Shown one piece after another: positions 1 through 64,000 of a stretch of DNA of 64,000 nucleotides. This DNA is from Candidatus Gallimonas merdae. GTDB taxonomy: Bacteria; Bacillota; Clostridia; Christensenellales; Borkfalkiaceae. The DNA is taken from the NCBI GenBank assembly GCA_904419525.1, contig CAJFRT010000007.1:3250-67249 (forward strand), read 5' to 3'. How positions within the stretch are numbered: the stretch's first letter is position 1; every line of letters starts with the position of its first letter. The translations under genes were made by a program, and so were the position numbers. The notes under the pieces are model-generated. The model did no database searches and was not told the origin of the DNA. It saw nothing but the letters and a program-made list of their open reading frames with translations.

Positions 1-348
1 GGAGACCCCAAGGGCGTCGGAACGGGCGGCCCCGGCTATCATATCAAGGGAGAATTTGCTTCCAACGGCGTCAGGAATGATTTGAAACATACGCGCGGCG
101 TGCTCTCTATGGCGCGTGCACAGCATCCCGATTCCGCGGGTTCGCAGTTTTTTATCATGCATGCCGATGCGGACTATCTTGACGGGCAGTACGCCGCCTT
201 CGGAAAGGTCATCGAGGGAATGGACGTCGTGGACGCCATTGCGACGACGCCGACCGATTTCCGCGATAAGCCCCTCAAAGAGCAGAAGATGAAAAAGGTG
301 ACTGCGGAGACGTTCGGCGCAAGCTATCCTGAGCCTGAAAAAGTTTAA
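1..348 (+). CDS. ppiB: Peptidyl-prolyl cis-trans isomerase, cyclophilin type (5' end cut by window edge)
   Basis: Frame 1 open from nt 1 ([19 protein letters not shown]...). [17 protein letters not shown] and [12 protein letters not shown] are classic cyclophilin motifs. Stop TAA 346-348. Confidence 0.9.
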
Positions 349-377
349 CAAAGTATTATGTCAGACATAATACTCGT
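349..377. repeat. AT-rich palindrome family, copy 1 (CAAAGTATTATGTC-A-GACATAATACTCGT)
   Basis: Starts on the base after the ppiB stop, 63 nt upstream of the purB ATG. Arms pair 11 of 12 innermost positions. Flanks extend the symmetry (GTTTAAC / GTAAAAT). Confidence 0.85.
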
Positions 378-439
378 AAAATGACCTTGATTTGACTAAA
401 TTCTGAATTTTTGACGTGATAAAAGATAAGGATACCAAC

Positions 440-1876
440 ATGATTGACAATACGATTTATCAGAATCCCCTGAATACACGGTATGCGAGCCGCGAGATGC
501 AGGAAAATTTCGGTGACGAGAAGCGTTTCCGCCTCTGGAGAAAGCTTTGGATCGCGCTTGCCGAGTCGGAAATGGAACTCGGACTTCCCGTTTCACAGGC
601 ACAGATCGATGAAATGAAGGCGCATGCCGAAGACATCGACTATGAGCGTGCGGAAAAGTACGAGCGTGAGGTGCGCCATGACGTCATGGCGCATGTCAAG
701 ACGTTCGGCGACGCCGCTCCCTCGGCAGCACCCATCATTCACCTTGGGGCAACCAGCTGTTTCGTGGACTGCAATTCCGAGCTGATTATCATGAAGGACG
801 GGCTGGATATCATCCTTAAAAAGCTCGTCAACGTCATGGACAAGCTCAAAACGTTCGCCCTGAAATATAAGGATATGCCTACGCTCGGATTCACGCATCT
901 TCAGCCCGCGCAGCTGACAACCGTCGGCAAGCGCGCAACGCTGTGGCTGCAGGATCTCATGCTGGATTACGAAGATCTTGTCAATCTTATGGATCACTTC
1001 CGGCTGCGCGGCGTGAAGGGAACGACCGGAACGCAGGCAAGCTTTCTCGATCTCTTTGACGGGGACGAGGAAAAGGTCAGGGAGCTTGAAAGGCGTGTCG
1101 TTGCGAAAATGGGCTATGAAAAAGTCTATGGCGTGACGGGGCAGACCTATCCCCGGAAATTTGATTATAATGTCCTTTGTGTTCTCTCGCAGATCGCGCA
1201 GTCCGCTTATAAGTTCTCCAACGATATCCGGATCCTGCAGAACATGAAAGAGGTCGAAGAGCCCTTTGAAAAGTCGCAGATCGGTTCTTCGGCAATGGCC
1301 TACAAGCGCAATCCCATGCGCTGCGAACGCATGGGGTCGCTGGCGCGGTACATGCTCTCGCTTCCGATGAACAGTGCGGTCACTGCTTCCACGCAGTGGT
1401 TCGAGCGTACGCTCGACGATTCGGCCAACCGCAGGATCGTCAATGCACAGGCATTCCTTACAGTGGACGCCATTCTCAATATCTATATGAATGTCGCGGA
1501 CAATCTCGTCGTCTATGACAAGGTCATCGCAAAACATATCGCGGCGGAACTTCCCTTCATGGCGACGGAGAACATCATGATGGAGTGCGTCAAAGCAGGC
1601 GGAAACAGGCAGGAACTGCATGAAAAGATCCGCGTCCTTTCCATGGAAGCGGGCAAGAACGTCAAGCTCGAAGGGAAAGAGAATAATCTGATCGACCTGA
1701 TCAGAAAAGACGATGATTTCAAAGCCGTGCATGACCGTCTGGACGATATCCTCGATGCAAAGAAGTTTGTCGGGCGGGCGCCGCAGCAGACGGCGGAATT
1801 CATCGCGCGGGAGATCGATCCCATTCTTGCGCGCCATAAGGATCTGCTCGGGCAGAGCGGCGAGGTTCGTGTCTGA
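440..1876 (+). CDS. purB: Adenylosuccinate lyase
   Basis: ORF 416-1876. ATG at 440 gives MIDNTIYQNPLNTRYASREMQ, a typical PurB N-terminus. Fumarate-lyase signature GSSAMAYKRNP present. Confidence 0.93.
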   Translation: MIDNTIYQNPLNTRYASREMQENFGDEKRFRLWRKLWIALAESEMELGLPVSQAQIDEMKAHAEDIDYERAEKYEREVRHDVMAHVKTFGDAAPSAAPIIHLGATSCFVDCNSELIIMKDGLDIILKKLVNVMDKLKTFALKYKDMPTLGFTHLQPAQLTTVGKRATLWLQDLMLDYEDLVNLMDHFRLRGVKGTTGTQASFLDLFDGDEEKVRELERRVVAKMGYEKVYGVTGQTYPRKFDYNVLCVLSQIAQSAYKFSNDIRILQNMKEVEEPFEKSQIGSSAMAYKRNPMRCERMGSLARYMLSLPMNSAVTASTQWFERTLDDSANRRIVNAQAFLTVDAILNIYMNVADNLVVYDKVIAKHIAAELPFMATENIMMECVKAGGNRQELHEKIRVLSMEAGKNVKLEGKENNLIDLIRKDDDFKAVHDRLDDILDAKKFVGRAPQQTAEFIAREIDPILARHKDLLGQSGEVRV

Positions 1877-1976
1877 CAAGTCAATAAATGTCCATAATCT
1901 GACAACAATTTGCTTGTCTTTCCACATAGAATAGAGTATCCTATCCTTGAACAGAAAAGGTTGAAAGGAGGTCGAA

Positions 1977-2987
1977 ATGACAGTTCTTGTAACGGGCGGC
2001 GCGGGCTATATCGGTTCGCATACGGTGGTGGAATTGCTGACGGCGGGCTATGATGTAGTTGTTGTGGATAATCTCTGCAATGCGAATGAGGAAAGCCTGC
2101 GGCGCGTCAGGGAGATCACGGGGAAGGACCTTGTTTTTTATCCCTATGACGTGCGGGACAGAGAAAAGCTTGAGGAAATTTTCTCGGCGCACAAAATCGA
2201 TTGGGTCATTCACTTTGCCGGGCTGAAAGCAGTCGGCGAAAGCGTCCAAAAACCGATCGAATACTACGACAACAACCTGGTCTCCACGCTGGTGCTGCTT
2301 GAAACGATGAAAAAGTTCCAGGTCAGGAACTTCGTGTTCTCTTCTTCGGCGACGGTGTACGGCGAGCCCGAACGTCTGCCGCTCGACGAGGATTGCCGCC
2401 TTTCGACGACCAATCCTTACGGAACGACAAAACTGATGCAGGAGCAGATCCTCAAGGATCTGTATCATGCCGACCACGCCTGGAACATCGCTCTGCTGCG
2501 CTATTTCAACCCTGTCGGGGCGCATCCGTCCGGGCGGATCGGCGAAGATCCGAAGGGGATCCCCAACAACCTGATGCCGTATGTCGCGCAGGTCGCAAGC
2601 GGAAAACTTCAGAAGATCGGCGTGTTCGGCAATGATTATCCCACGCCGGACGGTACGGGCGTGCGGGATTATATCCATGTCGTCGATCTTGCGCGCGGGC
2701 ATGTCGCTGCCATCAAGTCGCTGAAAGAGCCCGGCGTTCACATTTATAATTTGGGGACGGGTAAGGGTTACAGCGTGCTCGATATGATCCATGCCTTTGA
2801 AAAAGCGTGCGGGAAGAAGCTTCCCTATGAGATCAAGCCCCGCCGTGCAGGCGATATCCCCGCGTGCTATGCTTCCAGCGCAAAAGCGGAAAAAGAGCTC
2901 GGCTGGAAAGCGCAGTATGACCTTGAGGATATGTGCCGGGATCAGTGGAACTGGCAGAAAAACAATCCGAACGGCTACGAATCCTGA
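1977..2987 (+). CDS. galE: UDP-glucose 4-epimerase
   Basis: [16 protein letters not shown] Rossmann start and YGTTK catalytic motif, 336 aa. RBS GAAAGGAGG 6 nt upstream. Confidence 0.93.
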
Positions 2988-2993
2988 AAAAAA

Positions 2994-3023
2994 CCGCCCG
3001 CACATGTTTCGCGGGCGGTTTTT
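2994..3023 (+). terminator. Rho-independent terminator after galE
   Basis: CCGCCCGC / GCGGGCGG 8 bp GC stem, 9 nt loop, followed by TTTTT. Confidence 0.85.
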
Positions 3024-3057
3024 ATAATCTGTGTCCGGATCGCGCAAACTTTCCGGT

Positions 3058-3306
3058 ATGGAGTACAAAAAAGTCTGCGTGGAAGTGATAGCGCGTTTTT
3101 CGGAGAAAGGGGGCGTTTTCCCCATGGAGCTCTTCTGGCCGGACGGCAGCAGATTTTCAGTGGATCGCGTGCGCTCTGTGGAACGTGCGCCGGCCCGCGT
3201 CAATGCTGTGCTGCCTGTCCGCTATATCTGCGTGATCCGGGGAAGAGAAAAATTTCTGTATTTTGAACCCGACCACATGCGTTGGTTCGTGGAAGTGAAA
3301 CAATGA
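3058..3306 (+). CDS. Hypothetical small protein (82 aa)
   Basis: ORF 3031-3306 (GTG); first ATG at 3058 (MEYKKVCVEVIARF...). No family recognised. No clear RBS, so the start is uncertain. Confidence 0.45.
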   Translation: MEYKKVCVEVIARFSEKGGVFPMELFWPDGSRFSVDRVRSVERAPARVNAVLPVRYICVIRGREKFLYFEPDHMRWFVEVKQ

Positions 3307-3321
3307 CCGGGAGGAAGAAAG

Positions 3322-3903
3322 ATGCTCCGTTCGCTCGATGCGGTTCTTGGATTGAAGATCCATGCATTTTTCGGATATATCAAAACATTGCGGTATGGCT
3401 ATCGTGACACGGACGGGCGTATCCATGTCATGAATGTGTCGGATGATTATGGCGGGGAGAAAGAACGGTTTCCGTATGCCTTCTCATCGCCGGAAGAGGT
3501 CGTGAAAGACAATTGCGGCTGGTGTTGGGATGTCGCCAATCTGATCCTCGTTTATTGTCGGTTTCATAGACTCGACTGTAAGAGTTATTTCATGGAATAC
3601 CGCACGGAAACGTTTCATCAGACGCATACGCAGGTCTTTGTCCGTTATGATCACCTGTGGTACGAAGCCCCGGACAATTCTTCGCCGGCAACGTTCGGCA
3701 GCGTCGGCTTTCCCGATCTGCGGGAATGCGTCCAAGCCTTCGTCGGACCATTTGTCAGTTATCTGAAGAGCGTTCTGCAGGAAAATTATGCAGAGGAAAA
3801 TTTCCTGCTCAGAGAATTTTCATGTGAGATCGGGCGGGGCATTTCGAACGACGAATATCTTGCCCTTGTGCGCGGAGAGAAAGAAACGGAGCAAAAGAGC
3901 TGA
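3322..3903 (+). CDS. Hypothetical protein, possible transglutaminase-like/papain-fold cysteine peptidase
   Basis: RBS GGGAGGAAG upstream. Ordered Cys (NCGWCWDVANL), His (HTQVFVRY), Asp (YEAPDN) resembles a transglutaminase-like catalytic triad. The assignment is inferred. Confidence 0.5.
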   Translation: MLRSLDAVLGLKIHAFFGYIKTLRYGYRDTDGRIHVMNVSDDYGGEKERFPYAFSSPEEVVKDNCGWCWDVANLILVYCRFHRLDCKSYFMEYRTETFHQTHTQVFVRYDHLWYEAPDNSSPATFGSVGFPDLRECVQAFVGPFVSYLKSVLQENYAEENFLLREFSCEIGRGISNDEYLALVRGEKETEQKS

Positions 3904-3935
3904 CGGGGGCGTCTTGCAGGAACTGAATGAAAATG

Positions 3936-3970
3936 AAAACCCCTGAGTCTGAAACAGGCACAGGGGTTTT
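3936..3970. terminator. Bidirectional terminator hairpin between the hypothetical gene (+) and tRNA-Leu (-)
   Basis: CCCCTG ... CAGGGG stem flanked by AAAA and TTTT. Confidence 0.6.
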
Positions 3971-4054
3971 GGTGCGGTCGACAGGAATTGAACCTGCATG
4001 GTGTGAACCACAAGATCCTTAGTCTTGCGCGTCTGCCAGTTCCGCCACGACCGC
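3970..4054 (-). tRNA. tRNA-Leu, anticodon read as AAG (type II, long variable arm, CCA encoded)
   Basis: Reverse complement GCGGTCG-TG-GCG..CGC-G-CAAGA-CTAAGGA-TCTTG-variable arm-GCAGGTTCAATTCCTGT-CGACCGC-ACCA. 7 bp acceptor stem. Anticodon loop C-U-AAG-G-A. Confidence 0.85.
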
Positions 4055-4074
4055 ATCTTCGCGACAGCTTTGTT

Positions 4075-4103
4075 ATTGTACCGCAATCCAAAGGAAAAGT
4101 CAA
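4075..4103 (-). promoter_or_regulatory. Sigma-70-type promoter for tRNA-Leu(AAG)
   Basis: Minus strand TTGACT, 17 nt spacer, TACAAT, 20 nt before the mature tRNA 5' end. Confidence 0.6.
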
Positions 4104-4106
4104 GTT

Positions 4107-4634
4107 TTATCCGTAGAAAATTTCATAAATTTTCCGAAAATCGGAAACTTTTTTTGCATATGTCCGCGTTTCGGGATAGGGGATCTCGGAAAGGATGTTT
4201 CCGTCGGCGGAATATGTTTGATCTGCAAGCCAGCGGCGCACGGTGCCTTCGCCTGCGTTGTAGGCGCAGATCGCCGCCCTTTCGTCGGGAAACCGTTCCA
4301 GCAGATAGGCAAGGTACATGCAGCCAATCGTTACATTATAATTCCCTTCCAGCAGTTTTTCTGCATGGAACTCCATTCCCTGTCTGCGGCAGATATATTC
4401 TGCGGTCGAGGGCCTGATCTGCATGATCCCGACGGCTCCTGCGCGGCTGACGGCAGTTTCATCGAAATTACTCTCTGCTTTCATGACCGCATAGGCAAGC
4501 GAAGGAGGAATGCCGCTTGCGCGTACCGTTTCCGCATAGGGGCGCGGATAGGAGGCGCGCAGCGCAACAGCAAGGCCGCATATCAAAATAAACGCTGCGC
4601 AGACGGCAGCGATGATCCTGCAAGGTGTCTTCAC
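4107..4634 (-). CDS. Lytic transglycosylase (SLT domain), membrane anchored
   Basis: N-terminal TM helix. AESNFDETAVSRAGAVGIMQI catalytic-Glu motif and YNAG motif. GTG start, no obvious RBS. Confidence 0.85.
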   Translation of the reverse strand: MKTPCRIIAAVCAAFILICGLAVALRASYPRPYAETVRASGIPPSLAYAVMKAESNFDETAVSRAGAVGIMQIRPSTAEYICRRQGMEFHAEKLLEGNYNVTIGCMYLAYLLERFPDERAAICAYNAGEGTVRRWLADQTYSADGNILSEIPYPETRTYAKKVSDFRKIYEIFYG

Positions 4635-4680
4635 TTCTAATAGAGTATGTGCAGGATGGGCGCAACTTTCCGCGCAGCGG

Positions 4681-5262
4681 TCATTCTGATCTGATGGCTT
4701 GCAGAATCAGCTCCGCTTTTTGCTTCAGGGCCGCTCTGTCGCCGTCGTTTTCAACGATCAGGCATTGTTTTTCTTCCAGCTTGTCCGGATCGAACTGTCG
4801 CTGTATCCGGGCGAGCGCATCTGTTCGTGTCAGGCCGTCCCGTTTGCTGACGGCCGAAATGCGTGTCTCTTTGTCCCGCCGCAAGGCGATGACGGCGTCG
4901 AACAGTTTTTCATAGCCGCCCTCGAACAGGAGGGGGACCTCTGCAAAGACGGTGGTCGGGAACCTGTTCATGCGTCCGATCAGCTCCTGCATGATGCGAG
5001 GCTGCGAAAGTGCGTTCAGACGCGCGCGCGCCCGCTCATCGGAAAAGACTTTGCGGGAAAGTTTTGTTTTGTCAGGCAGACCGTCCGTCAGACAGTCCGG
5101 AAACAGGCCTGCAAGCTCGGATAAATAGGAGGGGTCTTTCCAGAGTTCCCGGTTGATCTCATCGCAGGAAAATACGGGGTATCCCATTTCGCGGAGAATG
5201 CCGCAGAATTCCGATTTTCCGCTGCCAAGTCCGCCGGTTACAGCGATTTTATTTGGCGTCAT
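4681..5262 (-). CDS. coaE: Dephospho-CoA kinase
   Basis: IAVTGGLGSGKSEF P-loop, 193 aa. Conserved polA-coaE order; overlaps the polA stop by 14 nt. Confidence 0.9.
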   Translation of the reverse strand: MTPNKIAVTGGLGSGKSEFCGILREMGYPVFSCDEINRELWKDPSYLSELAGLFPDCLTDGLPDKTKLSRKVFSDERARARLNALSQPRIMQELIGRMNRFPTTVFAEVPLLFEGGYEKLFDAVIALRRDKETRISAVSKRDGLTRTDALARIQRQFDPDKLEEKQCLIVENDGDRAALKQKAELILQAIRSE

Positions 5263-7789
5263 ACCAGCTCTTTCCGGTGGAGACTTCTGCGATCAGCGGA
5301 ACTTTGAGCGCGAGAGCTCCCTCCATTTCCTCCTTGAGTACTTTGATCGCTGCCTCCGTTTCCTCCTCCGGCGTATCGAGAATGAGTTCGTCGTGTACCT
5401 GCAGAACAAGTTGTGACGCCATTTTTTCACGTTTCAGGCGTTCGGCGACGCGGAGCATCGCGATTTTGATGATATCGGCGGCGCTTCCCTGTAAGGGCAT
5501 GTTCATGGCCGCACGCTCTCCGAACGTGCGCTGATTGTAGTTTCCGGATTTGAGTTCGGGAATAAAGCGTTTTCGGCCGAGAATGGTCGTAACAAAGCCG
5601 TTTTCCTTCGCTTTTCGGACATTTTCGTCCATGTACGCTTTGACTTCCGGATGCGTTGCGAAATATGCGGAGATATATGCCTGCGCTTCTTCGGTGCTGC
5701 AATTCAGGTCTTTTGCAAGGCCGAATGCGCTCATGCCGTAAATGATGCCGAAATTGATGGTTTTGGCACGGCGCCGCAGATCGGGGGAGACTTCTCCGTG
5801 GGGCAGATGGAAGATCTTTTCCGCGGTCGCCGCATGAATGTCCTGCCCGGTGCGATAGGCCTCTACCAGCACCTTGCACTCCGAAAAATGAGCCAGGAGT
5901 CTCAGTTCGATCTGCGAATAATCTGCATCGACAAAGACGTTCCCTTCGCGCGCAATGAACAGCTTTCTGAGTTCTCTTCCCATTTCTGTCCGGACGGGAA
6001 TATTCTGCAGATTGGGATTCGCGCTTGAAAGCCGTCCCGTTGACGTCATCGTCTGGTAATAGGTCGTGTGAATGATTCCGCCTGCCGCAAGAGGACGGAT
6101 CCCGTCCACATAGGTGGACTGCAGTTTCTGCACTTCGCGGTATTTGAGGATCAGACGGGCGATCTCGTGTTCTTCGGCAAGTTTTTCAAGCACTTCAGCG
6201 CTTGTGGAATAGCCGCCGCGGATATTTTTTTTGATCCCGCGCGCACTGTAACCGAGTTTTTCAAACAGGATCTCCGAGAGCTGGAAAGGAGAGTTGAGGT
6301 TGAAGGAAGAGACGCCCGCCAGTTTGAATATCTTTTTGGAGAGCGCGTCCATTTCACCCTTGAAACGGTCGGAAAAGACGGGAAATTTGCTCATGTCCAC
6401 CCGCACGCCCGTGCGCTCCATATCGAGAAGGACATAGGAAAGGGGGAGTTCCAGTTCCCGGTAAAGTTTCTTTTCCACCTCACCTTCGCGTTCGGCCGCT
6501 TCCCGGTAAGCGAGGAAGAGCGCAAAGGCGCAGTCTTCTGCGGGAAGGGAGAAGTCCTTGGCAAGTTCTTTGGCGCCCGACGGTCGGAGATTGGAATCGG
6601 AGAGATAGCGCAGAAGGGAGATGTCCTCCGCATCGCATGAAAGCGGAACGCCTACGCCGTCCAGAAAGTGGGCGGTCGCCTTGATGTCGGTCAGGATCGC
6701 CTTTTTCCCCTCTGAAAAAAGAGCCTGCAAAAGGGGCCGGAGTTCGGGGAGAAAGAAGCCCGGAACAAGAAAGTTGTCGCGCAGGCGGAACAGATATTCG
6801 GATTTTCCGTCTGAAACGTGGACGCCCTCTTCCTCGACGCTGAACGAGAACGTTTTCAGCTGCGAAAATTGCGTTGTCAGCGCGCCGAGGTCTGATTCCT
6901 TACAGTCATAAAACTCCACATGCGTTTTCTGCCTCTCCGGAAAGTAATTGCTTTCCACAAGGGAGCGGAATTCAAGTTTCGCAAAGGCCTCGCGCGCTTT
7001 TTCGGAAAACGGGATACGGATCTCACATTCATCGAGGGAAAGCTCGACGGGGACGTCCGTGACAATGGTCGCGAGTTTGCGTGAAAGGTAGGCGTCGTTG
7101 CGGGATTCACGGAGTTTTTTCTGGACAGAAGCCTGGATCTCATCGAGATGCGCATATACGCCGTCGAGCGTCTTGTATTGCTGCAACAGTGCCAGGGCGC
7201 CCTTGGGGCCGATCCCTCGCACGCCGGGAATATTGTCGGACGAATCACCCATCAGAGCCTTGAGTTCGATGACCTGAGCAGGGGTGATCCCTTCTTTTTC
7301 GTAAAAATTCGCCTGTGTCAGACGTTCCAGGTCGCTTACGCCGCGCTTTGTCATGCAGACGCTCACGTGTTCATTGATCAGCTGGTAGCTGTCTCTGTCG
7401 CCCGTATAGATCAGCGTTTCCGTTTCGGGGAATCTGTTGGCGATGGTTCCGATCAGGTCGTCCGCTTCAAATCCGGCTTTTTCAAGAATACGGATGTCCA
7501 TGGAGGAGAGCAGATCTTTGAGGACGGGGACCTGGACGACAAGATCTTCCGGCATAGGCTTTCTTGTTGCCTTGTAGCCGGAATACATCTTATGGCGGAA
7601 TGTGGGAGCATGTACGTCGAACGTCACAACAAGGTAACGGGGATTTTCGTCTTCGATGATTTTGAAAAGAAGTTTGATAAATCCGAAAATACCGTTGGTC
7701 GGAAGCCCGTCTTTTGTGGAAAAGACGCTCATCGCATAGTAAGCGCGATTCAGGAGACTGTTGCCGTCAATGAGAATGAGTTTGTCCAT
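5249..7789 (-). CDS. polA: DNA polymerase I
   Basis: MDKLILIDGNSLLNRAYYA 5'-nuclease N-terminus. Pol A motifs DYSQIELR, RRRAKTINFGIIYG, QVHDEL. Start taken at the 10th codon of ORF 5249-7816. Confidence 0.95.
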   Translation of the reverse strand: MDKLILIDGNSLLNRAYYAMSVFSTKDGLPTNGIFGFIKLLFKIIEDENPRYLVVTFDVHAPTFRHKMYSGYKATRKPMPEDLVVQVPVLKDLLSSMDIRILEKAGFEADDLIGTIANRFPETETLIYTGDRDSYQLINEHVSVCMTKRGVSDLERLTQANFYEKEGITPAQVIELKALMGDSSDNIPGVRGIGPKGALALLQQYKTLDGVYAHLDEIQASVQKKLRESRNDAYLSRKLATIVTDVPVELSLDECEIRIPFSEKAREAFAKLEFRSLVESNYFPERQKTHVEFYDCKESDLGALTTQFSQLKTFSFSVEEEGVHVSDGKSEYLFRLRDNFLVPGFFLPELRPLLQALFSEGKKAILTDIKATAHFLDGVGVPLSCDAEDISLLRYLSDSNLRPSGAKELAKDFSLPAEDCAFALFLAYREAAEREGEVEKKLYRELELPLSYVLLDMERTGVRVDMSKFPVFSDRFKGEMDALSKKIFKLAGVSSFNLNSPFQLSEILFEKLGYSARGIKKNIRGGYSTSAEVLEKLAEEHEIARLILKYREVQKLQSTYVDGIRPLAAGGIIHTTYYQTMTSTGRLSSANPNLQNIPVRTEMGRELRKLFIAREGNVFVDADYSQIELRLLAHFSECKVLVEAYRTGQDIHAATAEKIFHLPHGEVSPDLRRRAKTINFGIIYGMSAFGLAKDLNCSTEEAQAYISAYFATHPEVKAYMDENVRKAKENGFVTTILGRKRFIPELKSGNYNQRTFGERAAMNMPLQGSAADIIKIAMLRVAERLKREKMASQLVLQVHDELILDTPEEETEAAIKVLKEEMEGALALKVPLIAEVSTGKSWYDAK

Positions 7790-7842
7790 GCAGCTATTGT
7801 AGCATGCTTTGCGCATTTTTGCAAGAAAAACAAAAAAATCAC

Positions 7843-7871
7843 TTGCTTTTTCTGAAAAACTATACTATAAT
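7843..7871 (+). promoter_or_regulatory. Sigma-70-type promoter for tRNA-Leu(CAA)
   Basis: TTGCTT, 17 nt spacer, TATAAT, 13 nt before the tRNA 5' end. Confidence 0.6.
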
Positions 7872-7884
7872 TTTAACACTTGAC

Positions 7885-7971
7885 GCCGTCGTGGTGAAAC
7901 TGGCAGACGCAACAGACTCAAAATCTGTCGGGGGCAACCCCGTATCGGTTCGATTCCGATCGACGGCACCA
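7885..7971 (+). tRNA. tRNA-Leu(CAA) (type II, CCA encoded)
   Basis: GCCGTCG acceptor stem pairs with CGACGGC. Anticodon arm ACAGA-CTCAAAA-TCTGT. T arm ATCGGTTCGATTCCGAT. Ends in ACCA. Confidence 0.92.
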
Positions 7972-7976
7972 AAAAA

Positions 7977-8006
7977 CCGCAGGAGCTTTTGCTCCTGCGG
8001 TTTTTT
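7977..8006 (+). terminator. Rho-independent terminator after tRNA-Leu(CAA)
   Basis: CCGCAGGAGC-TTTT-GCTCCTGCGG 10 bp stem followed by TTTTTT. Confidence 0.9.
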
Positions 8007-8274
8007 GTGTGTTGCGGCGGAATCGAAAATTCAATCGATTCCGTGCGAGGCATCGGCGAAGAGCGGGGCATGCAAGTGACGGGAATAATTTCCGATGCCG
8101 AAGCTCCCGCACAGAGTGCGGGCTCGACGGCACCGCGGTTTTTTGTGTGTTGCGGCGGAATCGAAAATTCAATCGATTCCGTGCGAGGCATCGGCGAAGA
8201 GCGTGGCATGCAAGTGACGGGAATAATTTCCGATGCCGAAGCTCCCGCACAGAGTGCGGGCTCGACGGCACCGC
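7997..8274. repeat. Tandem direct repeat, 2 x 138 bp (one mismatch, G8066 vs T8204)
   Basis: Units 7997-8134 and 8135-8272. Each has hairpins GGAATCGA/TCGATTCC, GGCATCGG/CCGATGCC and CCCGCAC/GTGCGGG. Each ends in TCGACGGCACC, identical to the tRNA-Leu(CAA) 3' acceptor strand. Confidence 0.95.
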
Positions 8275-8332
8275 ATGGACACTTTTTTAGCGTTATATTC
8301 CGTACTTGATAAATTTTTAGACCAAATCGAGC

Positions 8333-8360
8333 AAAAAACACCCTTTGAAGGGTGTTTTTT
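8333..8360 (-). terminator. Rho-independent terminator after the GH43 gene (hairpin could work on either strand)
   Basis: AAAAA-ACACCCT-TTGA-AGGGTGT-TTTTT, directly after the stop at 8365. Confidence 0.8.
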
Positions 8361-8364
8361 GCTT

Positions 8365-9210
8365 TCATTCTGCAAGGACAAGCCGGTCGTTTTCTTCCCG
8401 TACTTCAACATAATGCGGGCGTTCCGCGCCAGACGGATTGTTGGGCATGTGATAGGTGACGCAAAGTTTTCCGTTTTTTGAAAACAGCATGCCGTGCCCG
8501 CCGTCCTGTCCGATCAGGGGAACGGGAATGTGCGTCCAGGGACCTTCGATGCGGTCCGCCGTCGCCATGCCCATCGCATAGCCCTTTTCTCCGTTGCTCG
8601 ACCAGAGCATCAGCAGTTTTCCGCTCTTCAGGCGGTGCAGAAACGGGCCGTCCGTCACAAAGTTTTTTTCGTCAAAACCGCGCGTCCAGGGCGCCTGCGA
8701 TGCGCGGAACAGAATGCGGACGGGACCTTTGATGGTCAGGTCGTCTCCAAGCTCGGCCAGTACCATTTCGCCGTCCCCGCACTGAGTCCATTCGTGGCAG
8801 AACACCGTATATCTCCTGCCGTCTTCTTCAAAGTAGGTCGCGTCGAGGCAGTCCCATTCGGGCGGGGTAAGGGGGTCGGGGAGGGGGATAAAAGTGCCGT
8901 CCGGCGTGTCGCACACCAGGATATGCGATTTGCGGTGTTCGCCCGCCCGGAAAAAGGAGGCAAACATATAGAATTTTCCGTCGATCTTATGGACTTCGGG
9001 CGCCCAGTAGTTTTCGTCCGACCAAAAGGAGGGAGAGGGACGGAAGACAGGCTTCCGGACGAAGTTTTCTCCGTCTTCGCTGACATAGACGTCAAAACCG
9101 ATTGCTTTCCCGGACCACGAACCGGCTCCGCCCGTGGTGCCGTACAGATACAATACGCCGTTTTCCGTCAGGATAAAGGGGTCGCGCAGATTGATTTCAT
9201 TCAGTTTCAT
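8365..9210 (-). CDS. Glycoside hydrolase family 43 (beta-xylosidase/alpha-L-arabinofuranosidase type)
   Basis: MKLNEINLRDPFIL... with GH43-like five-bladed propeller repeats (my reading). ATG 9210 has RBS GAGGA. The upstream ATG 9234 sits 2 nt after the -10 box and is rejected. Confidence 0.8.
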   Translation of the reverse strand: MKLNEINLRDPFILTENGVLYLYGTTGGAGSWSGKAIGFDVYVSEDGENFVRKPVFRPSPSFWSDENYWAPEVHKIDGKFYMFASFFRAGEHRKSHILVCDTPDGTFIPLPDPLTPPEWDCLDATYFEEDGRRYTVFCHEWTQCGDGEMVLAELGDDLTIKGPVRILFRASQAPWTRGFDEKNFVTDGPFLHRLKSGKLLMLWSSNGEKGYAMGMATADRIEGPWTHIPVPLIGQDGGHGMLFSKNGKLCVTYHMPNNPSGAERPHYVEVREENDRLVLAE

Positions 9211-9236
9211 GGCTGGATCCTCATCTTTTTTCATAG

Positions 9237-9264
9237 ATTATACAGGGTTTGCGCGGAATGTCAA
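9237..9264 (-). promoter_or_regulatory. Sigma-70-type promoter of the GH43 gene
   Basis: Minus strand TTGACA, 16 nt spacer, TATAAT. Confidence 0.7.
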
Positions 9265-9328
9265 GATATTTTCTTTATTTTTTCATCATGCTACTTCAAG
9301 GTAATGGGAAGACTCCTTTGAGAGTACG

Positions 9329-9364
9329 AAAAAAAAGCGGCGCCGCTGTGTCGGCGCCGCTTTT
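9329..9364. terminator. Orphan intrinsic-terminator-like hairpin between divergent promoters
   Basis: A8-GCGGCGCCG-CTGTGT-CGGCGCCGC-T4. The U-tract is stronger on the minus strand. No annotated gene ends here. Confidence 0.6.
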
Positions 9365-9514
9365 CGATTGAAAATTTTGCAGCGGGAAAGAGAAAGGGGC
9401 TTCGCGCGTTGAACGTCGGAACTCCGGCGGAAGATTTTCGGTGAGGAGTTTTTATTATTTAATTTCAAAATAAAATATTTTAGAAAATCATAAAAATAAT
9501 TTTCGGCTATTTTA

Positions 9515-9542
9515 TTGACAAAACGAAAATCTCTGCTATAAT
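9515..9542 (+). promoter_or_regulatory. Sigma-70-type promoter of the GH51 gene
   Basis: TTGACA, 16 nt spacer, TATAAT, inside a strongly AT-rich stretch. Confidence 0.7.
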
Positions 9543-9600
9543 ATGGACAGAGACTAAAATGGGAGGAGCCGCGCCGTGCAAACGGCGGTCGGGCGGACTG

Positions 9601-12210
9601 ATGGCTATGTTGCATTACACATTGGACGCAAAGAAACGGGGCGTTGAAGTTTCCCGTGAGTTGTATGGTTTGTTCTTTGAGGACATCAACCAGGCTGCGG
9701 ACGGCGGTCTGAATGCCGAAATGGTAATCAATAATTCTTTTGAATTTTCATATTTTTCCTATGATGATTATAATGCCGGAAGCGCGGTGGAAGCGCGCGG
9801 CGCGAATGGGTTTTACTGGGATATTTATGGCGCCGGGCCGAGAAAACTTTGCAAGACAGGCGGCATGAATGCAAACAATCCCACATATCTGCTGCTGAAT
9901 ATCGGCGGGATTTATCATCTGGAAAATCCGGGCTACTATACAAACGGCGGGTACGATATGTACGGAATGCCCGTCGTCAATGGGGAGACCTATCATTTTT
10001 CCATGTGGGTCAGGCGGCTTGGGTTCAAGGGAATTGCCAAGGTGTTTATCCGCGGGGCGCACGGACGCCATACGACGATCGGCGAAATTGCGACCCCGGA
10101 AGGCGATGAAGGGGACTGGATCAAAGTTTCCGCTTCCATTGTCGCGGAAAAAGACACGATGGGGCGCCTTTGCATTGTCTTTGAGGGAAACGGAAAACTC
10201 GGTGTTGACTATGTTTCCCTGCTCCCCGCCACGACCTGGGGCGATCCGGACAAATACCGCAACGGGAAACTTTCCCCACGCCTCGTTCAGGTTCTGAAGG
10301 ACTGCCATCCCGCGTTTGTCCGCTTCCCCGGCGGTTGCGTCGTGGAAGGAGACGTCTCGTTCGATTATCAGTATAAATGGCGCAATACCGTCGGCCCGCT
10401 TGAAAGCAGAAAGCAAATCCCGAATCTGTGGAGATATATGCAGTCCTACGGGGTGGGCTTCTATGAGTATTTCTGCCTGTGCGAAGATATCGGCGCAACG
10501 CCTCTTCCCGTATTGCATTGCGGCGTGCTCTGTCAGATCCGCATGGGGGAACAGCGGCAGACGGGCTATCAGCGCATTGTCCCCGGAACGAGCCGTTTCC
10601 AGAGCGAAGTCATTGACAATGTGGCCGATCTCATCTATTTCGCAAAGGGCGACGTTTCTTCCAAGGACAGGAACGAATCTTATTGGGCGAAAGTGCGCGC
10701 CGATATGGGGCACCCCGCGCCTTTCGAGCTGAAATATATCGGTATCGGAAACGAGAACTGGGGATATGAGTATTTCGACAATTTCGCTTCCTGTCTGCTC
10801 GGCGTCCGGCAGTATATGTATGCGGGGCGCATGACGGATCTTCTCAAGAAGTTCGACATCACGGTCGTGACCTCTGCAGGCGTGGATATCCGCCCTCAGG
10901 ATACCAACGACAACTGGAAGCTGATCAATGAAAAATACCGCGACATGATCGTGGACGAGCATGTCTATAACTCCTACCAGTGGTTCATCGATAATACAAA
11001 GCGCTATGATTGCTATGACCGCACGGGCGCCAAGGTGTTCATGGGCGAATATGCAATGCATACAATGTCCGACGGCAGGGGGCGTCTGAACGGGGACAAC
11101 AATCTGCGCTCCGCGCTCTCCGAAGCCGCGTTCCTTACGGGCTGCGAGCGCAATTCCGATGTGGTGAAGATGACGTGCTATGCGCCGCTCTTTGCTTCCA
11201 CTTACAATTATCGCTGGACGCCGGATATGATCTGGTTCAACGCGCGCGATGTCATGCTGACGCCGAACTATTTTGTGCAGCAGATGTTTGCTTCCAATGT
11301 CGGGAAGTACACCCTGACGGGCGTTTCCGAGGTCAATGACGACAATTCGGGCGGACTTCTGTTCGGAGGGCACCGCACGGCCAGTGCCGTTGCGAGCGTG
11401 ACGGTAAGGGACATCGCTGCGGGCAAGGAGCTCTATCATCATTCGTTCAAGGACGGCATGGGGGGCTGGAAAGTCTATCCCAACTGCCGCGGCGGGCATA
11501 TCGAGAACGGCGAGCTGATCGTTGAGGAGAGTGACGCATTCAACGGATTCTACTACGATGAGCAGAAGTTCGGCGACTGCGAGATCGAGATCGCGTTCCG
11601 CAGGCTCTCCGGCGAGCAGAGCTTCATTGCCGGCGCCGGGGTATCCGATGTGCGCGATGCGGGCACGATGGACAGCGCGGGATTTTCGATTTGCTGCCAG
11701 TACGGCAAGAATCATAAGGGTTACGATGTTTCGTTTGACAAGCGCGTGGACTTCATTCGCACAGTCTGCGAGATGATGGGAAAAGACAAGTTCCTCGGAT
11801 ACAGTCCGGAAGGGAACATCATGAAGCTCAGGTACACGCGCAAGACGTTCTCTGCAGAAATTTTCAAGGACGGAGCATGGCACGAAGTCCTCTTCAAAAA
11901 TATCTGGAAAGTCAACGAGCGCGTTTTCCAGTCTGCCACGGTGGACGATGACGGTAAGATCTATCTGAAGATCGTCAATGTGTCCGGAAGCGATGAAACG
12001 CTGGAGGCAGACCTTATCGGGTTCGGACAGAAGAAAAAGGCGCGCGTCACAACGCTCTGGCATGACGACGTGACTGTCATCAATGAAATCGATGTGCGTG
12101 CCGGCAAGGTCCACAATATTGAGCCCGTTGAAAGCGAGATCCGCATTCAGAACAATGTTCTGCGGGCTCCCGTCAAAAACAACAGTGTTTCGGTGTATGT
12201 GATCGAGTAA
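9601..12210 (+). CDS. GH51 alpha-L-arabinofuranosidase, long form with extra C-terminal concanavalin/LamG-like region
   Basis: LYGLFFEDINQAADGGLNAEMVINNSFEF N-terminal module and IGIGNENWG acid/base motif. 869 aa versus about 500-660 aa for the GH51 enzymes I know of. Confidence 0.8.
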   Translation: MAMLHYTLDAKKRGVEVSRELYGLFFEDINQAADGGLNAEMVINNSFEFSYFSYDDYNAGSAVEARGANGFYWDIYGAGPRKLCKTGGMNANNPTYLLLNIGGIYHLENPGYYTNGGYDMYGMPVVNGETYHFSMWVRRLGFKGIAKVFIRGAHGRHTTIGEIATPEGDEGDWIKVSASIVAEKDTMGRLCIVFEGNGKLGVDYVSLLPATTWGDPDKYRNGKLSPRLVQVLKDCHPAFVRFPGGCVVEGDVSFDYQYKWRNTVGPLESRKQIPNLWRYMQSYGVGFYEYFCLCEDIGATPLPVLHCGVLCQIRMGEQRQTGYQRIVPGTSRFQSEVIDNVADLIYFAKGDVSSKDRNESYWAKVRADMGHPAPFELKYIGIGNENWGYEYFDNFASCLLGVRQYMYAGRMTDLLKKFDITVVTSAGVDIRPQDTNDNWKLINEKYRDMIVDEHVYNSYQWFIDNTKRYDCYDRTGAKVFMGEYAMHTMSDGRGRLNGDNNLRSALSEAAFLTGCERNSDVVKMTCYAPLFASTYNYRWTPDMIWFNARDVMLTPNYFVQQMFASNVGKYTLTGVSEVNDDNSGGLLFGGHRTASAVASVTVRDIAAGKELYHHSFKDGMGGWKVYPNCRGGHIENGELIVEESDAFNGFYYDEQKFGDCEIEIAFRRLSGEQSFIAGAGVSDVRDAGTMDSAGFSICCQYGKNHKGYDVSFDKRVDFIRTVCEMMGKDKFLGYSPEGNIMKLRYTRKTFSAEIFKDGAWHEVLFKNIWKVNERVFQSATVDDDGKIYLKIVNVSGSDETLEADLIGFGQKKKARVTTLWHDDVTVINEIDVRAGKVHNIEPVESEIRIQNNVLRAPVKNNSVSVYVIE

Positions 12211-12226
12211 GTTTATATGGAATTCA

Positions 12227-12254
12227 GCCCCGCGGGAAAATCCCGCGGGGTTTT
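12227..12254 (+). terminator. Rho-independent terminator after the GH51 gene
   Basis: CCCCGCGGGA-AAAT-TCCCGCGGGG 10 bp stem followed by TTTT. Confidence 0.9.
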
Positions 12255-12281
12255 CATATTCCGGCGTCTGCGGCATATCAT
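12254..12281 (+). promoter_or_regulatory. Sigma-E-like sporulation promoter of the spoIIIA operon
   Basis: TCATATT, 13 nt spacer, CATATCAT. Resembles the B. subtilis sigma-E consensus as I recall it (kmATATT, about 14 nt, CATACAhT). The ATG lies 5 nt downstream and has no SD. Confidence 0.45.
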
Positions 12282-12286
12282 ATACC

Positions 12287-13126
12287 ATGCTGGAATTTCT
12301 TCCGCCCCGTCTCCGCGATGCCGTGCGGCACGTCAATCTGAATCTTCTGTATGAGCTTCGCGTGCGGGCGGACAAGCCGCTGCGCGCCAATCTCGGCGGA
12401 AGGTTCTGCTATCTGGGGGAATTCGGGGAGACGGATCGGGAGAGCGATGCGCTCCGGCCGACGGAAGCGGAAATTTCCGATACCTTGTTTGCGGCAAGCG
12501 GTTACTCCGTCTATTCGGTCGCGGAACAGATGAAAAAGGGATTTCTGACAGGAGAAGAGGGGGAGCGCATCGGGATCGCGGGCAGCTATGTCTATGAGGA
12601 CGGGGGCGTTCTCTCCGTTCATGCAGTCACTTCGCTCTGTATCCGTGTGCCGCATGCCGTTGAGGGCTGTGCGGAAGAAATTTACAGCCGGTGTCTCTCC
12701 GATCATATGCGTTCTCTCATTCTGCTCTCTCCGCCCGGCGGAGGGAAGACGACGCTGCTGCGCGACCTGACGCGGCTTGTGTGCGAAAAAAGACTTCTGA
12801 ATGTTCTTGTGAGCGATGAGCGCGGGGAGCTATCGGCGGGAGATCTCGGGAAGACATCGGACATCGTGCGGTTTGCGGACAAGCTGACTGCGTTCACGGC
12901 CGGGATCCGCGCAATGCGGCCGGAGCTGATCGTGACGGACGAGCTCCTTCCGGAGGATTATGCGGCGGTCAGCCGGGCAATGTGCAGCGGGATCTTCGTG
13001 TTTGCTTCCGCGCATCTGGTGCGTGTAAGCGATGTTCCCAAGAAAATATTCGATCGCTACATTTTGCTTGACGGACTTGGAAAGATCGGCAGGATCTGCG
13101 GGGCGGACGGAAATGTTGTGGCTTAA
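12287..13126 (+). CDS. spoIIIAA: Stage III sporulation protein AA (ATPase)
   Basis: Walker A LLSPPGGGKTTLLRDL. First gene of an eight-gene spoIIIA-like cluster. Confidence 0.9.
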   Translation: MLEFLPPRLRDAVRHVNLNLLYELRVRADKPLRANLGGRFCYLGEFGETDRESDALRPTEAEISDTLFAASGYSVYSVAEQMKKGFLTGEEGERIGIAGSYVYEDGGVLSVHAVTSLCIRVPHAVEGCAEEIYSRCLSDHMRSLILLSPPGGGKTTLLRDLTRLVCEKRLLNVLVSDERGELSAGDLGKTSDIVRFADKLTAFTAGIRAMRPELIVTDELLPEDYAAVSRAMCSGIFVFASAHLVRVSDVPKKIFDRYILLDGLGKIGRICGADGNVVA

Positions 13127-13583
13127 GATCATTGTCAGCTGTGCCATTGTTGCATTCGGAATAGGGATCGGATATCTTGCGGCCGGAAAATATCGCAGCA
13201 GAAAAAAATTTTTTGCACAGCTGTATGACTTTAACGAGCGATATCTGAGTGAACTTGGCTATTCGCGCAAGCCGCTCCCCGTGTTTTTGAAGGAATTCCC
13301 CGCAACGGGGGACTTCCGGAAATCTCTCGAAGGGCTTGCTTTTTCGCGGGCGCCGGATCTCAGGTATCCGTATCTTACCGCCGATGAAAAGAAGGAGTGC
13401 GGCGATTATTTTTTCATGCTCGGCCGCGGCGATGCGCAGTCGCAGAGCGGATATTTTGGTGCGCGCAGGGAGCCGCTCGGGGAAAAGAAGGCGGCGTGCG
13501 AAAAGGAGGCTAAGGCAAAGGGCGAGCTCTACATTAAGCTCGGCCTTCTGGCGGGGCTTGCTTTCGTAATTCTCATTATCTGA
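13113..13583 (+). CDS. spoIIIAB: Stage III sporulation protein AB
   Basis: MLWLKIIVSCAIVAFGIG... TM start. Position and size fit SpoIIIAB. Overlaps the end of spoIIIAA. Confidence 0.8.
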   Translation: MLWLKIIVSCAIVAFGIGIGYLAAGKYRSRKKFFAQLYDFNERYLSELGYSRKPLPVFLKEFPATGDFRKSLEGLAFSRAPDLRYPYLTADEKKECGDYFFMLGRGDAQSQSGYFGARREPLGEKKAACEKEAKAKGELYIKLGLLAGLAFVILII

Positions 13584-13781
13584 ATGGATATTTCCGTTAT
13601 TTTCAGACTTGCGGCGATCGGTATTATTGTTACGGTCGTCTGTCAGGTCCTAAAAAAATCCGATCGCGATGACATTTCGACCGTTGTTTCGATCGTCGGC
13701 CTTGTCATTGCGCTCACCATTGCCGTGACTATGATCGGCGATCTGTTTGAAACGGTACAGGATATTTTCGGAGTCACATGA
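13584..13781 (+). CDS. spoIIIAC: Stage III sporulation protein AC
   Basis: 65 aa protein with two TM helices, in the expected position. Confidence 0.8.
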   Translation: MDISVIFRLAAIGIIVTVVCQVLKKSDRDDISTVVSIVGLVIALTIAVTMIGDLFETVQDIFGVT

Positions 13782-14179
13782 CCGCGCAGATCTTTCAGCT
13801 TGTGGGAATCGCGCTGATCACCGCGGTTGCCGCGATCCTTGTCAAGAGTACCAAACCCGAACTTGCACTTGCCGTCACGATCGCGGGGAGCGTCATTCTC
13901 CTGCTGTTTGTATTGGAAGTGTTCCGCGGAAGTATCGGTATTTTTACGGAGATCGCGGAGATGACGGGATTGGACGCTGCGATCGTAAAGACGCTGCTGA
14001 AGATGGTCGGCATCGGATATCTTGTGGAATTCGGCGCGGGGATCCTGAATGATTTCGGGCAGAATTCTCTTGCGGACAAGTTGGTGTTCTGCGGAAAATT
14101 ACTCGTGCTTATTCTGGCTGTACCGATTCTGGAAAGTATTCTGGAACTCATAAGCGACTTGTTGGGGCTGATCGCATGA
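13778..14179 (+). CDS. spoIIIAD: Stage III sporulation protein AD
   Basis: 133 aa polytopic membrane protein. ATGA overlap with spoIIIAC. Confidence 0.8.
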   Translation: MTAQIFQLVGIALITAVAAILVKSTKPELALAVTIAGSVILLLFVLEVFRGSIGIFTEIAEMTGLDAAIVKTLLKMVGIGYLVEFGAGILNDFGQNSLADKLVFCGKLLVLILAVPILESILELISDLLGLIA

Positions 14180-15393
14180 AAAGAACAGGCTTCATCAGAA
14201 GACGCCGCATTCCGTGCGCTCTTATCGCCGCGTTTGTCATACTGCTTCTGATCCTTGTCGGAGTGGCCGGCGGTCCGGTGGCTGAGGCGGATGCCTATAC
14301 GCCGGAAGAGGAGGCTGCGCTGGAAGAGCTGCAGGACAAGGTGGACGAACTCCTTGAGGCGCTTGATACGGAAGAACTGCAGGCCTATCTGGATTCTCTG
14401 ACGGAATTCAGTGGAATGGACATCAAAGAAACGCTTTCCTCCGTCATTACGGGCGATTTTGCGCTTGATTATTCTTCGCTGTGGCAGTCTGCACTTGCAC
14501 TTGTCTTTAATGAGGGAAGGGCAATGCTGCCTGCGTTTGCCGTTGTGCTCGCGGCCGCATTGCTTTGTGGGATCCTGAATTCTGCAAAAAATGGATTTTT
14601 ACAAAGTACTATGTCTGACATAATTAACTTTGTTACTTATATTGCGGTCGGTGCGGTGGTGCTTGCGGTACTGACGGGCGTATTGCAGACGGGATTTTCC
14701 GCAATGGGGAGCATGCAACGGCAGATGGAGATCGTCTATCCCGTTTTGCTCACATTGATGGCGGCAAGTGGAGGGTCGGTTTCGGCGGGGGTATTCCGTC
14801 CGGCGGTCGCGTTTCTCTCGAGCGCCGTGTGCGAAATGTTTACGGCCATTGTTTTGCCCGCTTCCGTCGTTGTGATCGTACTTGCGTTTGTCGGCAATCT
14901 CTCCCCGGATGTCCGGACGGAAAAGCTCGGCGACCTGTTCAAGAGTATCAATAAATGGCTGATCGGCCTTACGCTCGGCCTTCTGACGCTGTTTCTGACC
15001 GTGCAGGGGATCGCCTCTTCGCAATACGACGGGCTGTCTCTGCGCGCGATCAAGTATCTGGTATCGGGATCTGTTCCCATCGTCGGAGGATTTTTGTCGG
15101 GCGGGCTTGATCTCGTTCTGGCGGGAAGTGCCCTGATCAAAAATGCGGTCGGCTCCTTTGCGGTCTTTCTGCTTTTCGGCGCGCTGCTGCGTCCCGTGCT
15201 GCTGTTTGCGGCCTTCCAGCTGTTTCTGCGCCTTTGTGCGGCGGCGACGGAACCGGTTGGCGGAAAGGTCTCTGCCTTTCTCTCGCGTCTTGCGACGGAC
15301 AGCGGATTTTTTCTGGCCGGGCTTCTGTGCATCGCATTTTTATATTTCCTGACGCTCGTCCTGCTCGTCTGTTCTACGGGGGTGATCTTCTGA
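14176..15393 (+). CDS. spoIIIAE: Stage III sporulation protein AE
   Basis: 405 aa polytopic membrane protein with a signal/TM start. Expected position and size. Confidence 0.85.
   Translation: MKRTGFIRRRRIPCALIAAFVILLLILVGVAGGPVAEADAYTPEEEAALEELQDKVDELLEALDTEELQAYLDSLTEFSGMDIKETLSSVITGDFALDYSSLWQSALALVFNEGRAMLPAFAVVLAAALLCGILNSAKNGFLQSTMSDIINFVTYIAVGAVVLAVLTGVLQTGFSAMGSMQRQMEIVYPVLLTLMAASGGSVSAGVFRPAVAFLSSAVCEMFTAIVLPASVVVIVLAFVGNLSPDVRTEKLGDLFKSINKWLIGLTLGLLTLFLTVQGIASSQYDGLSLRAIKYLVSGSVPIVGGFLSGGLDLVLAGSALIKNAVGSFAVFLLFGALLRPVLLFAAFQLFLRLCAAATEPVGGKVSAFLSRLATDSGFFLAGLLCIAFLYFLTLVLLVCSTGVIF
14602..14632. repeat. AT-rich palindrome family, copy 2 (CAAAGTACTATGTC-T-GACATAATTAACTTTG), inside spoIIIAE
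   Basis: In frame with spoIIIAE and translated as QSTMSDIINF. AT-rich patch within a GC-rich CDS. Confidence 0.85.
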
Positions 15394-15848
15394 TGAAGGC
15401 ATATATCCTGAGTATAGCCGGCGTTGTTCTGTTCGCCGCGGTCATAACGATCATTGCTCCGGGCGGAAAGATGGGGAAGTTTCTCAAGGGCGCCGTCAAG
15501 CTGGTCATTCTGTTTGTCATGGTCTCTCCGCTTGTATCGATCTTTTCCGAAGGGGAATTTGCGTTTGAAACGGCGCAGATCGGGACAGACGAGGAATACC
15601 TTGCCCATTGTGCCGATCAGCTCTCCGAAGAAGACGAAGCCGCGATCATCGGTTATTTGTCGGAAGAATACGGCGTGACGGCCGAAGCGCAGGTGAACCG
15701 CCGCGCAGACGGGGAGTTTTCCTATGAAAAAATTCTGATCAAAATCACGGATTTCGGCATAATCGGGCAGGACGAGCATATACATATTAGCGAAGAGATC
15801 GAAAAGATGCTGGAAGCGCGCTACGGTTGCGATGCGGAGGTCACATGA
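15393..15848 (+). CDS. spoIIIAF: Stage III sporulation protein AF
   Basis: MKAYILSIAGVVLFAAVITIIAPG start overlapping the spoIIIAE stop (TGATG). Confidence 0.8.
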   Translation: MKAYILSIAGVVLFAAVITIIAPGGKMGKFLKGAVKLVILFVMVSPLVSIFSEGEFAFETAQIGTDEEYLAHCADQLSEEDEAAIIGYLSEEYGVTAEAQVNRRADGEFSYEKILIKITDFGIIGQDEHIHISEEIEKMLEARYGCDAEVT

Positions 15849-16210
15849 AAGAAGCTTTTCGCAGGCTGTGGGCGAATAAGACGGCGAAGATCCTTCTCGT
15901 GGCCGGGGCGGCGCTCGTTCTGCTGCTTGTCAGCTGGCTGGTCTTCGGAAGGGAGGAGACAAGGGCCACTTCCGGGTTTGTTCAGACAGAGCAGGAAGAG
16001 CGGCTTGCGGCGATCCTTTCCGAAGTGGAGGACGCCGGAAACGTTTCCGTCATGATCACGCAGGAAGGGGGCGTCCCGGTGAGTGCGATCGTCATGTTTG
16101 ACGGCCCGGACGGGATTCTTGTCCGGCTCCGACTGACGCAAATCACCGCGCGGGCTCTGGATATTGCCGAAAACAGGGTGCTTGTCTGCCCTTCGGACAC
16201 TCGGAAATAA
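15845..16210 (+). CDS. spoIIIAG: Stage III sporulation protein AG
   Basis: MKEAFRRLWANKTAKILLVAG... single TM helix plus C-terminal domain, in the expected position. Confidence 0.75.
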   Translation: MKEAFRRLWANKTAKILLVAGAALVLLLVSWLVFGREETRATSGFVQTEQEERLAAILSEVEDAGNVSVMITQEGGVPVSAIVMFDGPDGILVRLRLTQITARALDIAENRVLVCPSDTRK

Positions 16211-16235
16211 TTATTTTTATGAAGGAGATAGAACT

Positions 16236-16715
16236 ATGTCCAATACGAAGAAAATTGCCTTGATGTCTACGTTGGTGCTGTTGCTTGCCGTGACCGCGAT
16301 CTGCAATTTCGTGCTCGCTGGCACGCAGACGCAGGACGTCAATGCAGACGTGGAGGCAAATTATTTCACGACCTATCGGGCCGACCGCAATTCGACGCGC
16401 AGCGAAGAATTTGTGCAGCTTGACAGTGTGATCTCTGCCTATGAGGAAGGGACGGAAGAGCATAAAGCGGCTCTCGAGCGCAAGCAGGAGCTTGTCGAGA
16501 TGATGGAAGATGAGCTTGTGATGGAGTCCATCATCAAATCGATGGGATTTTCTGATGCGGCAGTCGCGATCGGCGATTCCGACAACATCAATGTCTTTGT
16601 CAATTCGAGCGAGCTGACGGACGAAATGGTGACGAAAATTTTCTATGCGCTCGAAGTGGAGCACCAGATCCGCGACGGAAACATTATAATTATGCCTGTT
16701 TATGCGGAAAGTTGA
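16236..16715 (+). CDS. spoIIIAH: Stage III sporulation protein AH
   Basis: RBS GAAGGAG. MSNTKKIALMSTLVLLLAV TM start. Last gene of the cluster. Confidence 0.75.
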   Translation: MSNTKKIALMSTLVLLLAVTAICNFVLAGTQTQDVNADVEANYFTTYRADRNSTRSEEFVQLDSVISAYEEGTEEHKAALERKQELVEMMEDELVMESIIKSMGFSDAAVAIGDSDNINVFVNSSELTDEMVTKIFYALEVEHQIRDGNIIIMPVYAES

Positions 16716-16775
16716 AAAAAACAGTGGTAATTCAGGAAAAGATGTGCTATAATAGTTCCGGTAAAGGAGACTGTT

Positions 16776-17150
16776 ATGGCAAGCATCAAGTATAATCCCA
16801 ACGGTCAGAAAGGTAAGATCACCTATAATGCCGATATCGTAAGCGGGATCGTCGTTCTGAGTCTGCAGGAAACAGAGGGGATCGAGCTGGTTCCCTCAAA
16901 GAACAAAGGCATCAAGGTATGCTTTGAAAAGGAAGGCGTCTTTGTGGACATCTCCGTCATTGCTTACTATGGCTATAAAGTTCCGGAGCTTGCCTTCCGC
17001 ATTCAGCAGACGATCAAACAGATGGTCGAGTCCATGACAAAATACAAGATCGCCAAAGTGGACGTGCACATCACCAGCGTCATTTTCCCTGTTCCGAAGA
17101 GCGAGCCGGAAGAGCCCGCGGAGACGGCGGAAGAGGCGGCGAACGCATAA
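16776..17150 (+). CDS. Asp23/Gls24 family envelope stress protein
   Basis: KITYNADIVSGIVVLSLQETEGI and the KVDVHITSV tail are typical of Asp23. RBS AAAGGAG. TGcTATAAT extended -10 at 16745-16753. Confidence 0.8.
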   Translation: MASIKYNPNGQKGKITYNADIVSGIVVLSLQETEGIELVPSKNKGIKVCFEKEGVFVDISVIAYYGYKVPELAFRIQQTIKQMVESMTKYKIAKVDVHITSVIFPVPKSEPEEPAETAEEAANA

Positions 17151-17211
17151 ATGAAGAACGGCAACGTTCCCTCTCGCGTGCGGGAGGGAACGCTTCCATG
17201 AGGAAAACGAT

Positions 17212-17604
17212 ATGAGAAGCGATGCCCGCGAGGCGGCATTTAAGATTATTTTTGCCGATTTATTCGGCGGCGACGGGGAAAAGAATTTCCGCGCCGCGTT
17301 ATACAAACAGGCGCACCTGAGCGAAGAGGAGTGCGCCTTTGCGGAACGCATCGTCGATGCGTTCTTTCGCCATAAGGAGGAGCTTTCGGCGGAGATCGCT
17401 TCTTCCGTGACGAGATTTGCCGATTACAGGATCTATCCGGCCGACCGTGCGGCGCTGCTTCTGGCGCTTGCCGAGATCAGGTATCTTGACGATGTCCCGC
17501 CCGTTGTCTCCGTCTCTGAGGCAACGGCGCTTGCGCGCAAGTATTCCACGGAGCGCTCGGCGGATTTTGTGAACGGCGTGCTCGGAGGGATTATCAACAG
17601 ATGA
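17212..17604 (+). CDS. nusB: Transcription antitermination factor NusB
   Basis: 130 aa. MRSDAREAAFKIIF start and the VSVSEATALARKYSTERSADFVNGVLG C-terminal motif. Confidence 0.9.
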   Translation: MRSDAREAAFKIIFADLFGGDGEKNFRAALYKQAHLSEEECAFAERIVDAFFRHKEELSAEIASSVTRFADYRIYPADRAALLLALAEIRYLDDVPPVVSVSEATALARKYSTERSADFVNGVLGGIINR

Positions 17605-18446
17605 CGCTTATCGACGGGAAGAAAACAGCGGCAGAGATCCGCGCGGAGCTCAGAGAGGAGACCATGCGCTTTGAAGCCCGGTATGGAAAGAAAGTCGGGC
17701 TTGCGGTCGTTCTTGTGGGGGAAGATCCCGCCTCGCAGGTATATGTGCGCAACAAGATCCGGGGCTGTGAAGAGGCCGGGATCCGTTCGTTTGCTCATTT
17801 CCTTCCGGCCGATGCTTCGCAGAAAGCCGTGGAGGAATTGGTCTGTTCTCTCGCCGCCGATGACGCGGTCCACGGGATTTTAGTGCAGCTTCCGCTTCCT
17901 GCGCATCTCGATGCCAAGCGTATCCTCGCCTGTATTCCGGCGGATAAAGATGTGGACGGCTTCTCTGCGGAGAATCTCGGAAGGCTTGCCTTACAGGAAG
18001 AAGGGACGGTTGCCTGTACGCCGCTCGGCGTGATGGAACTGCTTCGGCGGAGCGGGATCGGGATTTGCGGAAAGCGCGCCGTCGTGATCGGAAGAAGCAA
18101 TATCGTCGGGCGGCCCATGGCGCTTTTGCTGCTCAATGCCGATGCGACCGTCACGGTCTGCCATTCCAAAACGCCGGATCTCGCGCAGATCTGCGCGCAG
18201 GCAGACATTCTGGTTGCCGCGATCGGCAGGCCCCGTTTTGTCACGGCAGATATGGTGAAGGAGGGGGCGGTCGTGATCGATGTCGGGATCAACCGCGTGG
18301 ACGGGAAACTGGTCGGCGATGTGGATTTCGAGCATGTCGCTCCGAAGACGTCGTTCATTACGCCCGTACCGGGCGGGGTCGGGCCCATGACGATTGCAAT
18401 GCTGCTGAAAAATACGCTCGTATGTGCGGAGAGGGCAATGCGATGA
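17601..18446 (+). CDS. folD: Bifunctional methylenetetrahydrofolate dehydrogenase/cyclohydrolase
   Basis: LIDGKKTAAEIRAEL, VLVGEDPASQVYVRNK and GRSNIVGRPMALLL motifs. Confidence 0.93.
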   Translation: MTLIDGKKTAAEIRAELREETMRFEARYGKKVGLAVVLVGEDPASQVYVRNKIRGCEEAGIRSFAHFLPADASQKAVEELVCSLAADDAVHGILVQLPLPAHLDAKRILACIPADKDVDGFSAENLGRLALQEEGTVACTPLGVMELLRRSGIGICGKRAVVIGRSNIVGRPMALLLLNADATVTVCHSKTPDLAQICAQADILVAAIGRPRFVTADMVKEGAVVIDVGINRVDGKLVGDVDFEHVAPKTSFITPVPGGVGPMTIAMLLKNTLVCAERAMR

Positions 18447-19315
18447 ATTTTCGTGCGCAGTATGAAATCTACCGCTCGCATTTTGAACAATATCTTCAGA
18501 ATATGTGTGTGGGTATGAGTTTTAAGCCAGACGTTCTCACGGAGAGCATGAGCTATTCTCTTCTTGCCGGAGGGAAGCGCGTGCGCCCCGTGCTCTTTTT
18601 TTCTGCTTTGGAAGCATTCGGAAGATCTTTTTGCGGCGAAGAACCGCTTGCCTTTGCGCTTGAGTGTATCCACACGTATTCCCTGATCCATGACGATCTT
18701 CCCGCTATGGACAACGATGATTTCCGCAGAGGGCGCCCGTCCAATCATAAGGCGTTCGGCGAGGCCAATGCCATTCTTGCGGGGGATGCGCTCCTTTCCT
18801 ATGCATTCGATATCATGTTGTCCGAATGCAGCCGCGGGACGGAGTATCTTCGGGCTGCGCAGGTGCTTTCCCGTGCGGCCGGAGCGGCGGGAATGGTCTC
18901 GGGGCAGTCGCTCGATCTGCTTTGCACGGGCGGAACGGGCGGAGAAGGGGAGCTCCGTGAAATTTATCGGAACAAGACGGGGAGACTGATTGCGGCGCCT
19001 GTGGTCATGGCGGCCGTTCTGGCGGGCGGAGACGTGCGTCGGGCGGAGGAATTCGGCCTGGCGCTCGGCGACCTGTTCCAGCTGACGGACGACATCCTCG
19101 ACGCGGTCGGAAGCCGGGAAGCGCTCGGGAAATCGGTCGGGAAAGATGTGCAGGAGGACAAGCTGACGGCGGTCAAGGTCTACGGTCTTACGGGCGCGCG
19201 GGAGCAGTCGGAGGCGTGCGCGGACAGATGTCTTGATATCCTGCATACTATGGCGGGGACGGACACCGCATTTTTGTCGGAGTTCGTCGGCTATGTATCC
19301 CGTCGGGACAGATAG
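18443..19315 (+). CDS. ispA: Polyprenyl (farnesyl/geranylgeranyl) diphosphate synthase
   Basis: GGKRVRP, the first DDxxD box LIHDDLPAMDNDDFRRGRP, and the second box FQLTDDILD. ATGA overlap with folD. Confidence 0.9.
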   Translation: MNFRAQYEIYRSHFEQYLQNMCVGMSFKPDVLTESMSYSLLAGGKRVRPVLFFSALEAFGRSFCGEEPLAFALECIHTYSLIHDDLPAMDNDDFRRGRPSNHKAFGEANAILAGDALLSYAFDIMLSECSRGTEYLRAAQVLSRAAGAAGMVSGQSLDLLCTGGTGGEGELREIYRNKTGRLIAAPVVMAAVLAGGDVRRAEEFGLALGDLFQLTDDILDAVGSREALGKSVGKDVQEDKLTAVKVYGLTGAREQSEACADRCLDILHTMAGTDTAFLSEFVGYVSRRDR

Positions 19316-19324
19316 AGGCTTTGC

Positions 19325-21034
19325 ATGGAAGATTTGGTACGCGGGGAGCTGAAAGAGGCTTCCCTTTCCCAACTCAAAGAGATCTGCGAAAGACTGCGCG
19401 GGGAAATATTCCGCACGGTCTCTGTGCGGGGCGGCCACCTTGCGTCCAATCTCGGCGTGGTGGAACTGACCGTTGCGCTTTACCGTACATTCAATTTCCC
19501 GACGGATAAGATCGTGTTCGACGTCGGGCATCAGTGTTATGCGCACAAACTGCTTTCCGGCCGTGCGCAGAAATTTTCCACGCTGCGCAGCCGCGGCGGG
19601 ATCTCCGGATTTCCGAAGCGCAGTGAGAGTCCCTTTGACTGCTATGAAACGGGGCATGCCGGCACGGCTGTTTCTGCCGCGCTCGGCATTGCGAAGGCGC
19701 GTGATCTGCAGGGGGAGTCGTTTGATGTGATCGCGCTGGTGGGCGACGGCTCCTTCAATAACGGCCTCATTTATGAAGCGCTCAACAGCCTGAAAATCCT
19801 GTCCACGCGCGTCCTCATCGTGCTGAACGACAACGGAATGTCGATTTCTCCCACGGTCGGGGGGACGCATGAAGTGCTTTCCGAAATCAAAGGGGGGCGC
19901 GCTCCGTCGGAAGATATTGCGCTGTTTGAGCGTTACGGATTGCGCTATATGGGCGTATATAACGGAAATGATCTGGAAGAACTGCTTCCCGCGCTTGAAG
20001 AGACCAAGGAAGCTTTGCGCGCGCAGAGCGTTCTGCTCCACGTGACAACGCGCAAAGGCCAGGGTTATGCTTTCTGCGAACGGGAACCGGAGCGCACACA
20101 CGGATTTTCTCCGAACGGGGCAGGAACGGAATATTCCGCGGCCCTTGGGGAAGAGCTCACTGCTATGGCGGGTGAAGATCCGCGTATCGTTGCGGTAACT
20201 GCGGCGATGACGGACGCCCTGGGGCTGAGGCCGTTTTTTCAGGCGTTTCCGGAGCGGGCGTTTGATGTCGGGATCTGCGAGGAGCACGCCTGCGTTCTGT
20301 CTGCGGCCCTTGCGGCCGGCGGCATGCGGCCGTACTATGCCATTTACTCGACGTTTTTGCAGCGTGCCTATGATGAGATCATTCACGATATCTGCGGACA
20401 GGGGCTTCCTGTGACGCTTTGTATCGATCGCGCCGGCGTGACCGGTGCGGACGGGGAGACGCATCAGGGCGTGTTCGATCTCTCATATCTTGCGCCGATT
20501 CCCAATCTCACGATCGCGGTACCGAAAAATATTGCGGAATTTCGCGCCATGCTCCGCATGAGCGCGTCGTATGGAAAGCCGCTTGCAATTCGTTACCCGC
20601 GTGAGGGAAAAGAAGGGGCTTCCAATGCCATCGAAATCGGGAAATTTGAAATTTTGCATAGTAGTACGTCAGACATAATCGTGTATGCTGCCGGGGAGCG
20701 CTGCATTGCTCTTGCGGAGCGTATTCTTGCTTTGGCCCAAAAAGAGGGAATGGATTTTACAGTCGTGAACGCAAGGTTCGTCAAACCCGTGGACAGTCAG
20801 ATGATTCTTTCCAGACGGGAAAAACAGGTGATCACATTGGAAGATAATGTCCTGACGGGCGGGCTCGGCGATGCGATCGCGCGGGTTCTGCGTGGTACGG
20901 AAAAAAATCTGCGCGCGTTCGGATATCCCGACATCTTTATTCCCCACGGCTCTGCGGCCGAACTTGCAGAGGAGTTCGGGCTCAACTCCGAAGAAATTCT
21001 GCGGTACATCAGGGAATGCCATGCGCGCGGATAG
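19325..21034 (+). CDS. dxs: 1-deoxy-D-xylulose-5-phosphate synthase
   Basis: GGHLASNLGVVELTVAL...DVGHQCYAHKLLSGR signature. 569 aa, somewhat shorter than the ~620 aa I expect for Dxs. Confidence 0.9.
   Translation: MEDLVRGELKEASLSQLKEICERLRGEIFRTVSVRGGHLASNLGVVELTVALYRTFNFPTDKIVFDVGHQCYAHKLLSGRAQKFSTLRSRGGISGFPKRSESPFDCYETGHAGTAVSAALGIAKARDLQGESFDVIALVGDGSFNNGLIYEALNSLKILSTRVLIVLNDNGMSISPTVGGTHEVLSEIKGGRAPSEDIALFERYGLRYMGVYNGNDLEELLPALEETKEALRAQSVLLHVTTRKGQGYAFCEREPERTHGFSPNGAGTEYSAALGEELTAMAGEDPRIVAVTAAMTDALGLRPFFQAFPERAFDVGICEEHACVLSAALAAGGMRPYYAIYSTFLQRAYDEIIHDICGQGLPVTLCIDRAGVTGADGETHQGVFDLSYLAPIPNLTIAVPKNIAEFRAMLRMSASYGKPLAIRYPREGKEGASNAIEIGKFEILHSSTSDIIVYAAGERCIALAERILALAQKEGMDFTVVNARFVKPVDSQMILSRREKQVITLEDNVLTGGLGDAIARVLRGTEKNLRAFGYPDIFIPHGSAAELAEEFGLNSEEILRYIRECHARG
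20657..20685. repeat. AT-rich palindrome family, copy 3 (CATAGTAGTACGTC-A-GACATAATCGTGTA), inside dxs
   Basis: In frame with dxs and translated as HSSTSDIIV. Matches the reverse complement of the 62237 copy at 23 of 24 nt. Confidence 0.85.
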
Positions 21035-21800
21035 CTATTTTGCGTCCAGGTATGGTTCAAGGACGCGTGCAAAAGACATTCTCAAGCGCGGGCTTGTTCT
21101 GCGTGCGGGAAAACCGCTTTCTCCTTCCGATGAAGTGCATGAAGGGGACTGTTTTCAGTTTCTCAGCGGCAAAGACGGCTATGTCTCCAGGGGCGGTTAT
21201 AAATTGGAACGCGGGCTGGACACATTCGGCGAGACTGTGGCGGGAGATGTTTTTGCGGATCTGGGTGCAAGTACGGGCGGGTTTACCGAAGTTCTGCTTG
21301 AAAGAGGTGCCGCCCGTGTCTATGCCGTAGACGTCGGCGAAGCGCAGCTTGCTCCGGTTCTTGCCGAAGATCCCCGCGTGAGAGTGATGGATCATACGAA
21401 TGCGCGGTATCTGACGGCGGACAGCTTTCCGGAATCGCTTGACGGCATTGTCTCCGATCTGAGTTTTATCTCTCTCAGGCTCGTTCTTCCTGCGGTGGCA
21501 GGGCTTCTCGGCGCGGGGAAACGGGCGTTTGTGCTCTTCAAACCGCAGTTTGAATGCGGCGGAACGGGCCTCGGGAAGGGCGGGATTTTGCCGGTAAAGT
21601 ATCACCGCGCATTGCTTTCGGATTTTTATGATTTTTGTCTGACGCTTTCGCTGGCGCCCCGCGCGATCGTCAATGCGCCCATAGCGCCCCGTAAGAATAT
21701 CGAATATGTTGTGTTTTTGCAGAAGAATGCTTCGCCGCTCGGACGGGACGACTTCCTGAATGCGGCAAAATTTTCTGTGGAAAATGACGGCCGGATTTAG
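21021..21800 (+). CDS. tlyA: TlyA-family rRNA 2'-O-methyltransferase (S4 + FtsJ domains)
   Basis: S4-like N-terminus MRADSYFASRYGSRTRAKDIL and SAM motif DLGASTGGFTEVLL. Overlaps the dxs stop. Confidence 0.85.
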   Translation: MRADSYFASRYGSRTRAKDILKRGLVLRAGKPLSPSDEVHEGDCFQFLSGKDGYVSRGGYKLERGLDTFGETVAGDVFADLGASTGGFTEVLLERGAARVYAVDVGEAQLAPVLAEDPRVRVMDHTNARYLTADSFPESLDGIVSDLSFISLRLVLPAVAGLLGAGKRAFVLFKPQFECGGTGLGKGGILPVKYHRALLSDFYDFCLTLSLAPRAIVNAPIAPRKNIEYVVFLQKNASPLGRDDFLNAAKFSVENDGRI

Positions 21801-21808
21801 AAAAGTAC

Positions 21809-21837
21809 TTGCATATATACAGCTTTTATTGTATAAT
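21809..21837 (+). promoter_or_regulatory. Sigma-70-type promoter abutting the nadK start
   Basis: TTGCAT, 17 nt spacer, TATAAT. The ATG lies 8 nt after the -10 and has no SD. Confidence 0.65.
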
Positions 21838-21845
21838 GGTGTCGC

Positions 21846-22634
21846 ATGAAAATCGGTATCTTTTACAATCGCGATCAGGCGGATCTTTCCGTCGCGGAGG
21901 ATCTGGCAGCGCAGATCGGAGCTGCCGGACATGAGGCCGTGATCTTCTCGGAACTTGAGGAAATCGGGGGAGTGGACAGGCTTCTGGCTCTCGGGGGAGA
22001 CGGTACGATGCTTCGCGCGGCCAAGCATGCCTCCGCTCTTAAAATTCCGCTCCTCGGGATCAATTTCGGCCGCCTTGGATTTCTGACCGAGTTTGAGCGC
22101 GAAGAATGTTCCTTGGCTGTTCCGCTTGTGCTCGATGAAAATTGTGCGCGGATCGAGCGTTCCATGCTGGAAGCGGAGCTGAACGGCAAGACTTTCGACT
22201 GCCTCAATGAACTCGCCCTGCTGCATCCGGTTGCTCCCGGAAAAGAAAACAAGGTCGTGACGATATCCGTTACGATAGACGGAAGCCACGCGGGTGAATT
22301 TGTCGCGGACGGGTTGATCGTGACGACGCCGACCGGGTCTACGGCCTATTCGCTTTCGGCGGGCGGGAGTATCATGACCCCCGATTGCGCGACGTTCCAG
22401 CTGACGCCTGTCTGTGCATTTTCCATGCGAAGCCGTCCGATCGCCTATTCGGACAGGAGCGAACTTGGTTTCTCCTTGCCGCAGGGGGCGCTCGTTCTCT
22501 ACGGAGACGGTGTATATCTGGGGGAGGCAGGTGCGCAGGACAAGCTGATTGTCCGGAAGTCGGCGCGTACCGCAACCTTTTTGACGCGGGGACTGAGCGA
22601 GTATTTCCGCCGTCTCACGCAAAAGATCAATTGA
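21846..22634 (+). CDS. nadK: NAD kinase
   Basis: GGDGTMLRA and TPTGSTAYSLSAGG motifs. Confidence 0.92.
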   Translation: MKIGIFYNRDQADLSVAEDLAAQIGAAGHEAVIFSELEEIGGVDRLLALGGDGTMLRAAKHASALKIPLLGINFGRLGFLTEFEREECSLAVPLVLDENCARIERSMLEAELNGKTFDCLNELALLHPVAPGKENKVVTISVTIDGSHAGEFVADGLIVTTPTGSTAYSLSAGGSIMTPDCATFQLTPVCAFSMRSRPIAYSDRSELGFSLPQGALVLYGDGVYLGEAGAQDKLIVRKSARTATFLTRGLSEYFRRLTQKIN

Positions 22635-22647
22635 TAGGAGTTTGAAA

Positions 22648-23103
22648 ATGTCAAGAAATCTTCGGCATGAAGCCATTCTCGCGCTGATTGCGGAAAAAGA
22701 GATCGAAACGCAGGAAGAACTCTGCGAAGAACTTGCGGCGCGCGGTTTTTCCGTCACGCAGGCAACGGTCTCGCGCGATATCAAGGATCTGCGCCTGTTC
22801 AAAGAGCGCGGGAAAGAGAAGAGATTCCGCTACGTCGGCGCGAAGGAGACGGAGGGCGAGCTTCCCAATAAGATGCGCTCGCTCTTTCGTACCTGCGCGG
22901 TCAAAATCAGGGCGGTGGGTAATTTTGTCGTTGTAAAGACGCTTCCGGGAAGCGGGGCGAATGCCGGCGTCGTGATCGATGAACTTGCCTATCGCGAGGT
23001 CGCCGGTTCGATTGCCGGGGACGATACGGTCCTGCTCATCTGTGAGACGGCAGAGGACGGAAAAGCGGTTGCGGACAAGCTCTCTGCGATCGTAAAGGGC
23101 TGA
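22648..23103 (+). CDS. argR: Arginine repressor
   Basis: MSRNLRHEAILALI...ATVSRDIKDLRL winged-helix region and GDDTVLLI C-terminal motif. RBS TAGGAG. Confidence 0.9.
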   Translation: MSRNLRHEAILALIAEKEIETQEELCEELAARGFSVTQATVSRDIKDLRLFKERGKEKRFRYVGAKETEGELPNKMRSLFRTCAVKIRAVGNFVVVKTLPGSGANAGVVIDELAYREVAGSIAGDDTVLLICETAEDGKAVADKLSAIVKG

Positions 23104-23104
23104 T

Positions 23105-24802
23105 ATGCTGCAAAGACTTGTTATTCAGAATGTCGCGCTCATCGGGCAGGCGGAACTGGAATTTTCCGATGGGCTGAATGTCCTGTCGGGGGAGACGGGC
23201 GCAGGAAAGTCCGTCATTCTCGACGCGATCGATTTCGTGCTCGGTGCAAAAGCGGACAGGAGTCTGATCCGTTCGGGCGAACAATTCTGCTCCGTGCGCG
23301 CTGAATTTTTGAGCGCCGATCCCCGCATTGCCGGGCTGCTTGAAGAATTTGATATCGAGGCGGAGGAAACCCTGGTCCTTTCCAGGAAATTTACGGCGGA
23401 CGGCAAGAGCTCCTTCCGGCTGAACGGCTGTGCGGTGACTGCCGCCATGGTCCGGCGGCTGACTTCGATCCTGGTGGACGTTCACGGACAGAGCGAGCAC
23501 TTTTTCCTGCTCAAAGAGAGCAATCAACTGCGTCTTTTGGACGATGTGGCCGGTGATGCGGTTGCAGAAATCAAAAAAACGCTCGCCGGTCAGCTTTCCG
23601 AGCGTCGTTCCATTCTTTCCGATCGTGAAAAGCTTGGCGGGGATGAGGGAGAGCGCGAGCGCAGGCTGGATATTCTCAAATTCCAGATCGATGAAATTTC
23701 CGCAGCGGAACTCAGGGAGGGGGAGGAGGAAGAACTCACCGCGTTCCGTGAGAAATTCCGCAATGCGGAAAAAATTCTCGATGCCCTCGGTGCCGTCAGG
23801 CAGTTTCTGAGCGAGGACGGCGGGAGCGCGGATACGCTCCGCGGGGCGGGCAGAAGCCTGTCTGCGATCGTGCGGTTGGACGAACGGTATTCCGCGCTTG
23901 CGGACCGACTCGAAAATGCGGCCGCGGAGGCGGAGGACATCGCTGACACGGCAGAAAGCCTTCTTGAAGAACTGGATATAGACGAGCGGGAAGCGGAGCG
24001 TGTGGAAGCGCGGCTCGACGAATTGCGCGCCCTCAAAAAGAAATACGGCGGCTCGGTTGCGGAAGCGCTCGCTTTTTTGGGGCGGGCGCAGGCGGAATAC
24101 GAGATGCTTTCGGACAGTGCGGCGCGTTTCGAGCAGCTGGGCGAGCGCCTGAAAAAGCTCGATGATGAAATTTACGGGACCTGTCTGAAGCTGACAAAGG
24201 CGCGCAAGGAGGCGGCGCAGGGCTTTACGAAACGCGTTGCCGATGAATTGCGGACGCTCAATATCCCTTCTCCCCGATTTGAAATTGCTTTCGGGGAATA
24301 TACACGGGACGACGTTCCGCATGCGACGTCCGAGGGGTTGGGAAGCGTTACGTTTTTATTCTCGGCCAATGCGGGCGAACCGCTGAAGGAACTCGGCAAG
24401 ATCATCAGCGGCGGCGAAATGAGCCGGTTTATGCTTGCGATCAAAACGCAGCTTTCCGCGGTCAATGCGATAGGGACTTATATTTTTGACGAGATCGACG
24501 CGGGCATCGGCGGAAAGACGGCGCGCGTCGTCGGGGAGAAGTTCTGCAGGATCGCGAAGAATGTACAGATCATAGCGGTTTCGCATCTCGCGCAGATCGC
24601 TGCCTTTGCCGACCGTGAATTTTACATTGAAAAACGGGAAACGGACGGCAGGACGTTCTCCTGTATCCGTACGGTGGAGGGCGCGGACAGGGTTTCGGAG
24701 ATCGCGCGTCTCATCGGCGGGGATACGGAGAGTGAGACGGCGCGCCGTCATGCAGACGAGCTGCTTGCCAATGCTGCCGCTTACAAAAAGTCCCTTTCAT
24801 AA
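23105..24802 (+). CDS. recN: DNA repair protein RecN
   Basis: GETGAGKSVILDAI Walker A, long coiled-coil, and SGGEMSR signature near the C-terminus. Confidence 0.93.
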   Translation: MLQRLVIQNVALIGQAELEFSDGLNVLSGETGAGKSVILDAIDFVLGAKADRSLIRSGEQFCSVRAEFLSADPRIAGLLEEFDIEAEETLVLSRKFTADGKSSFRLNGCAVTAAMVRRLTSILVDVHGQSEHFFLLKESNQLRLLDDVAGDAVAEIKKTLAGQLSERRSILSDREKLGGDEGERERRLDILKFQIDEISAAELREGEEEELTAFREKFRNAEKILDALGAVRQFLSEDGGSADTLRGAGRSLSAIVRLDERYSALADRLENAAAEAEDIADTAESLLEELDIDEREAERVEARLDELRALKKKYGGSVAEALAFLGRAQAEYEMLSDSAARFEQLGERLKKLDDEIYGTCLKLTKARKEAAQGFTKRVADELRTLNIPSPRFEIAFGEYTRDDVPHATSEGLGSVTFLFSANAGEPLKELGKIISGGEMSRFMLAIKTQLSAVNAIGTYIFDEIDAGIGGKTARVVGEKFCRIAKNVQIIAVSHLAQIAAFADREFYIEKRETDGRTFSCIRTVEGADRVSEIARLIGGDTESETARRHADELLANAAAYKKSLS

Positions 24803-24874
24803 CCTTTTTCAAAAATCGCATAGAAGATATTCGGCTTACGCAAATTAACTTCTGTATATGACACGGAGGTTGGA

Positions 24875-25885
24875 ATGCGTAAGCTGAAATTTTTTATCGC
24901 CGGCGCACTTCTTGCAATTTGCGTAGCGGCCGGAAGCGGAGGGCAACTGTCTGCTTCGGCGGCAGGAACGCAGTATTATCTGGGGGGCATGACTGCAGGC
25001 TTTTCTCTGTCGGCAAACGGCGTGGAGATCGTCGCGTTCAAAGAGGTCTCTTCGGAATCGGGCGGGGGATGCCCTGCGGCTCAGGCGGGGATGAAGACGG
25101 GGGATCTCATTGTTGCCGTGGACGGGATCCATACGCGCACGATCGGCGAATTGGGGGACGCTCTTGCCCGCAGCGGCGGGAAAGAGACGCAGTTTCTCGT
25201 CAAGAGAAACGGAGAGAGTATGGAGATGTCGCTTGTTCCGCTGAAAGACAGAAAAGACGGAAAATATAAGATCGGGATCCTCATTCGCGATACGCTCTCC
25301 GGGATCGGAACGGTGACCTATATCGAAAAGGAAAGCGGAAGATTCGGTTCCCTCGGCCATGCCGTCTGTGATGAGAGCCATGCTTCACTTGCGCTTGCGG
25401 AGGCAACGGTCTATCGCTGCAGCGTTGTCGGGGTCAGCCGCGGCGAGCGCGGAAGGGCGGGCGAATTGAAGGGGCTTCTTCTGAATGATTCGCCCATAGC
25501 CGACGCGGATAAGGTCTGCGAGACGGGGCTTTACGGAAAATTCTCGGACGGGTACGACTTTTCATCGGCCAAAACGGTCGAAGCGGCGCCGATTTCGCAG
25601 GCAACCATCGGGAAGGCGGTCATCTATTCGACTGTGGACGGGATCGAACCCCGCGAATATGAGATCGCGATCGCCAAGGTGGACGCGGGGAATAAGAACA
25701 ATAAAAATTTCGTGATCAAGGTGACGGACGAGGAGCTCCTTCGCGAGACGGGCGGAATCGTGCAGGGAATGAGCGGCAGCCCGATCGTGCAGAACGGGAA
25801 ACTCATCGGTGCAGTCACGCACGTTTTTCTGAATGATCCTACGCGCGGGTACGGGATCGGGATCGAAAAGATGCTCGGAAACTGA
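24875..25885 (+). CDS. spoIVB: SpoIVB peptidase (S55, PDZ domain)
   Basis: Signal/TM start, PDZ region, GIGTVTYIEKESGRFGSLGHAV, and the catalytic-Ser context GMSGSPIVQNGKLIGAVTHVF. Confidence 0.9.
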   Translation: MRKLKFFIAGALLAICVAAGSGGQLSASAAGTQYYLGGMTAGFSLSANGVEIVAFKEVSSESGGGCPAAQAGMKTGDLIVAVDGIHTRTIGELGDALARSGGKETQFLVKRNGESMEMSLVPLKDRKDGKYKIGILIRDTLSGIGTVTYIEKESGRFGSLGHAVCDESHASLALAEATVYRCSVVGVSRGERGRAGELKGLLLNDSPIADADKVCETGLYGKFSDGYDFSSAKTVEAAPISQATIGKAVIYSTVDGIEPREYEIAIAKVDAGNKNNKNFVIKVTDEELLRETGGIVQGMSGSPIVQNGKLIGAVTHVFLNDPTRGYGIGIEKMLGN

Positions 25886-25908
25886 CAAATTCCGTCATGA
25901 AACGCAAA

Positions 25909-25940
25909 ACGGGGCGCATATCATACGGTATGCGCCCCGT
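25909..25940 (+). terminator. Probable terminator hairpin after spoIVB
   Basis: ACGGGGCGCATA-8 nt loop-TATGCGCCCCGT, a 12 bp perfect stem. The downstream tract GTTGATTGT is only moderately U-rich. Confidence 0.5.
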
Positions 25941-25962
25941 TGATTGTCTGCAGGAGACGTTT

Positions 25963-26523
25963 ATGCGTGCGTGGGAACGGAAACGGACTCTGATCGCGTT
26001 TGCCGCTCTCTTTGTCGTGTGTTTCATTGTCGGCATGTCTCTCGGCGGTTCCGCTTCCGCCTATCATCTCAGGCTGTGTACGCGCTATCTGCGCGATGTC
26101 TGTTATACGGACCGGAATATATTTGTGGTTTTTCTTGAACGGGCGGCCGGCTGTTGTCTGCTGGCGGCCTTTCTGCTGTTTTCCGGGGTCCATCCGGCAT
26201 GTCTTGTTCTGCCTCCGCTGTTGATTGCCTACCGTGCCTATACTTTCGGGGGTTGTATCGTCGTCTTTTTCTCCGTCTATCGCTTTGCGGGCGCGCTGAT
26301 CGTCTTTACGGTATATCTGCCCATTCATCTGTTTGTCGATGCCGTCCTTTTATGGGCAACGGCGCTCTCTTGCGGACGAGCGCCCTGTTTTTGCTTTTGC
26401 AGATCGGATTTCTTTGCGATTTTGCGTGATCTCGCCGTGCTTGCCGCCGTGATGCTTGTCATCTGTCTGACGGAGATGATCCTTTTGCTCGTAATTGTGC
26501 ATCCGGTCGGAAATCTGATGTGA
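25963..26523 (+). CDS. Hypothetical polytopic membrane protein
   Basis: About 5 hydrophobic segments. Start moved to MRAWERK because the upstream part of the ORF overlaps the terminator hairpin. SpoIIM-like topology is only a guess. Confidence 0.5.
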   Translation: MRAWERKRTLIAFAALFVVCFIVGMSLGGSASAYHLRLCTRYLRDVCYTDRNIFVVFLERAAGCCLLAAFLLFSGVHPACLVLPPLLIAYRAYTFGGCIVVFFSVYRFAGALIVFTVYLPIHLFVDAVLLWATALSCGRAPCFCFCRSDFFAILRDLAVLAAVMLVICLTEMILLLVIVHPVGNLM

Positions 26524-26560
26524 TGTAAATAATTTTGAGGCAGACGCGCAAACTGCAGGT

Positions 26561-27721
26561 ATGAAAAAAGTTTGGATCTGTGCTGCCGCAGCCCTTGCGC
26601 TGGGGGCGGCAGTCATGACGGGAACGGCGGGAATAAGCGCATCGGCGGAAGAAGTGGTTACGGACTGCAAGGCCGCATATCTTATGGACGATGCGAGCGG
26701 AGTACAGATGTATGCAAAGAATGAAACGGAGCGGCTTCCGATTGCAAGCATGTGCAAGATCATGACGCTTTTGTTGGCGCTGGAATCGGAGGAGGCGGGG
26801 GAACTGTCCTTTGATGAGGAAATTTCCGTCTCGGAACGGGCCGCGGGAATGGGGGGATCGCAGGTGTTTTTGGGGGCCGGTCTTTCCTACCGCGCCGATG
26901 AGCTTCTGAAGAGCATTGCCGTCTGTTCGGCAAACGATTCCTGTGTTGCGATCGCAGAGCGGCTTTGCGGCAGTGAGGGGGCTTTCTGCGAAAGGATGAA
27001 TGCCCGTGCAAAGGAGCTTGGGGCGGAAAATACGCTCTTTGCGAACTGTACGGGGCTCCCCAAAGAACCGCAGTATTCCTGTGCGCATGACGTTGCGCTC
27101 ATGTTGCGCGAACTGATCCGCCATGAAAAATATCATGAGTATTCAAGGATATGGCTGGAGGATTTTGCGCATCCGGACGGAAGGACGACGCAGATGACGA
27201 ATACAAACAAGCTGATCAGGCAGTATGACGGCTGCGACGGCGGAAAAACAGGGTTTACAAACGAGGCGGGCTTCTGCCTTGCGGCTTCCGCAAAACGCGG
27301 GGAAATGCGCGTCATTTCCGTCGTCATTGGTTCTGGGGATTCGAAAGCGCGGTTTGCGGCCACAACTTCGCTCCTTGATTATGCTTTCGACAACTTTGAA
27401 AGCAAGACCTACCTTGCTTCCGGAGTGGCAATGGACGAGATCGCTGTCCGGGGAAGCGAAAGAAAATCGGTTTCTGTGATGCCCAAAGAATCGCTGAGCG
27501 TGCTTCGCCGCCGCGGTGTGGAAGAAGATTATTCGGTCGTATATGAGCTGGACGAGGAAATTTGTGCTCCACTTGCGGCCGGTGAGATCGTGGGCCAGGC
27601 GATCCTGCTTCGGGACGGCGTTGAAATTGCGCGTACCGATCTTCTTTCCTGCGATGATGCGCCGCGGTTTTCCTGGTGGGAGGCCTACCGAGAGAATGCA
27701 CGACACTGGAACAAAGCATAA
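26561..27721 (+). CDS. D-alanyl-D-alanine carboxypeptidase (S11, PBP5-like)
   Basis: Signal peptide, then SMCK (SxxK), SAND (SxN) and KTGFT (KTG) motifs. Confidence 0.88.
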   Translation: MKKVWICAAAALALGAAVMTGTAGISASAEEVVTDCKAAYLMDDASGVQMYAKNETERLPIASMCKIMTLLLALESEEAGELSFDEEISVSERAAGMGGSQVFLGAGLSYRADELLKSIAVCSANDSCVAIAERLCGSEGAFCERMNARAKELGAENTLFANCTGLPKEPQYSCAHDVALMLRELIRHEKYHEYSRIWLEDFAHPDGRTTQMTNTNKLIRQYDGCDGGKTGFTNEAGFCLAASAKRGEMRVISVVIGSGDSKARFAATTSLLDYAFDNFESKTYLASGVAMDEIAVRGSERKSVSVMPKESLSVLRRRGVEEDYSVVYELDEEICAPLAAGEIVGQAILLRDGVEIARTDLLSCDDAPRFSWWEAYRENARHWNKA

Positions 27722-27734
27722 AAAATACAATTTT

Positions 27735-27763
27735 GCAAAGTAATATGTATGACATAGTATATG
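27735..27763. repeat. AT-rich palindrome family, copy 4 (CAAAGTAATATGTA-T-GACATAGTATATGC)
   Basis: Starts 14 nt after the carboxypeptidase stop, 29 nt upstream of the lysA -35 box. Confidence 0.8.
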
Positions 27764-27791
27764 CTTTTCGCATTGCTGTGTCATTTTTTTA

Positions 27792-27821
27792 TTGACCGAA
27801 CCTGAAATGATATGGTATAAT
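27792..27821 (+). promoter_or_regulatory. Sigma-70-type promoter abutting the lysA start
   Basis: TTGACC, 18 nt spacer, TATAAT. The ATG lies 6 nt after the -10 and has no SD. Confidence 0.65.
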
Positions 27822-27827
27822 GTCCGT

Positions 27828-29156
27828 ATGTTCAATACAAGAGATACATTGAAAATCAATGCCAAAGGCCACCTGGAGATCGGCGGCGCGGACTGCGTGG
27901 ATCTGGCGGCAGAATTCGGTACGCCGCTTTATGTGTTCGATGAAGCATACATTCGCCAGATGATGCGGATCTACAGGGACACCATCGCGGAAGAATATGA
28001 CGGAAACGGACTTGTGCTGTATGCGTCCAAAGCATTTTCCTGTACGGCTGTCTATGCGATCGCCAGACAGGAAAATATCGGTGTGGACGTCGTGTCGGGC
28101 GGAGAACTCTATACGGCGATGCGGGCCGGGTTCCCCGCAGAGAAGATCACGATGCACGGAAACAACAAACTTCCGCACGAAATTGCGGAAGCGCTCGATT
28201 GCGGCGTCGGAATGATCGTTGTCGACGCCTATTCGGAAGTCGACCTGATCGAAGCGGAGGCGGAAAAGCGCGGCATCGTGCAGAATGTGCTGATCCGGAT
28301 CAATCCCGGCGTGGAGGCGCATACGCACGCCTATGTGCAGACGGCGACGCCCGATTCCAAATTCGGTTTTTCTGTTGCAAGCGGCGCCGCGGAAGCGATC
28401 ACAAAGTATGCGCTCTCAAAGCCGCATCTGAGACTGAGGGGCTATCACTGCCATATCGGTTCTCAGATTTTTGAAAAACAGTCTTTTGTGCTTGCCGTTG
28501 AAAAGAATCTTGCCTTTATGGCGGAGATGAAGAAAAATCTCGGATTTGAGGCGGATTCCCTCAATATGGGGGGCGGGTTCGGCATCTGGTACGCGGAGGG
28601 CGACGCCAAAATCGGCGTCGCAGGCTATGCGGACTACCTGCGGGCGCTTCTCTCAACGGTGAGAGAGGGCTGCAAAAAATATGGTCTGCGGCTGCCGTTT
28701 GTCTACCTTGAACCGGGGCGTTCGATCGTCGGTGAAGCGGGTATCACGCTCTACACCGTTGGGGCGATCCGCGAGATTCCCGGGATCCGCAAGTACGTGG
28801 CGGTGGACGGCGGCATGTTTGACAATCCGCGCTATGCCCTCTATCAGAGCAGATATACGGCGATCCTGGCCAACCGTGCCGCGGAGGAGCCGTCGGAGCT
28901 GGTCAGTATTGCCGGGAAATGCTGTGAAAGCGGCGATCTGATCGGAGTTGATTTCAATCTTCCGAAGGCCGCCACGGGGGATATTCTTGCCGTATTTTCA
29001 ACGGGCGCTTACAACTATTCGATGGCGTCCAATTATAACCGCAATCTGATTCCTCCGGCCGTGCTTGTGAACGGTGGAAAAGCGGAATACATCGTCATGC
29101 CGCAGACCTATGAAGATCTGGTGCGCAATGATGCTGTTCCGGAAAGACTGAAATGA
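27828..29156 (+). CDS. lysA: Diaminopimelate decarboxylase
   Basis: MFNTRDTLKINAKGHLEIGGADCVDLAAEFGTPLYVFDE. As I recall it, B. subtilis LysA has GHLEIGG at about the same offset, which supports this start. Confidence 0.92.
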   Translation: MFNTRDTLKINAKGHLEIGGADCVDLAAEFGTPLYVFDEAYIRQMMRIYRDTIAEEYDGNGLVLYASKAFSCTAVYAIARQENIGVDVVSGGELYTAMRAGFPAEKITMHGNNKLPHEIAEALDCGVGMIVVDAYSEVDLIEAEAEKRGIVQNVLIRINPGVEAHTHAYVQTATPDSKFGFSVASGAAEAITKYALSKPHLRLRGYHCHIGSQIFEKQSFVLAVEKNLAFMAEMKKNLGFEADSLNMGGGFGIWYAEGDAKIGVAGYADYLRALLSTVREGCKKYGLRLPFVYLEPGRSIVGEAGITLYTVGAIREIPGIRKYVAVDGGMFDNPRYALYQSRYTAILANRAAEEPSELVSIAGKCCESGDLIGVDFNLPKAATGDILAVFSTGAYNYSMASNYNRNLIPPAVLVNGGKAEYIVMPQTYEDLVRNDAVPERLK

Positions 29157-29306
29157 TGACGGATTGATCGGGGAGGATGACTGCATTGCGCTTTTTTTCG
29201 TAAAAATCAAAGATAAAACCCGGCTGTCCCGTATTGCGGCGGCCTTTTACGAAAATTTACAGGATCTCCCTGCGGTTTTTGCATGGGGATCCGACGGAGG
29301 CATGCT

Positions 29307-30797
29307 GTGTCCTTGATTCAGCTTGATCATATCACATTTTCATATCCGGGCGGACTTGTGCCCGTGTTCGATGATCTTTCTTTGCAACTTGATACCGACT
29401 GGAAAATGGGGATCATCGGTCGGAACGGTATCGGGAAAAGTACATTTTTTGCACTTCTTTCGGGGGAGGTCAGGGGCGAAGGCCGCCTGACCTGTGATCA
29501 GGATTTTATACGGTTTCCGATTGCGATCTCCGATGAAAATGCATGCGGGTACGAGTTATCCTGCGAGTTTGTCCCCGAACGGGAGTTCTGGAAAGTGCTG
29601 CGCGAAGCCGATCTTTTAGGACTTTCCGCGGAAGTATTCTATCGTCCTGTTTCGACGCTTTCGGGCGGAGAGCGCACGAAGCTTCAACTATCCATTGTTT
29701 TTGCGGCCGACGGATTCGTGCTCCTTGACGAGCCGACCGATCACCTCGATCGGGCCGGACGGGAGGCGTTGGCGCGGTATCTGAGCCGGAAGCATGGATT
29801 TTTCCTTGTCTCTCATGACCGCGCGGTGCTTGACGGGTGCTGCGACCATATTCTTTCCTTTGAAAAGAGCGCGGTCCGGGTGACGCACGGGAATTATACG
29901 GTGTGGCGGTCAGAGCGCGATAAACAGGAACAGGCGGACAGATCAAGGAAAGATCAGCTTGAAAAAGAGCGTGTGCGCCTTCGCGAAGCGGCAAACCGCA
30001 TCGCGGACTGGTCAGACCGGGCGGAGGGCGAAAAGTTCGGAACGCTCAGTTCCGGCTTACGTGCCGACCGCGGCTATCTGGGCGCCAAGGCGGCGCGGGT
30101 CATGAAGCGCGCAACGGCGGCACGGGACAGGACGGCGCGCGCCGAGTCGGAAATTTCCGGCCTTTTGAAAAATATTGAAGAGAACGAACCGCTTTGCCTT
30201 TCGCCTGAGAAGTTTTTCCGCGAAAGTCTGCTGTCCGTCCGCGGTTTCTCTGTATGCATTGGCGAAGAGATCATTTTAAGGGATCTGTCTTTTTCCATGC
30301 GGCAGGGCGAGCGTGTGGCGCTCGCCGGGATAAACGGCGCGGGGAAAAGTACGTTTCTGAAAGCCCTTGCGGGGGAGATTCCTGCCGAAGGGGAAATCGA
30401 TCTTTCTCCGAGACTGAAAATATCCTATGTGCCGCAGACGTTTATATACGACGGAACGCTTGCCGACTATGCGGCGGAGTATTCGATCGATGAGTCCTAT
30501 TATAAGGCGATCCTTGCGAAATTCGGATTTGCACGGCATGATTTTCCCCGCCGTCTTTCCGAAATGAGCGAAGGACAGAAGAAAAAAGCAGCTCTGGCGA
30601 GAAGCCTTTGCGAAAGGGCGCATCTGTATCTTTGGGATGAGCCGCTCAATTATCTGGACATTCTTTCGCGGGAACAGGTGGAGAATGAGATCCTCGATTC
30701 GGGAGCGAGCCTGTTATTTGTGGAGCACGATGCCGTTTTTTCGGAAAAAATCGCGACCCGGACAGTTCTGATCGGAAACGGATCAGAGAAATCCTGA
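29307..30797 (+). CDS. ABC-F ATPase, Lsa-like (ARE/ribosomal-protection type)
   Basis: Two ABC cassettes and no TM domain. Resembles Lsa(A) as I recall it (IIGRNGIGKST, FLVSHDRA, GAKAARVMKRA linker, LWDEPLNYLD). GTG start with GGAGG 6 nt upstream. Confidence 0.8.
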   Translation: MSLIQLDHITFSYPGGLVPVFDDLSLQLDTDWKMGIIGRNGIGKSTFFALLSGEVRGEGRLTCDQDFIRFPIAISDENACGYELSCEFVPEREFWKVLREADLLGLSAEVFYRPVSTLSGGERTKLQLSIVFAADGFVLLDEPTDHLDRAGREALARYLSRKHGFFLVSHDRAVLDGCCDHILSFEKSAVRVTHGNYTVWRSERDKQEQADRSRKDQLEKERVRLREAANRIADWSDRAEGEKFGTLSSGLRADRGYLGAKAARVMKRATAARDRTARAESEISGLLKNIEENEPLCLSPEKFFRESLLSVRGFSVCIGEEIILRDLSFSMRQGERVALAGINGAGKSTFLKALAGEIPAEGEIDLSPRLKISYVPQTFIYDGTLADYAAEYSIDESYYKAILAKFGFARHDFPRRLSEMSEGQKKKAALARSLCERAHLYLWDEPLNYLDILSREQVENEILDSGASLLFVEHDAVFSEKIATRTVLIGNGSEKS

Positions 30798-30826
30798 CCG
30801 ATTTTTGCTTTTTTCTTGACATTTCC

Positions 30827-30855
30827 TTGCTATTTTTTCGGAGATCCGATATAAT
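30827..30855 (+). promoter_or_regulatory. Sigma-70-type promoter abutting the M50 protease start
   Basis: TTGCTA, 17 nt spacer, TATAAT. The ATG lies 9 nt after the -10 and has no SD. Confidence 0.6.
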
Positions 30856-30864
30856 ATAGAGAAC

Positions 30865-31551
30865 ATGGCAGATTACCTGATTGAACTTCTTGCGAGTCTG
30901 TGTGCGGTTATCATTGTGCTTACTCTGCACGAATTTGCGCACGCCTTCGTTGCATATAAATGCGGCGACCCGACCCCAAAATGGAACGGGCGCCTGTCTC
31001 TCAACCCGTTCCGGCATTTTGACCTTGTGGGACTTTTATGCTTTACCTTTGTCGGATTCGGCTGGGCAAAGCCTGTTGCGATCAATCCGGACAATTTCCG
31101 GAAATACCGCCTCGGAATGGGGCTGACGGCAAGCGCGGGCATCGTCATGAACTATCTGACGGCTCTGCTCGTCTATCCGCTCTATCTGATCGTCTGGTTT
31201 TATATGCCGTCGGTGCCGTTTGTCGCGGACCTGCTTGAATACTTTTTCTATTTTGTATTCGCTTACAGTCTGAGCTTCTTTGTTTTCAATCTGCTTCCGC
31301 TGTATCCTTTGGACGGATTCCGTATCCTGGACGCTTTCAACAAGCGGAGGGGCAAAATTTACAGATTTTTGCGCAATTACGGGCAGTATATTCTGTTCGG
31401 GCTCATTGTCGAGAGCTTTCTCTGTCAGCTTCTGGTGCGTTTCGGCGTTCCGCAGATGGCCATGTTCAACATTCTCGGCTGGTTCATGCGGTTTGCAACG
31501 GACATTCTCGGCTGGCCGATCACGGCGCTTTGGGGGCTGATTCCATGGTAG
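30865..31551 (+). CDS. Site-2 protease family (M50) membrane metalloprotease
   Basis: HEFAHAFVAYKCGD (HExxH) in the first TM region, polytopic, with a PLYPLDG motif. Confidence 0.85.
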   Translation: MADYLIELLASLCAVIIVLTLHEFAHAFVAYKCGDPTPKWNGRLSLNPFRHFDLVGLLCFTFVGFGWAKPVAINPDNFRKYRLGMGLTASAGIVMNYLTALLVYPLYLIVWFYMPSVPFVADLLEYFFYFVFAYSLSFFVFNLLPLYPLDGFRILDAFNKRRGKIYRFLRNYGQYILFGLIVESFLCQLLVRFGVPQMAMFNILGWFMRFATDILGWPITALWGLIPW

Positions 31552-32363
31552 ATCAGGACAAAATTCAATCTATTCGTGAAAAATTTGATTCCAACGTCGA
31601 TTATACGACCGTTCTGGATAACTTTGAAGGCCCGCTCGATCTCCTGCTCTTCCTGATCAACAAAGAGGAAATCGAGATCAAAGACGTTTTTGTCTCGCAG
31701 GTTACGGAGCAGTTCCTCGATTATATGAAGGGGCTTCCTTATCTTGACGTGGACAAGGTCAGCGAATATCTCAACATCGCGGCGACGATCATCAAGATCA
31801 AGGCACAGGCACTTGTTCCGAACATCGAAGAAGATCCGGAAATCGATGCGGAAATCGAGGAGGACAAGGCCCAGCTCATTCGAGCGCTTGAGGAATATAA
31901 GCTCATCAAGGAAGAGACAAAGAAGCTCAAAGAGCTTGAGACGATCGGATATTACTTCAAGGAACCCGATAAAGACGTCGGCGAAACGCGGACTGTCTTC
32001 ACGCTGGATCATCTTACCCTGGACGGGCTCATCACTGCGTTTTCCCAGCTCATGCTCAAGCGGGAAGAGGATCTGAAAGAAGAGGAAGTGCGCGAGATCC
32101 CGCGCGATTCCTTTACCGTCGAACAGAAGATACAGTTTGTCCTTGAAAGCCTGGAAGAGCTGAAAGAAGTCAAATTTGAAGAGCTATTTACCAAGGATTA
32201 TACGAAGTCAGAGATCGTTACGACCTTTCAGGCCATTCTTGAGCTTCTGAAATATCAGTTCCTGCGCGTGAAGCAGGAGAACACTTTCGGCGAAATTACG
32301 ATTTCGCTCAATCCGGACAGGGACGAGGAGGCAGGACTTGGAACAATTGACGAATACGATTGA
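31545..32363 (+). CDS. scpA: Segregation and condensation protein A
   Basis: DNFEGPLDLLLFLINKEEIEIKDVFVSQVTEQFLDYM kleisin N-terminus. Confidence 0.9.
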   Translation: MVDQDKIQSIREKFDSNVDYTTVLDNFEGPLDLLLFLINKEEIEIKDVFVSQVTEQFLDYMKGLPYLDVDKVSEYLNIAATIIKIKAQALVPNIEEDPEIDAEIEEDKAQLIRALEEYKLIKEETKKLKELETIGYYFKEPDKDVGETRTVFTLDHLTLDGLITAFSQLMLKREEDLKEEEVREIPRDSFTVEQKIQFVLESLEELKEVKFEELFTKDYTKSEIVTTFQAILELLKYQFLRVKQENTFGEITISLNPDRDEEAGLGTIDEYD

Positions 32364-33036
32364 GGCGATTCTGTTTGCCTCCGGAAAGAGCGTTCCCATT
32401 GCGGACATTGCTGAAAAACTCAACGTCACCGAGGGCGAGGTCAGAAAATCTCTGAAAGCTCTGCATGAACGCTACGGAGAGGACGGCGGGATCGTTCTTC
32501 TCGAGTTCAACAAGAAGGCGCAGCTCGGCTCCAATCCGAAGTACAAGGAAGGCGTGGCCGCGGTGCTCAATCCCATCCGCGAAAAGGAACTGACGCGCAC
32601 GATCCTGGAAACCGCCGCGATCATTGCCTATAAACAGCCCATAACGCGCACGGAGATCGAGCTTCTGCGCGGACTGAACAGCGATTATGCGGTCAATGCA
32701 TTGCTGGAGCTGAAATTGATCTATCCCTGCGGGAGAAAGGACGCCGTCGGACGGCCCGTTCTGTTTGCAACGACGGACGAGTTTCTCAAGCGCTTCAAGC
32801 TCAATTCGCTGGAGGATCTGCCCGATTACGATGCCCTGATGGCTGCGATCACCCGTCCGGACGATGACCACGATACATATCTCTATGCGCGCGACGAGCT
32901 GCAGGAGGAGACGCCCGATCAGGAACCGCCCAAAGAGAAGAAACGGGAAGAAGAGTCCGACGGGGAATCCGGCGGCTATGAGATCCCGGACTTCCTGAAA
33001 GGATTAGACGATACGGACATCGTGAAGATCGATTGA
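32338..33036 (+). CDS. scpB: Segregation and condensation protein B
   Basis: IEAILFASGKSVPIADIAEKL and AYKQPITRTEIELLRG motifs. TTG start with GAGGAGG upstream. Acidic C-terminal tail. Confidence 0.88.
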   Translation: MEQLTNTIEAILFASGKSVPIADIAEKLNVTEGEVRKSLKALHERYGEDGGIVLLEFNKKAQLGSNPKYKEGVAAVLNPIREKELTRTILETAAIIAYKQPITRTEIELLRGLNSDYAVNALLELKLIYPCGRKDAVGRPVLFATTDEFLKRFKLNSLEDLPDYDALMAAITRPDDDHDTYLYARDELQEETPDQEPPKEKKREEESDGESGGYEIPDFLKGLDDTDIVKID

Positions 33037-33074
33037 AATTTCATAGTTTTCGGAAATTCGCCCATATTACGGTT

Positions 33075-33674
33075 ATGGGCGAATTTTTTGTATATTCGTT
33101 CTTTTTGGGGGCGCTGCTGTTTCTGTTTCCGATCTGTGTCAACGCCGATGTCTATCTCGACACGCACGAAAATCGCGGATGGTTTTCCGTCTCGCTCTAT
33201 CACCGGCTGCGTCTGTTCGGCGGATATGCGGAATTGCGCGGGGAAGGGTTTGTCTTTCATCTGACAAAGAAAAAGGCAGTTGTTCTTCCCTATGCCGAAT
33301 TGGCGGCCGCCCGGAAAAAGTTCGAGGTGACGAAGGGATTTCAGCTGTGCAGGTTTCATCAGATCCTGGAAATAGGAGGCGCGCAGGATGCGCGGAGTAT
33401 TTTTCTTGCGGCGGCGCTTTCGGCGGCAGGGGGAACGGCGTATGCACTTCTTCACGAGCAGAATGCCGGATTATCCTTTCGCAGCAGGGCGATCTTCCAC
33501 AATGAGCCTTGTCTGAAAGGGTGTGTCCGCATTGCTGCGGTCATGAACGGACTTGTGATCAGCATCGCATTCATGAAAAAAACTTTGGAGGAGATATTGA
33601 AATGGATGAAAAAAAGAAAATCGACAGTATCCTTGAAAAGACTGCGGAAAAACTTACGGGCCTCGTCGATGTGA
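33075..33674 (+). CDS. DUF2953-like sporulation-associated membrane protein
   Basis: TM start MGEFFVYSFFLGALLFLF. Its position between scpB and ytfJ matches the usual Clostridia arrangement as I remember it. Confidence 0.55.
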   Translation: MGEFFVYSFFLGALLFLFPICVNADVYLDTHENRGWFSVSLYHRLRLFGGYAELRGEGFVFHLTKKKAVVLPYAELAAARKKFEVTKGFQLCRFHQILEIGGAQDARSIFLAAALSAAGGTAYALLHEQNAGLSFRSRAIFHNEPCLKGCVRIAAVMNGLVISIAFMKKTLEEILKWMKKRKSTVSLKRLRKNLRASSM

Positions 33675-33979
33675 ACACCGTGATCGGAAAACCTGTTCTG
33701 ACGGCGAGCGGAGCACAAGTTATTCCGTTTACCAAGGTGACGATGGGATATCTGTCCGGAGGCGGGGAGTACGGCGATGTCAAAAAAATAGACGACGGAG
33801 AATGCCTGCCTTTTGCCGGGGGCGCGGGAACGGTGATCAATGTGAAACCAGCGGGATTTCTCATCGACGACGGGAAGGAATGCCGGATCGTCCGCATCAC
33901 TGATGATGTGATCGACGGATTGATCGAAAAGGCGGGAGATCTTCTCGGGAGACTCGTCAGGAAGGGGGAAGATGCATAA
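33602..33979 (+). CDS. ytfJ: GerW/YtfJ family sporulation protein
   Basis: RBS GGAGGAG. LVDVNTVIGKPVLTASGAQVIPFTKVTMGYLSGGGEYG is typical of YtfJ. Confidence 0.85.
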   Translation: MDEKKKIDSILEKTAEKLTGLVDVNTVIGKPVLTASGAQVIPFTKVTMGYLSGGGEYGDVKKIDDGECLPFAGGAGTVINVKPAGFLIDDGKECRIVRITDDVIDGLIEKAGDLLGRLVRKGEDA

Positions 33980-34982
33980 AAAGCGGCTGCCGGTCATACT
34001 TTTAGCGGCGATCATGCCCATTTTTATGCTGATGCATGCAACCGTTGCCGCATCTGCCCAGGCGCCGGTTTCCCGTGCGGAATGCGTGGTTGAGGTCTCT
34101 TCACGCCGACTGCTCTCAGAACGGAATGCCCAAACGCCGCTTCCCAATGCGAGCACCACGAAGATTCTGACGGCGATCCTCATCATCGACGACTGCTGTC
34201 TGAAAGATGAGGTCGAGATCCCTGCCCGTGCCGCTGGAACGGAGGGGTCGAGTATCTATCTGAAGGCGGGTGAGCGTTACACGGTGGAAGAACTTCTGTA
34301 CGGCCTGATGTTGCGCTCCGGGAACGACGCTGCGGTGGCGCTTGCGCTTCATCACAGCGGTGATATTGCGTCTTTTGCGCAGGCAATGAATGTGAAAGCG
34401 GCGATGCTCGGTGCGGAGAACAGCTATTTTGTCAATCCGCACGGGTTGCCTGATGAGCGTCACAGGACAACAGCCCGCGATCTTGCGTTGATCGCTGCGT
34501 ATGCGATGGAAAATGAAACCTTCCGTACGATCGTCTCAACGGAATATTATGCGCCGCGCGGCTGGTACAACAAGAACAAGATGCTCGCCTCTTATGAAGG
34601 GGCAAACGGCGTCAAAACGGGATTCACGACGGCGGCCGGAAGATGTCTTGTGACGAGTGCAGAAAGGAACGGAATGCCCCTCGTTTCCGTTGTTCTCAAT
34701 TCTCCGCAGATGTATGAACGGACAGCGGAACTGCTTGACGAGGCCTTTTCGCAGTACACTCTGACCAGGCTGACGGATTACGCGATGTTTCCCGCCGGGG
34801 TGGGCGTCCGCGAGGATTTTGTCTATCCTCTGAAAGAGGAGGAGCGGTCGCAGGTACGGACGGAACTCCTGATCCAGGATCCTTTGCCGGATAAGAAAGG
34901 GGCGATTGCGGGTTATGTCGAAATTTTTCTTGCAAATAACTTGATTTTTTCACAGAATTTGTATATCATGGAAGAACGATAA
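33972..34982 (+). CDS. D-alanyl-D-alanine carboxypeptidase (S11)
   Basis: Signal peptide, then STTK (SxxK), SGND (SxN) and KTGFT motifs. Confidence 0.88.
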   Translation: MHKKRLPVILLAAIMPIFMLMHATVAASAQAPVSRAECVVEVSSRRLLSERNAQTPLPNASTTKILTAILIIDDCCLKDEVEIPARAAGTEGSSIYLKAGERYTVEELLYGLMLRSGNDAAVALALHHSGDIASFAQAMNVKAAMLGAENSYFVNPHGLPDERHRTTARDLALIAAYAMENETFRTIVSTEYYAPRGWYNKNKMLASYEGANGVKTGFTTAAGRCLVTSAERNGMPLVSVVLNSPQMYERTAELLDEAFSQYTLTRLTDYAMFPAGVGVREDFVYPLKEEERSQVRTELLIQDPLPDKKGAIAGYVEIFLANNLIFSQNLYIMEER

Positions 34983-34999
34983 TTATTCGGGGAATTTCC

Positions 35000-35704
35000 A
35001 TGCGTATCAATAAGTTTTTGGCGGAGCAGGGAGTCGCTTCCCGCCGTGCAAGCGACGAGATCATTGCGGCAGGCCGTGTGACGATCAACGGGAACGTTGC
35101 GAAGGCGGGGGACGATGTCACGGGAGAAGACGTCGTCATGCTCGACGGAAAGACGCTTTCGCACAAGGTAAAATATGAATATTATCTCCTCAACAAACCG
35201 AAGGGATATCTGTGCACCGTCTCCGACGACAAGGGAAGAAAAACCGTCATGGATCTTCTGCCCGCAGGCGCGGGGCGCGTGTTTCCGGTCGGCCGTCTGG
35301 ACTATGATACGGAAGGAATGCTCCTTCTCACCAACGACGGCGACCTTGCTTACCGTCTGACCGCACCGCAGAGCGAGATCGCCAAGACCTATCTGGTGCG
35401 CGTTGAGGGAACCATGACGGACATTCAGCTCAATCGTCTGCGCGCCGGCGTGGAGATCGACCGCGGCGTCGTGACAAAGAAGTGCAAAATCACTGTAACG
35501 GAAACCAACAAAAAATTCACAAAACTGCGCGTCGTGCTCACCGAAGGGAAAAACCGTGAGATCAGAAAAATGTTTGAAGCGGTCGGAAAGCAGGTCGTAT
35601 TTCTGAAGCGCCTCAAGATCGGCGAGCTCGCACTTACGGGACTTGACCGCGGCGCCGTGCGGAAGCTCTCTCAGGAAGAAATCTATTATCTGAAAAATCT
35701 GTAA
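35000..35704 (+). CDS. rluB: rRNA pseudouridine synthase, RsuA/RluB family
   Basis: S4 domain MRINKFLAEQGVASRR and catalytic motif GRLDYDTEGMLLLTNDG. Confidence 0.88.
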   Translation: MRINKFLAEQGVASRRASDEIIAAGRVTINGNVAKAGDDVTGEDVVMLDGKTLSHKVKYEYYLLNKPKGYLCTVSDDKGRKTVMDLLPAGAGRVFPVGRLDYDTEGMLLLTNDGDLAYRLTAPQSEIAKTYLVRVEGTMTDIQLNRLRAGVEIDRGVVTKKCKITVTETNKKFTKLRVVLTEGKNREIRKMFEAVGKQVVFLKRLKIGELALTGLDRGAVRKLSQEEIYYLKNL

Positions 35705-35705
35705 A

Positions 35706-35733
35706 ACAAAAACCCCGCCCGGGCGGGGTTTTT
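35706..35733. terminator. Bidirectional terminator between rluB (+) and lexA (-)
   Basis: AAAAA-CCCCGCCCGGGCGGGG-TTTTT. Confidence 0.85.
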
Positions 35734-35747
35734 CTTTGATTTGAGGA

Positions 35748-36347
35748 TTACCGGAATGAGCGGAGAAGGCCGACTACCTTTCCGAGGATCGTCACTTCGT
35801 CGAGGACGTAATCGGAAAGTACGCTGTTTTCCGGGTGAAGGATGAATTTTCCGTTGCGGCGAAAGAAGCGTTTGACGGTAGCGCCTTCTTCAATGCCATC
35901 GTCGAACATGGCCACGACAATGTCGCCGTTTTCGGCTGTCTCCTGCTTCCGGACAACAATTTTGTCTCCGTTGAAGATCCCGGCCTCGATCATGCTGTCG
36001 CCTTTGACCGTCAGAAGAAAGAGATTGTCTCCCGAAAATTCTGCGGTGGGCAGCGTGTAATAGCCGTCATAATTTTCCGTGGCAAGAATGGGAGTACCTG
36101 CAGTGACTGTACCGATGAGGGGGACGCGCACCGTTCCGGTGTTGGCAAGTGCAACGGCGCGTTTCTTTCCGTCCGTCTTCTGAAGCAGGCCCATCGCCCT
36201 GAGACGGTTGACATAGTCGTATGCGGTGGCGGTGGATTTGATCTGCAGCTCGGCGCAGATATCCCGGACGGTGGGCGGAAAGCCGTTTTCATCGGTATAG
36301 CGATCGATAAATTCAAGTACGACGTCGAGTTTGCGTTTGTCGAGCAT
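35748..36347 (-). CDS. lexA: LexA repressor
   Basis: Winged-helix N-terminus (FPPTVRDICAELQIKSTATAYDYVNRL). S24 autopeptidase domain with GDSM and VKR(F) motifs. Confidence 0.92.
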   Translation of the reverse strand: MLDKRKLDVVLEFIDRYTDENGFPPTVRDICAELQIKSTATAYDYVNRLRAMGLLQKTDGKKRAVALANTGTVRVPLIGTVTAGTPILATENYDGYYTLPTAEFSGDNLFLLTVKGDSMIEAGIFNGDKIVVRKQETAENGDIVVAMFDDGIEEGATVKRFFRRNGKFILHPENSVLSDYVLDEVTILGKVVGLLRSFR

Positions 36348-36369
36348 GGCAGAATCTCCTTATGTGTTC

Positions 36370-36409
36370 ATTATAACACATTCCTTTTTAAATTGCAAAC
36401 ATTTGTTTT
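36370..36409 (-). promoter_or_regulatory. lexA promoter with overlapping SOS-box-like palindrome
   Basis: Minus strand TTGCAA, 17 nt spacer, TGtTATAAT. The palindrome AAACAAATGTTT (36396-36409) overlaps the -35 and resembles the Firmicute LexA box GAAC-N4-GTTC. Confidence 0.6.
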
Positions 36410-36439
36410 TACTTTTTTGGAATTATTTTTTGTCTTTTC

Positions 36440-36468
36440 TTGATTTTTCCGAAAGAATCAGGTATACT
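36440..36468 (+). promoter_or_regulatory. Sigma-70-type promoter of the M48 peptidase gene
   Basis: TTGATT, 17 nt spacer, TATACT. SD GAGGAG precedes ATG 36498. Confidence 0.55.
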
Positions 36469-36497
36469 GAATACAGCCAAAGAGGAGAGATGCTGAA

Positions 36498-37373
36498 ATG
36501 TACCTGGGGAGTTTTCTGAGATCGCTGTTTACGCCGAGAAAGTTTCTGAGTGCGATCTACTTTCTTATGAATATTGCGCTCATCTTTCTTTTGTTCGGGT
36601 GGCTCTCCCTGTTCGATTTCGGGACAGAGCTGGATTTTTTGTGGAACGGACTGGTCGGCCTCGGAATTCACCTGGTCATTCTGCTCGTTTCACTCAGCCC
36701 CGTCGGGGAAGCGATCACGCGCTTTCAGATGGGGGCAAAAAAGGAGACGGACGAACGCGCGCTCAAGCTCTTTCAGGAAGTCTATGAGCGCGCCGGGGAG
36801 CATTCTTCCAGACTGAGCAGGCATGTAAAATTGTATCGCATTCAGCGGAATGAGATCAATGCCTTTGCGCTCGGACATCGTACCGTCATCGTGCTGGACG
36901 GATTGATGTCGTGCAGCGATGCACAGATCAGAGCCGTGCTTGCACATGAGTTCGGGCATATCGCGAACGGGGATTCCGATATTACGCTTGGGATCCGCGT
37001 CGCAAACAGCATTCTGACGGTCTTTCTGTTTATCTATACGCTCATTGTCAATCTGATTGCGGTCGTAGTAGGCATTCTGTCAGAAAGTGTGGGGGATATT
37101 GTGCGGATCGTCCTGCTGTGGGGCGTGAATTTTGTCTATAGTCTGTGGGTCGGGCTCGGATATCTGATGGACAATGCGAGCTCCAGAAAGCAGGAGTATG
37201 CCGCCGATGCGTTTGCGGTGTCCTGCGGCTACGGAGCTGAACTCCATGCGTTTCTTTCTGCGCTGGATCCGTCGCCGCAAAAGATGTCCCTGCTTTCTCT
37301 GATGTCATCGACGCATCCGGATACCGTACGCAGATTGCAGAGGATCGAAAAAAATATGGAGGCTGCCGCCTGA
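36498..37373 (+). CDS. M48 family (HtpX-like) membrane zinc metalloprotease
   Basis: HEFGHIANGD (HExxH), four or more TM segments, and C-terminal EYAADAF / THPD motifs. Confidence 0.82.
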   Translation: MYLGSFLRSLFTPRKFLSAIYFLMNIALIFLLFGWLSLFDFGTELDFLWNGLVGLGIHLVILLVSLSPVGEAITRFQMGAKKETDERALKLFQEVYERAGEHSSRLSRHVKLYRIQRNEINAFALGHRTVIVLDGLMSCSDAQIRAVLAHEFGHIANGDSDITLGIRVANSILTVFLFIYTLIVNLIAVVVGILSESVGDIVRIVLLWGVNFVYSLWVGLGYLMDNASSRKQEYAADAFAVSCGYGAELHAFLSALDPSPQKMSLLSLMSSTHPDTVRRLQRIEKNMEAAA

Positions 37374-37394
37374 TCGGGCAGCGCAGGAGTTGTT

Positions 37395-37598
37395 ATGGAA
37401 AAAAAGATGTGCGTTCTGGATGAAGAGAAGGAATGCGACGGATGCCTTGAATGCGAAGTGTGTGACCTTGATCCGAATAAGATCTGCGACAACTGCGGGA
37501 AATGTCTGGATATCAAGGAATATGCGGCGATCCGTATCGACAAATTGTATACGGATCCCGATGAATATGAGCGGGAAGAGAAAAAGAGGACGCATTGA
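37395..37598 (+). CDS. Cysteine-rich acidic miniprotein (67 aa, 8 Cys)
   Basis: RBS GCAGGAG. Cys pattern C-x7-CxxCxxCxxC-x7-CxxCxxC followed by an acidic tail. Family not recognised. Confidence 0.55.
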   Translation: MEKKMCVLDEEKECDGCLECEVCDLDPNKICDNCGKCLDIKEYAAIRIDKLYTDPDEYEREEKKRTH

Positions 37599-37733
37599 AC
37601 GCAATTTCGATAGTTTTCCCACAATAAAAAAGTATAGCGCATTATACCTTGTGAGCAAGACAGTGCGCTTATTTTTTTGATTATTTATTCTGTAATCACG
37701 ACAAAGAAAACGGCAATTTAACGGAGAGAATAT

Positions 37734-38177
37734 ATGACAATAAAAGAAATCAGGTTTTCGGAACGCATCGCAGTTCAGTTGATTACGCTTTCAAAAGAAT
37801 GGGAACAAGAAAATTCTTGTTATGGTTATCATAGAAATAATTCGGATGATTTCAAAGATAAGCGGATCTTTGTTGCAACGGACGGAGAGTTGATTTGCGG
37901 ATATTTATTCGGTCATAATTCAACAACTGAGAAAGACACCTCGATTTATAAAGCGGGAACCGAATATTTTGAAATTGACGAGTTGTACGTTAAACCGCAA
38001 TATCGAAATTGCGGAATCGGCCAAAAACTTTTTAGATACGCTGAAAAGGCGGTTTCACCCGACATGAACCTTATTATGCTTATTACAGCCACTAAAAATT
38101 TTCGTGCGATCCTGCATTTCTATATAGATGAGCTCGGCATGGACTTTTGGAGTGCAAGCCTTTTTAAAAAAATATGA
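37734..38177 (+). CDS. GNAT family N-acetyltransferase
   Basis: ELYVKPQYRNCGIGQKLFRYAE acetyl-CoA-binding motif. RBS GGAGAG. Markedly lower GC than its neighbours. Confidence 0.8.
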   Translation: MTIKEIRFSERIAVQLITLSKEWEQENSCYGYHRNNSDDFKDKRIFVATDGELICGYLFGHNSTTEKDTSIYKAGTEYFEIDELYVKPQYRNCGIGQKLFRYAEKAVSPDMNLIMLITATKNFRAILHFYIDELGMDFWSASLFKKI

Positions 38178-38200
38178 TAAATTTCTATTTATTATGCAAT

Positions 38201-38240
38201 AAAACGAGCAAAAAATCTGAAAAATTTTTGCTCGTTTTTC
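38201..38240. terminator. Bidirectional terminator at the convergence of the GNAT gene (+) and hflX (-)
   Basis: ACGAGCAAAAA ... TTTTTGCTCGT 11 bp stem, followed by TTTT. Confidence 0.8.
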
Positions 38241-38275
38241 ATCTTTATTGGAATTGCCGTTGAAGTGTTCCTTTT

Positions 38276-39484
38276 TTATTTCAGATAGGGACGGAATTTT
38301 GCGGCATGTTCTGCGGGGATAACTGCCAGAATGTGAGAGCCGTCGTCCGTGTAAGATACTTCGCGTTCCGTCACGAGCGATCGCAGCGCAGCATATTTCG
38401 ACGCATTCGCATAGGGAACGAACAGTTCTGCTTTGATAAACCGCCGTTCCAAGGATTCAAAGATTCTTTGCTTCAATAATACAAGCCCGCGCCCGTATTT
38501 TGCTGAAATACAAATCCAATCTTTGGGGAAATGCGTGTTTTCCTGCGCCTGATCGCATTTGTTCATGACAACGAGATAGGGAGATGAAAAATCCATGCTG
38601 CGCAATGTTTTGAGGGTTGTCTCAAGCTGAACTTCGTAGTCCCCGCCTGCATCGCAGACGATGAGGGCAAGATCGCACTGCAGGGCGCTTTCCAGCGTCG
38701 AGCGGAATGCCTCGATGAGATGATGCGGGAGATCGCGCAGGAATCCGACGGTGTCCGTAAGCAGGAAATCCATGCCGTCTATTTCAAGTCGGCGCGTTGT
38801 CGGATCCAGCGTTGCAAAAAGGGCGTCCTGTACAAAGACCTCGGCGCCCGTAAGGGCATTCAGAAGCGTTGACTTTCCCGTATTGGTATAGCCGACGAGC
38901 GCAACGGTGCGAACGCCGTCTTTTTTTCTGCGGTCAGTCTGGAGACCTCTTCTTTGCCGGGTTTTGGCAAGTTTTTCCTCCAGGGAATGTATGCGCGTAC
39001 GGATATGTCTGCGGTCCGTTTCCAGCTGTGTTTCTCCGGGCCCGCGCGTTCCGATGCCGCCTCCGAGACGGGAAAGGGCGCCTCCCTTGCCTTTCAGCCG
39101 CGGATAAAGATATCGCAGCTGTGCGAGTTCCACCTGCAGTTTTCCTTCGCTGCTCTCTGCCCGCAGGGCAAAGATATCGAGAATGAGCGTCGTCCGATCA
39201 ATGACCTTTTTCCCTTCGAGCGCCTCGGAAAGATTGACGGTCTGTGCAGGGGAGAGCTCCCCGTTGAATAAGATCGTCAGATCGAGTCCCGCCAGCCGTT
39301 CCCGCAGTTCTGCAATTTTACCCTCGCCGAGATAGGTCGCAGGATTGATCTCACGGATCTTCGCGTACATCGTGCCGGCGTAAGAAGCGCCGGCGCTCTC
39401 GATCAGAGCAACTGCTTCTGCGTGCAGCGCGTCCGCCGACTGATCTGTGACAGGCTGAATGATATAGACATTTTCCGATGTCAT
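38276..39484 (-). CDS. hflX: GTPase HflX
   Basis: HflX N-domain, then G motifs [21 protein letters not shown] and NKCD. Confidence 0.92.
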
Positions 39485-40551
39485 GAATCTTCCTCCGAAT
39501 GGTGGAGTTTGACGGCGTCTGCGACCGAACGACGGTGATCCTCCGTGATGGCGGCATAGTGTTTCCGTGTCGTGTTGACGTCCCTGTGACCGAGCACATC
39601 GGCCACAATATAGATGTCTCCGGTCTGACGATACAGCGCCGTGCCATATGTGGAGCGCAGTTTATGGGGGGTGATCTTTTTGAGAGGGGAAACGATTTTT
39701 GCGTATTTTTTTACGAGATTTTCCACAGCCCGCACGGAAATGCGCCTGTACTGAAGGGACAGAAAGAGGGCGTGTTCGTCGGGGGGGATACGCGGATCGT
39801 TTTCTTTCTCTGCGAGGTATGCGGCAAGTGCATCGCCGACTTCTTCGGAAAAATAGAGGATTGCTTTGTTGCCGCCTTTCCGCGTCACAATAAAGGAATT
39901 GTTGGAGAAATCGATACTTTCGTTATTCAACCCGACAAGCTCGGAGATACGGATCCCTGTTCCAAGGAAAAGGGTGAGGATCGCACTGTCGCGGATCTTT
40001 GTTTTTTCATGATAGCCGCTCGCGTGCGGAGAGAGGCCGTCTCCGTATTCTGCGGTATCCAGAAGGGAAGTGACTTCGTTGTTTTCCAGTCGGATAATTT
40101 CTTTTTCGTGCAGCTTGGGAGTAGTCACTTTTGCCGTTTGATTGACTTCGATCAAGCCCTTATTGAAGAAATACTTGAACATGGAGCGCACAGAGGAGAG
40201 CTTGCGCGCCTTGGCGCGTTCGTCGCAGGAAAGGCGCTTGTCTTTGAATCTGTAGTTGGAAAGGTAACTCAAAAAAATCTCGATATCCGTGTCTGTCACG
40301 CTCTCAAGGTCTTCCAGGGTGAGTTCCGCGACCGCTTTCCCGCGGAATTTTCTGTGGATCAGAAAATCAAAGAAAATACGCAGGTCATACACATAGTTCA
40401 GGCGCGTGAGAACACTTGTGCGCATTTCAATTCCGCGCAGAAAATCCTCGCAGAAAGGAGGGAGTTCTTCAAGGAGCTGGTCGATCTTGTCAAGGTTTTT
40501 CAGGTTGCGTTCCTGATAATAATCGGAATTGTTTTTACTGATTTTCGGCAT
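39481..40551 (-). CDS. Tyrosine recombinase, long XerS/XerH-sized Xer-like protein (356 aa)
   Basis: C-terminal [12 protein letters not shown]...[13 protein letters not shown] (R-H-R-Y catalytic set). N-terminal core-binding domain. ATGA overlap with hflX. Start at MPKISK, set by the promoter position. Confidence 0.85.
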
Positions 40552-40557
40552 ACCGCT

Positions 40558-40586
40558 ATTATAGCACATGAAAGAGGATTCGTCAA
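40558..40586 (-). promoter_or_regulatory. Sigma-70-type promoter abutting the recombinase start
   Basis: Minus strand TTGACG, 17 nt spacer, TATAAT. The ATG lies 6 nt after the -10 and has no SD. Confidence 0.65.
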
Positions 40587-40687
40587 TTTTACGAAGAGTT
40601 TCAAAGGGGAAATAATAGAAAAGAACCGATAAAGAGTCCCAGAAATCATTTAAAGAAGAGAAAAATTCGTGAGAAAGGGAGACATAA

Positions 40688-40721
40688 AACTATTCGCAAA
40701 ACACAGGTTTTGCGAATAGTT
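40688..40721. other. Perfect 34 bp palindrome, candidate dif-like recombination site (or strong hairpin)
   Basis: AACTATTCGCAAAA-CACAGG-TTTTGCGAATAGTT: 14 bp arms around a 6 bp centre (or a 15 bp stem with a 4 nt loop). About 100 bp upstream of the recombinase promoter. Confidence 0.45.
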
Positions 40722-40865
40722 ATGGGTAAAATCGGGCTTGATAAGGCAATTCCTTTAAATTTTGGGCGTTTTTGCCGAGCTTCTGCCGAAATTACTGGAT
40801 TTGTAAAATTCATCTTGACAGAGATTTTACAGAGAATCTAAAATTTGAGTTGTATAATATCAATG

Positions 40866-40896
40866 AAAAAAAACGGCATTTTATTGCCGTTTTTTT
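40866..40896 (-). terminator. Terminator after the GH13 gene (bidirectional shape)
   Basis: A7-ACGGCA-TTTTAT-TGCCGT-T6. Confidence 0.75.
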
Positions 40897-40925
40897 CTGA
40901 AACAATTATAAACAGACATTGATAC

Positions 40926-40954
40926 TGCAATACTATGTCAGACATACTATTTGA
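40926..40954. repeat. AT-rich palindrome family, copy 5 (TGCAATACTATGTC-A-GACATACTATTTGA)
   Basis: Overlaps the GH13 stop codon (40947-40949). A partial extra half-site CAGACATTGATAC lies about 26 nt upstream. Confidence 0.8.
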
Positions 40955-42770
40955 TTTTCCTGAAGAGTCCATAGGATTTCGGCCTGCATTCCAGGCGATC
41001 GGAAAAAATCGTATCCGTGAGAAGCTCACGGTAAGTTCCGTCTGCATGAATGGAGTATTCCCCGTGGGAATTATTTACCCAGACATAGATGGCTTCTTCG
41101 GCGGTTCTGCGCTCATACACAAGGCATCCGCTGTCTGCAAAGATCTCCCTGTATTCACCGTTGCGGAAAACATCTGATTGTCTGCGGATCTGACCGAGTT
41201 TTTGGTAAAAAGCAAGCAATTCCTCGTCTGTATTGATCCAGTCAAAGCAGCGGCGGCAGAACGGATCCTGATAGCCTTCCATAGCGTTCTCGTCTCCGTA
41301 ATAGATGCACGGAACGCCCGGTAAGGTAAATTGCAGTACGGCGGCCATCATGACCTGTTGTTTTGCACGTGCTTTATCACGTTCGGTCATGAAAGTGACG
41401 GCCATTTCGTCCTTTCCGGAGCACGTTTTTCCGCCGAACACGGTGAGGATACGCGGCGTATCGTGCGTTCCGAGAATATTCATGAGGCAGTCGACTGTTT
41501 CTTTCGGATAATTATCCAGGAGCATGGACAGTGTTTCGCGCAACTGAAAAGTTTTTCCTGTCTGCACAAAATGGATGATGGCATCTTTCAGCGGATAATT
41601 CATGACGCTGTCCAGTTCGTTTCCCTGGAGGTATTTCCGGCGTTCGCTGTAGGCAATTTTATTGGACGCATCTTCCCATACTTCACCGATGATGACCGCT
41701 TCGGGAGAAACTTCTTTTACGGTCTTACGAAGTTTTTCCAGGAAAAAATCGGGAAGTTCGTCGGCGACGTCAAGCCGATAGCCGCTGATCCCGTGGTTTA
41801 GCCAATGTTGAAGGACGCCCTCCTGTCCGAAGATAAACTGCTGGTACGACGGCGATGCCTCGTTGACTGCCGGCAAAGTGTCGATTCCCCACCAGCTGTC
41901 ATAGGTATTCGGAAAACTTTGAAAATGATACCAATCATAATACGGCGACGACTGCGACTGATAGGCGCCGAGGCTGTCATAGTGCCCGTACTTGTTGAAA
42001 TAACGGCTGTCCGATCCCGTATGATTGAGCACGGCATCCAGAATGATGCGGATCCCCCTCTTTCCCGCTTCTTCTGTGAGCCGGTCAAAGTCCTGTTCCG
42101 TTCCGAGAAGCGGATCGATTTTGAGATAATCGCCCGTGTCGTAACGGTGATTGGAGTATGCTTCAAAAACAGGATTGAGATAGAGCACCGTGACGCCGAG
42201 GGACTGCAGATAATCGAGTTTTTCCGTGATTCCGTTCAGATTCCCTCCAAAGAAATCATTGTTGAGGACCTTGCCCGCTTCATTGGGCCGATAAGACGGA
42301 AGGCCTCCCCAGTCATTTCTGAGAATTTTTCCTTCACGGACGGGATAATCTCCGTCCTTGTTGAAGCGATCGGGAAAGATCTGATACATTACGCCGCCCT
42401 TCATCCATTCCGGCGTATGATATTCTTCATCGTAGACGGTGATCTGCCAGCTTACCAGATTTACCTGCGGCATAAATGCGCCGTTGCGGAAGTTTCCGCA
42501 GCCGAAATATTCATCAGCGATGCGGAAATAATAAAAATAGAGACCGGTCTGATGGAAACGGAGCGTCACACAAAATCCGTTTTCAGTGCGATGCATTGAG
42601 AGCGGCGTACGCTCTTTTCCGTCCTGCCAGAATACAAAACGGGCATCGAGTGTGTCCGGCATCTTGTTTGAATCGGTCCAATAAAGCCGAAAAGTCACCA
42701 AACTGCCGCGCGGAAAAGCTCCCGTGCGGCTTTTGCAGGCTTTATCCAGTGGGTTGAAATACAATTGCAT
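40947..42770 (-). CDS. GH13 alpha-glucan hydrolase (neopullulanase/amylase-like)
   Basis: GH13 conserved regions DAVLNHTG, GYRLDVADE, GEVWE and NILGTHD. Lies downstream of glgP. Confidence 0.85.
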   Translation of the reverse strand: MQLYFNPLDKACKSRTGAFPRGSLVTFRLYWTDSNKMPDTLDARFVFWQDGKERTPLSMHRTENGFCVTLRFHQTGLYFYYFRIADEYFGCGNFRNGAFMPQVNLVSWQITVYDEEYHTPEWMKGGVMYQIFPDRFNKDGDYPVREGKILRNDWGGLPSYRPNEAGKVLNNDFFGGNLNGITEKLDYLQSLGVTVLYLNPVFEAYSNHRYDTGDYLKIDPLLGTEQDFDRLTEEAGKRGIRIILDAVLNHTGSDSRYFNKYGHYDSLGAYQSQSSPYYDWYHFQSFPNTYDSWWGIDTLPAVNEASPSYQQFIFGQEGVLQHWLNHGISGYRLDVADELPDFFLEKLRKTVKEVSPEAVIIGEVWEDASNKIAYSERRKYLQGNELDSVMNYPLKDAIIHFVQTGKTFQLRETLSMLLDNYPKETVDCLMNILGTHDTPRILTVFGGKTCSGKDEMAVTFMTERDKARAKQQVMMAAVLQFTLPGVPCIYYGDENAMEGYQDPFCRRCFDWINTDEELLAFYQKLGQIRRQSDVFRNGEYREIFADSGCLVYERRTAEEAIYVWVNNSHGEYSIHADGTYRELLTDTIFSDRLECRPKSYGLFRKIK

Positions 42771-42797
42771 AGAGGTTCCCAACGCATTGAGTGCGTT

Positions 42798-45224
42798 TTA
42801 CTGATTGAGCTGTTTGAGATTCCAGATATTTTTTGCGTAGTCCCGGATGCTTCTGTCGGCGGCGAAATATCCGGAAGCGGCAATGTTCATCAGCGATTTC
42901 CGGTTCCAGGAAAGTTTATCGCTGCGATAGAGCGCCGTCACTTTTTCCTGCGTCTTACGGTAAGATTCGTAGTCGGCCAGGCACATATAAGGGTCTGCAA
43001 CCGGAGTACCGCGAAGCAGATAATTTGCAATTTCGGCAAACGATGTTCCGTTGAATCCCACAATGAGCGATTCGATGATCTTGCGCATTTCGGGATCCTG
43101 GTTGTAATAAGAGCTTGAATTATAACCGCTGGCCCAGATCTCGTCCACCTCATCTGCCTTGAGACCGAAAATGAAGATGTTTTCATCGCCGACCCTCTGT
43201 GCCATTTCGACGTTTGCGCCGTCAAGCGTTCCGATCGTGAGCGCGCCGTTGATCATGAATTTCATGTTGCCCGTACCGGACGCTTCCTTTCCGGCCAAGG
43301 AGATCTGTTCGGAGATCTCGCTTGCAGGCATGAGCGATTCCGACATCGTAACATTGTAGTTTTCCATGTAGACGACGTTGAGCTTTTCGTTGATTTTCGG
43401 GTTCTTTTTAATGTCTTCCGAGAGGAAGCAGATGAGTTTGATGATCATCTTTGCCATCTCGTAGCCGGCTGCGGCCTTGGCTCCGAAAATATATGTCTTG
43501 GGCTGAACGTCAAGATCGGGGTTTTCGCGGAGCGCATTGTATTCAGCGATGATGTGAAGCGCGTTCAGAAGTTGCCGCTTGTATTCGTGCATGCGCTTGA
43601 CCTGGACGTCAAAGAGCGTATCGGGATCGATCAGAACCCCCTGCTGCTTTTTTGCAAGCTGTGCAAACTGGCGTTTTTTGATTGCCTTGATTTCGCCGAG
43701 ACGCTTTAATACGCTTTTATCGTCGGCGAATTTGCGGAGTTCTTCCAGTTTTTCGGCGTGCTTGTCATAGCCTTCGCCGATGCAGTCCGTGATGAGCTCG
43801 CAGAGCTCGGGATTGGACTGATTGAGCCAGCGTCTGTGCGCGATTCCGTTGGTGACATTGCAGAATTTTTCGGGCGTATAGTCATAGAAATCCCGGAAAA
43901 TGCTTTCCTTGATGATGTTGCTGTGCAGTTCTGAGACGCCGTTGACACTGTGGGATCCCATGACGCAGAGATTGGCCATGCGCACGGTATTGTTGGCAAG
44001 CACTGCCATGCGCGAAATTTTATTCCAGTCTCCGGGATAGCGAGCCCAGAGGTCTTCGCAGAAACGGCGGTTGATCTCTTTGAGAATGGCATAGATCCTG
44101 GGCACGCGCCTTGCGATCAGATCTTCCGACCAGGTTTCCAGCGCCTCTGCAAGCACGGTGTGGTTGGTGTAGGCGCAGGTTGCCGTTGTGATATTCCACG
44201 CAACTTCCCAGCTGAAATAGTTCTCATCGACGAGAATGCGCATGAGTTCGGGGATCGCCAGCGCAGGATGCGTGTCGTTGATGTGGATCGCGGCCATCTG
44301 CGGAAGCAGTGAAAGCGATCCGTAGCGCCGCTTGTGATCGGATACGATGCATTGCAGTGACGCCGAGACGAGAAAATACTGCTGCTGAAGGCGCAGGGAC
44401 TTCCCTTCGTAATGATTGTCCGAAGGATAAAGAACTTTGGAGATGAGCTGCGCTTCGGTGTCTTCCCGCATGACTTCGGCATAGTTGCCCTGCGAGAACA
44501 GCTGCATATCAAATTTCTGTACCGCACGCGCACGCCAGAGCCGGAGCGTGCTGACGGAATCGGAATCCTTGCCCGATACCATCATATCATATGCGATCGC
44601 CTCCACTTCCCGCGCGTTATGGTAGATCGTTTCCATTCCGTGATCCGTCCACTTTTCTTCGAGTGTTCCGTCGAATCGCACAATGAAACGCTTGTCGGCA
44701 CGTTGAATGAGCCAGGATTCGCCGCCCGGCAGCCAGACGTCGGGCAGTTCGATCTGCCAGCCGTCCACGATCTTCTGCTTGAAAAGGCCGTACTGATAGC
44801 AGATGGAAAATCCCATTGCAGGATAATTCTGCGTTGCGAGCCCGTCAAGGAAGCAGGCGGCCAGGCGTCCGAGCCCCCCGTTTCCAAGCCCCGCGTCCGG
44901 CTCCTCTTCGTACAGATCTTCAAGACTGACTTTAAATCCCTTGAGCGCGCCGGAAAGCGCATCGTAGATCCCAAGGTTATAGACGCTGTTTTTCAGAGAG
45001 CGCCCCATCAGGAATTCCATGCACAGGTAATAGACGCGCTTGGCCCTTGCGTTCTTGGTGCGCAGATGAAATTTCTGATGCTTTTCAGCCATGATGTCCC
45101 TGACACTCATGACGACCGCTCTGTAAATCTGTTCGCGCGTGGCTTCCTGCGGGATCACGCCGAAGTAGCGCGACAATTTACCTGTGATGAGGCGCTGCGC
45201 CTCCTGTTCGGTCAGTTTGTTCAT
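42798..45224 (-). CDS. glgP: Glycogen/maltodextrin phosphorylase
   Basis: EASGTGNMKFMINGA pyridoxal-phosphate Lys motif. 808 aa from ATG 45224, with RBS AGGAGA. Confidence 0.93.
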   Translation of the reverse strand: MNKLTEQEAQRLITGKLSRYFGVIPQEATREQIYRAVVMSVRDIMAEKHQKFHLRTKNARAKRVYYLCMEFLMGRSLKNSVYNLGIYDALSGALKGFKVSLEDLYEEEPDAGLGNGGLGRLAACFLDGLATQNYPAMGFSICYQYGLFKQKIVDGWQIELPDVWLPGGESWLIQRADKRFIVRFDGTLEEKWTDHGMETIYHNAREVEAIAYDMMVSGKDSDSVSTLRLWRARAVQKFDMQLFSQGNYAEVMREDTEAQLISKVLYPSDNHYEGKSLRLQQQYFLVSASLQCIVSDHKRRYGSLSLLPQMAAIHINDTHPALAIPELMRILVDENYFSWEVAWNITTATCAYTNHTVLAEALETWSEDLIARRVPRIYAILKEINRRFCEDLWARYPGDWNKISRMAVLANNTVRMANLCVMGSHSVNGVSELHSNIIKESIFRDFYDYTPEKFCNVTNGIAHRRWLNQSNPELCELITDCIGEGYDKHAEKLEELRKFADDKSVLKRLGEIKAIKKRQFAQLAKKQQGVLIDPDTLFDVQVKRMHEYKRQLLNALHIIAEYNALRENPDLDVQPKTYIFGAKAAAGYEMAKMIIKLICFLSEDIKKNPKINEKLNVVYMENYNVTMSESLMPASEISEQISLAGKEASGTGNMKFMINGALTIGTLDGANVEMAQRVGDENIFIFGLKADEVDEIWASGYNSSSYYNQDPEMRKIIESLIVGFNGTSFAEIANYLLRGTPVADPYMCLADYESYRKTQEKVTALYRSDKLSWNRKSLMNIAASGYFAADRSIRDYAKNIWNLKQLNQ

Positions 45225-45377
45225 TGGATTGTATCTCCTGAAAAAATTATCACAAGTTGAAATGCCCCTGCCGCAATTTCCGGGCCGAGGGCAAAAAAAC
45301 GGAGGGGCAAAGAAGCTACATAGGAAAAGCACTCTGCCCCTCTTCCTGTCTGTCCGTTGCCGGACACAGCATCTTTG

Positions 45378-46976
45378 TTATTTGAGCATACCGAGATAGA
45401 GCCCTTCGTAATACTTCGCCGAGGTCGCCCAAGAGAAATCCGTCTCCATAGCTTTCTTCTGAAGCGCGGTCCATGCGTTCTTGTCGCGATAGACGCCGAG
45501 TGCTTCATTGATCACATAGAGCATGTCATATGCGTTGTAGTCGTGGAACGTGAAGCCGTTCCCTCCTGCTCCGTACGGCCGGATGCTGTCGCGCAGGCCG
45601 CCCGTTTCGCGCACGATAGAAATCGTACCGTAACGCGATGCGATCATCTGGGAAAGTCCGCACGGTTCGCTCTTGGAAGGCATCAGGAAGAGATCCGCAC
45701 CCGAATAGATCTTGCGTGAAAGATCGGAGTTGAACGAAATAATGGATACGACTTTCCCCTGATATCTGCGCGCCAGATCGCTGAAATAGTTTTCATATGC
45801 GGAGTCCCCTGTTCCGAGCAGGACAAACTGAACGTCCTGGCGCAGGACCTGTTCAATGACTTCCCGCACGAGATCGAGCCCCTTGTGCGCCACAAGACGC
45901 GTGATCATGGCGATGATCGGCGTGTCGGGTTTGACGGGGAGATTGAGCATTCTCTGCAACTCTTCCTTGCAAACCGCTTTGTTGGACAGATTTTCCGCGT
46001 CGTAGTTCGCAAACAGAGACTTATCCGTCTTGGGATTGTAGTAGTCGACGTCGATCCCGTTGAGGATCCCGCAAAGTTTGAACTCGTTCCTGCGGATGAT
46101 TGGATCAAGGCCGTGTGCATAATAAGGATCCTTGATCTCACCTGCATACGTCGGGCTGACGGTCGAGAAGCGTTCACTGCATTCGATCGCCCCTTTCATG
46201 AGGTTGATGCACCGATCATATTCGACCAGATAACGATAGCGGTTGGAGATCCCGAACAGATCTTCCAGGATATCCAGAGAATATTTCCCCTGATACTCAA
46301 TATTATGAATGGTGAATACGGAACGGATAAACTGATACTCGGGACGGAAACAGTAGATCGTTTTCAGATAGATCGCCGCGAGGGCAGCCTGCCAGTCGTG
46401 GCAATGCAGGATATCGGGATAGAAATTCAGGAAAGAAAGAATTTCCATGACGCCGCGGCAGAAGAATGCGAACCGTTCGCCGTCGTCATAATAGCCGTAG
46501 CAGCCGGGACGTTTGAAGTAATATTCATTGTCCACAAAATAGAATCGGACATTGTCCTTTTCGTATTCAAAGATCCCGCAATACTGATTGCGCCACGACA
46601 GCGGAACAAAGATATTGCCGATGAATTTGAAATCCTTCCGGAATTCCTTTTTGATGTCCTGATAGAGTGGGACAATAACGCGGACATCATAGCTTTCGTC
46701 CTTTGCGATCGCCTTGGAAAGCGAACCGATCACTTCCGCAAGTCCGCCCGTTGCAATAAACGGGGCTGCTTCGGACGCAACGAACATGATTTTCTTTTTG
46801 GGCTCCACCCGGACTTCGGGAGTAGCTGCAGGTTCCGGGGCCGCTTCGGGAGTTTCCACCACCTCTACGGGAGGAACATTGACGACCACGGGTTCCTCCG
46901 CCGGTGTTTTGACGGGAGCTGCCGTTTTCGTTGTTTTTGCCGTATTTTTCTTTGCCGTATTTTTGCTTGCTGCCAT
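45378..46976 (-). CDS. glgA: Glycogen synthase with ~62 aa Lys/Thr/Ala/Pro/Glu-rich N-terminal extension
   Basis: MFVASEAAPFIATGGLAEV core start. A strong RBS AAGGAGG precedes the upstream ATG 46976 (MAASKNTAKKNTAK...). Confidence 0.88.
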   Translation of the reverse strand: MAASKNTAKKNTAKTTKTAAPVKTPAEEPVVVNVPPVEVVETPEAAPEPAATPEVRVEPKKKIMFVASEAAPFIATGGLAEVIGSLSKAIAKDESYDVRVIVPLYQDIKKEFRKDFKFIGNIFVPLSWRNQYCGIFEYEKDNVRFYFVDNEYYFKRPGCYGYYDDGERFAFFCRGVMEILSFLNFYPDILHCHDWQAALAAIYLKTIYCFRPEYQFIRSVFTIHNIEYQGKYSLDILEDLFGISNRYRYLVEYDRCINLMKGAIECSERFSTVSPTYAGEIKDPYYAHGLDPIIRRNEFKLCGILNGIDVDYYNPKTDKSLFANYDAENLSNKAVCKEELQRMLNLPVKPDTPIIAMITRLVAHKGLDLVREVIEQVLRQDVQFVLLGTGDSAYENYFSDLARRYQGKVVSIISFNSDLSRKIYSGADLFLMPSKSEPCGLSQMIASRYGTISIVRETGGLRDSIRPYGAGGNGFTFHDYNAYDMLYVINEALGVYRDKNAWTALQKKAMETDFSWATSAKYYEGLYLGMLK

Positions 46977-47034
46977 GGATTTGACCTCCTTATCATTCCC
47001 CTTTTCGCGCAATTTTACCGCAATGCGGTGTATG

Positions 47035-48147
47035 TTACAGCATTCTTCCCTTTGCGATGAAGTAAGGCAGTTCCTCACAGCCCGCAAGGTGGCGCCTGTC
47101 GCGGATCACGACATTTTTGTCCGTAATGACGCAGTCGAGCTGAACGCCCGTGCCGATGACCGTATCCTGCATGATGATGGAATTTTTGACGACGCTTCCC
47201 TTTCCGACTTTGACGCCGCGGAACAGAATGCAGTTTTCAACCGTTCCTTCGATCTCACAGCCGTCGGAAATGAGCGAGTTCTTTACCTGCGCGCCGTCAG
47301 CGTATTTGCTAGGTGCAGAATCGCGGACCTTTGTATAGATATCGCGTGCCCCGAACAGTTCGTCGCGGACGTCCTTTTGCAGAAGTTCCATACTGTGCTG
47401 ATAGTATTTCTGCAGGGAATCGACTCCCGCGTAGTATCCTTTGAAGTTATAGCCGTATATTTTAAGGGTATCGACGTTCTTGCTGAGAATGTCCCTTCCG
47501 AAACTGGAAAGCCCCCTCGTCACCGCGTCCTGGATAATGTTGATCAGAAATTCGCGGTTGAGCACCATAATATTGATATAGACGTTGCTCTTGGATTTTG
47601 CTTTGAGTTTGGGGTTGATTTTCAGTCCCGTGATACGGCCGTCCTCAGCAGGAGTGAGTGTGACAAAGTATCCGGAATCGACGGGCCCCTCTTCTTCATG
47701 GTACACCATCGTGATGTCCGCGCCCTTCTCTTCGTGATACGCAATGACCGAGGAGATGTCGATGTGGGCAATGCCGTCACAGTCGGAAATAACCACATAA
47801 TCCTCATTTCTGTGCGTCAGGAATCCCGTGATCCCTTTGAGCGCTTCCAGGCGGTTGGTATAGGGCGCGTCCGTCTCGTCCGAATAGGGAGGAAGCAGAA
47901 TGATCCCGCCGTCTTTCCGGGCCAGATCCCAGTCTTTCCCGCTTCCGAGATGGTCGAGGAGGGACTGATAATTGTACTTTGTTACAACGCCGACCGTCGT
48001 GATCCCGGCATTTACGAAATTGGAAAGAGTAAAGTCGATCAGACGGTATCTGCCCCCGTACGGAATGGAAGCCATCGTCCTGTGACGGGAGAGCTCCGGG
48101 ATATTTTCGTCATGCACATTGGAAAAAATTACGCCTACAGTAGCCAT
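47035..48147 (-). CDS. glgD: Glucose-1-phosphate adenylyltransferase, GlgD subunit
   Basis: MATVGVIFSNVHDENIPELS...RLIDFTLSN. Lacks the GlgC GGxGxRL motif, as expected for GlgD. RBS GGGGGAG. Confidence 0.88.
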   Translation of the reverse strand: MATVGVIFSNVHDENIPELSRHRTMASIPYGGRYRLIDFTLSNFVNAGITTVGVVTKYNYQSLLDHLGSGKDWDLARKDGGIILLPPYSDETDAPYTNRLEALKGITGFLTHRNEDYVVISDCDGIAHIDISSVIAYHEEKGADITMVYHEEEGPVDSGYFVTLTPAEDGRITGLKINPKLKAKSKSNVYINIMVLNREFLINIIQDAVTRGLSSFGRDILSKNVDTLKIYGYNFKGYYAGVDSLQKYYQHSMELLQKDVRDELFGARDIYTKVRDSAPSKYADGAQVKNSLISDGCEIEGTVENCILFRGVKVGKGSVVKNSIIMQDTVIGTGVQLDCVITDKNVVIRDRRHLAGCEELPYFIAKGRML

Positions 48148-48151
48148 TGTC

Positions 48152-49348
48152 TTACTCCCCCTTGTAATCCTTGTCAAGGATCTGCCCGCCGGCGACAACT
48201 GCGCCCGCGCCGATCGTGATGTTTCTGCCGAGCACGGCAATGCCGGCCCCTTTTTCTTTCTCTTCGCCGACGGTCGCCCCGCTCTCGATCGCGGTATTCT
48301 CGTCTACGATGGAATATACAACTTTTGCGCCCTTTCTGACGACGCTACCTGCCATGAGGACGCTGTCGATCACTTCTGCGCCTTCTTCGATGATGACATT
48401 GCTTGAAAGAACAGAGTTGATCACCGTTCCCTGGATCTCGCAGCCGAGCGAAATTAGCGAATTTCCGACGACTGCCTTGTTCCCTATGTATTCGGGCGGA
48501 GCGAGCGGATTGCGCGAATGGATCTTCCAATCGGGATCATTGACGTCAAACGCAGGTTCTTCGCCGAGAAGATCCATATTCGCCTCCCAGAGCGAGGAGA
48601 TCGTTCCGACGTCCTTCCAATAACCGCTGAAGCGGTAGGAATACATTTTTTCGCCGGCATTCAGCATGGCGGGAAGCACGTCCTTGCCGAAGTCCTTGCT
48701 GGAATTGGGATTTTCGTCGTCTTCCGTGAGATATTTGAAGAGCTTGCTTGCCGTAAAGATATAGATCCCCATCGAAGCAAGATTGCTCTTGGGCTGTTTG
48801 GGTTTTTCCTCAAACTGATAGATGGATCCGTCTTCGTTGGTGTTCAGGATCCCGAAGCGGGAAGCCTCTTTCATGGGGACTTCGATTGCGGCGATCGTGC
48901 AGTCCGCTCCCGTGGCCTTGTGCGCCTTGAGCATCGCTTCATAGTCCATTTTATAGATATGATCGCCTGAGAGAATGAGCACATAATCGGGATTGTATTT
49001 TTTCATGAACGCCATATTCTGGTAGATCGCGTTCGCAGTCCCCTCAAACCAGGAAGATTTTCTCTTGGCCTGATAAGGCGAGAGAATATGGACGCCGCCG
49101 AACGAACGGTCCAGATCCCAGGGCTGGCCGTTTCCGATGTACTCGTTGAGCTCAAGCGGCTCGTACTGTGTGAGGACGCCCACGGTATCGATGCCCGAAT
49201 TGATGCAGTTCGAGAGCGGGAAATCGATGATGCGATACTTCCCGCCAAATGCGACCGCAGGTTTTGCAATGTTGTTCGTGAGCGCATACAGACGGCTTCC
49301 CTGTCCGCCCGCAAGCAACATTGCCACACACTCTTTCTTTCTTTGCAT
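48152..49348 (-). CDS. glgC: Glucose-1-phosphate adenylyltransferase
   Basis: [16 protein letters not shown] and [19 protein letters not shown] motifs. RBS AGGGGG. Confidence 0.92.
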
Positions 49349-49376
49349 AAAGAACCCCCTAATCAATATGTTTTTA

Positions 49377-51389
49377 CTATATTTTCTTCGGCTTGTCTGC
49401 CGCAGATGCCTTGGTCGTGCCTGCCGCCGGCTTTGCACGTTTTGCCGTTGTTTTCACCGCTTTCGGCTCCTCCGGTTCCCGTTCCAGATACAGACAGGTC
49501 ATTTTGGGCATGTCGATGGAAATGGAATATTGCTTTCCGTGCGCGGGCTTCCTGACGGCTGAGAAGATGCGCTTGGAGATCTTTCCGTCGCCGCCGTATT
49601 TTTTATCGTCGGTATTGAATACCAGTCTGTATTTTGCGCGCTGTGATACGCCGAGACGATACCCCGGCATGTCCGCGCCGGAGAAACAGACGATTGCAAT
49701 GATTTCTCTGCCCGCTCTGTCCCTGCGGACGAATGCGACGATGTTTTTGTCTGCATCGTCGGGAGCGAGCCATTCAAACCCGTCCCAGGAATCTTCTATT
49801 TCATAGAGCGCGGCATTCGTGCGGTAGAATTCATTGAGTTCTTTTACCATCACGGAAAGTTTTCCGTGCAGTTCATAGGTGTCGCGCAGGAAGAATTCAA
49901 GCCCTTCGTGATAGTCCCATTCCTTGAACTGGCCGAATTCATACCCCATGAAATTGAGTTTCTTACCGGGATGCGCCATCATATAGCCGAGGAACGACCG
50001 GACTCCGGCAAACTTTTCCTCATATGTTCCGGGCATCTTGTTGATGAGAGAGCATTTTCCGTGAACCACTTCGTCATGCGAGATGGGCAGAACATAGTTC
50101 TCGGAGAATGCATACATCATGGAAAATGTCAGTTTGCTGTGGTTATAACTTCTGAAATAGGGATTGAGACAGAGATATGAGAGCATATCGTTCATCCATC
50201 CCATATTCCACTTAAAGTTGAAACCGAGCCCCCCGACGGAACCGGACTTTGTGACCAGGCCCCATGCGGTCGATTCTTCGGCGATCATCAGCGCGTAAGG
50301 ATAGCGCAGGAAAACGGCCTCGTTGAGCTTTCTCAAAAAGGCGATCGCCTCCAGATTCTTATTCTCGCCGTAGATGTTGGGGACCCATTCTCCCGGGCGC
50401 TTATCGTAGTCCAGATAGAGCATGGAAGCGACGGCATCGACCCGAAGCCCGTCCACGTGGTATTTGTCGAAGAAAAAGCAGGCGTCGGAGATCAGGAATG
50501 AGAGCACTTCGTTCCGACCGTAGTCAAAACGGCGTGTCCCCCAGCTCTTGTGCTCCATTCTGTCCCACTGACTGCTTTCATACAGCGGCTGGCCGTCGAA
50601 TTCATACAGGCCCGGCGCATCCTTGGGGAAATGTGCGGGGACCCAGTCGAGAATGACGCCGATCCCCGCCTTATGGAACTCGTCGATCAAATACATGAAA
50701 TCTTTCGGCGTACCCATACGCGACGTGACGGCATAATAGCCGGTCACCTGATAGCCCCACGATCCTTCAAACGGGAATTCGGTCACGGGCATGAATTCGA
50801 CATGCGTATAGCCCATCTCCTTGACATAGGGAACAAGTTCCCTTGCAAGATCGAGATAGGAATAAAAGTTTCCGTCCGCATGACGTTTCCATGAGAGCAG
50901 ATTGACTTCATAGATATTCATGGGAGAGGCAAAAATATTCCTTTTGCCGATCTCTTCAAAATAAGACTTGTCCTGCCAGTCGTATCCGTCAAGGTCATAG
51001 AGCTTGGAGGCAGTGGCCGGAGGCGTTTCGGTGTGGAAGCCGACGGGGTCTGCCTTCATAAGCTGTCTGCCGTCCGCCGCGGTGATGCAGTATTTATAGG
51101 TATCGTACTGCTTGAGTCCGGGAATAAAACACTCAAAACTTTCGCCGTCCACCATGCGTTTCATGACATGGCTTTCGGGATCCCATTCATTGAAATCTCC
51201 GACGACGGAAACGCTGCGCGCATGCGGCGCCCAGACGCGGAAGATATATCCTTCCTGCCCTTCGCGCACTTCTTTGTGAGCGCCGAAGAGTTCATAAATG
51301 CGATCGTTCTTTCCGTGGTGGTACAGATACAGCGGAAAATCTGCCGCATTGTCCGGAGCTTCGTTTTCGCGTGTTTCTTTTTTCAGCAT
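49377..51389 (-). CDS. glgB: 1,4-alpha-glucan branching enzyme with Lys/Ala/Thr-rich C-terminal tail
   Basis: GH13 branching-enzyme regions ([27 protein letters not shown]). RBS GAAGGAGA. The last ~33 aa are [33 protein letters not shown]. Confidence 0.92.
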
Positions 51390-51463
51390 TTTGTCTCCTT
51401 CAGAAACCTGTCGTTCCCCCTGCCTTATTGTACAGACGGAAGATATCGCCGTACATCGGTCTT

Positions 51464-51492
51464 ATTATACTATATTTTGCGTCCGGTTTCAA
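51464..51492 (-). promoter_or_regulatory. Sigma-70-type promoter of the glg operon
   Basis: Minus strand TTGAAA, 17 nt spacer, TATAAT, about 75 nt upstream of the glgB ATG. Confidence 0.6.
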
Positions 51493-51555
51493 TACCCAAT
51501 TTGCAATTTTTAGCGTTTTTTTGCAAAAAATTTATTGCGACAGAGATGATGTGCA

Positions 51556-51586
51556 AGAAAAATCCCCTCGGAGAATTCCGGGGGGA
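51556..51586 (-). terminator. Probable terminator after ilvC
   Basis: ATCCCC ... GGGGAT stem, followed on the minus strand by TTTTCT. Confidence 0.55.
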
Positions 51587-51592
51587 TGAAAT

Positions 51593-52642
51593 TTACTTTG
51601 TTTCGCTGTATTTGTCTTCCTTATTCCAGGAATACAGTTCACGGAGTTCTTCGCCGACTTTTTCCAGCATATGCGAAGCTTCCCTTTCACGGCATGCGTT
51701 GAAGTGCGCACGTCCGCCGCTCTTGTTTTCAGAGATCCATTTGGAAGCAAATGTGCCGTCCTGAATTTCGGTCAGGACCTTTTTCATCTCCTTTTTTGTT
51801 TCGTCGGTAATGAGCCGTTTGCCCGTCTCATAGTCGCCGAATTCAGCCGTATCGGAGATGGAATAGCGCATCTTTTTGAACCCGCCGTTATAGATCAGGT
51901 CAACAATGAGCTTCATTTCGTGAATGCATTCAAAATATGCGTTGCGGGGATCGTATCCTGCTTCGACGAGCGTCTCGAACCCGGCTTTCATGAGCGCCGT
52001 CACGCCGCCGCAGAGCACGGCCTGCTCGCCGAAGAGGTCGGTTTCCGTCTCGCATTTGAATGTCGTTTCAAGAACGCCTGCCCGTGCGCCGCCGATTCCG
52101 AGCGCGTATGCAAGCGCGACGTCCATCGTATCGCCGGAGGGATCCTGATAGACGGCGACAAGATCGGGTACGCCGTGTCCCTCCATGTATTCGCTGCGGA
52201 CGGTGTGACCGGGTCCCTTGGGAGCGATCATGAATACGTTGACGTCCGCCGGGGGAACGATCTGTTTGAAGTGAATGTTGAATCCGTGCGCGAATGCAAG
52301 GTATTTTCCCTCTTTCAGGACGGGCGCAACGCTCTCTTTGTAGATGTCCGCCATCTTTTCATCGGGAGTAAGCATCATGATCACGTCTGCCTTTTCCGCC
52401 GCTTCGCGAACGGAATAGACCTCAAATCCTGCTTTTTCCGCAATGGGCCACGTCCTTCCGCCCTGATTGAGACCGATAATGACACGAATTCCGCTGTCCT
52501 TGAGATTGAGCGCGTGTGCGTGCCCCTGACTTCCGAACCCGATGACGGCAACCGTCTTGCTTTTGAGCCGTTTCAGATCGCAGTCTGCCTCATGGAAGAT
52601 GCGCGCTTCCTGTGTTTCGGGATCATAAATCTTATGTGCCAT
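51593..52642 (-). CDS. ilvC: Ketol-acid reductoisomerase
   Basis: [26 protein letters not shown] motif. 349 aa. RBS CGGAGG. Confidence 0.94.
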
Positions 52643-52678
52643 ATTCAGTCCTCCGTGATGTTTGCTTTTTACGTTTCA

Positions 52679-52708
52679 ATTATACCCCCGCTTTGCGGTT
52701 TCCGTCAA
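52679..52708 (-). promoter_or_regulatory. Sigma-70-type promoter of ilvC
   Basis: Minus strand TTGACG, 18 nt spacer, TATAAT. Leaves a short (~35 nt) leader, too short for a T-box. Confidence 0.6.
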
Positions 52709-52768
52709 GCAAACGACGATCATTTTTCATGCAAAATCCCCGATTACGGCTTTCAATTTCTCCGATTG

Positions 52769-52797
52769 TTGCATTTTCGGGGAGATTGTGGTATGAT
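52769..52797 (+). promoter_or_regulatory. Sigma-70-type promoter of the DUF815 ATPase gene
   Basis: TTGCAT, 17 nt spacer, TATGAT. Confidence 0.55.
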
Positions 52798-52817
52798 ATT
52801 TCAAAAAAATCGGGGAC

Positions 52818-53957
52818 ATGCGTATGAATCGACTTCAATCACTGACAGTACTGCAAGGAATTCTGAAAGATCCGTTGATTGCAGCTTTTGCGCAGGGGGA
52901 TAAGACAGCCTTTCTGCGCCTCTGTTATGTGCGCGGTGCAGAAGAACATTTTATCAAGCAGCTTTCCGATGTCGTGCTGACCGATGAAAACGCCTTTTCC
53001 AGAACCTGTGCAGACGGAAAACAGCCGTCGGAGCTTGTCCGGGCGGCCTATTTATCCGATCTTCGCGCGATCCGTCAGGCGCTTGACGTGCCTGAAGAGG
53101 GATTCCGGCTTGGGGAAACGCCTGAACTTTTTGACGGCTGGGACGAAGATTGCGTTGCGCGGCTGGCAGATCACTATCGCAGAAACGGCTGCGGGAGATG
53201 GCTTTCTCATACGGCGTTCCGCTATGCGGACGGAGAACTGCGCCCCATTCTTACGCCTTCCTCCGTGTCGCTCTCCGATCTCAAAGGTTATGAGACGGAA
53301 AAAGCCGAGGTGCGGGACAATTTTGAAAATTTTGTCCGAGGACTGCCCTATTCGGATATGCTCCTTTACGGAGATCGCGGCACGGGGAAATCTTCCACCG
53401 TGCACGCGATGATCAATCTGTTTGCGGAAAAAAAGCTGCGCCTTGTGGAGATCGACAAGGAAAATATTCTTTCCCTCCCTCATCTTCGTGCCATGCTCTC
53501 CGCCGTTCCGATGAAATTTGTCGTCTTTATCGATGATTTTTCGCTCCGTGAAGACGACGACCGCGTCTCTACGCTGAAAGCCGCTTTACAGGGCTCCATG
53601 GAGGGACATGCCGGCAACGTAATGATCGTTGCGACAAGCAACCGGCGCCATATTGTGAACGAAAGTTTTACGACACGGATGAACAGCATACACGCGGGAG
53701 ACAGCGAGGAGGAGCTCCTCTCCCTCTCCGACCGATTCGGGATCACCGTGCTGTTCGCTTCGACGGACAAGCGGGAGTATCTTGCGATCGTTCACGCACT
53801 TGCATCTGATTTCGGGATCAGAATGCCGTCCGATGAACTGGATCTGTATGCCGAGAGATGGGCGCTCCAGCGCGGGGGCCGCTCTCCGCGCCGTGCCAGA
53901 CAGTTTGCAGAGTACGTTTTTGCCTGCGAGAGCAAGGGAAAGGCCGTGCAGGTCTGA
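52818..53957 (+). CDS. AAA-type ATP-binding protein (DUF815 family)
   Basis: Walker A LLYGDRGTGKSSTV and Walker B VVFIDDF. 379 aa. Confidence 0.8.
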   Translation: MRMNRLQSLTVLQGILKDPLIAAFAQGDKTAFLRLCYVRGAEEHFIKQLSDVVLTDENAFSRTCADGKQPSELVRAAYLSDLRAIRQALDVPEEGFRLGETPELFDGWDEDCVARLADHYRRNGCGRWLSHTAFRYADGELRPILTPSSVSLSDLKGYETEKAEVRDNFENFVRGLPYSDMLLYGDRGTGKSSTVHAMINLFAEKKLRLVEIDKENILSLPHLRAMLSAVPMKFVVFIDDFSLREDDDRVSTLKAALQGSMEGHAGNVMIVATSNRRHIVNESFTTRMNSIHAGDSEEELLSLSDRFGITVLFASTDKREYLAIVHALASDFGIRMPSDELDLYAERWALQRGGRSPRRARQFAEYVFACESKGKAVQV

Positions 53958-55277
53958 TCAATCGAGGAGCCCGCGGACGATCTCGTCGATATCTCCCGCG
54001 CCCAACACAAGGATCAGATCGTCCTTTTGCGCGGTTTCCGTCAGGCGGCGCCTGAGATCGGACGGCGTCTGAACATATTGCGCTTCGGGAATACGGCTGA
54101 CAAGGGCCGGAGCGCTTCCCTCAAAAAAGAACGGTTCCCGCGCGGCGTACGTGCGGTAGATCAGAGGGTTTTCCGCACGTTTGAGCACAGCGACAAAATC
54201 TGCCATCAGATCGCGGGTACGGGTATATGTATGCGGCTGAAAGACGACGCGCACCGTACCGCGGCACAGTCCCTCTGCCGTAGACAGTGCGGCGGCGATC
54301 TCGGCCGGATGATGTGCGTAATCGCAGATCATCGGAATACCGTTCAGCGTGCCGATCCGCTCGAAGCGGCGTTTTACTCCGCGGAACTCTTCCAGCCCTT
54401 CGGCGATCTCGCGCGGAGAAATTCCGGAGAGCCGTGCCGCAGCATAGGCGGCGAGTGCATTCTGAACCTGTACTTTTCCCAATACATGAAGACGGATCCG
54501 CGCGACGGGAATATTTTTTTCGGAGAGCGTAAAAGTATAGTATTCCCCGTCCGAATAAAGTTTTGAAGCACGGATATCGCCCGCATGCAGACCAAAGGAA
54601 AGCGCGTGCGGGATGCCGATCGCATTTGCATCGTCTGCATTTACAATGGCCGACTTTGCGGCCGCAGCGAATTTTTTGTATGCCTCCAGCAGATCGCCTG
54701 CATTTTTATAGCAGTCCGTGTGGTCGAGGTCGGTATTCAGGATCACGGCGATCTCGCTTTCCAACGAAAGAAAACTGCGCCGGAATTCGCAGGCTTCTGT
54801 CAGAAAATATTCGTTGCCCGTCGAACGGTAATTCCCGAAATCGAGATCTTCCCCGCCGATGTGACAGGTGGCTTGCTTTCCGGCATGGAAAAAGACGTGA
54901 GCAAGCATCGAAGTTGCCGAAGTCTTCCCGTGACAGCCTGCCACAGACAGTACGTGAGGATACTCTCCTGCGATCATACCGAGAATTTGCGCGCGCGTGA
55001 GAAGCCGTTTCCCCTCTGCACGCGCTTTTTCCAGCATTGCGGAGTGAATGTCAACGGCTTCGGTATATACAACGGTGGGCTCCGTTATCTCTTCTTCACC
55101 GACAGTGACTGCGATGCCGCGCTGCCGGAGTTCACGGACAAAGACGCTTTCACGGGCGTCGCATCCCCGCACGCGGATCCCCCGTTCGGAGAGCAGTCCG
55201 GCAAGCGCACTCATGCTCACTCCGCCGATTCCGACAAAATAGACTCCGCCTGCACATGTTTCAAGAAAAGAAGGCAT
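53958..55277 (-). CDS. murC: UDP-N-acetylmuramate--L-alanine ligase
   Basis: YFVGIGGVSMSALA and AGCHGKTSATSM Mur ligase motifs. Confidence 0.93.
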   Translation of the reverse strand: MPSFLETCAGGVYFVGIGGVSMSALAGLLSERGIRVRGCDARESVFVRELRQRGIAVTVGEEEITEPTVVYTEAVDIHSAMLEKARAEGKRLLTRAQILGMIAGEYPHVLSVAGCHGKTSATSMLAHVFFHAGKQATCHIGGEDLDFGNYRSTGNEYFLTEACEFRRSFLSLESEIAVILNTDLDHTDCYKNAGDLLEAYKKFAAAAKSAIVNADDANAIGIPHALSFGLHAGDIRASKLYSDGEYYTFTLSEKNIPVARIRLHVLGKVQVQNALAAYAAARLSGISPREIAEGLEEFRGVKRRFERIGTLNGIPMICDYAHHPAEIAAALSTAEGLCRGTVRVVFQPHTYTRTRDLMADFVAVLKRAENPLIYRTYAAREPFFFEGSAPALVSRIPEAQYVQTPSDLRRRLTETAQKDDLILVLGAGDIDEIVRGLLD

Positions 55278-55438
55278 ACCGCATTTTATGTAAAATCCCG
55301 TAAAAGCGTGTCACACAGCCCCTTAACATAATTTATTTTAGAAAAAAATTGATAAATTTTGGAAAAACCTCTTGCAAAGAGACGAATTTCGTGATAATAT
55401 AATGAGTACAAGGAGGCATTTTTCAGGGGGATACACTT

Positions 55439-55735
55439 ATGAAAATCGATGATGTACGTATTCGGGAGATCCGCAATCCCGCAGGAAAACTGAAAGCAGT
55501 GGTGTCTGTCACGATCGACGAATGTTTCGTCGTGCATGATATCAAAATCTTTGAACGGGAAGACGGCTTTGCCATTGCAATGCCCAGCCGCAAGACTACG
55601 GACGGAAAATATAAGGACATAGCACACCCCCTTAATTCGGAGACACGGGAAATGCTGCAGAGTATTATCCTTTCTGAATATCGCCGTTTTCTCACAGGGG
55701 ACGGGATTTCTGCGGGGATTGCAGCCGAGGCATAA
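55439..55735 (+). CDS. spoVG: Septation protein SpoVG
   Basis: [37 protein letters not shown]...[10 protein letters not shown] is a near-consensus SpoVG sequence. Confidence 0.93.
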
Positions 55736-55761
55736 ATTCCGATACAAATCAAATGCAACAT

Positions 55762-55793
55762 AAAAAGGCGCGTCCATTGGGACGCGCCTTTTT
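55762..55793. terminator. Bidirectional terminator between spoVG (+) and csp (-)
   Basis: AAAAA-GGCGCGTCC-ATTG-GGACGCGCC-TTTTT. Confidence 0.9.
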
Positions 55794-55803
55794 ATGCTTG
55801 CTT

Positions 55804-56016
55804 TCAGGATACCGGCACTACGTTTACTGCACGGAGTTTGCCGCTGTCTTTGGGATCGGGCTCGGTCTCAAATGTGACTTTCTGCCCTTCCTTCAACGTG
55901 CGGAATCCTTCCGTCTGAATTGCCGAGAAATGGACGAACACATCATCGCCGCCTTCGTCGTTGGCGATGAATCCGTAACCTTTTCCGTCGTTGAACCATT
56001 TAACAGTTCCGTTCAC
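55804..56016 (-). CDS. cspA: Cold shock protein (CSD)
   Basis: [15 protein letters not shown] (RNP1) and VFVHFSAI (RNP2). GTG start with AGGAGG upstream. Confidence 0.92.
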
Positions 56017-56103
56017 TTATATTACCTCCTATCGGCGCGCAGTGTAAACGTACGCACACACGCACCGATGCGTCACGAGTCATGCTTATCCACGCCGATA
56101 TCA

Positions 56104-56132
56104 ATTATACTCCTCATTTAAGAGCTTGTCAA
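56104..56132 (-). promoter_or_regulatory. Sigma-70-type promoter of csp with a ~85 nt 5' UTR
   Basis: Minus strand TTGACA, 17 nt spacer, TATAAT. A long leader is typical of csp genes. Confidence 0.65.
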
Positions 56133-56154
56133 GACCCGTTTTGAAATATTCTGC

Positions 56155-57963
56155 TTATTTTTTCAAATAATTTTCAAGAAGAAGTGTATTTGTTTCAACG
56201 AAATCGGAAAGTTCCTCCGGTTTAAGGGGCCGGTAGTTCATGAGGGCAAGATAATAGATCTGCATTGCGGCTTTCTTCTGCGCCTCTTCGCCGGCAGATC
56301 TTAGCGCCTGGACCGCCCCGTTTGCGACGTTGACAACAAGCGTGATATCCGCAGGGGATTCTCCCATGCCGTAAAAAGCGTGCATTTCACTCAGCCTGCG
56401 TGCAAATTCGGCAACATTGACGACAGCGGGAACTTTTTCGTCTTTAAGTTTTTCCGTCTTGACGGTCACATGCTTTCCGTCAAGCGCCTTTTCAAAGACG
56501 GATTTGAGTTCGGAGTCCTCTTCGCTCTCCTCTTTCAGCGCGCCGGCCACGTCGGCATCGATGCGCAAAAATCTCACGCGGGTCGGGTTTTTATACTCGA
56601 GATAGCTCAGAAAATGCGGGTCAATGTAGGTGTCGCAGTAGATCGCGTCCAGTCCCGCGTCACGGAACATTCTGATATACTGCGCCTGCTTGTTTTCATC
56701 GGAGACATAGTAGACGGCCTGCGGCTCTTTCCCGTTCTTTGCGTCCTCTTCGGAGACCTCTTCTCCGTAAAACGAGCTGACGGGATGATATTCGCCCGCA
56801 AGATTTTTGTAGATGATGATATCTTTGACCTTTTTATAAAAGTCCTCATCTTTCAGGCAGCCGAACTTGACGAACGTCGCAAGGTCGGGCCAGCAGGTCT
56901 CATATCGCTCCTTATCGTTTTTATAGAGCTCTGTGAGTTTGTCGGCAACTTTCTTTGTGATGTGTTTTGCGATCTTCTGCACCTGTTTGTCATTCTGCAG
57001 GAAAGAGCGGGACACGTTGAGCGGAATATCGGGGCAATCGATCACGCCGTTCAGAAGCATCAGGAATTCAGGGATCACTTCCTTGATGTTATCAGCGATG
57101 TACACCTGATTACAGTACAGTTTGACTTTTCCGCGTTCCAGTTCCACCTGTTTTTTGACTTTGGGGAAGTACAGGATCCCTTTCAGGCGGAAGGGATATT
57201 CCATGTTGAGGTGGATCCAGAAGAGCGGCTCGTTAAAATCGGAAAAAGTCTCGCGGTAGAAGGATTTGTACTCTTCATCGGTGCATTCCTTGGGCTGTTT
57301 CAGATAGAGCGGGAATGTAGTATTGACGGGTTTGTCGTCCTTTCCCGTGGGATTGAGATAGATCTCATACGGCATGAAAGAACAGTACTTATGAAGAAGT
57401 TCCCTGATCTTTTCCGCCTTCAGGAATTCCTTCTCGTCTTTTGCGATATGCATCACGATCTTCGTGCCGCGGGTCTCCTTATCGCAGTCACCGATCGTAT
57501 AGGTGGAATTGCCGTCCGACTGCCAATGCACACCCGTTGCGCCGTCGCGGTAGGATTTCGTATAGATCTCGATATCTTCGGAGACCATGTAGGCAGAATA
57601 GAATCCCAGCCCGAAATGGCCGATAATCCCGTCCCCACCCGCTTTTTCATATTTGTCGACGAAGTCTGCGGCACCGGAAAACGCGATCTGAGTGATATAC
57701 TTTTCGACTTCCTCTTCCGTCATGCCGATTCCGTTATCCTCAACGGTCAGGGTCCCGGCTTTGGCGTCCGTCGTTACCGTGACGCGGTACTGCTCCTCCG
57801 CAGCGGCTTCTCCGAGATCGACAAGTTTTTTATGCTTGGTGATCGCGTCCTGAGCGTTTGCGACGATCTCCCTGAGGAAGATGTCCTTTTCAGAATACAG
57901 CCACTTTTTGATGATGGGCATCATGTTTTCGCTGGCAATGCGGATATTACCCTGTTTTTCCAT
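56155..57963 (-). CDS. htpG: Molecular chaperone HtpG (Hsp90)
   Basis: LYSEKDIFLREIVANAQDA and GHFGLGFYSAYMV GHKL ATPase motifs. 602 aa. Confidence 0.93.
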   Translation of the reverse strand: MEKQGNIRIASENMMPIIKKWLYSEKDIFLREIVANAQDAITKHKKLVDLGEAAAEEQYRVTVTTDAKAGTLTVEDNGIGMTEEEVEKYITQIAFSGAADFVDKYEKAGGDGIIGHFGLGFYSAYMVSEDIEIYTKSYRDGATGVHWQSDGNSTYTIGDCDKETRGTKIVMHIAKDEKEFLKAEKIRELLHKYCSFMPYEIYLNPTGKDDKPVNTTFPLYLKQPKECTDEEYKSFYRETFSDFNEPLFWIHLNMEYPFRLKGILYFPKVKKQVELERGKVKLYCNQVYIADNIKEVIPEFLMLLNGVIDCPDIPLNVSRSFLQNDKQVQKIAKHITKKVADKLTELYKNDKERYETCWPDLATFVKFGCLKDEDFYKKVKDIIIYKNLAGEYHPVSSFYGEEVSEEDAKNGKEPQAVYYVSDENKQAQYIRMFRDAGLDAIYCDTYIDPHFLSYLEYKNPTRVRFLRIDADVAGALKEESEEDSELKSVFEKALDGKHVTVKTEKLKDEKVPAVVNVAEFARRLSEMHAFYGMGESPADITLVVNVANGAVQALRSAGEEAQKKAAMQIYYLALMNYRPLKPEELSDFVETNTLLLENYLKK

Positions 57964-58003
57964 AAATTGTTAGCTCCTTATTGATGTTCAAAGCATATAT
58001 AAA

Positions 58004-58032
58004 CAAAAAAATCCGCCATTAAGCGGATTTTT
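58004..58032 (-). terminator. Rho-independent terminator after ispH-rpsA
   Basis: A7-ATCCGC-CATTAA-GCGGAT-TTTT. The minus strand has the longer U-tract. Confidence 0.75.
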
Positions 58033-58047
58033 AAGAGATTTATTGAT

Positions 58048-60363
58048 TTATTTGTTCTCGTCGTTTCCGAGAAGATCTGCGATGGACGCGCCGCTGAAGC
58101 CGCCTTCGCTCCATTCTCTGTATTCGGCTTCGTCCGCATAGTCGCTTGCCGTGCGGCGATTGCCCTTATTGCGCTGACGAGGACGTCTTTCGCGCTCTTC
58201 CTCGCCGTCTCTTTCGCGGCTGGCGCGGTCGTCCCAAGGACGGGGCTGAAGCGCCTTGATGGAAAGCGTGATCTTGTGCGCTTCGGGATCAAAAGCAAGA
58301 ACTTTTGCATCGATCTCCTGACCGATCGTCAGAGCGGAAGTGGGATTTTCCAGCCATTCATGCGTGATCTGGGAAACATGGACAAGGCCGTCGATACCCT
58401 TTTCCAGTTCCACAAAAGCACCGAACGGAACGATGCGGACAACTTTGCCGTGGACAATGTCACCCTCTGCATAGCGCTCTGCAGCGGTGTCCCAAGGACG
58501 GGGCTGAAGCTGTTTATAGCCGATAGAAACTTTCTTGTTTTCGCGGTCGATCTTCAGGACTTTGAATTCGTAGCGCTTGCCGATCTCAAGAACATCGGTC
58601 ACTTCCTTGACGCCGGTCCAGGAAAGATCGGAGATATGGGCAAGGCAATCGAAACCGTTGACGGAAACGAAAGCGCCGAAAGAAGTGACTCTTTCCACCT
58701 TTCCTTCCACGATGTCGCCGACCTGAATGGAATCAAAGAATGCAGCTTCGCGCTCGGCCTTTGCTTCTTCCCTCGCCTTCTTTTCTGCTTCAAGGATCAC
58801 GCGCTGGGAAGCGATGATCTCCTTTCTGCGCTCGCGGCGGATCTCAAGCATTTTCAGGCGGAGCTTCTTGCCCACCATCTTGTCGAGCTCTTTGACGTAT
58901 CCGGAACGGATCTCGCGTGCAGGCACAAATACGGAATAGGTGCCGAGCTCGGCGGTCAGGCCGCCCTTATTGAAGCCAGTGCAAACAACGGAGAATTCTT
59001 TGCCTTCCTCGATATCTTTGAGGAGCGACTCTTCTTCCTTGACCTTTCTGACCTGTTTTTCAGAGAGTTTGACGGCGGGCTTCGTCTCGATCACCATGAC
59101 ATCGATATTTTCACCCACTTTCGCCGCATATGCTTCGCGGCTGAACTCTTCGCAGTCAAGCTCAGATTTATCGATCAGGATATCCGCTTTGCCGGAACCG
59201 GAAACATAGACGCCGTCGTCCGTAGCGGAAACAAGCTTCACGGTGAGAAGCTGTCCTCTCTTGTAATGCGAGCCCTTCTCCATTTCCGCGATCACTGCGT
59301 CCATGGCGGACTTTTCTTCAGCGGGAGCTGTCTGTGCAGGCGCCTCTTCCGACTGCTCGGGAGCGGCTTTTGCCACCTCTCCGGAAACATCGGCACTGTT
59401 TGCCGCTTCTGCGGCAGGAGCTGCCTGCGTTTCCGCTTCGGGAGCAGCTTCGGCGGGGATCGCCGCTGCCGGTTCCTCTGCGACGGGAGTTGCCGTCTCT
59501 TCGGAGACCTGCGTCTCCACCTGTACTTCCGCGTTGTTTTCTGCCATCTTTTTGAGAACCTCCGAGGTCTGCCAATCGGGAGTGCTTGCTCCCGCTACAA
59601 TGCCGACCCTTTTACAAAATTTAACTTTTTCATATTGAAAATCGTCCGCATGATTCAGGCGGTATACCTGATTGCAATACTGCGACGCGATTTCCGCAAG
59701 CTTGTTGGTATTGCTGCTGTTCAGCCCGCCGATCACAAGAACGGCGTCCGATTCGCGCGCAAGGCGCGCAGCATCTTTTTGCCTGCTTACAGTAGTATAG
59801 CAAATTGTCTTAAAAATCTCAACTGTTTTTGGACGTACTTTTTGAATATTTTCCGCGATTTTTGAAAATCTTTGCTCAGAAAAGGTGGTTTGCGAGAGCA
59901 GAACGACGTTTTTTCCCTCCAAAACAGAGAAATCCTCGTCCTCAGAGGCAAATACATGCACGTCCCCCCTGCCCCAGCCGACGAGGCCGATGACTTCTGG
60001 GTGCTCTGCATGTCCGGCTATCGCCACCGTTTTTCCGGAGGAGGAAGCTTCTGCCACGATGCGCTGGGCATTGCGCACGAACCTGCACGTACAGTCCACG
60101 ATGCGGATCCCGCGTCGGGAGCATTCTTCATAGGTCTTTTTCCCGACGCCGTGAGAACGGATCAGGAGCGTCGCTCCGTCGGGGACTTCTGAAAGCTTTT
60201 CTGCTGTCGGGATTCCGCGGGCACGGATCCGGCCGGTCACGTCTTCGTTGTGAATGAGCTCGCCGAGGACATAAGTGTTTTCTGCAGAGACGGTCATCGC
60301 CGTCTCTACCGCTCTGCGGACGCCGGTACAGAATCCGCAGTGCGCGGCAACAACGACTTTCAT
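58048..60363 (-). CDS. ispH: Fusion protein: HMBPP reductase (IspH/LytB) + ribosomal protein S1 repeats
   Basis: N-terminal MKVVVAAHCGFCTGVRRAV IspH domain, then an ~80 aa Ala/Glu/Pro linker, then four S1 motifs (e.g. GDIVEGKVERVTSFGAFV). This fusion is known in Clostridia. Confidence 0.9.
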   Translation of the reverse strand: MKVVVAAHCGFCTGVRRAVETAMTVSAENTYVLGELIHNEDVTGRIRARGIPTAEKLSEVPDGATLLIRSHGVGKKTYEECSRRGIRIVDCTCRFVRNAQRIVAEASSSGKTVAIAGHAEHPEVIGLVGWGRGDVHVFASEDEDFSVLEGKNVVLLSQTTFSEQRFSKIAENIQKVRPKTVEIFKTICYTTVSRQKDAARLARESDAVLVIGGLNSSNTNKLAEIASQYCNQVYRLNHADDFQYEKVKFCKRVGIVAGASTPDWQTSEVLKKMAENNAEVQVETQVSEETATPVAEEPAAAIPAEAAPEAETQAAPAAEAANSADVSGEVAKAAPEQSEEAPAQTAPAEEKSAMDAVIAEMEKGSHYKRGQLLTVKLVSATDDGVYVSGSGKADILIDKSELDCEEFSREAYAAKVGENIDVMVIETKPAVKLSEKQVRKVKEEESLLKDIEEGKEFSVVCTGFNKGGLTAELGTYSVFVPAREIRSGYVKELDKMVGKKLRLKMLEIRRERRKEIIASQRVILEAEKKAREEAKAEREAAFFDSIQVGDIVEGKVERVTSFGAFVSVNGFDCLAHISDLSWTGVKEVTDVLEIGKRYEFKVLKIDRENKKVSIGYKQLQPRPWDTAAERYAEGDIVHGKVVRIVPFGAFVELEKGIDGLVHVSQITHEWLENPTSALTIGQEIDAKVLAFDPEAHKITLSIKALQPRPWDDRASRERDGEEERERRPRQRNKGNRRTASDYADEAEYREWSEGGFSGASIADLLGNDENK

Positions 60364-61151
60364 TTTCTCTTTGCCCTCTTTTCAGACCGCCGGGCACGGA
60401 ACTGCGAACGGAGATCGTAAAGCAGACCCGCAAGCTTTTCGTCGGCCTGTGCATATTCTTCCGACGACAGTTTCTTTCCGTAATATTCGGTGAATTCAAA
60501 GGGCTCTCCGATGACGACGTGCGTCATGCGGAATACCTTCGGCCGGTTGCAGATGACGATCGGTATGATCGGGGTGCGGGTCTTGATCGCAAGCATGGCA
60601 GCCCCGCCATGAAAGGGCAAAAATTCTTCATCGGAAGTTTTGTTCCGTGTTCCCTCCGGGAAAAGCGAAAGTTTTTCTCCGTTTTTCAGGACTTTCATTG
60701 AGTCCATGATCGTCCTTACGTCGGATCCGTCGCGCATTGCGCCGATGACTCCGAGCCGACGTGCGACATAGCCGAGGACCGGCGCGTGGAGAATGGGATC
60801 TTTGGCCATAAAATGGATCCCTTCCCATGTGGTGTGCGCCGGGTAGAAGACGTCAAAAATGCAATAGTGGTTGCTGACGTAAATACAGGCTCCGGGGCCC
60901 ACTTTTTTCTTTCCGTGCAGTTTGAACGGGAAGATCAGCCAATGGATCGGATAGAAGATCACCCGAAGGACGTTCATGAGGTGCATGACATGGCGTCCTT
61001 TTTTGTTGGCAGGAAAGAGCAGACGGCGCTGTTTTTCCTGCTTTTCCGCCCTCTTTTTTTGGTTTCTTTCCTTTTTTTCAAGTTTTTTCAGACGTTTTTC
61101 TTCCCGGCGTCGCTCTTTTTCCGTCGTCTGTGCGGCAGCTTCCTCGCTCAT
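60360..61151 (-). CDS. plsC: 1-acyl-sn-glycerol-3-phosphate acyltransferase with Lys/Glu-rich N-terminal extension
   Basis: NHYCIFD (NHxxxxD) and FPEGTR motifs. ATGA overlaps on both sides support the long form. Confidence 0.85.
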   Translation of the reverse strand: MSEEAAAQTTEKERRREEKRLKKLEKKERNQKKRAEKQEKQRRLLFPANKKGRHVMHLMNVLRVIFYPIHWLIFPFKLHGKKKVGPGACIYVSNHYCIFDVFYPAHTTWEGIHFMAKDPILHAPVLGYVARRLGVIGAMRDGSDVRTIMDSMKVLKNGEKLSLFPEGTRNKTSDEEFLPFHGGAAMLAIKTRTPIIPIVICNRPKVFRMTHVVIGEPFEFTEYYGKKLSSEEYAQADEKLAGLLYDLRSQFRARRSEKRAKRK

Positions 61152-62158
61152 CAGATTTTCTCCTGCATTTTCCGTTTGATGGTTTCCAGAACCTGATCGA
61201 TCGTCATATCGGATGTGTCGATCAGAATGGCGTCCTCTGCCTTTTTCAACGGCGCGACCTCGCGGGTGGAATCCTGTTTGTCCCGCGCGGCGATCTCGTT
61301 TTTGAGGGTTTCAAAATCTACCGATTCACCTTTGGCAGTCAGCTCTTCATAACGCCTTTGGGCACGGACTTCCGGGGTGGCGGTCAGGAAAAATTTGAAG
61401 TCCGCATCGGGAAGAACAAACGTACCGATGTCGCGGCCGTCCAGCACGCAGGACATTTTTCCGGCGATTTCACGCTGTTTTTCCACCATTTTCATGCGCA
61501 CGCTCGCGTGACGCGAGATCGTGGACGCCGCCATCGTGACTTCAGACGAACGCAGGCAGGAGCTTACGTCTTCGTTTCCGAGCATCGTATGCTGCACGCC
61601 GTCGCGGTATATGACGGACAGCTTCAGGCCGCGCATCAGATCGCATACCTGAACTTCGTCTTCCACATCGATGCCCGCACGGATCGCCGCAAGCGCACAG
61701 GCACGGTACATCGCGCCCGTGTCAAGATACAGGATATGATAGTCATTGGCAAGAAGTTTCGCGATCGTGGATTTACCGCTGCCTGCCGGCCCGTCGATTG
61801 CAATATTATATTTCTGGGCGAGATCTTTGCGCAGGATCCGCGCACCCCGCAGATAGACATGGTGCGGCGTGATATTTTTTTCCACAAAGAGCATCACGCG
61901 GATGCAGAGGGCAAGTCCGCCCTCTATTTCAGGTTCCTGGGCCGAAAACAGCGAACAGCTTGCAAATCCCGCTTCGCGCGCCGCTTTGGCAGGATAAAAG
62001 GAATGAATGTCCGATGTGCTTGAAAATACAATGCTGAGCACCTCGTCCCGCTTGAGTGCGTTCCTGCTTTCGATCTGCTCCAAAAGTTCTGCAACTGCGG
62101 CACGGATCTCTTCCGCGCTGTCGGTTGCGATCGTTGTTGCCCCGCGAATTACTGTCAT
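61151..62158 (-). CDS. cmk: Fusion protein: AroH-type chorismate mutase domain + cytidylate kinase
   Basis: N-terminal MTVIRGATT...FYPAKAARE...CIRVML..HHVYL matches B. subtilis AroH as I recall it. Followed by IAIDGPAGSGKST cytidylate kinase. RBS GGGAGA before ATG 62158. Confidence 0.85.
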   Translation of the reverse strand: MTVIRGATTIATDSAEEIRAAVAELLEQIESRNALKRDEVLSIVFSSTSDIHSFYPAKAAREAGFASCSLFSAQEPEIEGGLALCIRVMLFVEKNITPHHVYLRGARILRKDLAQKYNIAIDGPAGSGKSTIAKLLANDYHILYLDTGAMYRACALAAIRAGIDVEDEVQVCDLMRGLKLSVIYRDGVQHTMLGNEDVSSCLRSSEVTMAASTISRHASVRMKMVEKQREIAGKMSCVLDGRDIGTFVLPDADFKFFLTATPEVRAQRRYEELTAKGESVDFETLKNEIAARDKQDSTREVAPLKKAEDAILIDTSDMTIDQVLETIKRKMQEKI

Positions 62159-62236
62159 AAGGATCTCCCGTTTATCTTCTGCTGTATTTCTATCATATTG
62201 ATTTTGTCGGAAAATGTCAAACAATCCTGAAAAATA

Positions 62237-62265
62237 TTCCATATTATGTCTGACATACTACTATG
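62237..62265. repeat. AT-rich palindrome family, copy 6 (reverse complement CATAGTAGTATGTC-A-GACATAATATGGAA)
   Basis: Lies 13 nt past the stop of the FAD oxidoreductase gene and 79 nt upstream of the aroH-cmk ATG. Confidence 0.85.
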
Positions 62266-62277
62266 TAAAATATGAGA

Positions 62278-63495
62278 TTATGCATTTAATCCTGCAAGAT
62301 AACCCGTACTGAATGCGATTTGCATATTAAATCCACCAGTATAGGCATCACAATCAAGCACTTCCCCGCAGAAAAAAAGCCCCTTTACACGTTTGCTCTG
62401 CATTGTGGCCGGGTCAATTTCCCGCACATCCACGCCACCGGAAGTAATGACCGCTTCCGTGAATCCGCGCAGGCGAACGGGATCGAGAGAAAATGCTTTC
62501 AAGGCCCCCACGATCCGTCTGCGCTCTTCTTTTGTTACGGCATTGGCCTGTTTTGATGCAGAAACGGACGCGGCCCGCAGAACGATCTCCGTCAGACCTG
62601 CGGGAAGCAACCCGCGCATGACGTTTTTCATCTGTTCGTTTTTACGATCCGCGAAATCGCGCAGGAGCCTCTCTTCAAGCATCTTTTCATCGAGCGCAGG
62701 CTTGAAATCGATTGCAAGGCGGATTTCGTTCAGGGGGATCCGATTGATCCGGGCCGAGAGAGAAAGGACGAGCGGGCCGCTGATCCCATAGTGCGTGAAC
62801 AGCAACTCGCCAAGCTGGGAAAAAATGACTTTTCCGCTTCTGCGCGCTGTGAGAACGGCGTTCTTCAAAGAGATCCCCTGGGCGGGAGCGACGTCCTCTG
62901 CGAGTTCAATTCCGACGAGAGACGGAACGGTCGGTATAATGGAGTGTCCCGACTCCTGCGCAAAGCGATAGCCGTCTCCCGTTGCACCCGTGGACGGATA
63001 GGAAAGGCCTCCCGTTGCAACGATGACGGCGTCGCATTCGTAAATCCCCTTTGCCGTCTGAACCGTGCGGACTGCTCCGTTTTCCTGTCCGACAGAGAGA
63101 ACTTTTTCATTCAGACGGATCTCTGCGCCCGCATCGCGGCATGAGCGCTCAAGCGTCTTTGTGACGTCGCTTGCGTGGTCCGTCACGGGGAAAACGCGGT
63201 TTCCGCGCTCCACTTTCAGGGAAAGGCCGTGCTGTTCAAAGAACGCCATTGTATCGGCCGAAGAAAAACGATATGCCGCCCGCGTCAGAAATTTCTCTCC
63301 GCGCACGACGTGTGCGAGAAATTCGTCGGGCGGGCAGTCATTGGTCAGATTGCACCGCCCCTTTCCCGTGATATAGATTTTTTTGCCGAGTTTTTCATTT
63401 TGTTCGAGGAGCAGGACGTTTTTACCCGTAGAAGCAGCCGTATATGCTGCCATGAGTCCGGATGCGCCTCCGCCGATTACAATAATGTTTTTCAT
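62278..63495 (-). CDS. NAD(P)/FAD-dependent oxidoreductase, HI0933/BaiN-like
   Basis: IIVIGGGASGLMAAY dinucleotide-binding fold and C-terminal FFCGEVLDCDAYTGGFN motif. Confidence 0.82.
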   Translation of the reverse strand: MKNIIVIGGGASGLMAAYTAASTGKNVLLLEQNEKLGKKIYITGKGRCNLTNDCPPDEFLAHVVRGEKFLTRAAYRFSSADTMAFFEQHGLSLKVERGNRVFPVTDHASDVTKTLERSCRDAGAEIRLNEKVLSVGQENGAVRTVQTAKGIYECDAVIVATGGLSYPSTGATGDGYRFAQESGHSIIPTVPSLVGIELAEDVAPAQGISLKNAVLTARRSGKVIFSQLGELLFTHYGISGPLVLSLSARINRIPLNEIRLAIDFKPALDEKMLEERLLRDFADRKNEQMKNVMRGLLPAGLTEIVLRAASVSASKQANAVTKEERRRIVGALKAFSLDPVRLRGFTEAVITSGGVDVREIDPATMQSKRVKGLFFCGEVLDCDAYTGGFNMQIAFSTGYLAGLNA

Positions 63496-64000
63496 TTGTC
63501 TGTATTGTTACCGCCTTCCTGATGCGGGGAGCATCCCTCTTTTTTAACGCCCTTTGAAACCACCGAGCCGTCGGCATCGATAATTTCCAGTTTGAATTCG
63601 TCTTTTTTTGGTTTACGTTCTATCTTGGTTGCCCGATGAAACACACGCTCAAACCATGCCAGGATCGCGTCCGATTTTTTGTACAGAACAATAAAGAGAA
63701 GGACAACAAGAATCCCGAAAATCGCCCAGATCAGCAGCCCCCACCACGTTGTAAAAGGAATTATGGAAATTGCATAACTTGTCGAAAAGATCGAGAGCAC
63801 ACGGGATATTAAAATGACGGTCAGAAAGAACCAGACGGACATAGAAGACAGCCCTGCAATAAAGCAGAGCACGTCGTCCGGGAATACGGGCAGAAGAAAC
63901 ATGGCGGACAGAAAGAGTTTATCTTTCCCTTTGATTTTTTTCAGCCATTTATCCAGCGTTTCCTGACCGACGATCCATGCAACCACACGATAACCCGCGT
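63492..64000 (-). CDS. TVP38/TMEM64 (DedA-related) membrane protein, 5' end beyond the window
   Basis: LLPVFPDDVLCFIAGLSSMS motif. The frame stays open to nt 64000. Hydrophilic C-terminal tail. Confidence 0.7.
   Translation of the reverse strand, partial: AGYRVVAWIVGQETLDKWLKKIKGKDKLFLSAMFLLPVFPDDVLCFIAGLSSMSVWFFLTVILISRVLSIFSTSYAISIIPFTTWWGLLIWAIFGILVVLLFIVLYKKSDAILAWFERVFHRATKIERKPKKDEFKLEIIDADGSVVSKGVKKEGCSPHQEGGNNTDK

Follow-up and report, generated by a model that had tools for sequence, protein, structure and literature searches.

The sites of bacterial chromosome organisers, such as parS (bound by ParB), the Noc NBS, matS (bound by MatP), RacA ram and SlmA SBS, are near-perfect palindromes of 13–16 bp that occur in tens of copies per genome, are conserved across related genera and are tolerated within genes; in the case of RacA and Noc, the binder connects the DNA to the membrane or cell pole. 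We know of no description of phased wrapping arms for any of these sites. REP/BIME elements are bound by gyrase and IHF and are linked to RAYT transposases. In enterobacteria they are dispersed, imperfect palindromes of ~30–40 bp, mainly in 3′ intergenic positions, sometimes clustered and linked to DNA topology, and BIME-2 elements are strong intergenic gyrase sites that are independent of transcription (PMC6379681). The E. coli gyrase motif spans 130 bp, of which the central 36 bp are bordered on either side by a 47-bp flank with 10-bp phasing; regions downstream of transcription units are enriched for gyrase, and the Mu strong gyrase site is reported to have a phased zone that extends further on one side than on the other (PMC6379681). 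The replication terminator protein RTP is restricted to close relatives of B. subtilis (PMC3317982), and the PadR family recognises ATGT and ACAT half-sites, arranged as ATGT-N8-ACAT in the canonical operator (PMC4517056).

The window, the whole 64-kb stretch of DNA analysed here, contains exactly six matches to the 13-bp palindrome TATGTCWGACATA at ≤1 mismatch (at 357, 14610, 20665, 27744, 40934 and 62245), compared with a chance expectation of zero (none in 100 dinucleotide-preserving shuffles); all six copies lie where the initial annotation had reported them. The 11-mer ATGTCWGACAT occurs six times in the window against 0.54 expected, and no copy with exactly two mismatches to the core is present there; the core is a sharp, high-information site. 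An independent repeat search found the palindrome family again, in three of its repeats, and the 20.6 kb and 62.2 kb copies, once the latter is reverse-complemented, align over 37 nt at 86%. On the + strand, two exact cores carry a central A (357, 40934) and two a central T (14610, 62245), which corrects an earlier count of three plus one with a central T, and the copies at 20665 (TACGTC...) and 27744 (TATGTATGACATA) have one mismatch each. The oriented consensus is asymmetric, TTTTGCAWAGTAC followed by TATGTCWGACATA and AT, and the left-flank extension already noticed is real and longer than first given, TTTT(G/A)CA(A/T)AGTA(C). The six palindromes are real and are members of a site family conserved across a group of uncultured gut Clostridia.

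Copy 1 (element 344..371, core 357-369, + strand; TTTAACAAAGTAT, TATGTCAGACATA and AT) begins within the ppiB stop codon, with the purB start 70 nt downstream, and an ortholog of this site is found in one further locus. Copy 2 (element 14597..14624, core 14610-14622, +) is intragenic in spoIIIAE and is read in frame as F-L-Q-S-T-M-S-D-I-I, whilst copy 3 (element 20652..20679, core 20665-20677, +; TACGTCAGACATA, one mismatch) lies within the 3′ third of dxs, is read as L-H-S-S-T-S-D-I-I and has no promoter downstream; the spoIIIAE position is also filled in five other loci and the dxs position in seven further species. Copy 4 (element 27731..27758, core 27744-27756, +) lies 13–22 nt past the D-Ala-D-Ala carboxypeptidase stop codon and is followed by lysA, with its dyad at about −78 relative to a strong σA-type lysA promoter (27792..27821, +; TTGACC-18-TATAAT with TG). 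Copy 5 (40926..40954, core 40934-40946), which has a deviant flank and an ambiguous orientation, overlaps the stop codon of the GH13 gene on the minus strand and is followed by an intrinsic terminator (40866..40897, −), which shows the terminator to be a structure separate from the palindrome; the order GH13, site, ~340 nt, tyrosine recombinase and hflX recurs in four other loci. Copy 6 (element 62243..62270, core 62245-62257, −) is reversed and located upstream of aroH-cmk, 12–20 nt past the FAD-oxidoreductase stop codon, with its dyad at about −66 relative to a strong σA-type aroH-cmk promoter (62192..62220, −; TTGACA-17-TATGAT), and three other loci have orthologous sites 19–51 nt past the same stop. 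The gene contexts originally assigned to the intergenic copies (ppiB/purB, carboxypeptidase/lysA, the GH13 overlap and FAD oxidoreductase/aroH-cmk) are borne out.

Among the matches listed, the motif turns up in over 120 genome stretches, and nearly all of these belong to MAGs of uncultured Clostridia, Borkfalkia, Gallimonas or Christensenellaceae; it is abundant in Christensenellales-like Clostridia MAGs, where the sites are scattered over many contigs per genome. In other clades, 512 kb surrounding dxs genes yielded only three matches at ≤1 mismatch, and IMG/VR contains 15 exact matches. Conservation in related genomes, which the initial annotation had proposed to look for, is found at orthologous positions across genera, including the same intragenic positions in dxs (8 species), spoIIIAE (7) and miaA (9); glmS and hisA provide further orthologously conserved positions, and Dxs identity among the site-sharing species is 66–74%. 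Most loci were ascertained by an exact 18-nt pattern, so that core conservation is overstated; at loci fetched independently of the motif, the site upstream of a PadR-family gene was present in 4/4 cases and that in the PDH–YgjP spacer in 3/3.

The direction of the element is the direction of transcription. Based on approximate gene calls, 56 sites in tandem contexts are co-oriented with both neighbouring genes versus 17 anti-oriented (p=5e-6), copies in coding sequence are co-oriented in 34 cases and anti-oriented in 3, and site frequency is 21.5% in convergent, 9.9% in tandem and 6.0% in divergent intergenic regions (convergent versus divergent, p=0.009). The distance from the upstream stop codon to the site is short and conserved, the spacing from the site to the downstream start is not, and about one quarter of the sites are intragenic. 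The sites associate with gene 3′ ends, not promoters, and the proximity to stop codons first noticed at the four intergenic copies extends to the family.

The feature that constrains the mechanism most was absent from the initial annotation: A/T tracts repeat at ~10.4 bp around the sites in all context classes. The phasing is symmetric around the dyad to ~±60 bp and extends upstream to ~−100, the phased zone spanning ~150–170 bp per site. The strongest period in the spectrum is 10.5 bp, with amplitudes of 0.067 upstream and 0.037 downstream versus a mean of 0.009 and a maximum of 0.031 in a random-shift control; the phasing persists in flanks restricted to coding sequence, and is absent if the alignment is anchored instead on stop codons that lack a site or on further palindromes of high AT content. 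Adjacent sites are mostly 21–23, 32–34 or 43–44 bp apart. Judged from the sequence, such phased flanks appear to be the signature of bending or wrapping.

In all 13 species examined, a site is located 12–24 bp upstream of the −35 element of the PadR-family gene promoter (TTGACA-17-(TATAAT or TACAAT)); a gap of 12–14 bp puts the dyad at about −55, and two species have it at −65, a one-turn shift that keeps the helical face. In the encoded protein, an LmrR-like winged-helix dimer module (E=2e-21) is connected by a ~425 aa acidic linker or coiled coil to four membrane segments at the C-terminus; the DNA-binding module hardly varies, whereas whole proteins are just 43–57% identical. We infer that this membrane-anchored protein of the clade is the leading candidate binder, which would join the site loci to the membrane. 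The core contains the ATGT and ACAT half-sites of the family, but at a spacing of N3, unlike the canonical N8, which counts against the candidate, and the PadR gene may be one conserved target among many. The linker is strongly acidic (net charge −40) and cannot produce the wrapped flanks, for which another factor or intrinsic curvature would be needed.

The sites suggest a so far undescribed chromosome-organising protein–DNA structure, not an ordinary gene switch. Our best reading, put forward tentatively and at somewhat less than an even chance, is that they are docking sites, situated at gene ends, on which a putative dimeric protein specific to the clade would assemble into an oriented, bent nucleoprotein particle. 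Each copy would form the centre of a composite element of ~150–170 bp that acts at the level of DNA, in which the 13-bp palindrome and a one-sided extension (GCAWAGTAC) would provide a high-affinity docking site for a sequence-specific dimer conserved throughout the Christensenellales-like clade. On either side, AnTn tracts that recur at ~10.4 bp and keep in phase with the dyad would allow the DNA to bend or wrap around the bound complex. The particles would be fixed at transcription-unit ends just past the stop codons, pointing along transcription, with a few at conserved intragenic positions, and may serve as an architectural or topological boundary by tethering DNA, trapping or managing transcription-generated supercoils or insulating neighbouring units; an effect on downstream promoters in helical register would be secondary.

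Unlikely, but with appreciable weight, is a global transcription factor operator, in which a large housekeeping and biosynthesis regulon is controlled through the downstream promoter and bent upstream DNA aids RNA polymerase contact. In its support, the dyads at −55 (PadR gene), −66 (aroH-cmk) and −78 (lysA) of strong σA promoters differ by helical-turn steps, dgt-dnaG-sigA has five sites upstream, sites adjoin the ribosome-binding sites of thrS, folA and a phosphoribosyltransferase gene, the genes downstream include purB, lysA, carA, metK, metH, folA and glmM, and the central TCWGA and 7-1-7 layout recall the CodY box. However, promoter-free convergent regions are richest in sites and two-promoter divergent regions poorest, the intragenic quarter has no downstream promoter, it is the upstream-stop spacing that is conserved and not the downstream-start spacing, the functional theme is no narrower than general housekeeping, a global regulator would require a much less sharp and information-rich site, and the phasing is as strong in coding and convergent contexts. 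Of the operator for an unknown dimeric regulator proposed in the initial annotation, the dimeric-protein site is retained, whilst the 3′-end tracking (21.5/9.9/6.0%) and the conserved intragenic positions argue against a classical promoter operator. The excess in convergent over divergent regions also weighs against a special promoter class (TTTGCA-17-TAATAN with UP-like upstream A-tracts and a conserved spacer), which is most improbable: a promoter scan scores copy 6 (TTTACA-17-TAATAT) and copy 1 (TTAACA-18-AATACT) 9 of 12, the element is co-oriented with genes and the upstream A/T peaks fall at expected UP-element positions, but the last T of the supposed −10 is unconserved, copies 4 and 6 have strong canonical promoters downstream, the predicted start at thrS, folA and similar genes falls inside or beyond the ribosome-binding site, and the phasing is dyad-symmetric and carries on downstream. 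Hard-wired strong gyrase sites of the BIME-2/REP or Mu kind, whose flanks would wrap around the GyrA C-terminal domains for removal, at gene ends, of the positive supercoils that transcription generates, agree with the span, the phased flanks, the 3′-end association and the one-sidedly longer phased zone; this reading is nevertheless quite unlikely, given that known gyrase centres are degenerate and 13 bases are invariant here, that an odd palindrome with its dyad on a base pair would misfit the 4-bp staggered cut, and that the asymmetric GCAWAGTAC block and the conserved PadR-promoter site point to a dedicated sequence-specific protein.

A REP-like RNA element, a hairpin transcribed in the 3′ UTR or between cistrons with a role in mRNA stability or processing, perhaps via an RNA-binding protein, would explain sites directly past stop codons and co-oriented with transcription, and copy 5 between stop codon and terminator. 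Yet the predicted hairpins are of −5 to −9 kcal/mol (z-scores −1.2 to +1.8), 5/6 are no better than shuffles, the sixth owes its good score to an unrelated fold, the palindrome lies outside the minimum-energy fold in copies 3 and 6, and the copy 4 fold (−16.7 kcal/mol) is built from other sequence; such weak hairpins leave an RNA role unsupported and make it very improbable. Single-arm changes (TATGCC, TACGTC, CGCATA) are never compensated, some sites lie past intrinsic terminators or between convergent terminators, terminator frequency is 21% with sites versus 22% without, helical A/T phasing belongs to duplex DNA, and no Rfam family matches the element. Intragenic sites at orthologous positions across genera, at the Dxs identities given above, are also unlike mobile REPs, and of the REP-like 3′ UTR hairpin family first suggested only the 3′-end placement stands. 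Replication-termination or Ter-macrodomain sites (RTP/Ter-like or matS-like), oriented to fork movement, had been considered because a terminus was thought to lie in the window and the reversed copy lies beyond its strand switch. In favour of such sites, matS is also a high-information 13-bp palindrome, site orientation matches local GC skew in 81/94 cases, and sites are more closely packed in the window (6 per 64 kb) than in the loci of other species (~1 per 27–49 kb). By third-codon GC skew, however, the + strand stays rich in G to the left and right of the strand switch and no change in replication direction is seen in the window, which leaves the putative terminus and a Ter/matS reading unsupported. 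The + strand is leading across the window and the minus-strand block has the look of a lagging segment, yet the orientation of copy 6 is that of its genes, not of replication; the skew is confounded with gene direction, and discordant cases (11 to 6) are not significant. With sites on many contigs per genome, none in the 10 kb flanking the window on each side and just CTATGT shared with the B. subtilis Ter consensus (PMC3317982), this reading is scarcely credible.

The oriented docking sites proposed here therefore resemble several described systems in part. B. subtilis RTP/Ter is likewise an asymmetric composite of a strong core and an adjacent auxiliary half, has CTATGT in common, is polar and is bound by a winged-helix dimer, as the putative binder here would be; in contrast, the present element has no terminus, many more copies and a mismatched overall consensus. 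REP/BIME elements share the palindromic form, 3′ intergenic placement, occasional clusters and link to topology, but this family joins an AT-rich palindrome, whose hairpin is weak, to an asymmetric flank and long phased A/T arms, its sequence is kept at orthologous positions in different genera, intragenic ones included, and its density is far lower (~1 per 14–49 kb). The gyrase motif is similar in its ~130 bp extent, central block, 10-bp-phased flanks and enrichment past transcription units, though its centres are degenerate with even symmetry, compared with the strictly conserved odd palindrome, specific flank and PadR-gene promoter site of this family. The operators of LmrR, PadR and LadR have the ATGT/ACAT half-sites, the LmrR-like module and an autoregulatory-looking arrangement at the protein's own gene in common with it, but number one or two and lie over the promoter, whereas here tens of dispersed sites have N3 rather than N8 spacing, the PadR-gene site is at −55 or −65, and in the candidate protein a long acidic linker is combined with four membrane segments. 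The organiser sites parS, NBS, matS, ram and SBS match in near-perfect palindromy, tens of copies, cross-genus conservation and intragenic tolerance; the family described here differs in sequence, in its strong 3′-end bias and in its orientation with transcription, and the candidate for its binder is an integral membrane protein of the PadR family, where the organisers use ParB, MerR, TetR or RHH proteins.

The six copies of the palindrome reported in the initial annotation are all confirmed in the sequence, with cores at 357 (copy 1, between the ppiB stop codon and purB), 14610 (copy 2, within spoIIIAE), 20665 (copy 3, within dxs), 27744 (copy 4, between a D-Ala-D-Ala carboxypeptidase gene and lysA), 40934 (copy 5, overlapping the GH13 stop codon) and 62245 (copy 6, on the minus strand between an FAD oxidoreductase gene and aroH-cmk). 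At up to one mismatch, TATGTCWGACATA occurs exactly six times in the window and in none of 100 dinucleotide-preserving shuffles, and the inner 11-mer has six matches where 0.54 are expected. The site is sharp, given that the window holds no copies with exactly two mismatches. The family was recovered independently by a repeat search (D3, I2, I3), and similarity extends to the left of the palindrome. The window is 52.6% G+C and derives from a spore-forming Clostridium-type organism; the flanking 10 kb past each window end, read from metagenome contigs with identical proteins, contain no further sites. Within 27792-27830 the lysA promoter (TTGACC-18-TATAAT with TG) stops 6 nt short of an in-frame ATG at 27828, so that lysA may be translated from a leaderless mRNA. 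Elsewhere in the window, a 138-nt unit is duplicated in perfect tandem (99% identical) at 7997-8272, adjoining a tRNA gene (7885-7968). On the minus strand, 55761-56128 resembles the cspA thermoregulator family below threshold (64.6 bits, the gathering score being 78; E=5e-14); this match, beside spoVG, overlaps the 5' leader of a cold-shock-domain gene and the gene itself.

When AGTANTATGTCWGACATA was scanned against 185,579 species genomes, at least 120 stretches were found to carry it, and among the matches listed nearly all lie in MAGs of uncultured Clostridia (Borkfalkia, Gallimonas, Neoclostridium, Christensenellaceae or Pumilibacteraceae), Borkfalkia being placed in the Christensenellales. 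As a control, 512 kb around the dxs genes of other clades contained three matches at up to one mismatch. IMG/VR contained 15 exact matches, which were judged to be at chance level, and a link to phages was rejected. Conservation of the core is inflated, an exact pattern having been used to pick up most loci; at loci retrieved without the motif, a site is present upstream of a PadR-family gene in 4 of 4 and in the PDH/YgjP spacer in 3 of 3. Orthologous intragenic sites occur in dxs (eight species), spoIIIAE (seven) and miaA (nine), as well as in glmS and hisA, and the peptide encoded at the eight dxs sites is always ...K-F-E-x-L-H-S-x-M-S-D-I.... Orthologous sites also lie past the FAD-oxidoreductase stop codon, upstream of purB, and between GH13 and a conserved tyrosine recombinase gene adjoining hflX. 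Species sharing the dxs site have Dxs proteins only 66-74% identical to that of the window, and the site is absent from metagenome relatives with Dxs at most 58% identical, few close relatives having been found. This orthologous conservation is not the behaviour of mobile REPs. Full-text literature searches for the exact motif sequence, and searches on the clade, returned nothing relevant.

In three other species (L089, L095, L117) hflX converges on a gene for a small Cys-rich protein, and a site occupies the gap between the two stop codons, leaving margins of 4-23 nt. At the same spot in the window (37395-39484) the site is missing, a low-G+C acetyltransferase-like gene (37734-38177) is inserted, and the degenerate palindrome AAGTATAGCGCATTATAC (~37630) is the only remnant. 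The tyrosine recombinase gene (39481-40569, minus strand) is chromosomal, encodes Phage_integrase and SAM-like N-terminal domains and has its own TTGACG-17-TATAAT promoter; its position next to hflX is conserved in five species (the window; L077, L088, L089, L117), and a small terminator-bounded unit (~40690-40860) separates it from copy 5. At thrS, in at least three species, the palindrome lies 14 nt from the start codon, with a T-box-like leader on one side and the Shine-Dalgarno sequence on the other; the leader at L012:2690-2960 has clear T-box hallmarks (AGAGA, GGTGGAACCGCG) and received no Rfam call at the gathering threshold.

Alignment of 124 clearly oriented sites gives an asymmetric element in which TTTTGCAWAGTAC is followed by TATGTCWGACATA and then AT, and the asymmetry is reproduced in additional sites picked on the core alone. 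Neighbouring sites are mostly spaced by 21-23, 32-34 or 43-44 bp (p=4e-5 against chance, some orthologous duplicates included), so that they share one helical face. The densest cluster, five sites in 120 bp in two species (L016:7397-7517; L092:5606-5726), lies between the terminator of an SDR gene and the dGTPase-dnaG-sigA (dgt-dnaG-sigA) operon.

With orthologous duplicates and clustered sites removed, leaving 95-102 independent sites, the A/T content on both sides swings from ~0.3 to 0.9 with a period of ~10.4 bp. The A/T peaks are locked to the dyad (the centre of the palindrome) at ~8, 17, 27, 37, 48 and 58 bp on each side, and run on to about -100 on the flank-bearing side, which carries the GCAWAGTAC extension. 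The top spectral peak is the 10.5-bp component (0.067 upstream and 0.037 downstream, compared with random-shift controls averaging 0.009 and reaching 0.031 at most); it is equally strong in coding-only flank positions, where it exceeds the period-3 signal. Phasing by tracts of the AnTn type is found in each context taken singly (coding, convergent, tandem, divergent). With the analysis anchored instead on 689 stop codons lacking a site, or on AT-rich palindromes other than this one, it is absent. Such phased tracts are a signature of duplex DNA that is bent or wrapped on a surface, here apparently over ~150-170 bp, and they cannot be explained at the level of RNA. The phased arms show selection on DNA shape over ~150 bp, overriding codon choice in conserved enzymes.

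The placement of the sites follows the ends of genes. By the approximate codon-model gene calls made in this analysis, on which all placement and orientation figures are based, 121 of 161 sites are intergenic, whilst 40 of 161 overall and two of six in the window are intragenic, at conserved positions. A site is present in 21.5% of convergent, 9.9% of tandem and 6.0% of divergent intergenic regions (convergent versus divergent p=0.009), the opposite of what is expected of promoters or operators, and there are ~0.10 sites per gene 3' end in tandem and convergent regions alike. Many cores begin 0-25 nt past a stop codon, and it is the stop-to-core distance, not the distance to the next start codon, that is conserved between species. 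The flank-bearing side faces the upstream gene at 56 tandem sites against 17 (p=5e-6) and in 34 coding copies against 3. Intrinsic terminators are neither enriched nor depleted (21% of 3' ends with a site, 22% of those without) and, where present, are separate hairpins before or after the site. Placement at 3' ends and orientation with transcription make both the insulation of neighbouring transcription units and the handling of transcription-generated supercoils directly testable.

A candidate binder comes from the control regions that carry the site. At nine motif-derived loci a site lies just upstream of the -35 element of a perfect TTGACA-17-TATAAT promoter driving a PadR-family gene. Seven species have a gap of 12-14 bp to the -35 element and a dyad at -54 or -55; in the other two the gap is longer by about one turn and the dyad is at -65, a shift that keeps the helical face. 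Four further homologues, found by protein similarity alone (43-48% identical to the query), all have a site at the same place, the most divergent with two mismatches in its core. Two features of PadR-family operators are thereby found, namely a site in the gene's own control region (13 of 13 genes, 12-24 bp upstream of -35) and inverted ATGT/ACAT half-sites, the core reading T-ATGT-CWG-ACAT-A. PadR operators have the form ATGT-N8-ACAT (PMC4517056), which was sought in every register of the element and was not found, the spacer being 3 bp and not 8; with the half-sites shared and the spacing N3 against N8, the element departs from the canonical PadR operator in one defining feature.

The protein begins with an acidic N-terminal tail, followed by an LmrR-like PadR module that is complete (E=2e-21 to LmrR, 1e-26 to 1xma), then by ~425 aa of acidic linker or coiled coil with a net charge of -40, and lastly by four hydrophobic (membrane) segments at the C terminus; a coiled coil lying along the DNA was rejected, the linker being strongly acidic. 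The DNA-binding module is near-invariant among homologues otherwise only 43-57% identical, as would be expected of a protein that reads many fixed sites. Relatives of the small 1xma-like PadR protein are stand-alone proteins of ~110 aa and were uninformative about the motif. The protein is widespread in the clade and unnamed in databases (1172 matches at E<=1e-10). Its gene (L035:4224-6362, minus strand; homologues at L001, L056, L073, L075, L085, L091, L114, L120 and L121-L124) in every case follows the palindrome and a TTGACA-17-(TATAAT or TACAAT) promoter, and a conserved membrane-protein gene without a Pfam match is divergent from it.

We tentatively propose, with confidence a little short of even, that the sites would dock a clade-specific dimeric protein, most likely the membrane-anchored PadR-family protein, and that sites and phased arms together would make up a particle, oriented and bent or wrapped, where transcription units end, acting as an architectural or topological boundary. 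The helical register with downstream promoters (-55, -66 and -78) suggests secondary effects on transcription. The link between PadR protein and sites is circumstantial, and the PadR gene may be no more than one of many targets. Among the rivals the likeliest is a global transcription-factor regulon, then come true gyrase sites, followed by an RNA element, a promoter class and lastly a Ter/matS-like system. The downstream genes, annotated with Pfam, show only housekeeping functions and no regulon theme. The CodY box has only the central TCWGA in common with the element, and tblastn with a CodY helix-turn-helix segment found no match in 945 kb of sequence, an uninformative negative. The RNA reading, put forward in the initial annotation as a REP-like 3' UTR hairpin, did not hold: the six copies fold weakly (-5 to -9 kcal/mol, z-scores not significant against shuffles), the minimum-energy folds of copies 3 and 6 lack the palindrome, and no Rfam family was found at the sites by gathering threshold or E-value search. 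REP/BIME membership was likewise rejected, as the sites are not strictly extragenic, form no stable stem-loop and, rather than being lineage-specific and mobile, keep orthologous positions at 66-74% Dxs identity. Nor are they intrinsic terminators (a G+C-rich stem with a U-tract), none being called at copies 1, 4 or 6 and a separate one following copy 5, or substitutes for them, since 3' ends have a terminator equally often whether or not they carry a site. As a sigma-70/sigma-A promoter (-35/-10, 16-18 bp spacing) the element reaches at best 9 of 12 matches, and the TTTGCA-17-TAATAN reading was rejected in view of the unconserved last base of the -10 (a T in the consensus), the context statistics, clashes with ribosome-binding sites that some sites abut, and strong canonical promoters further downstream. 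The spacings of sporulation sigma-E, -F, -G and -K promoters, compared by eye using their consensus sequences, do not fit.

The Ter/matS-like reading drew on a putative terminus in the window, which third-codon GC skew contradicts. Expressed for the plus strand, GC3 skew is +0.055 in plus-strand and +0.23 in minus-strand genes on the left and +0.16 in minus-strand genes on the right; the plus strand is G-rich both to the left and to the right of the strand switch, so no terminus lies here and copy 6 follows the genes, not replication. Windowed GC skew is ambiguous. Nearly all genes of the right-hand 26 kb (38276-64000) are on the minus strand, with a coding-strand GC3 skew of -0.16, and this lagging-strand-like value makes the 38 kb switch look like a large head-on block or inversion. 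Sites are found on many contigs per genome. Across loci, orientation by replication does not separate from orientation by transcription, the cases in which the two disagree splitting 11 against 6, which is not significant. The matS consensus, GTGACRNYGTCAC, is confined to the Ter macrodomain and differs in sequence from the element. The B. subtilis Ter consensus KMACTAANWNNWCTATGTACYAAATNTTC (PMC3317982) is not matched, only CTATGT being in common, and the sites are not a few copies flanking a terminus and oriented by replichore. A search for dif-like patterns gave chance-level matches only, in the spoVG upstream region. DNA uptake sequences (DUS/USS) occur at about one copy per kb, compared with only ~1 site per 14-49 kb here.

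A bolder form of the boundary-particle proposal, which we consider unlikely, is an undescribed chromatin particle across a Clostridia order: oriented, with ~150 bp wrapped, nucleated by the PadR protein, and serving as a membrane tether and hard-wired insulator. Such a complex would be positioned by sequence where transcription units end and at a small number of fixed points inside genes, would act as a topological or transcriptional boundary, and its sequence needs would restrict even the coding sequence of essential genes nearby. We know of nothing in Firmicutes comparable to REP/BIME, matS or SlmA sites; if the proposal is true, this would be a sequence-defined architectural landmark system in that group, with a concrete candidate protein. 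The motif is also a marker of, and an entry point into, the biology of the abundant, uncultured gut Christensenellales. BIME-2 and other strong gyrase sites have a 130-bp motif phased at 10 bp and are enriched downstream of transcription units (PMC6379681). The sites share with the gyrase motif ~130 bp of 10-bp-phased composition in both flanks, but their odd palindrome speaks, by inference, against the 4-bp staggered central cleavage of true gyrase sites. BIME-2 and strong gyrase sites, together with organiser sites such as parS, NBS, matS and ram, are the closest functional analogies.
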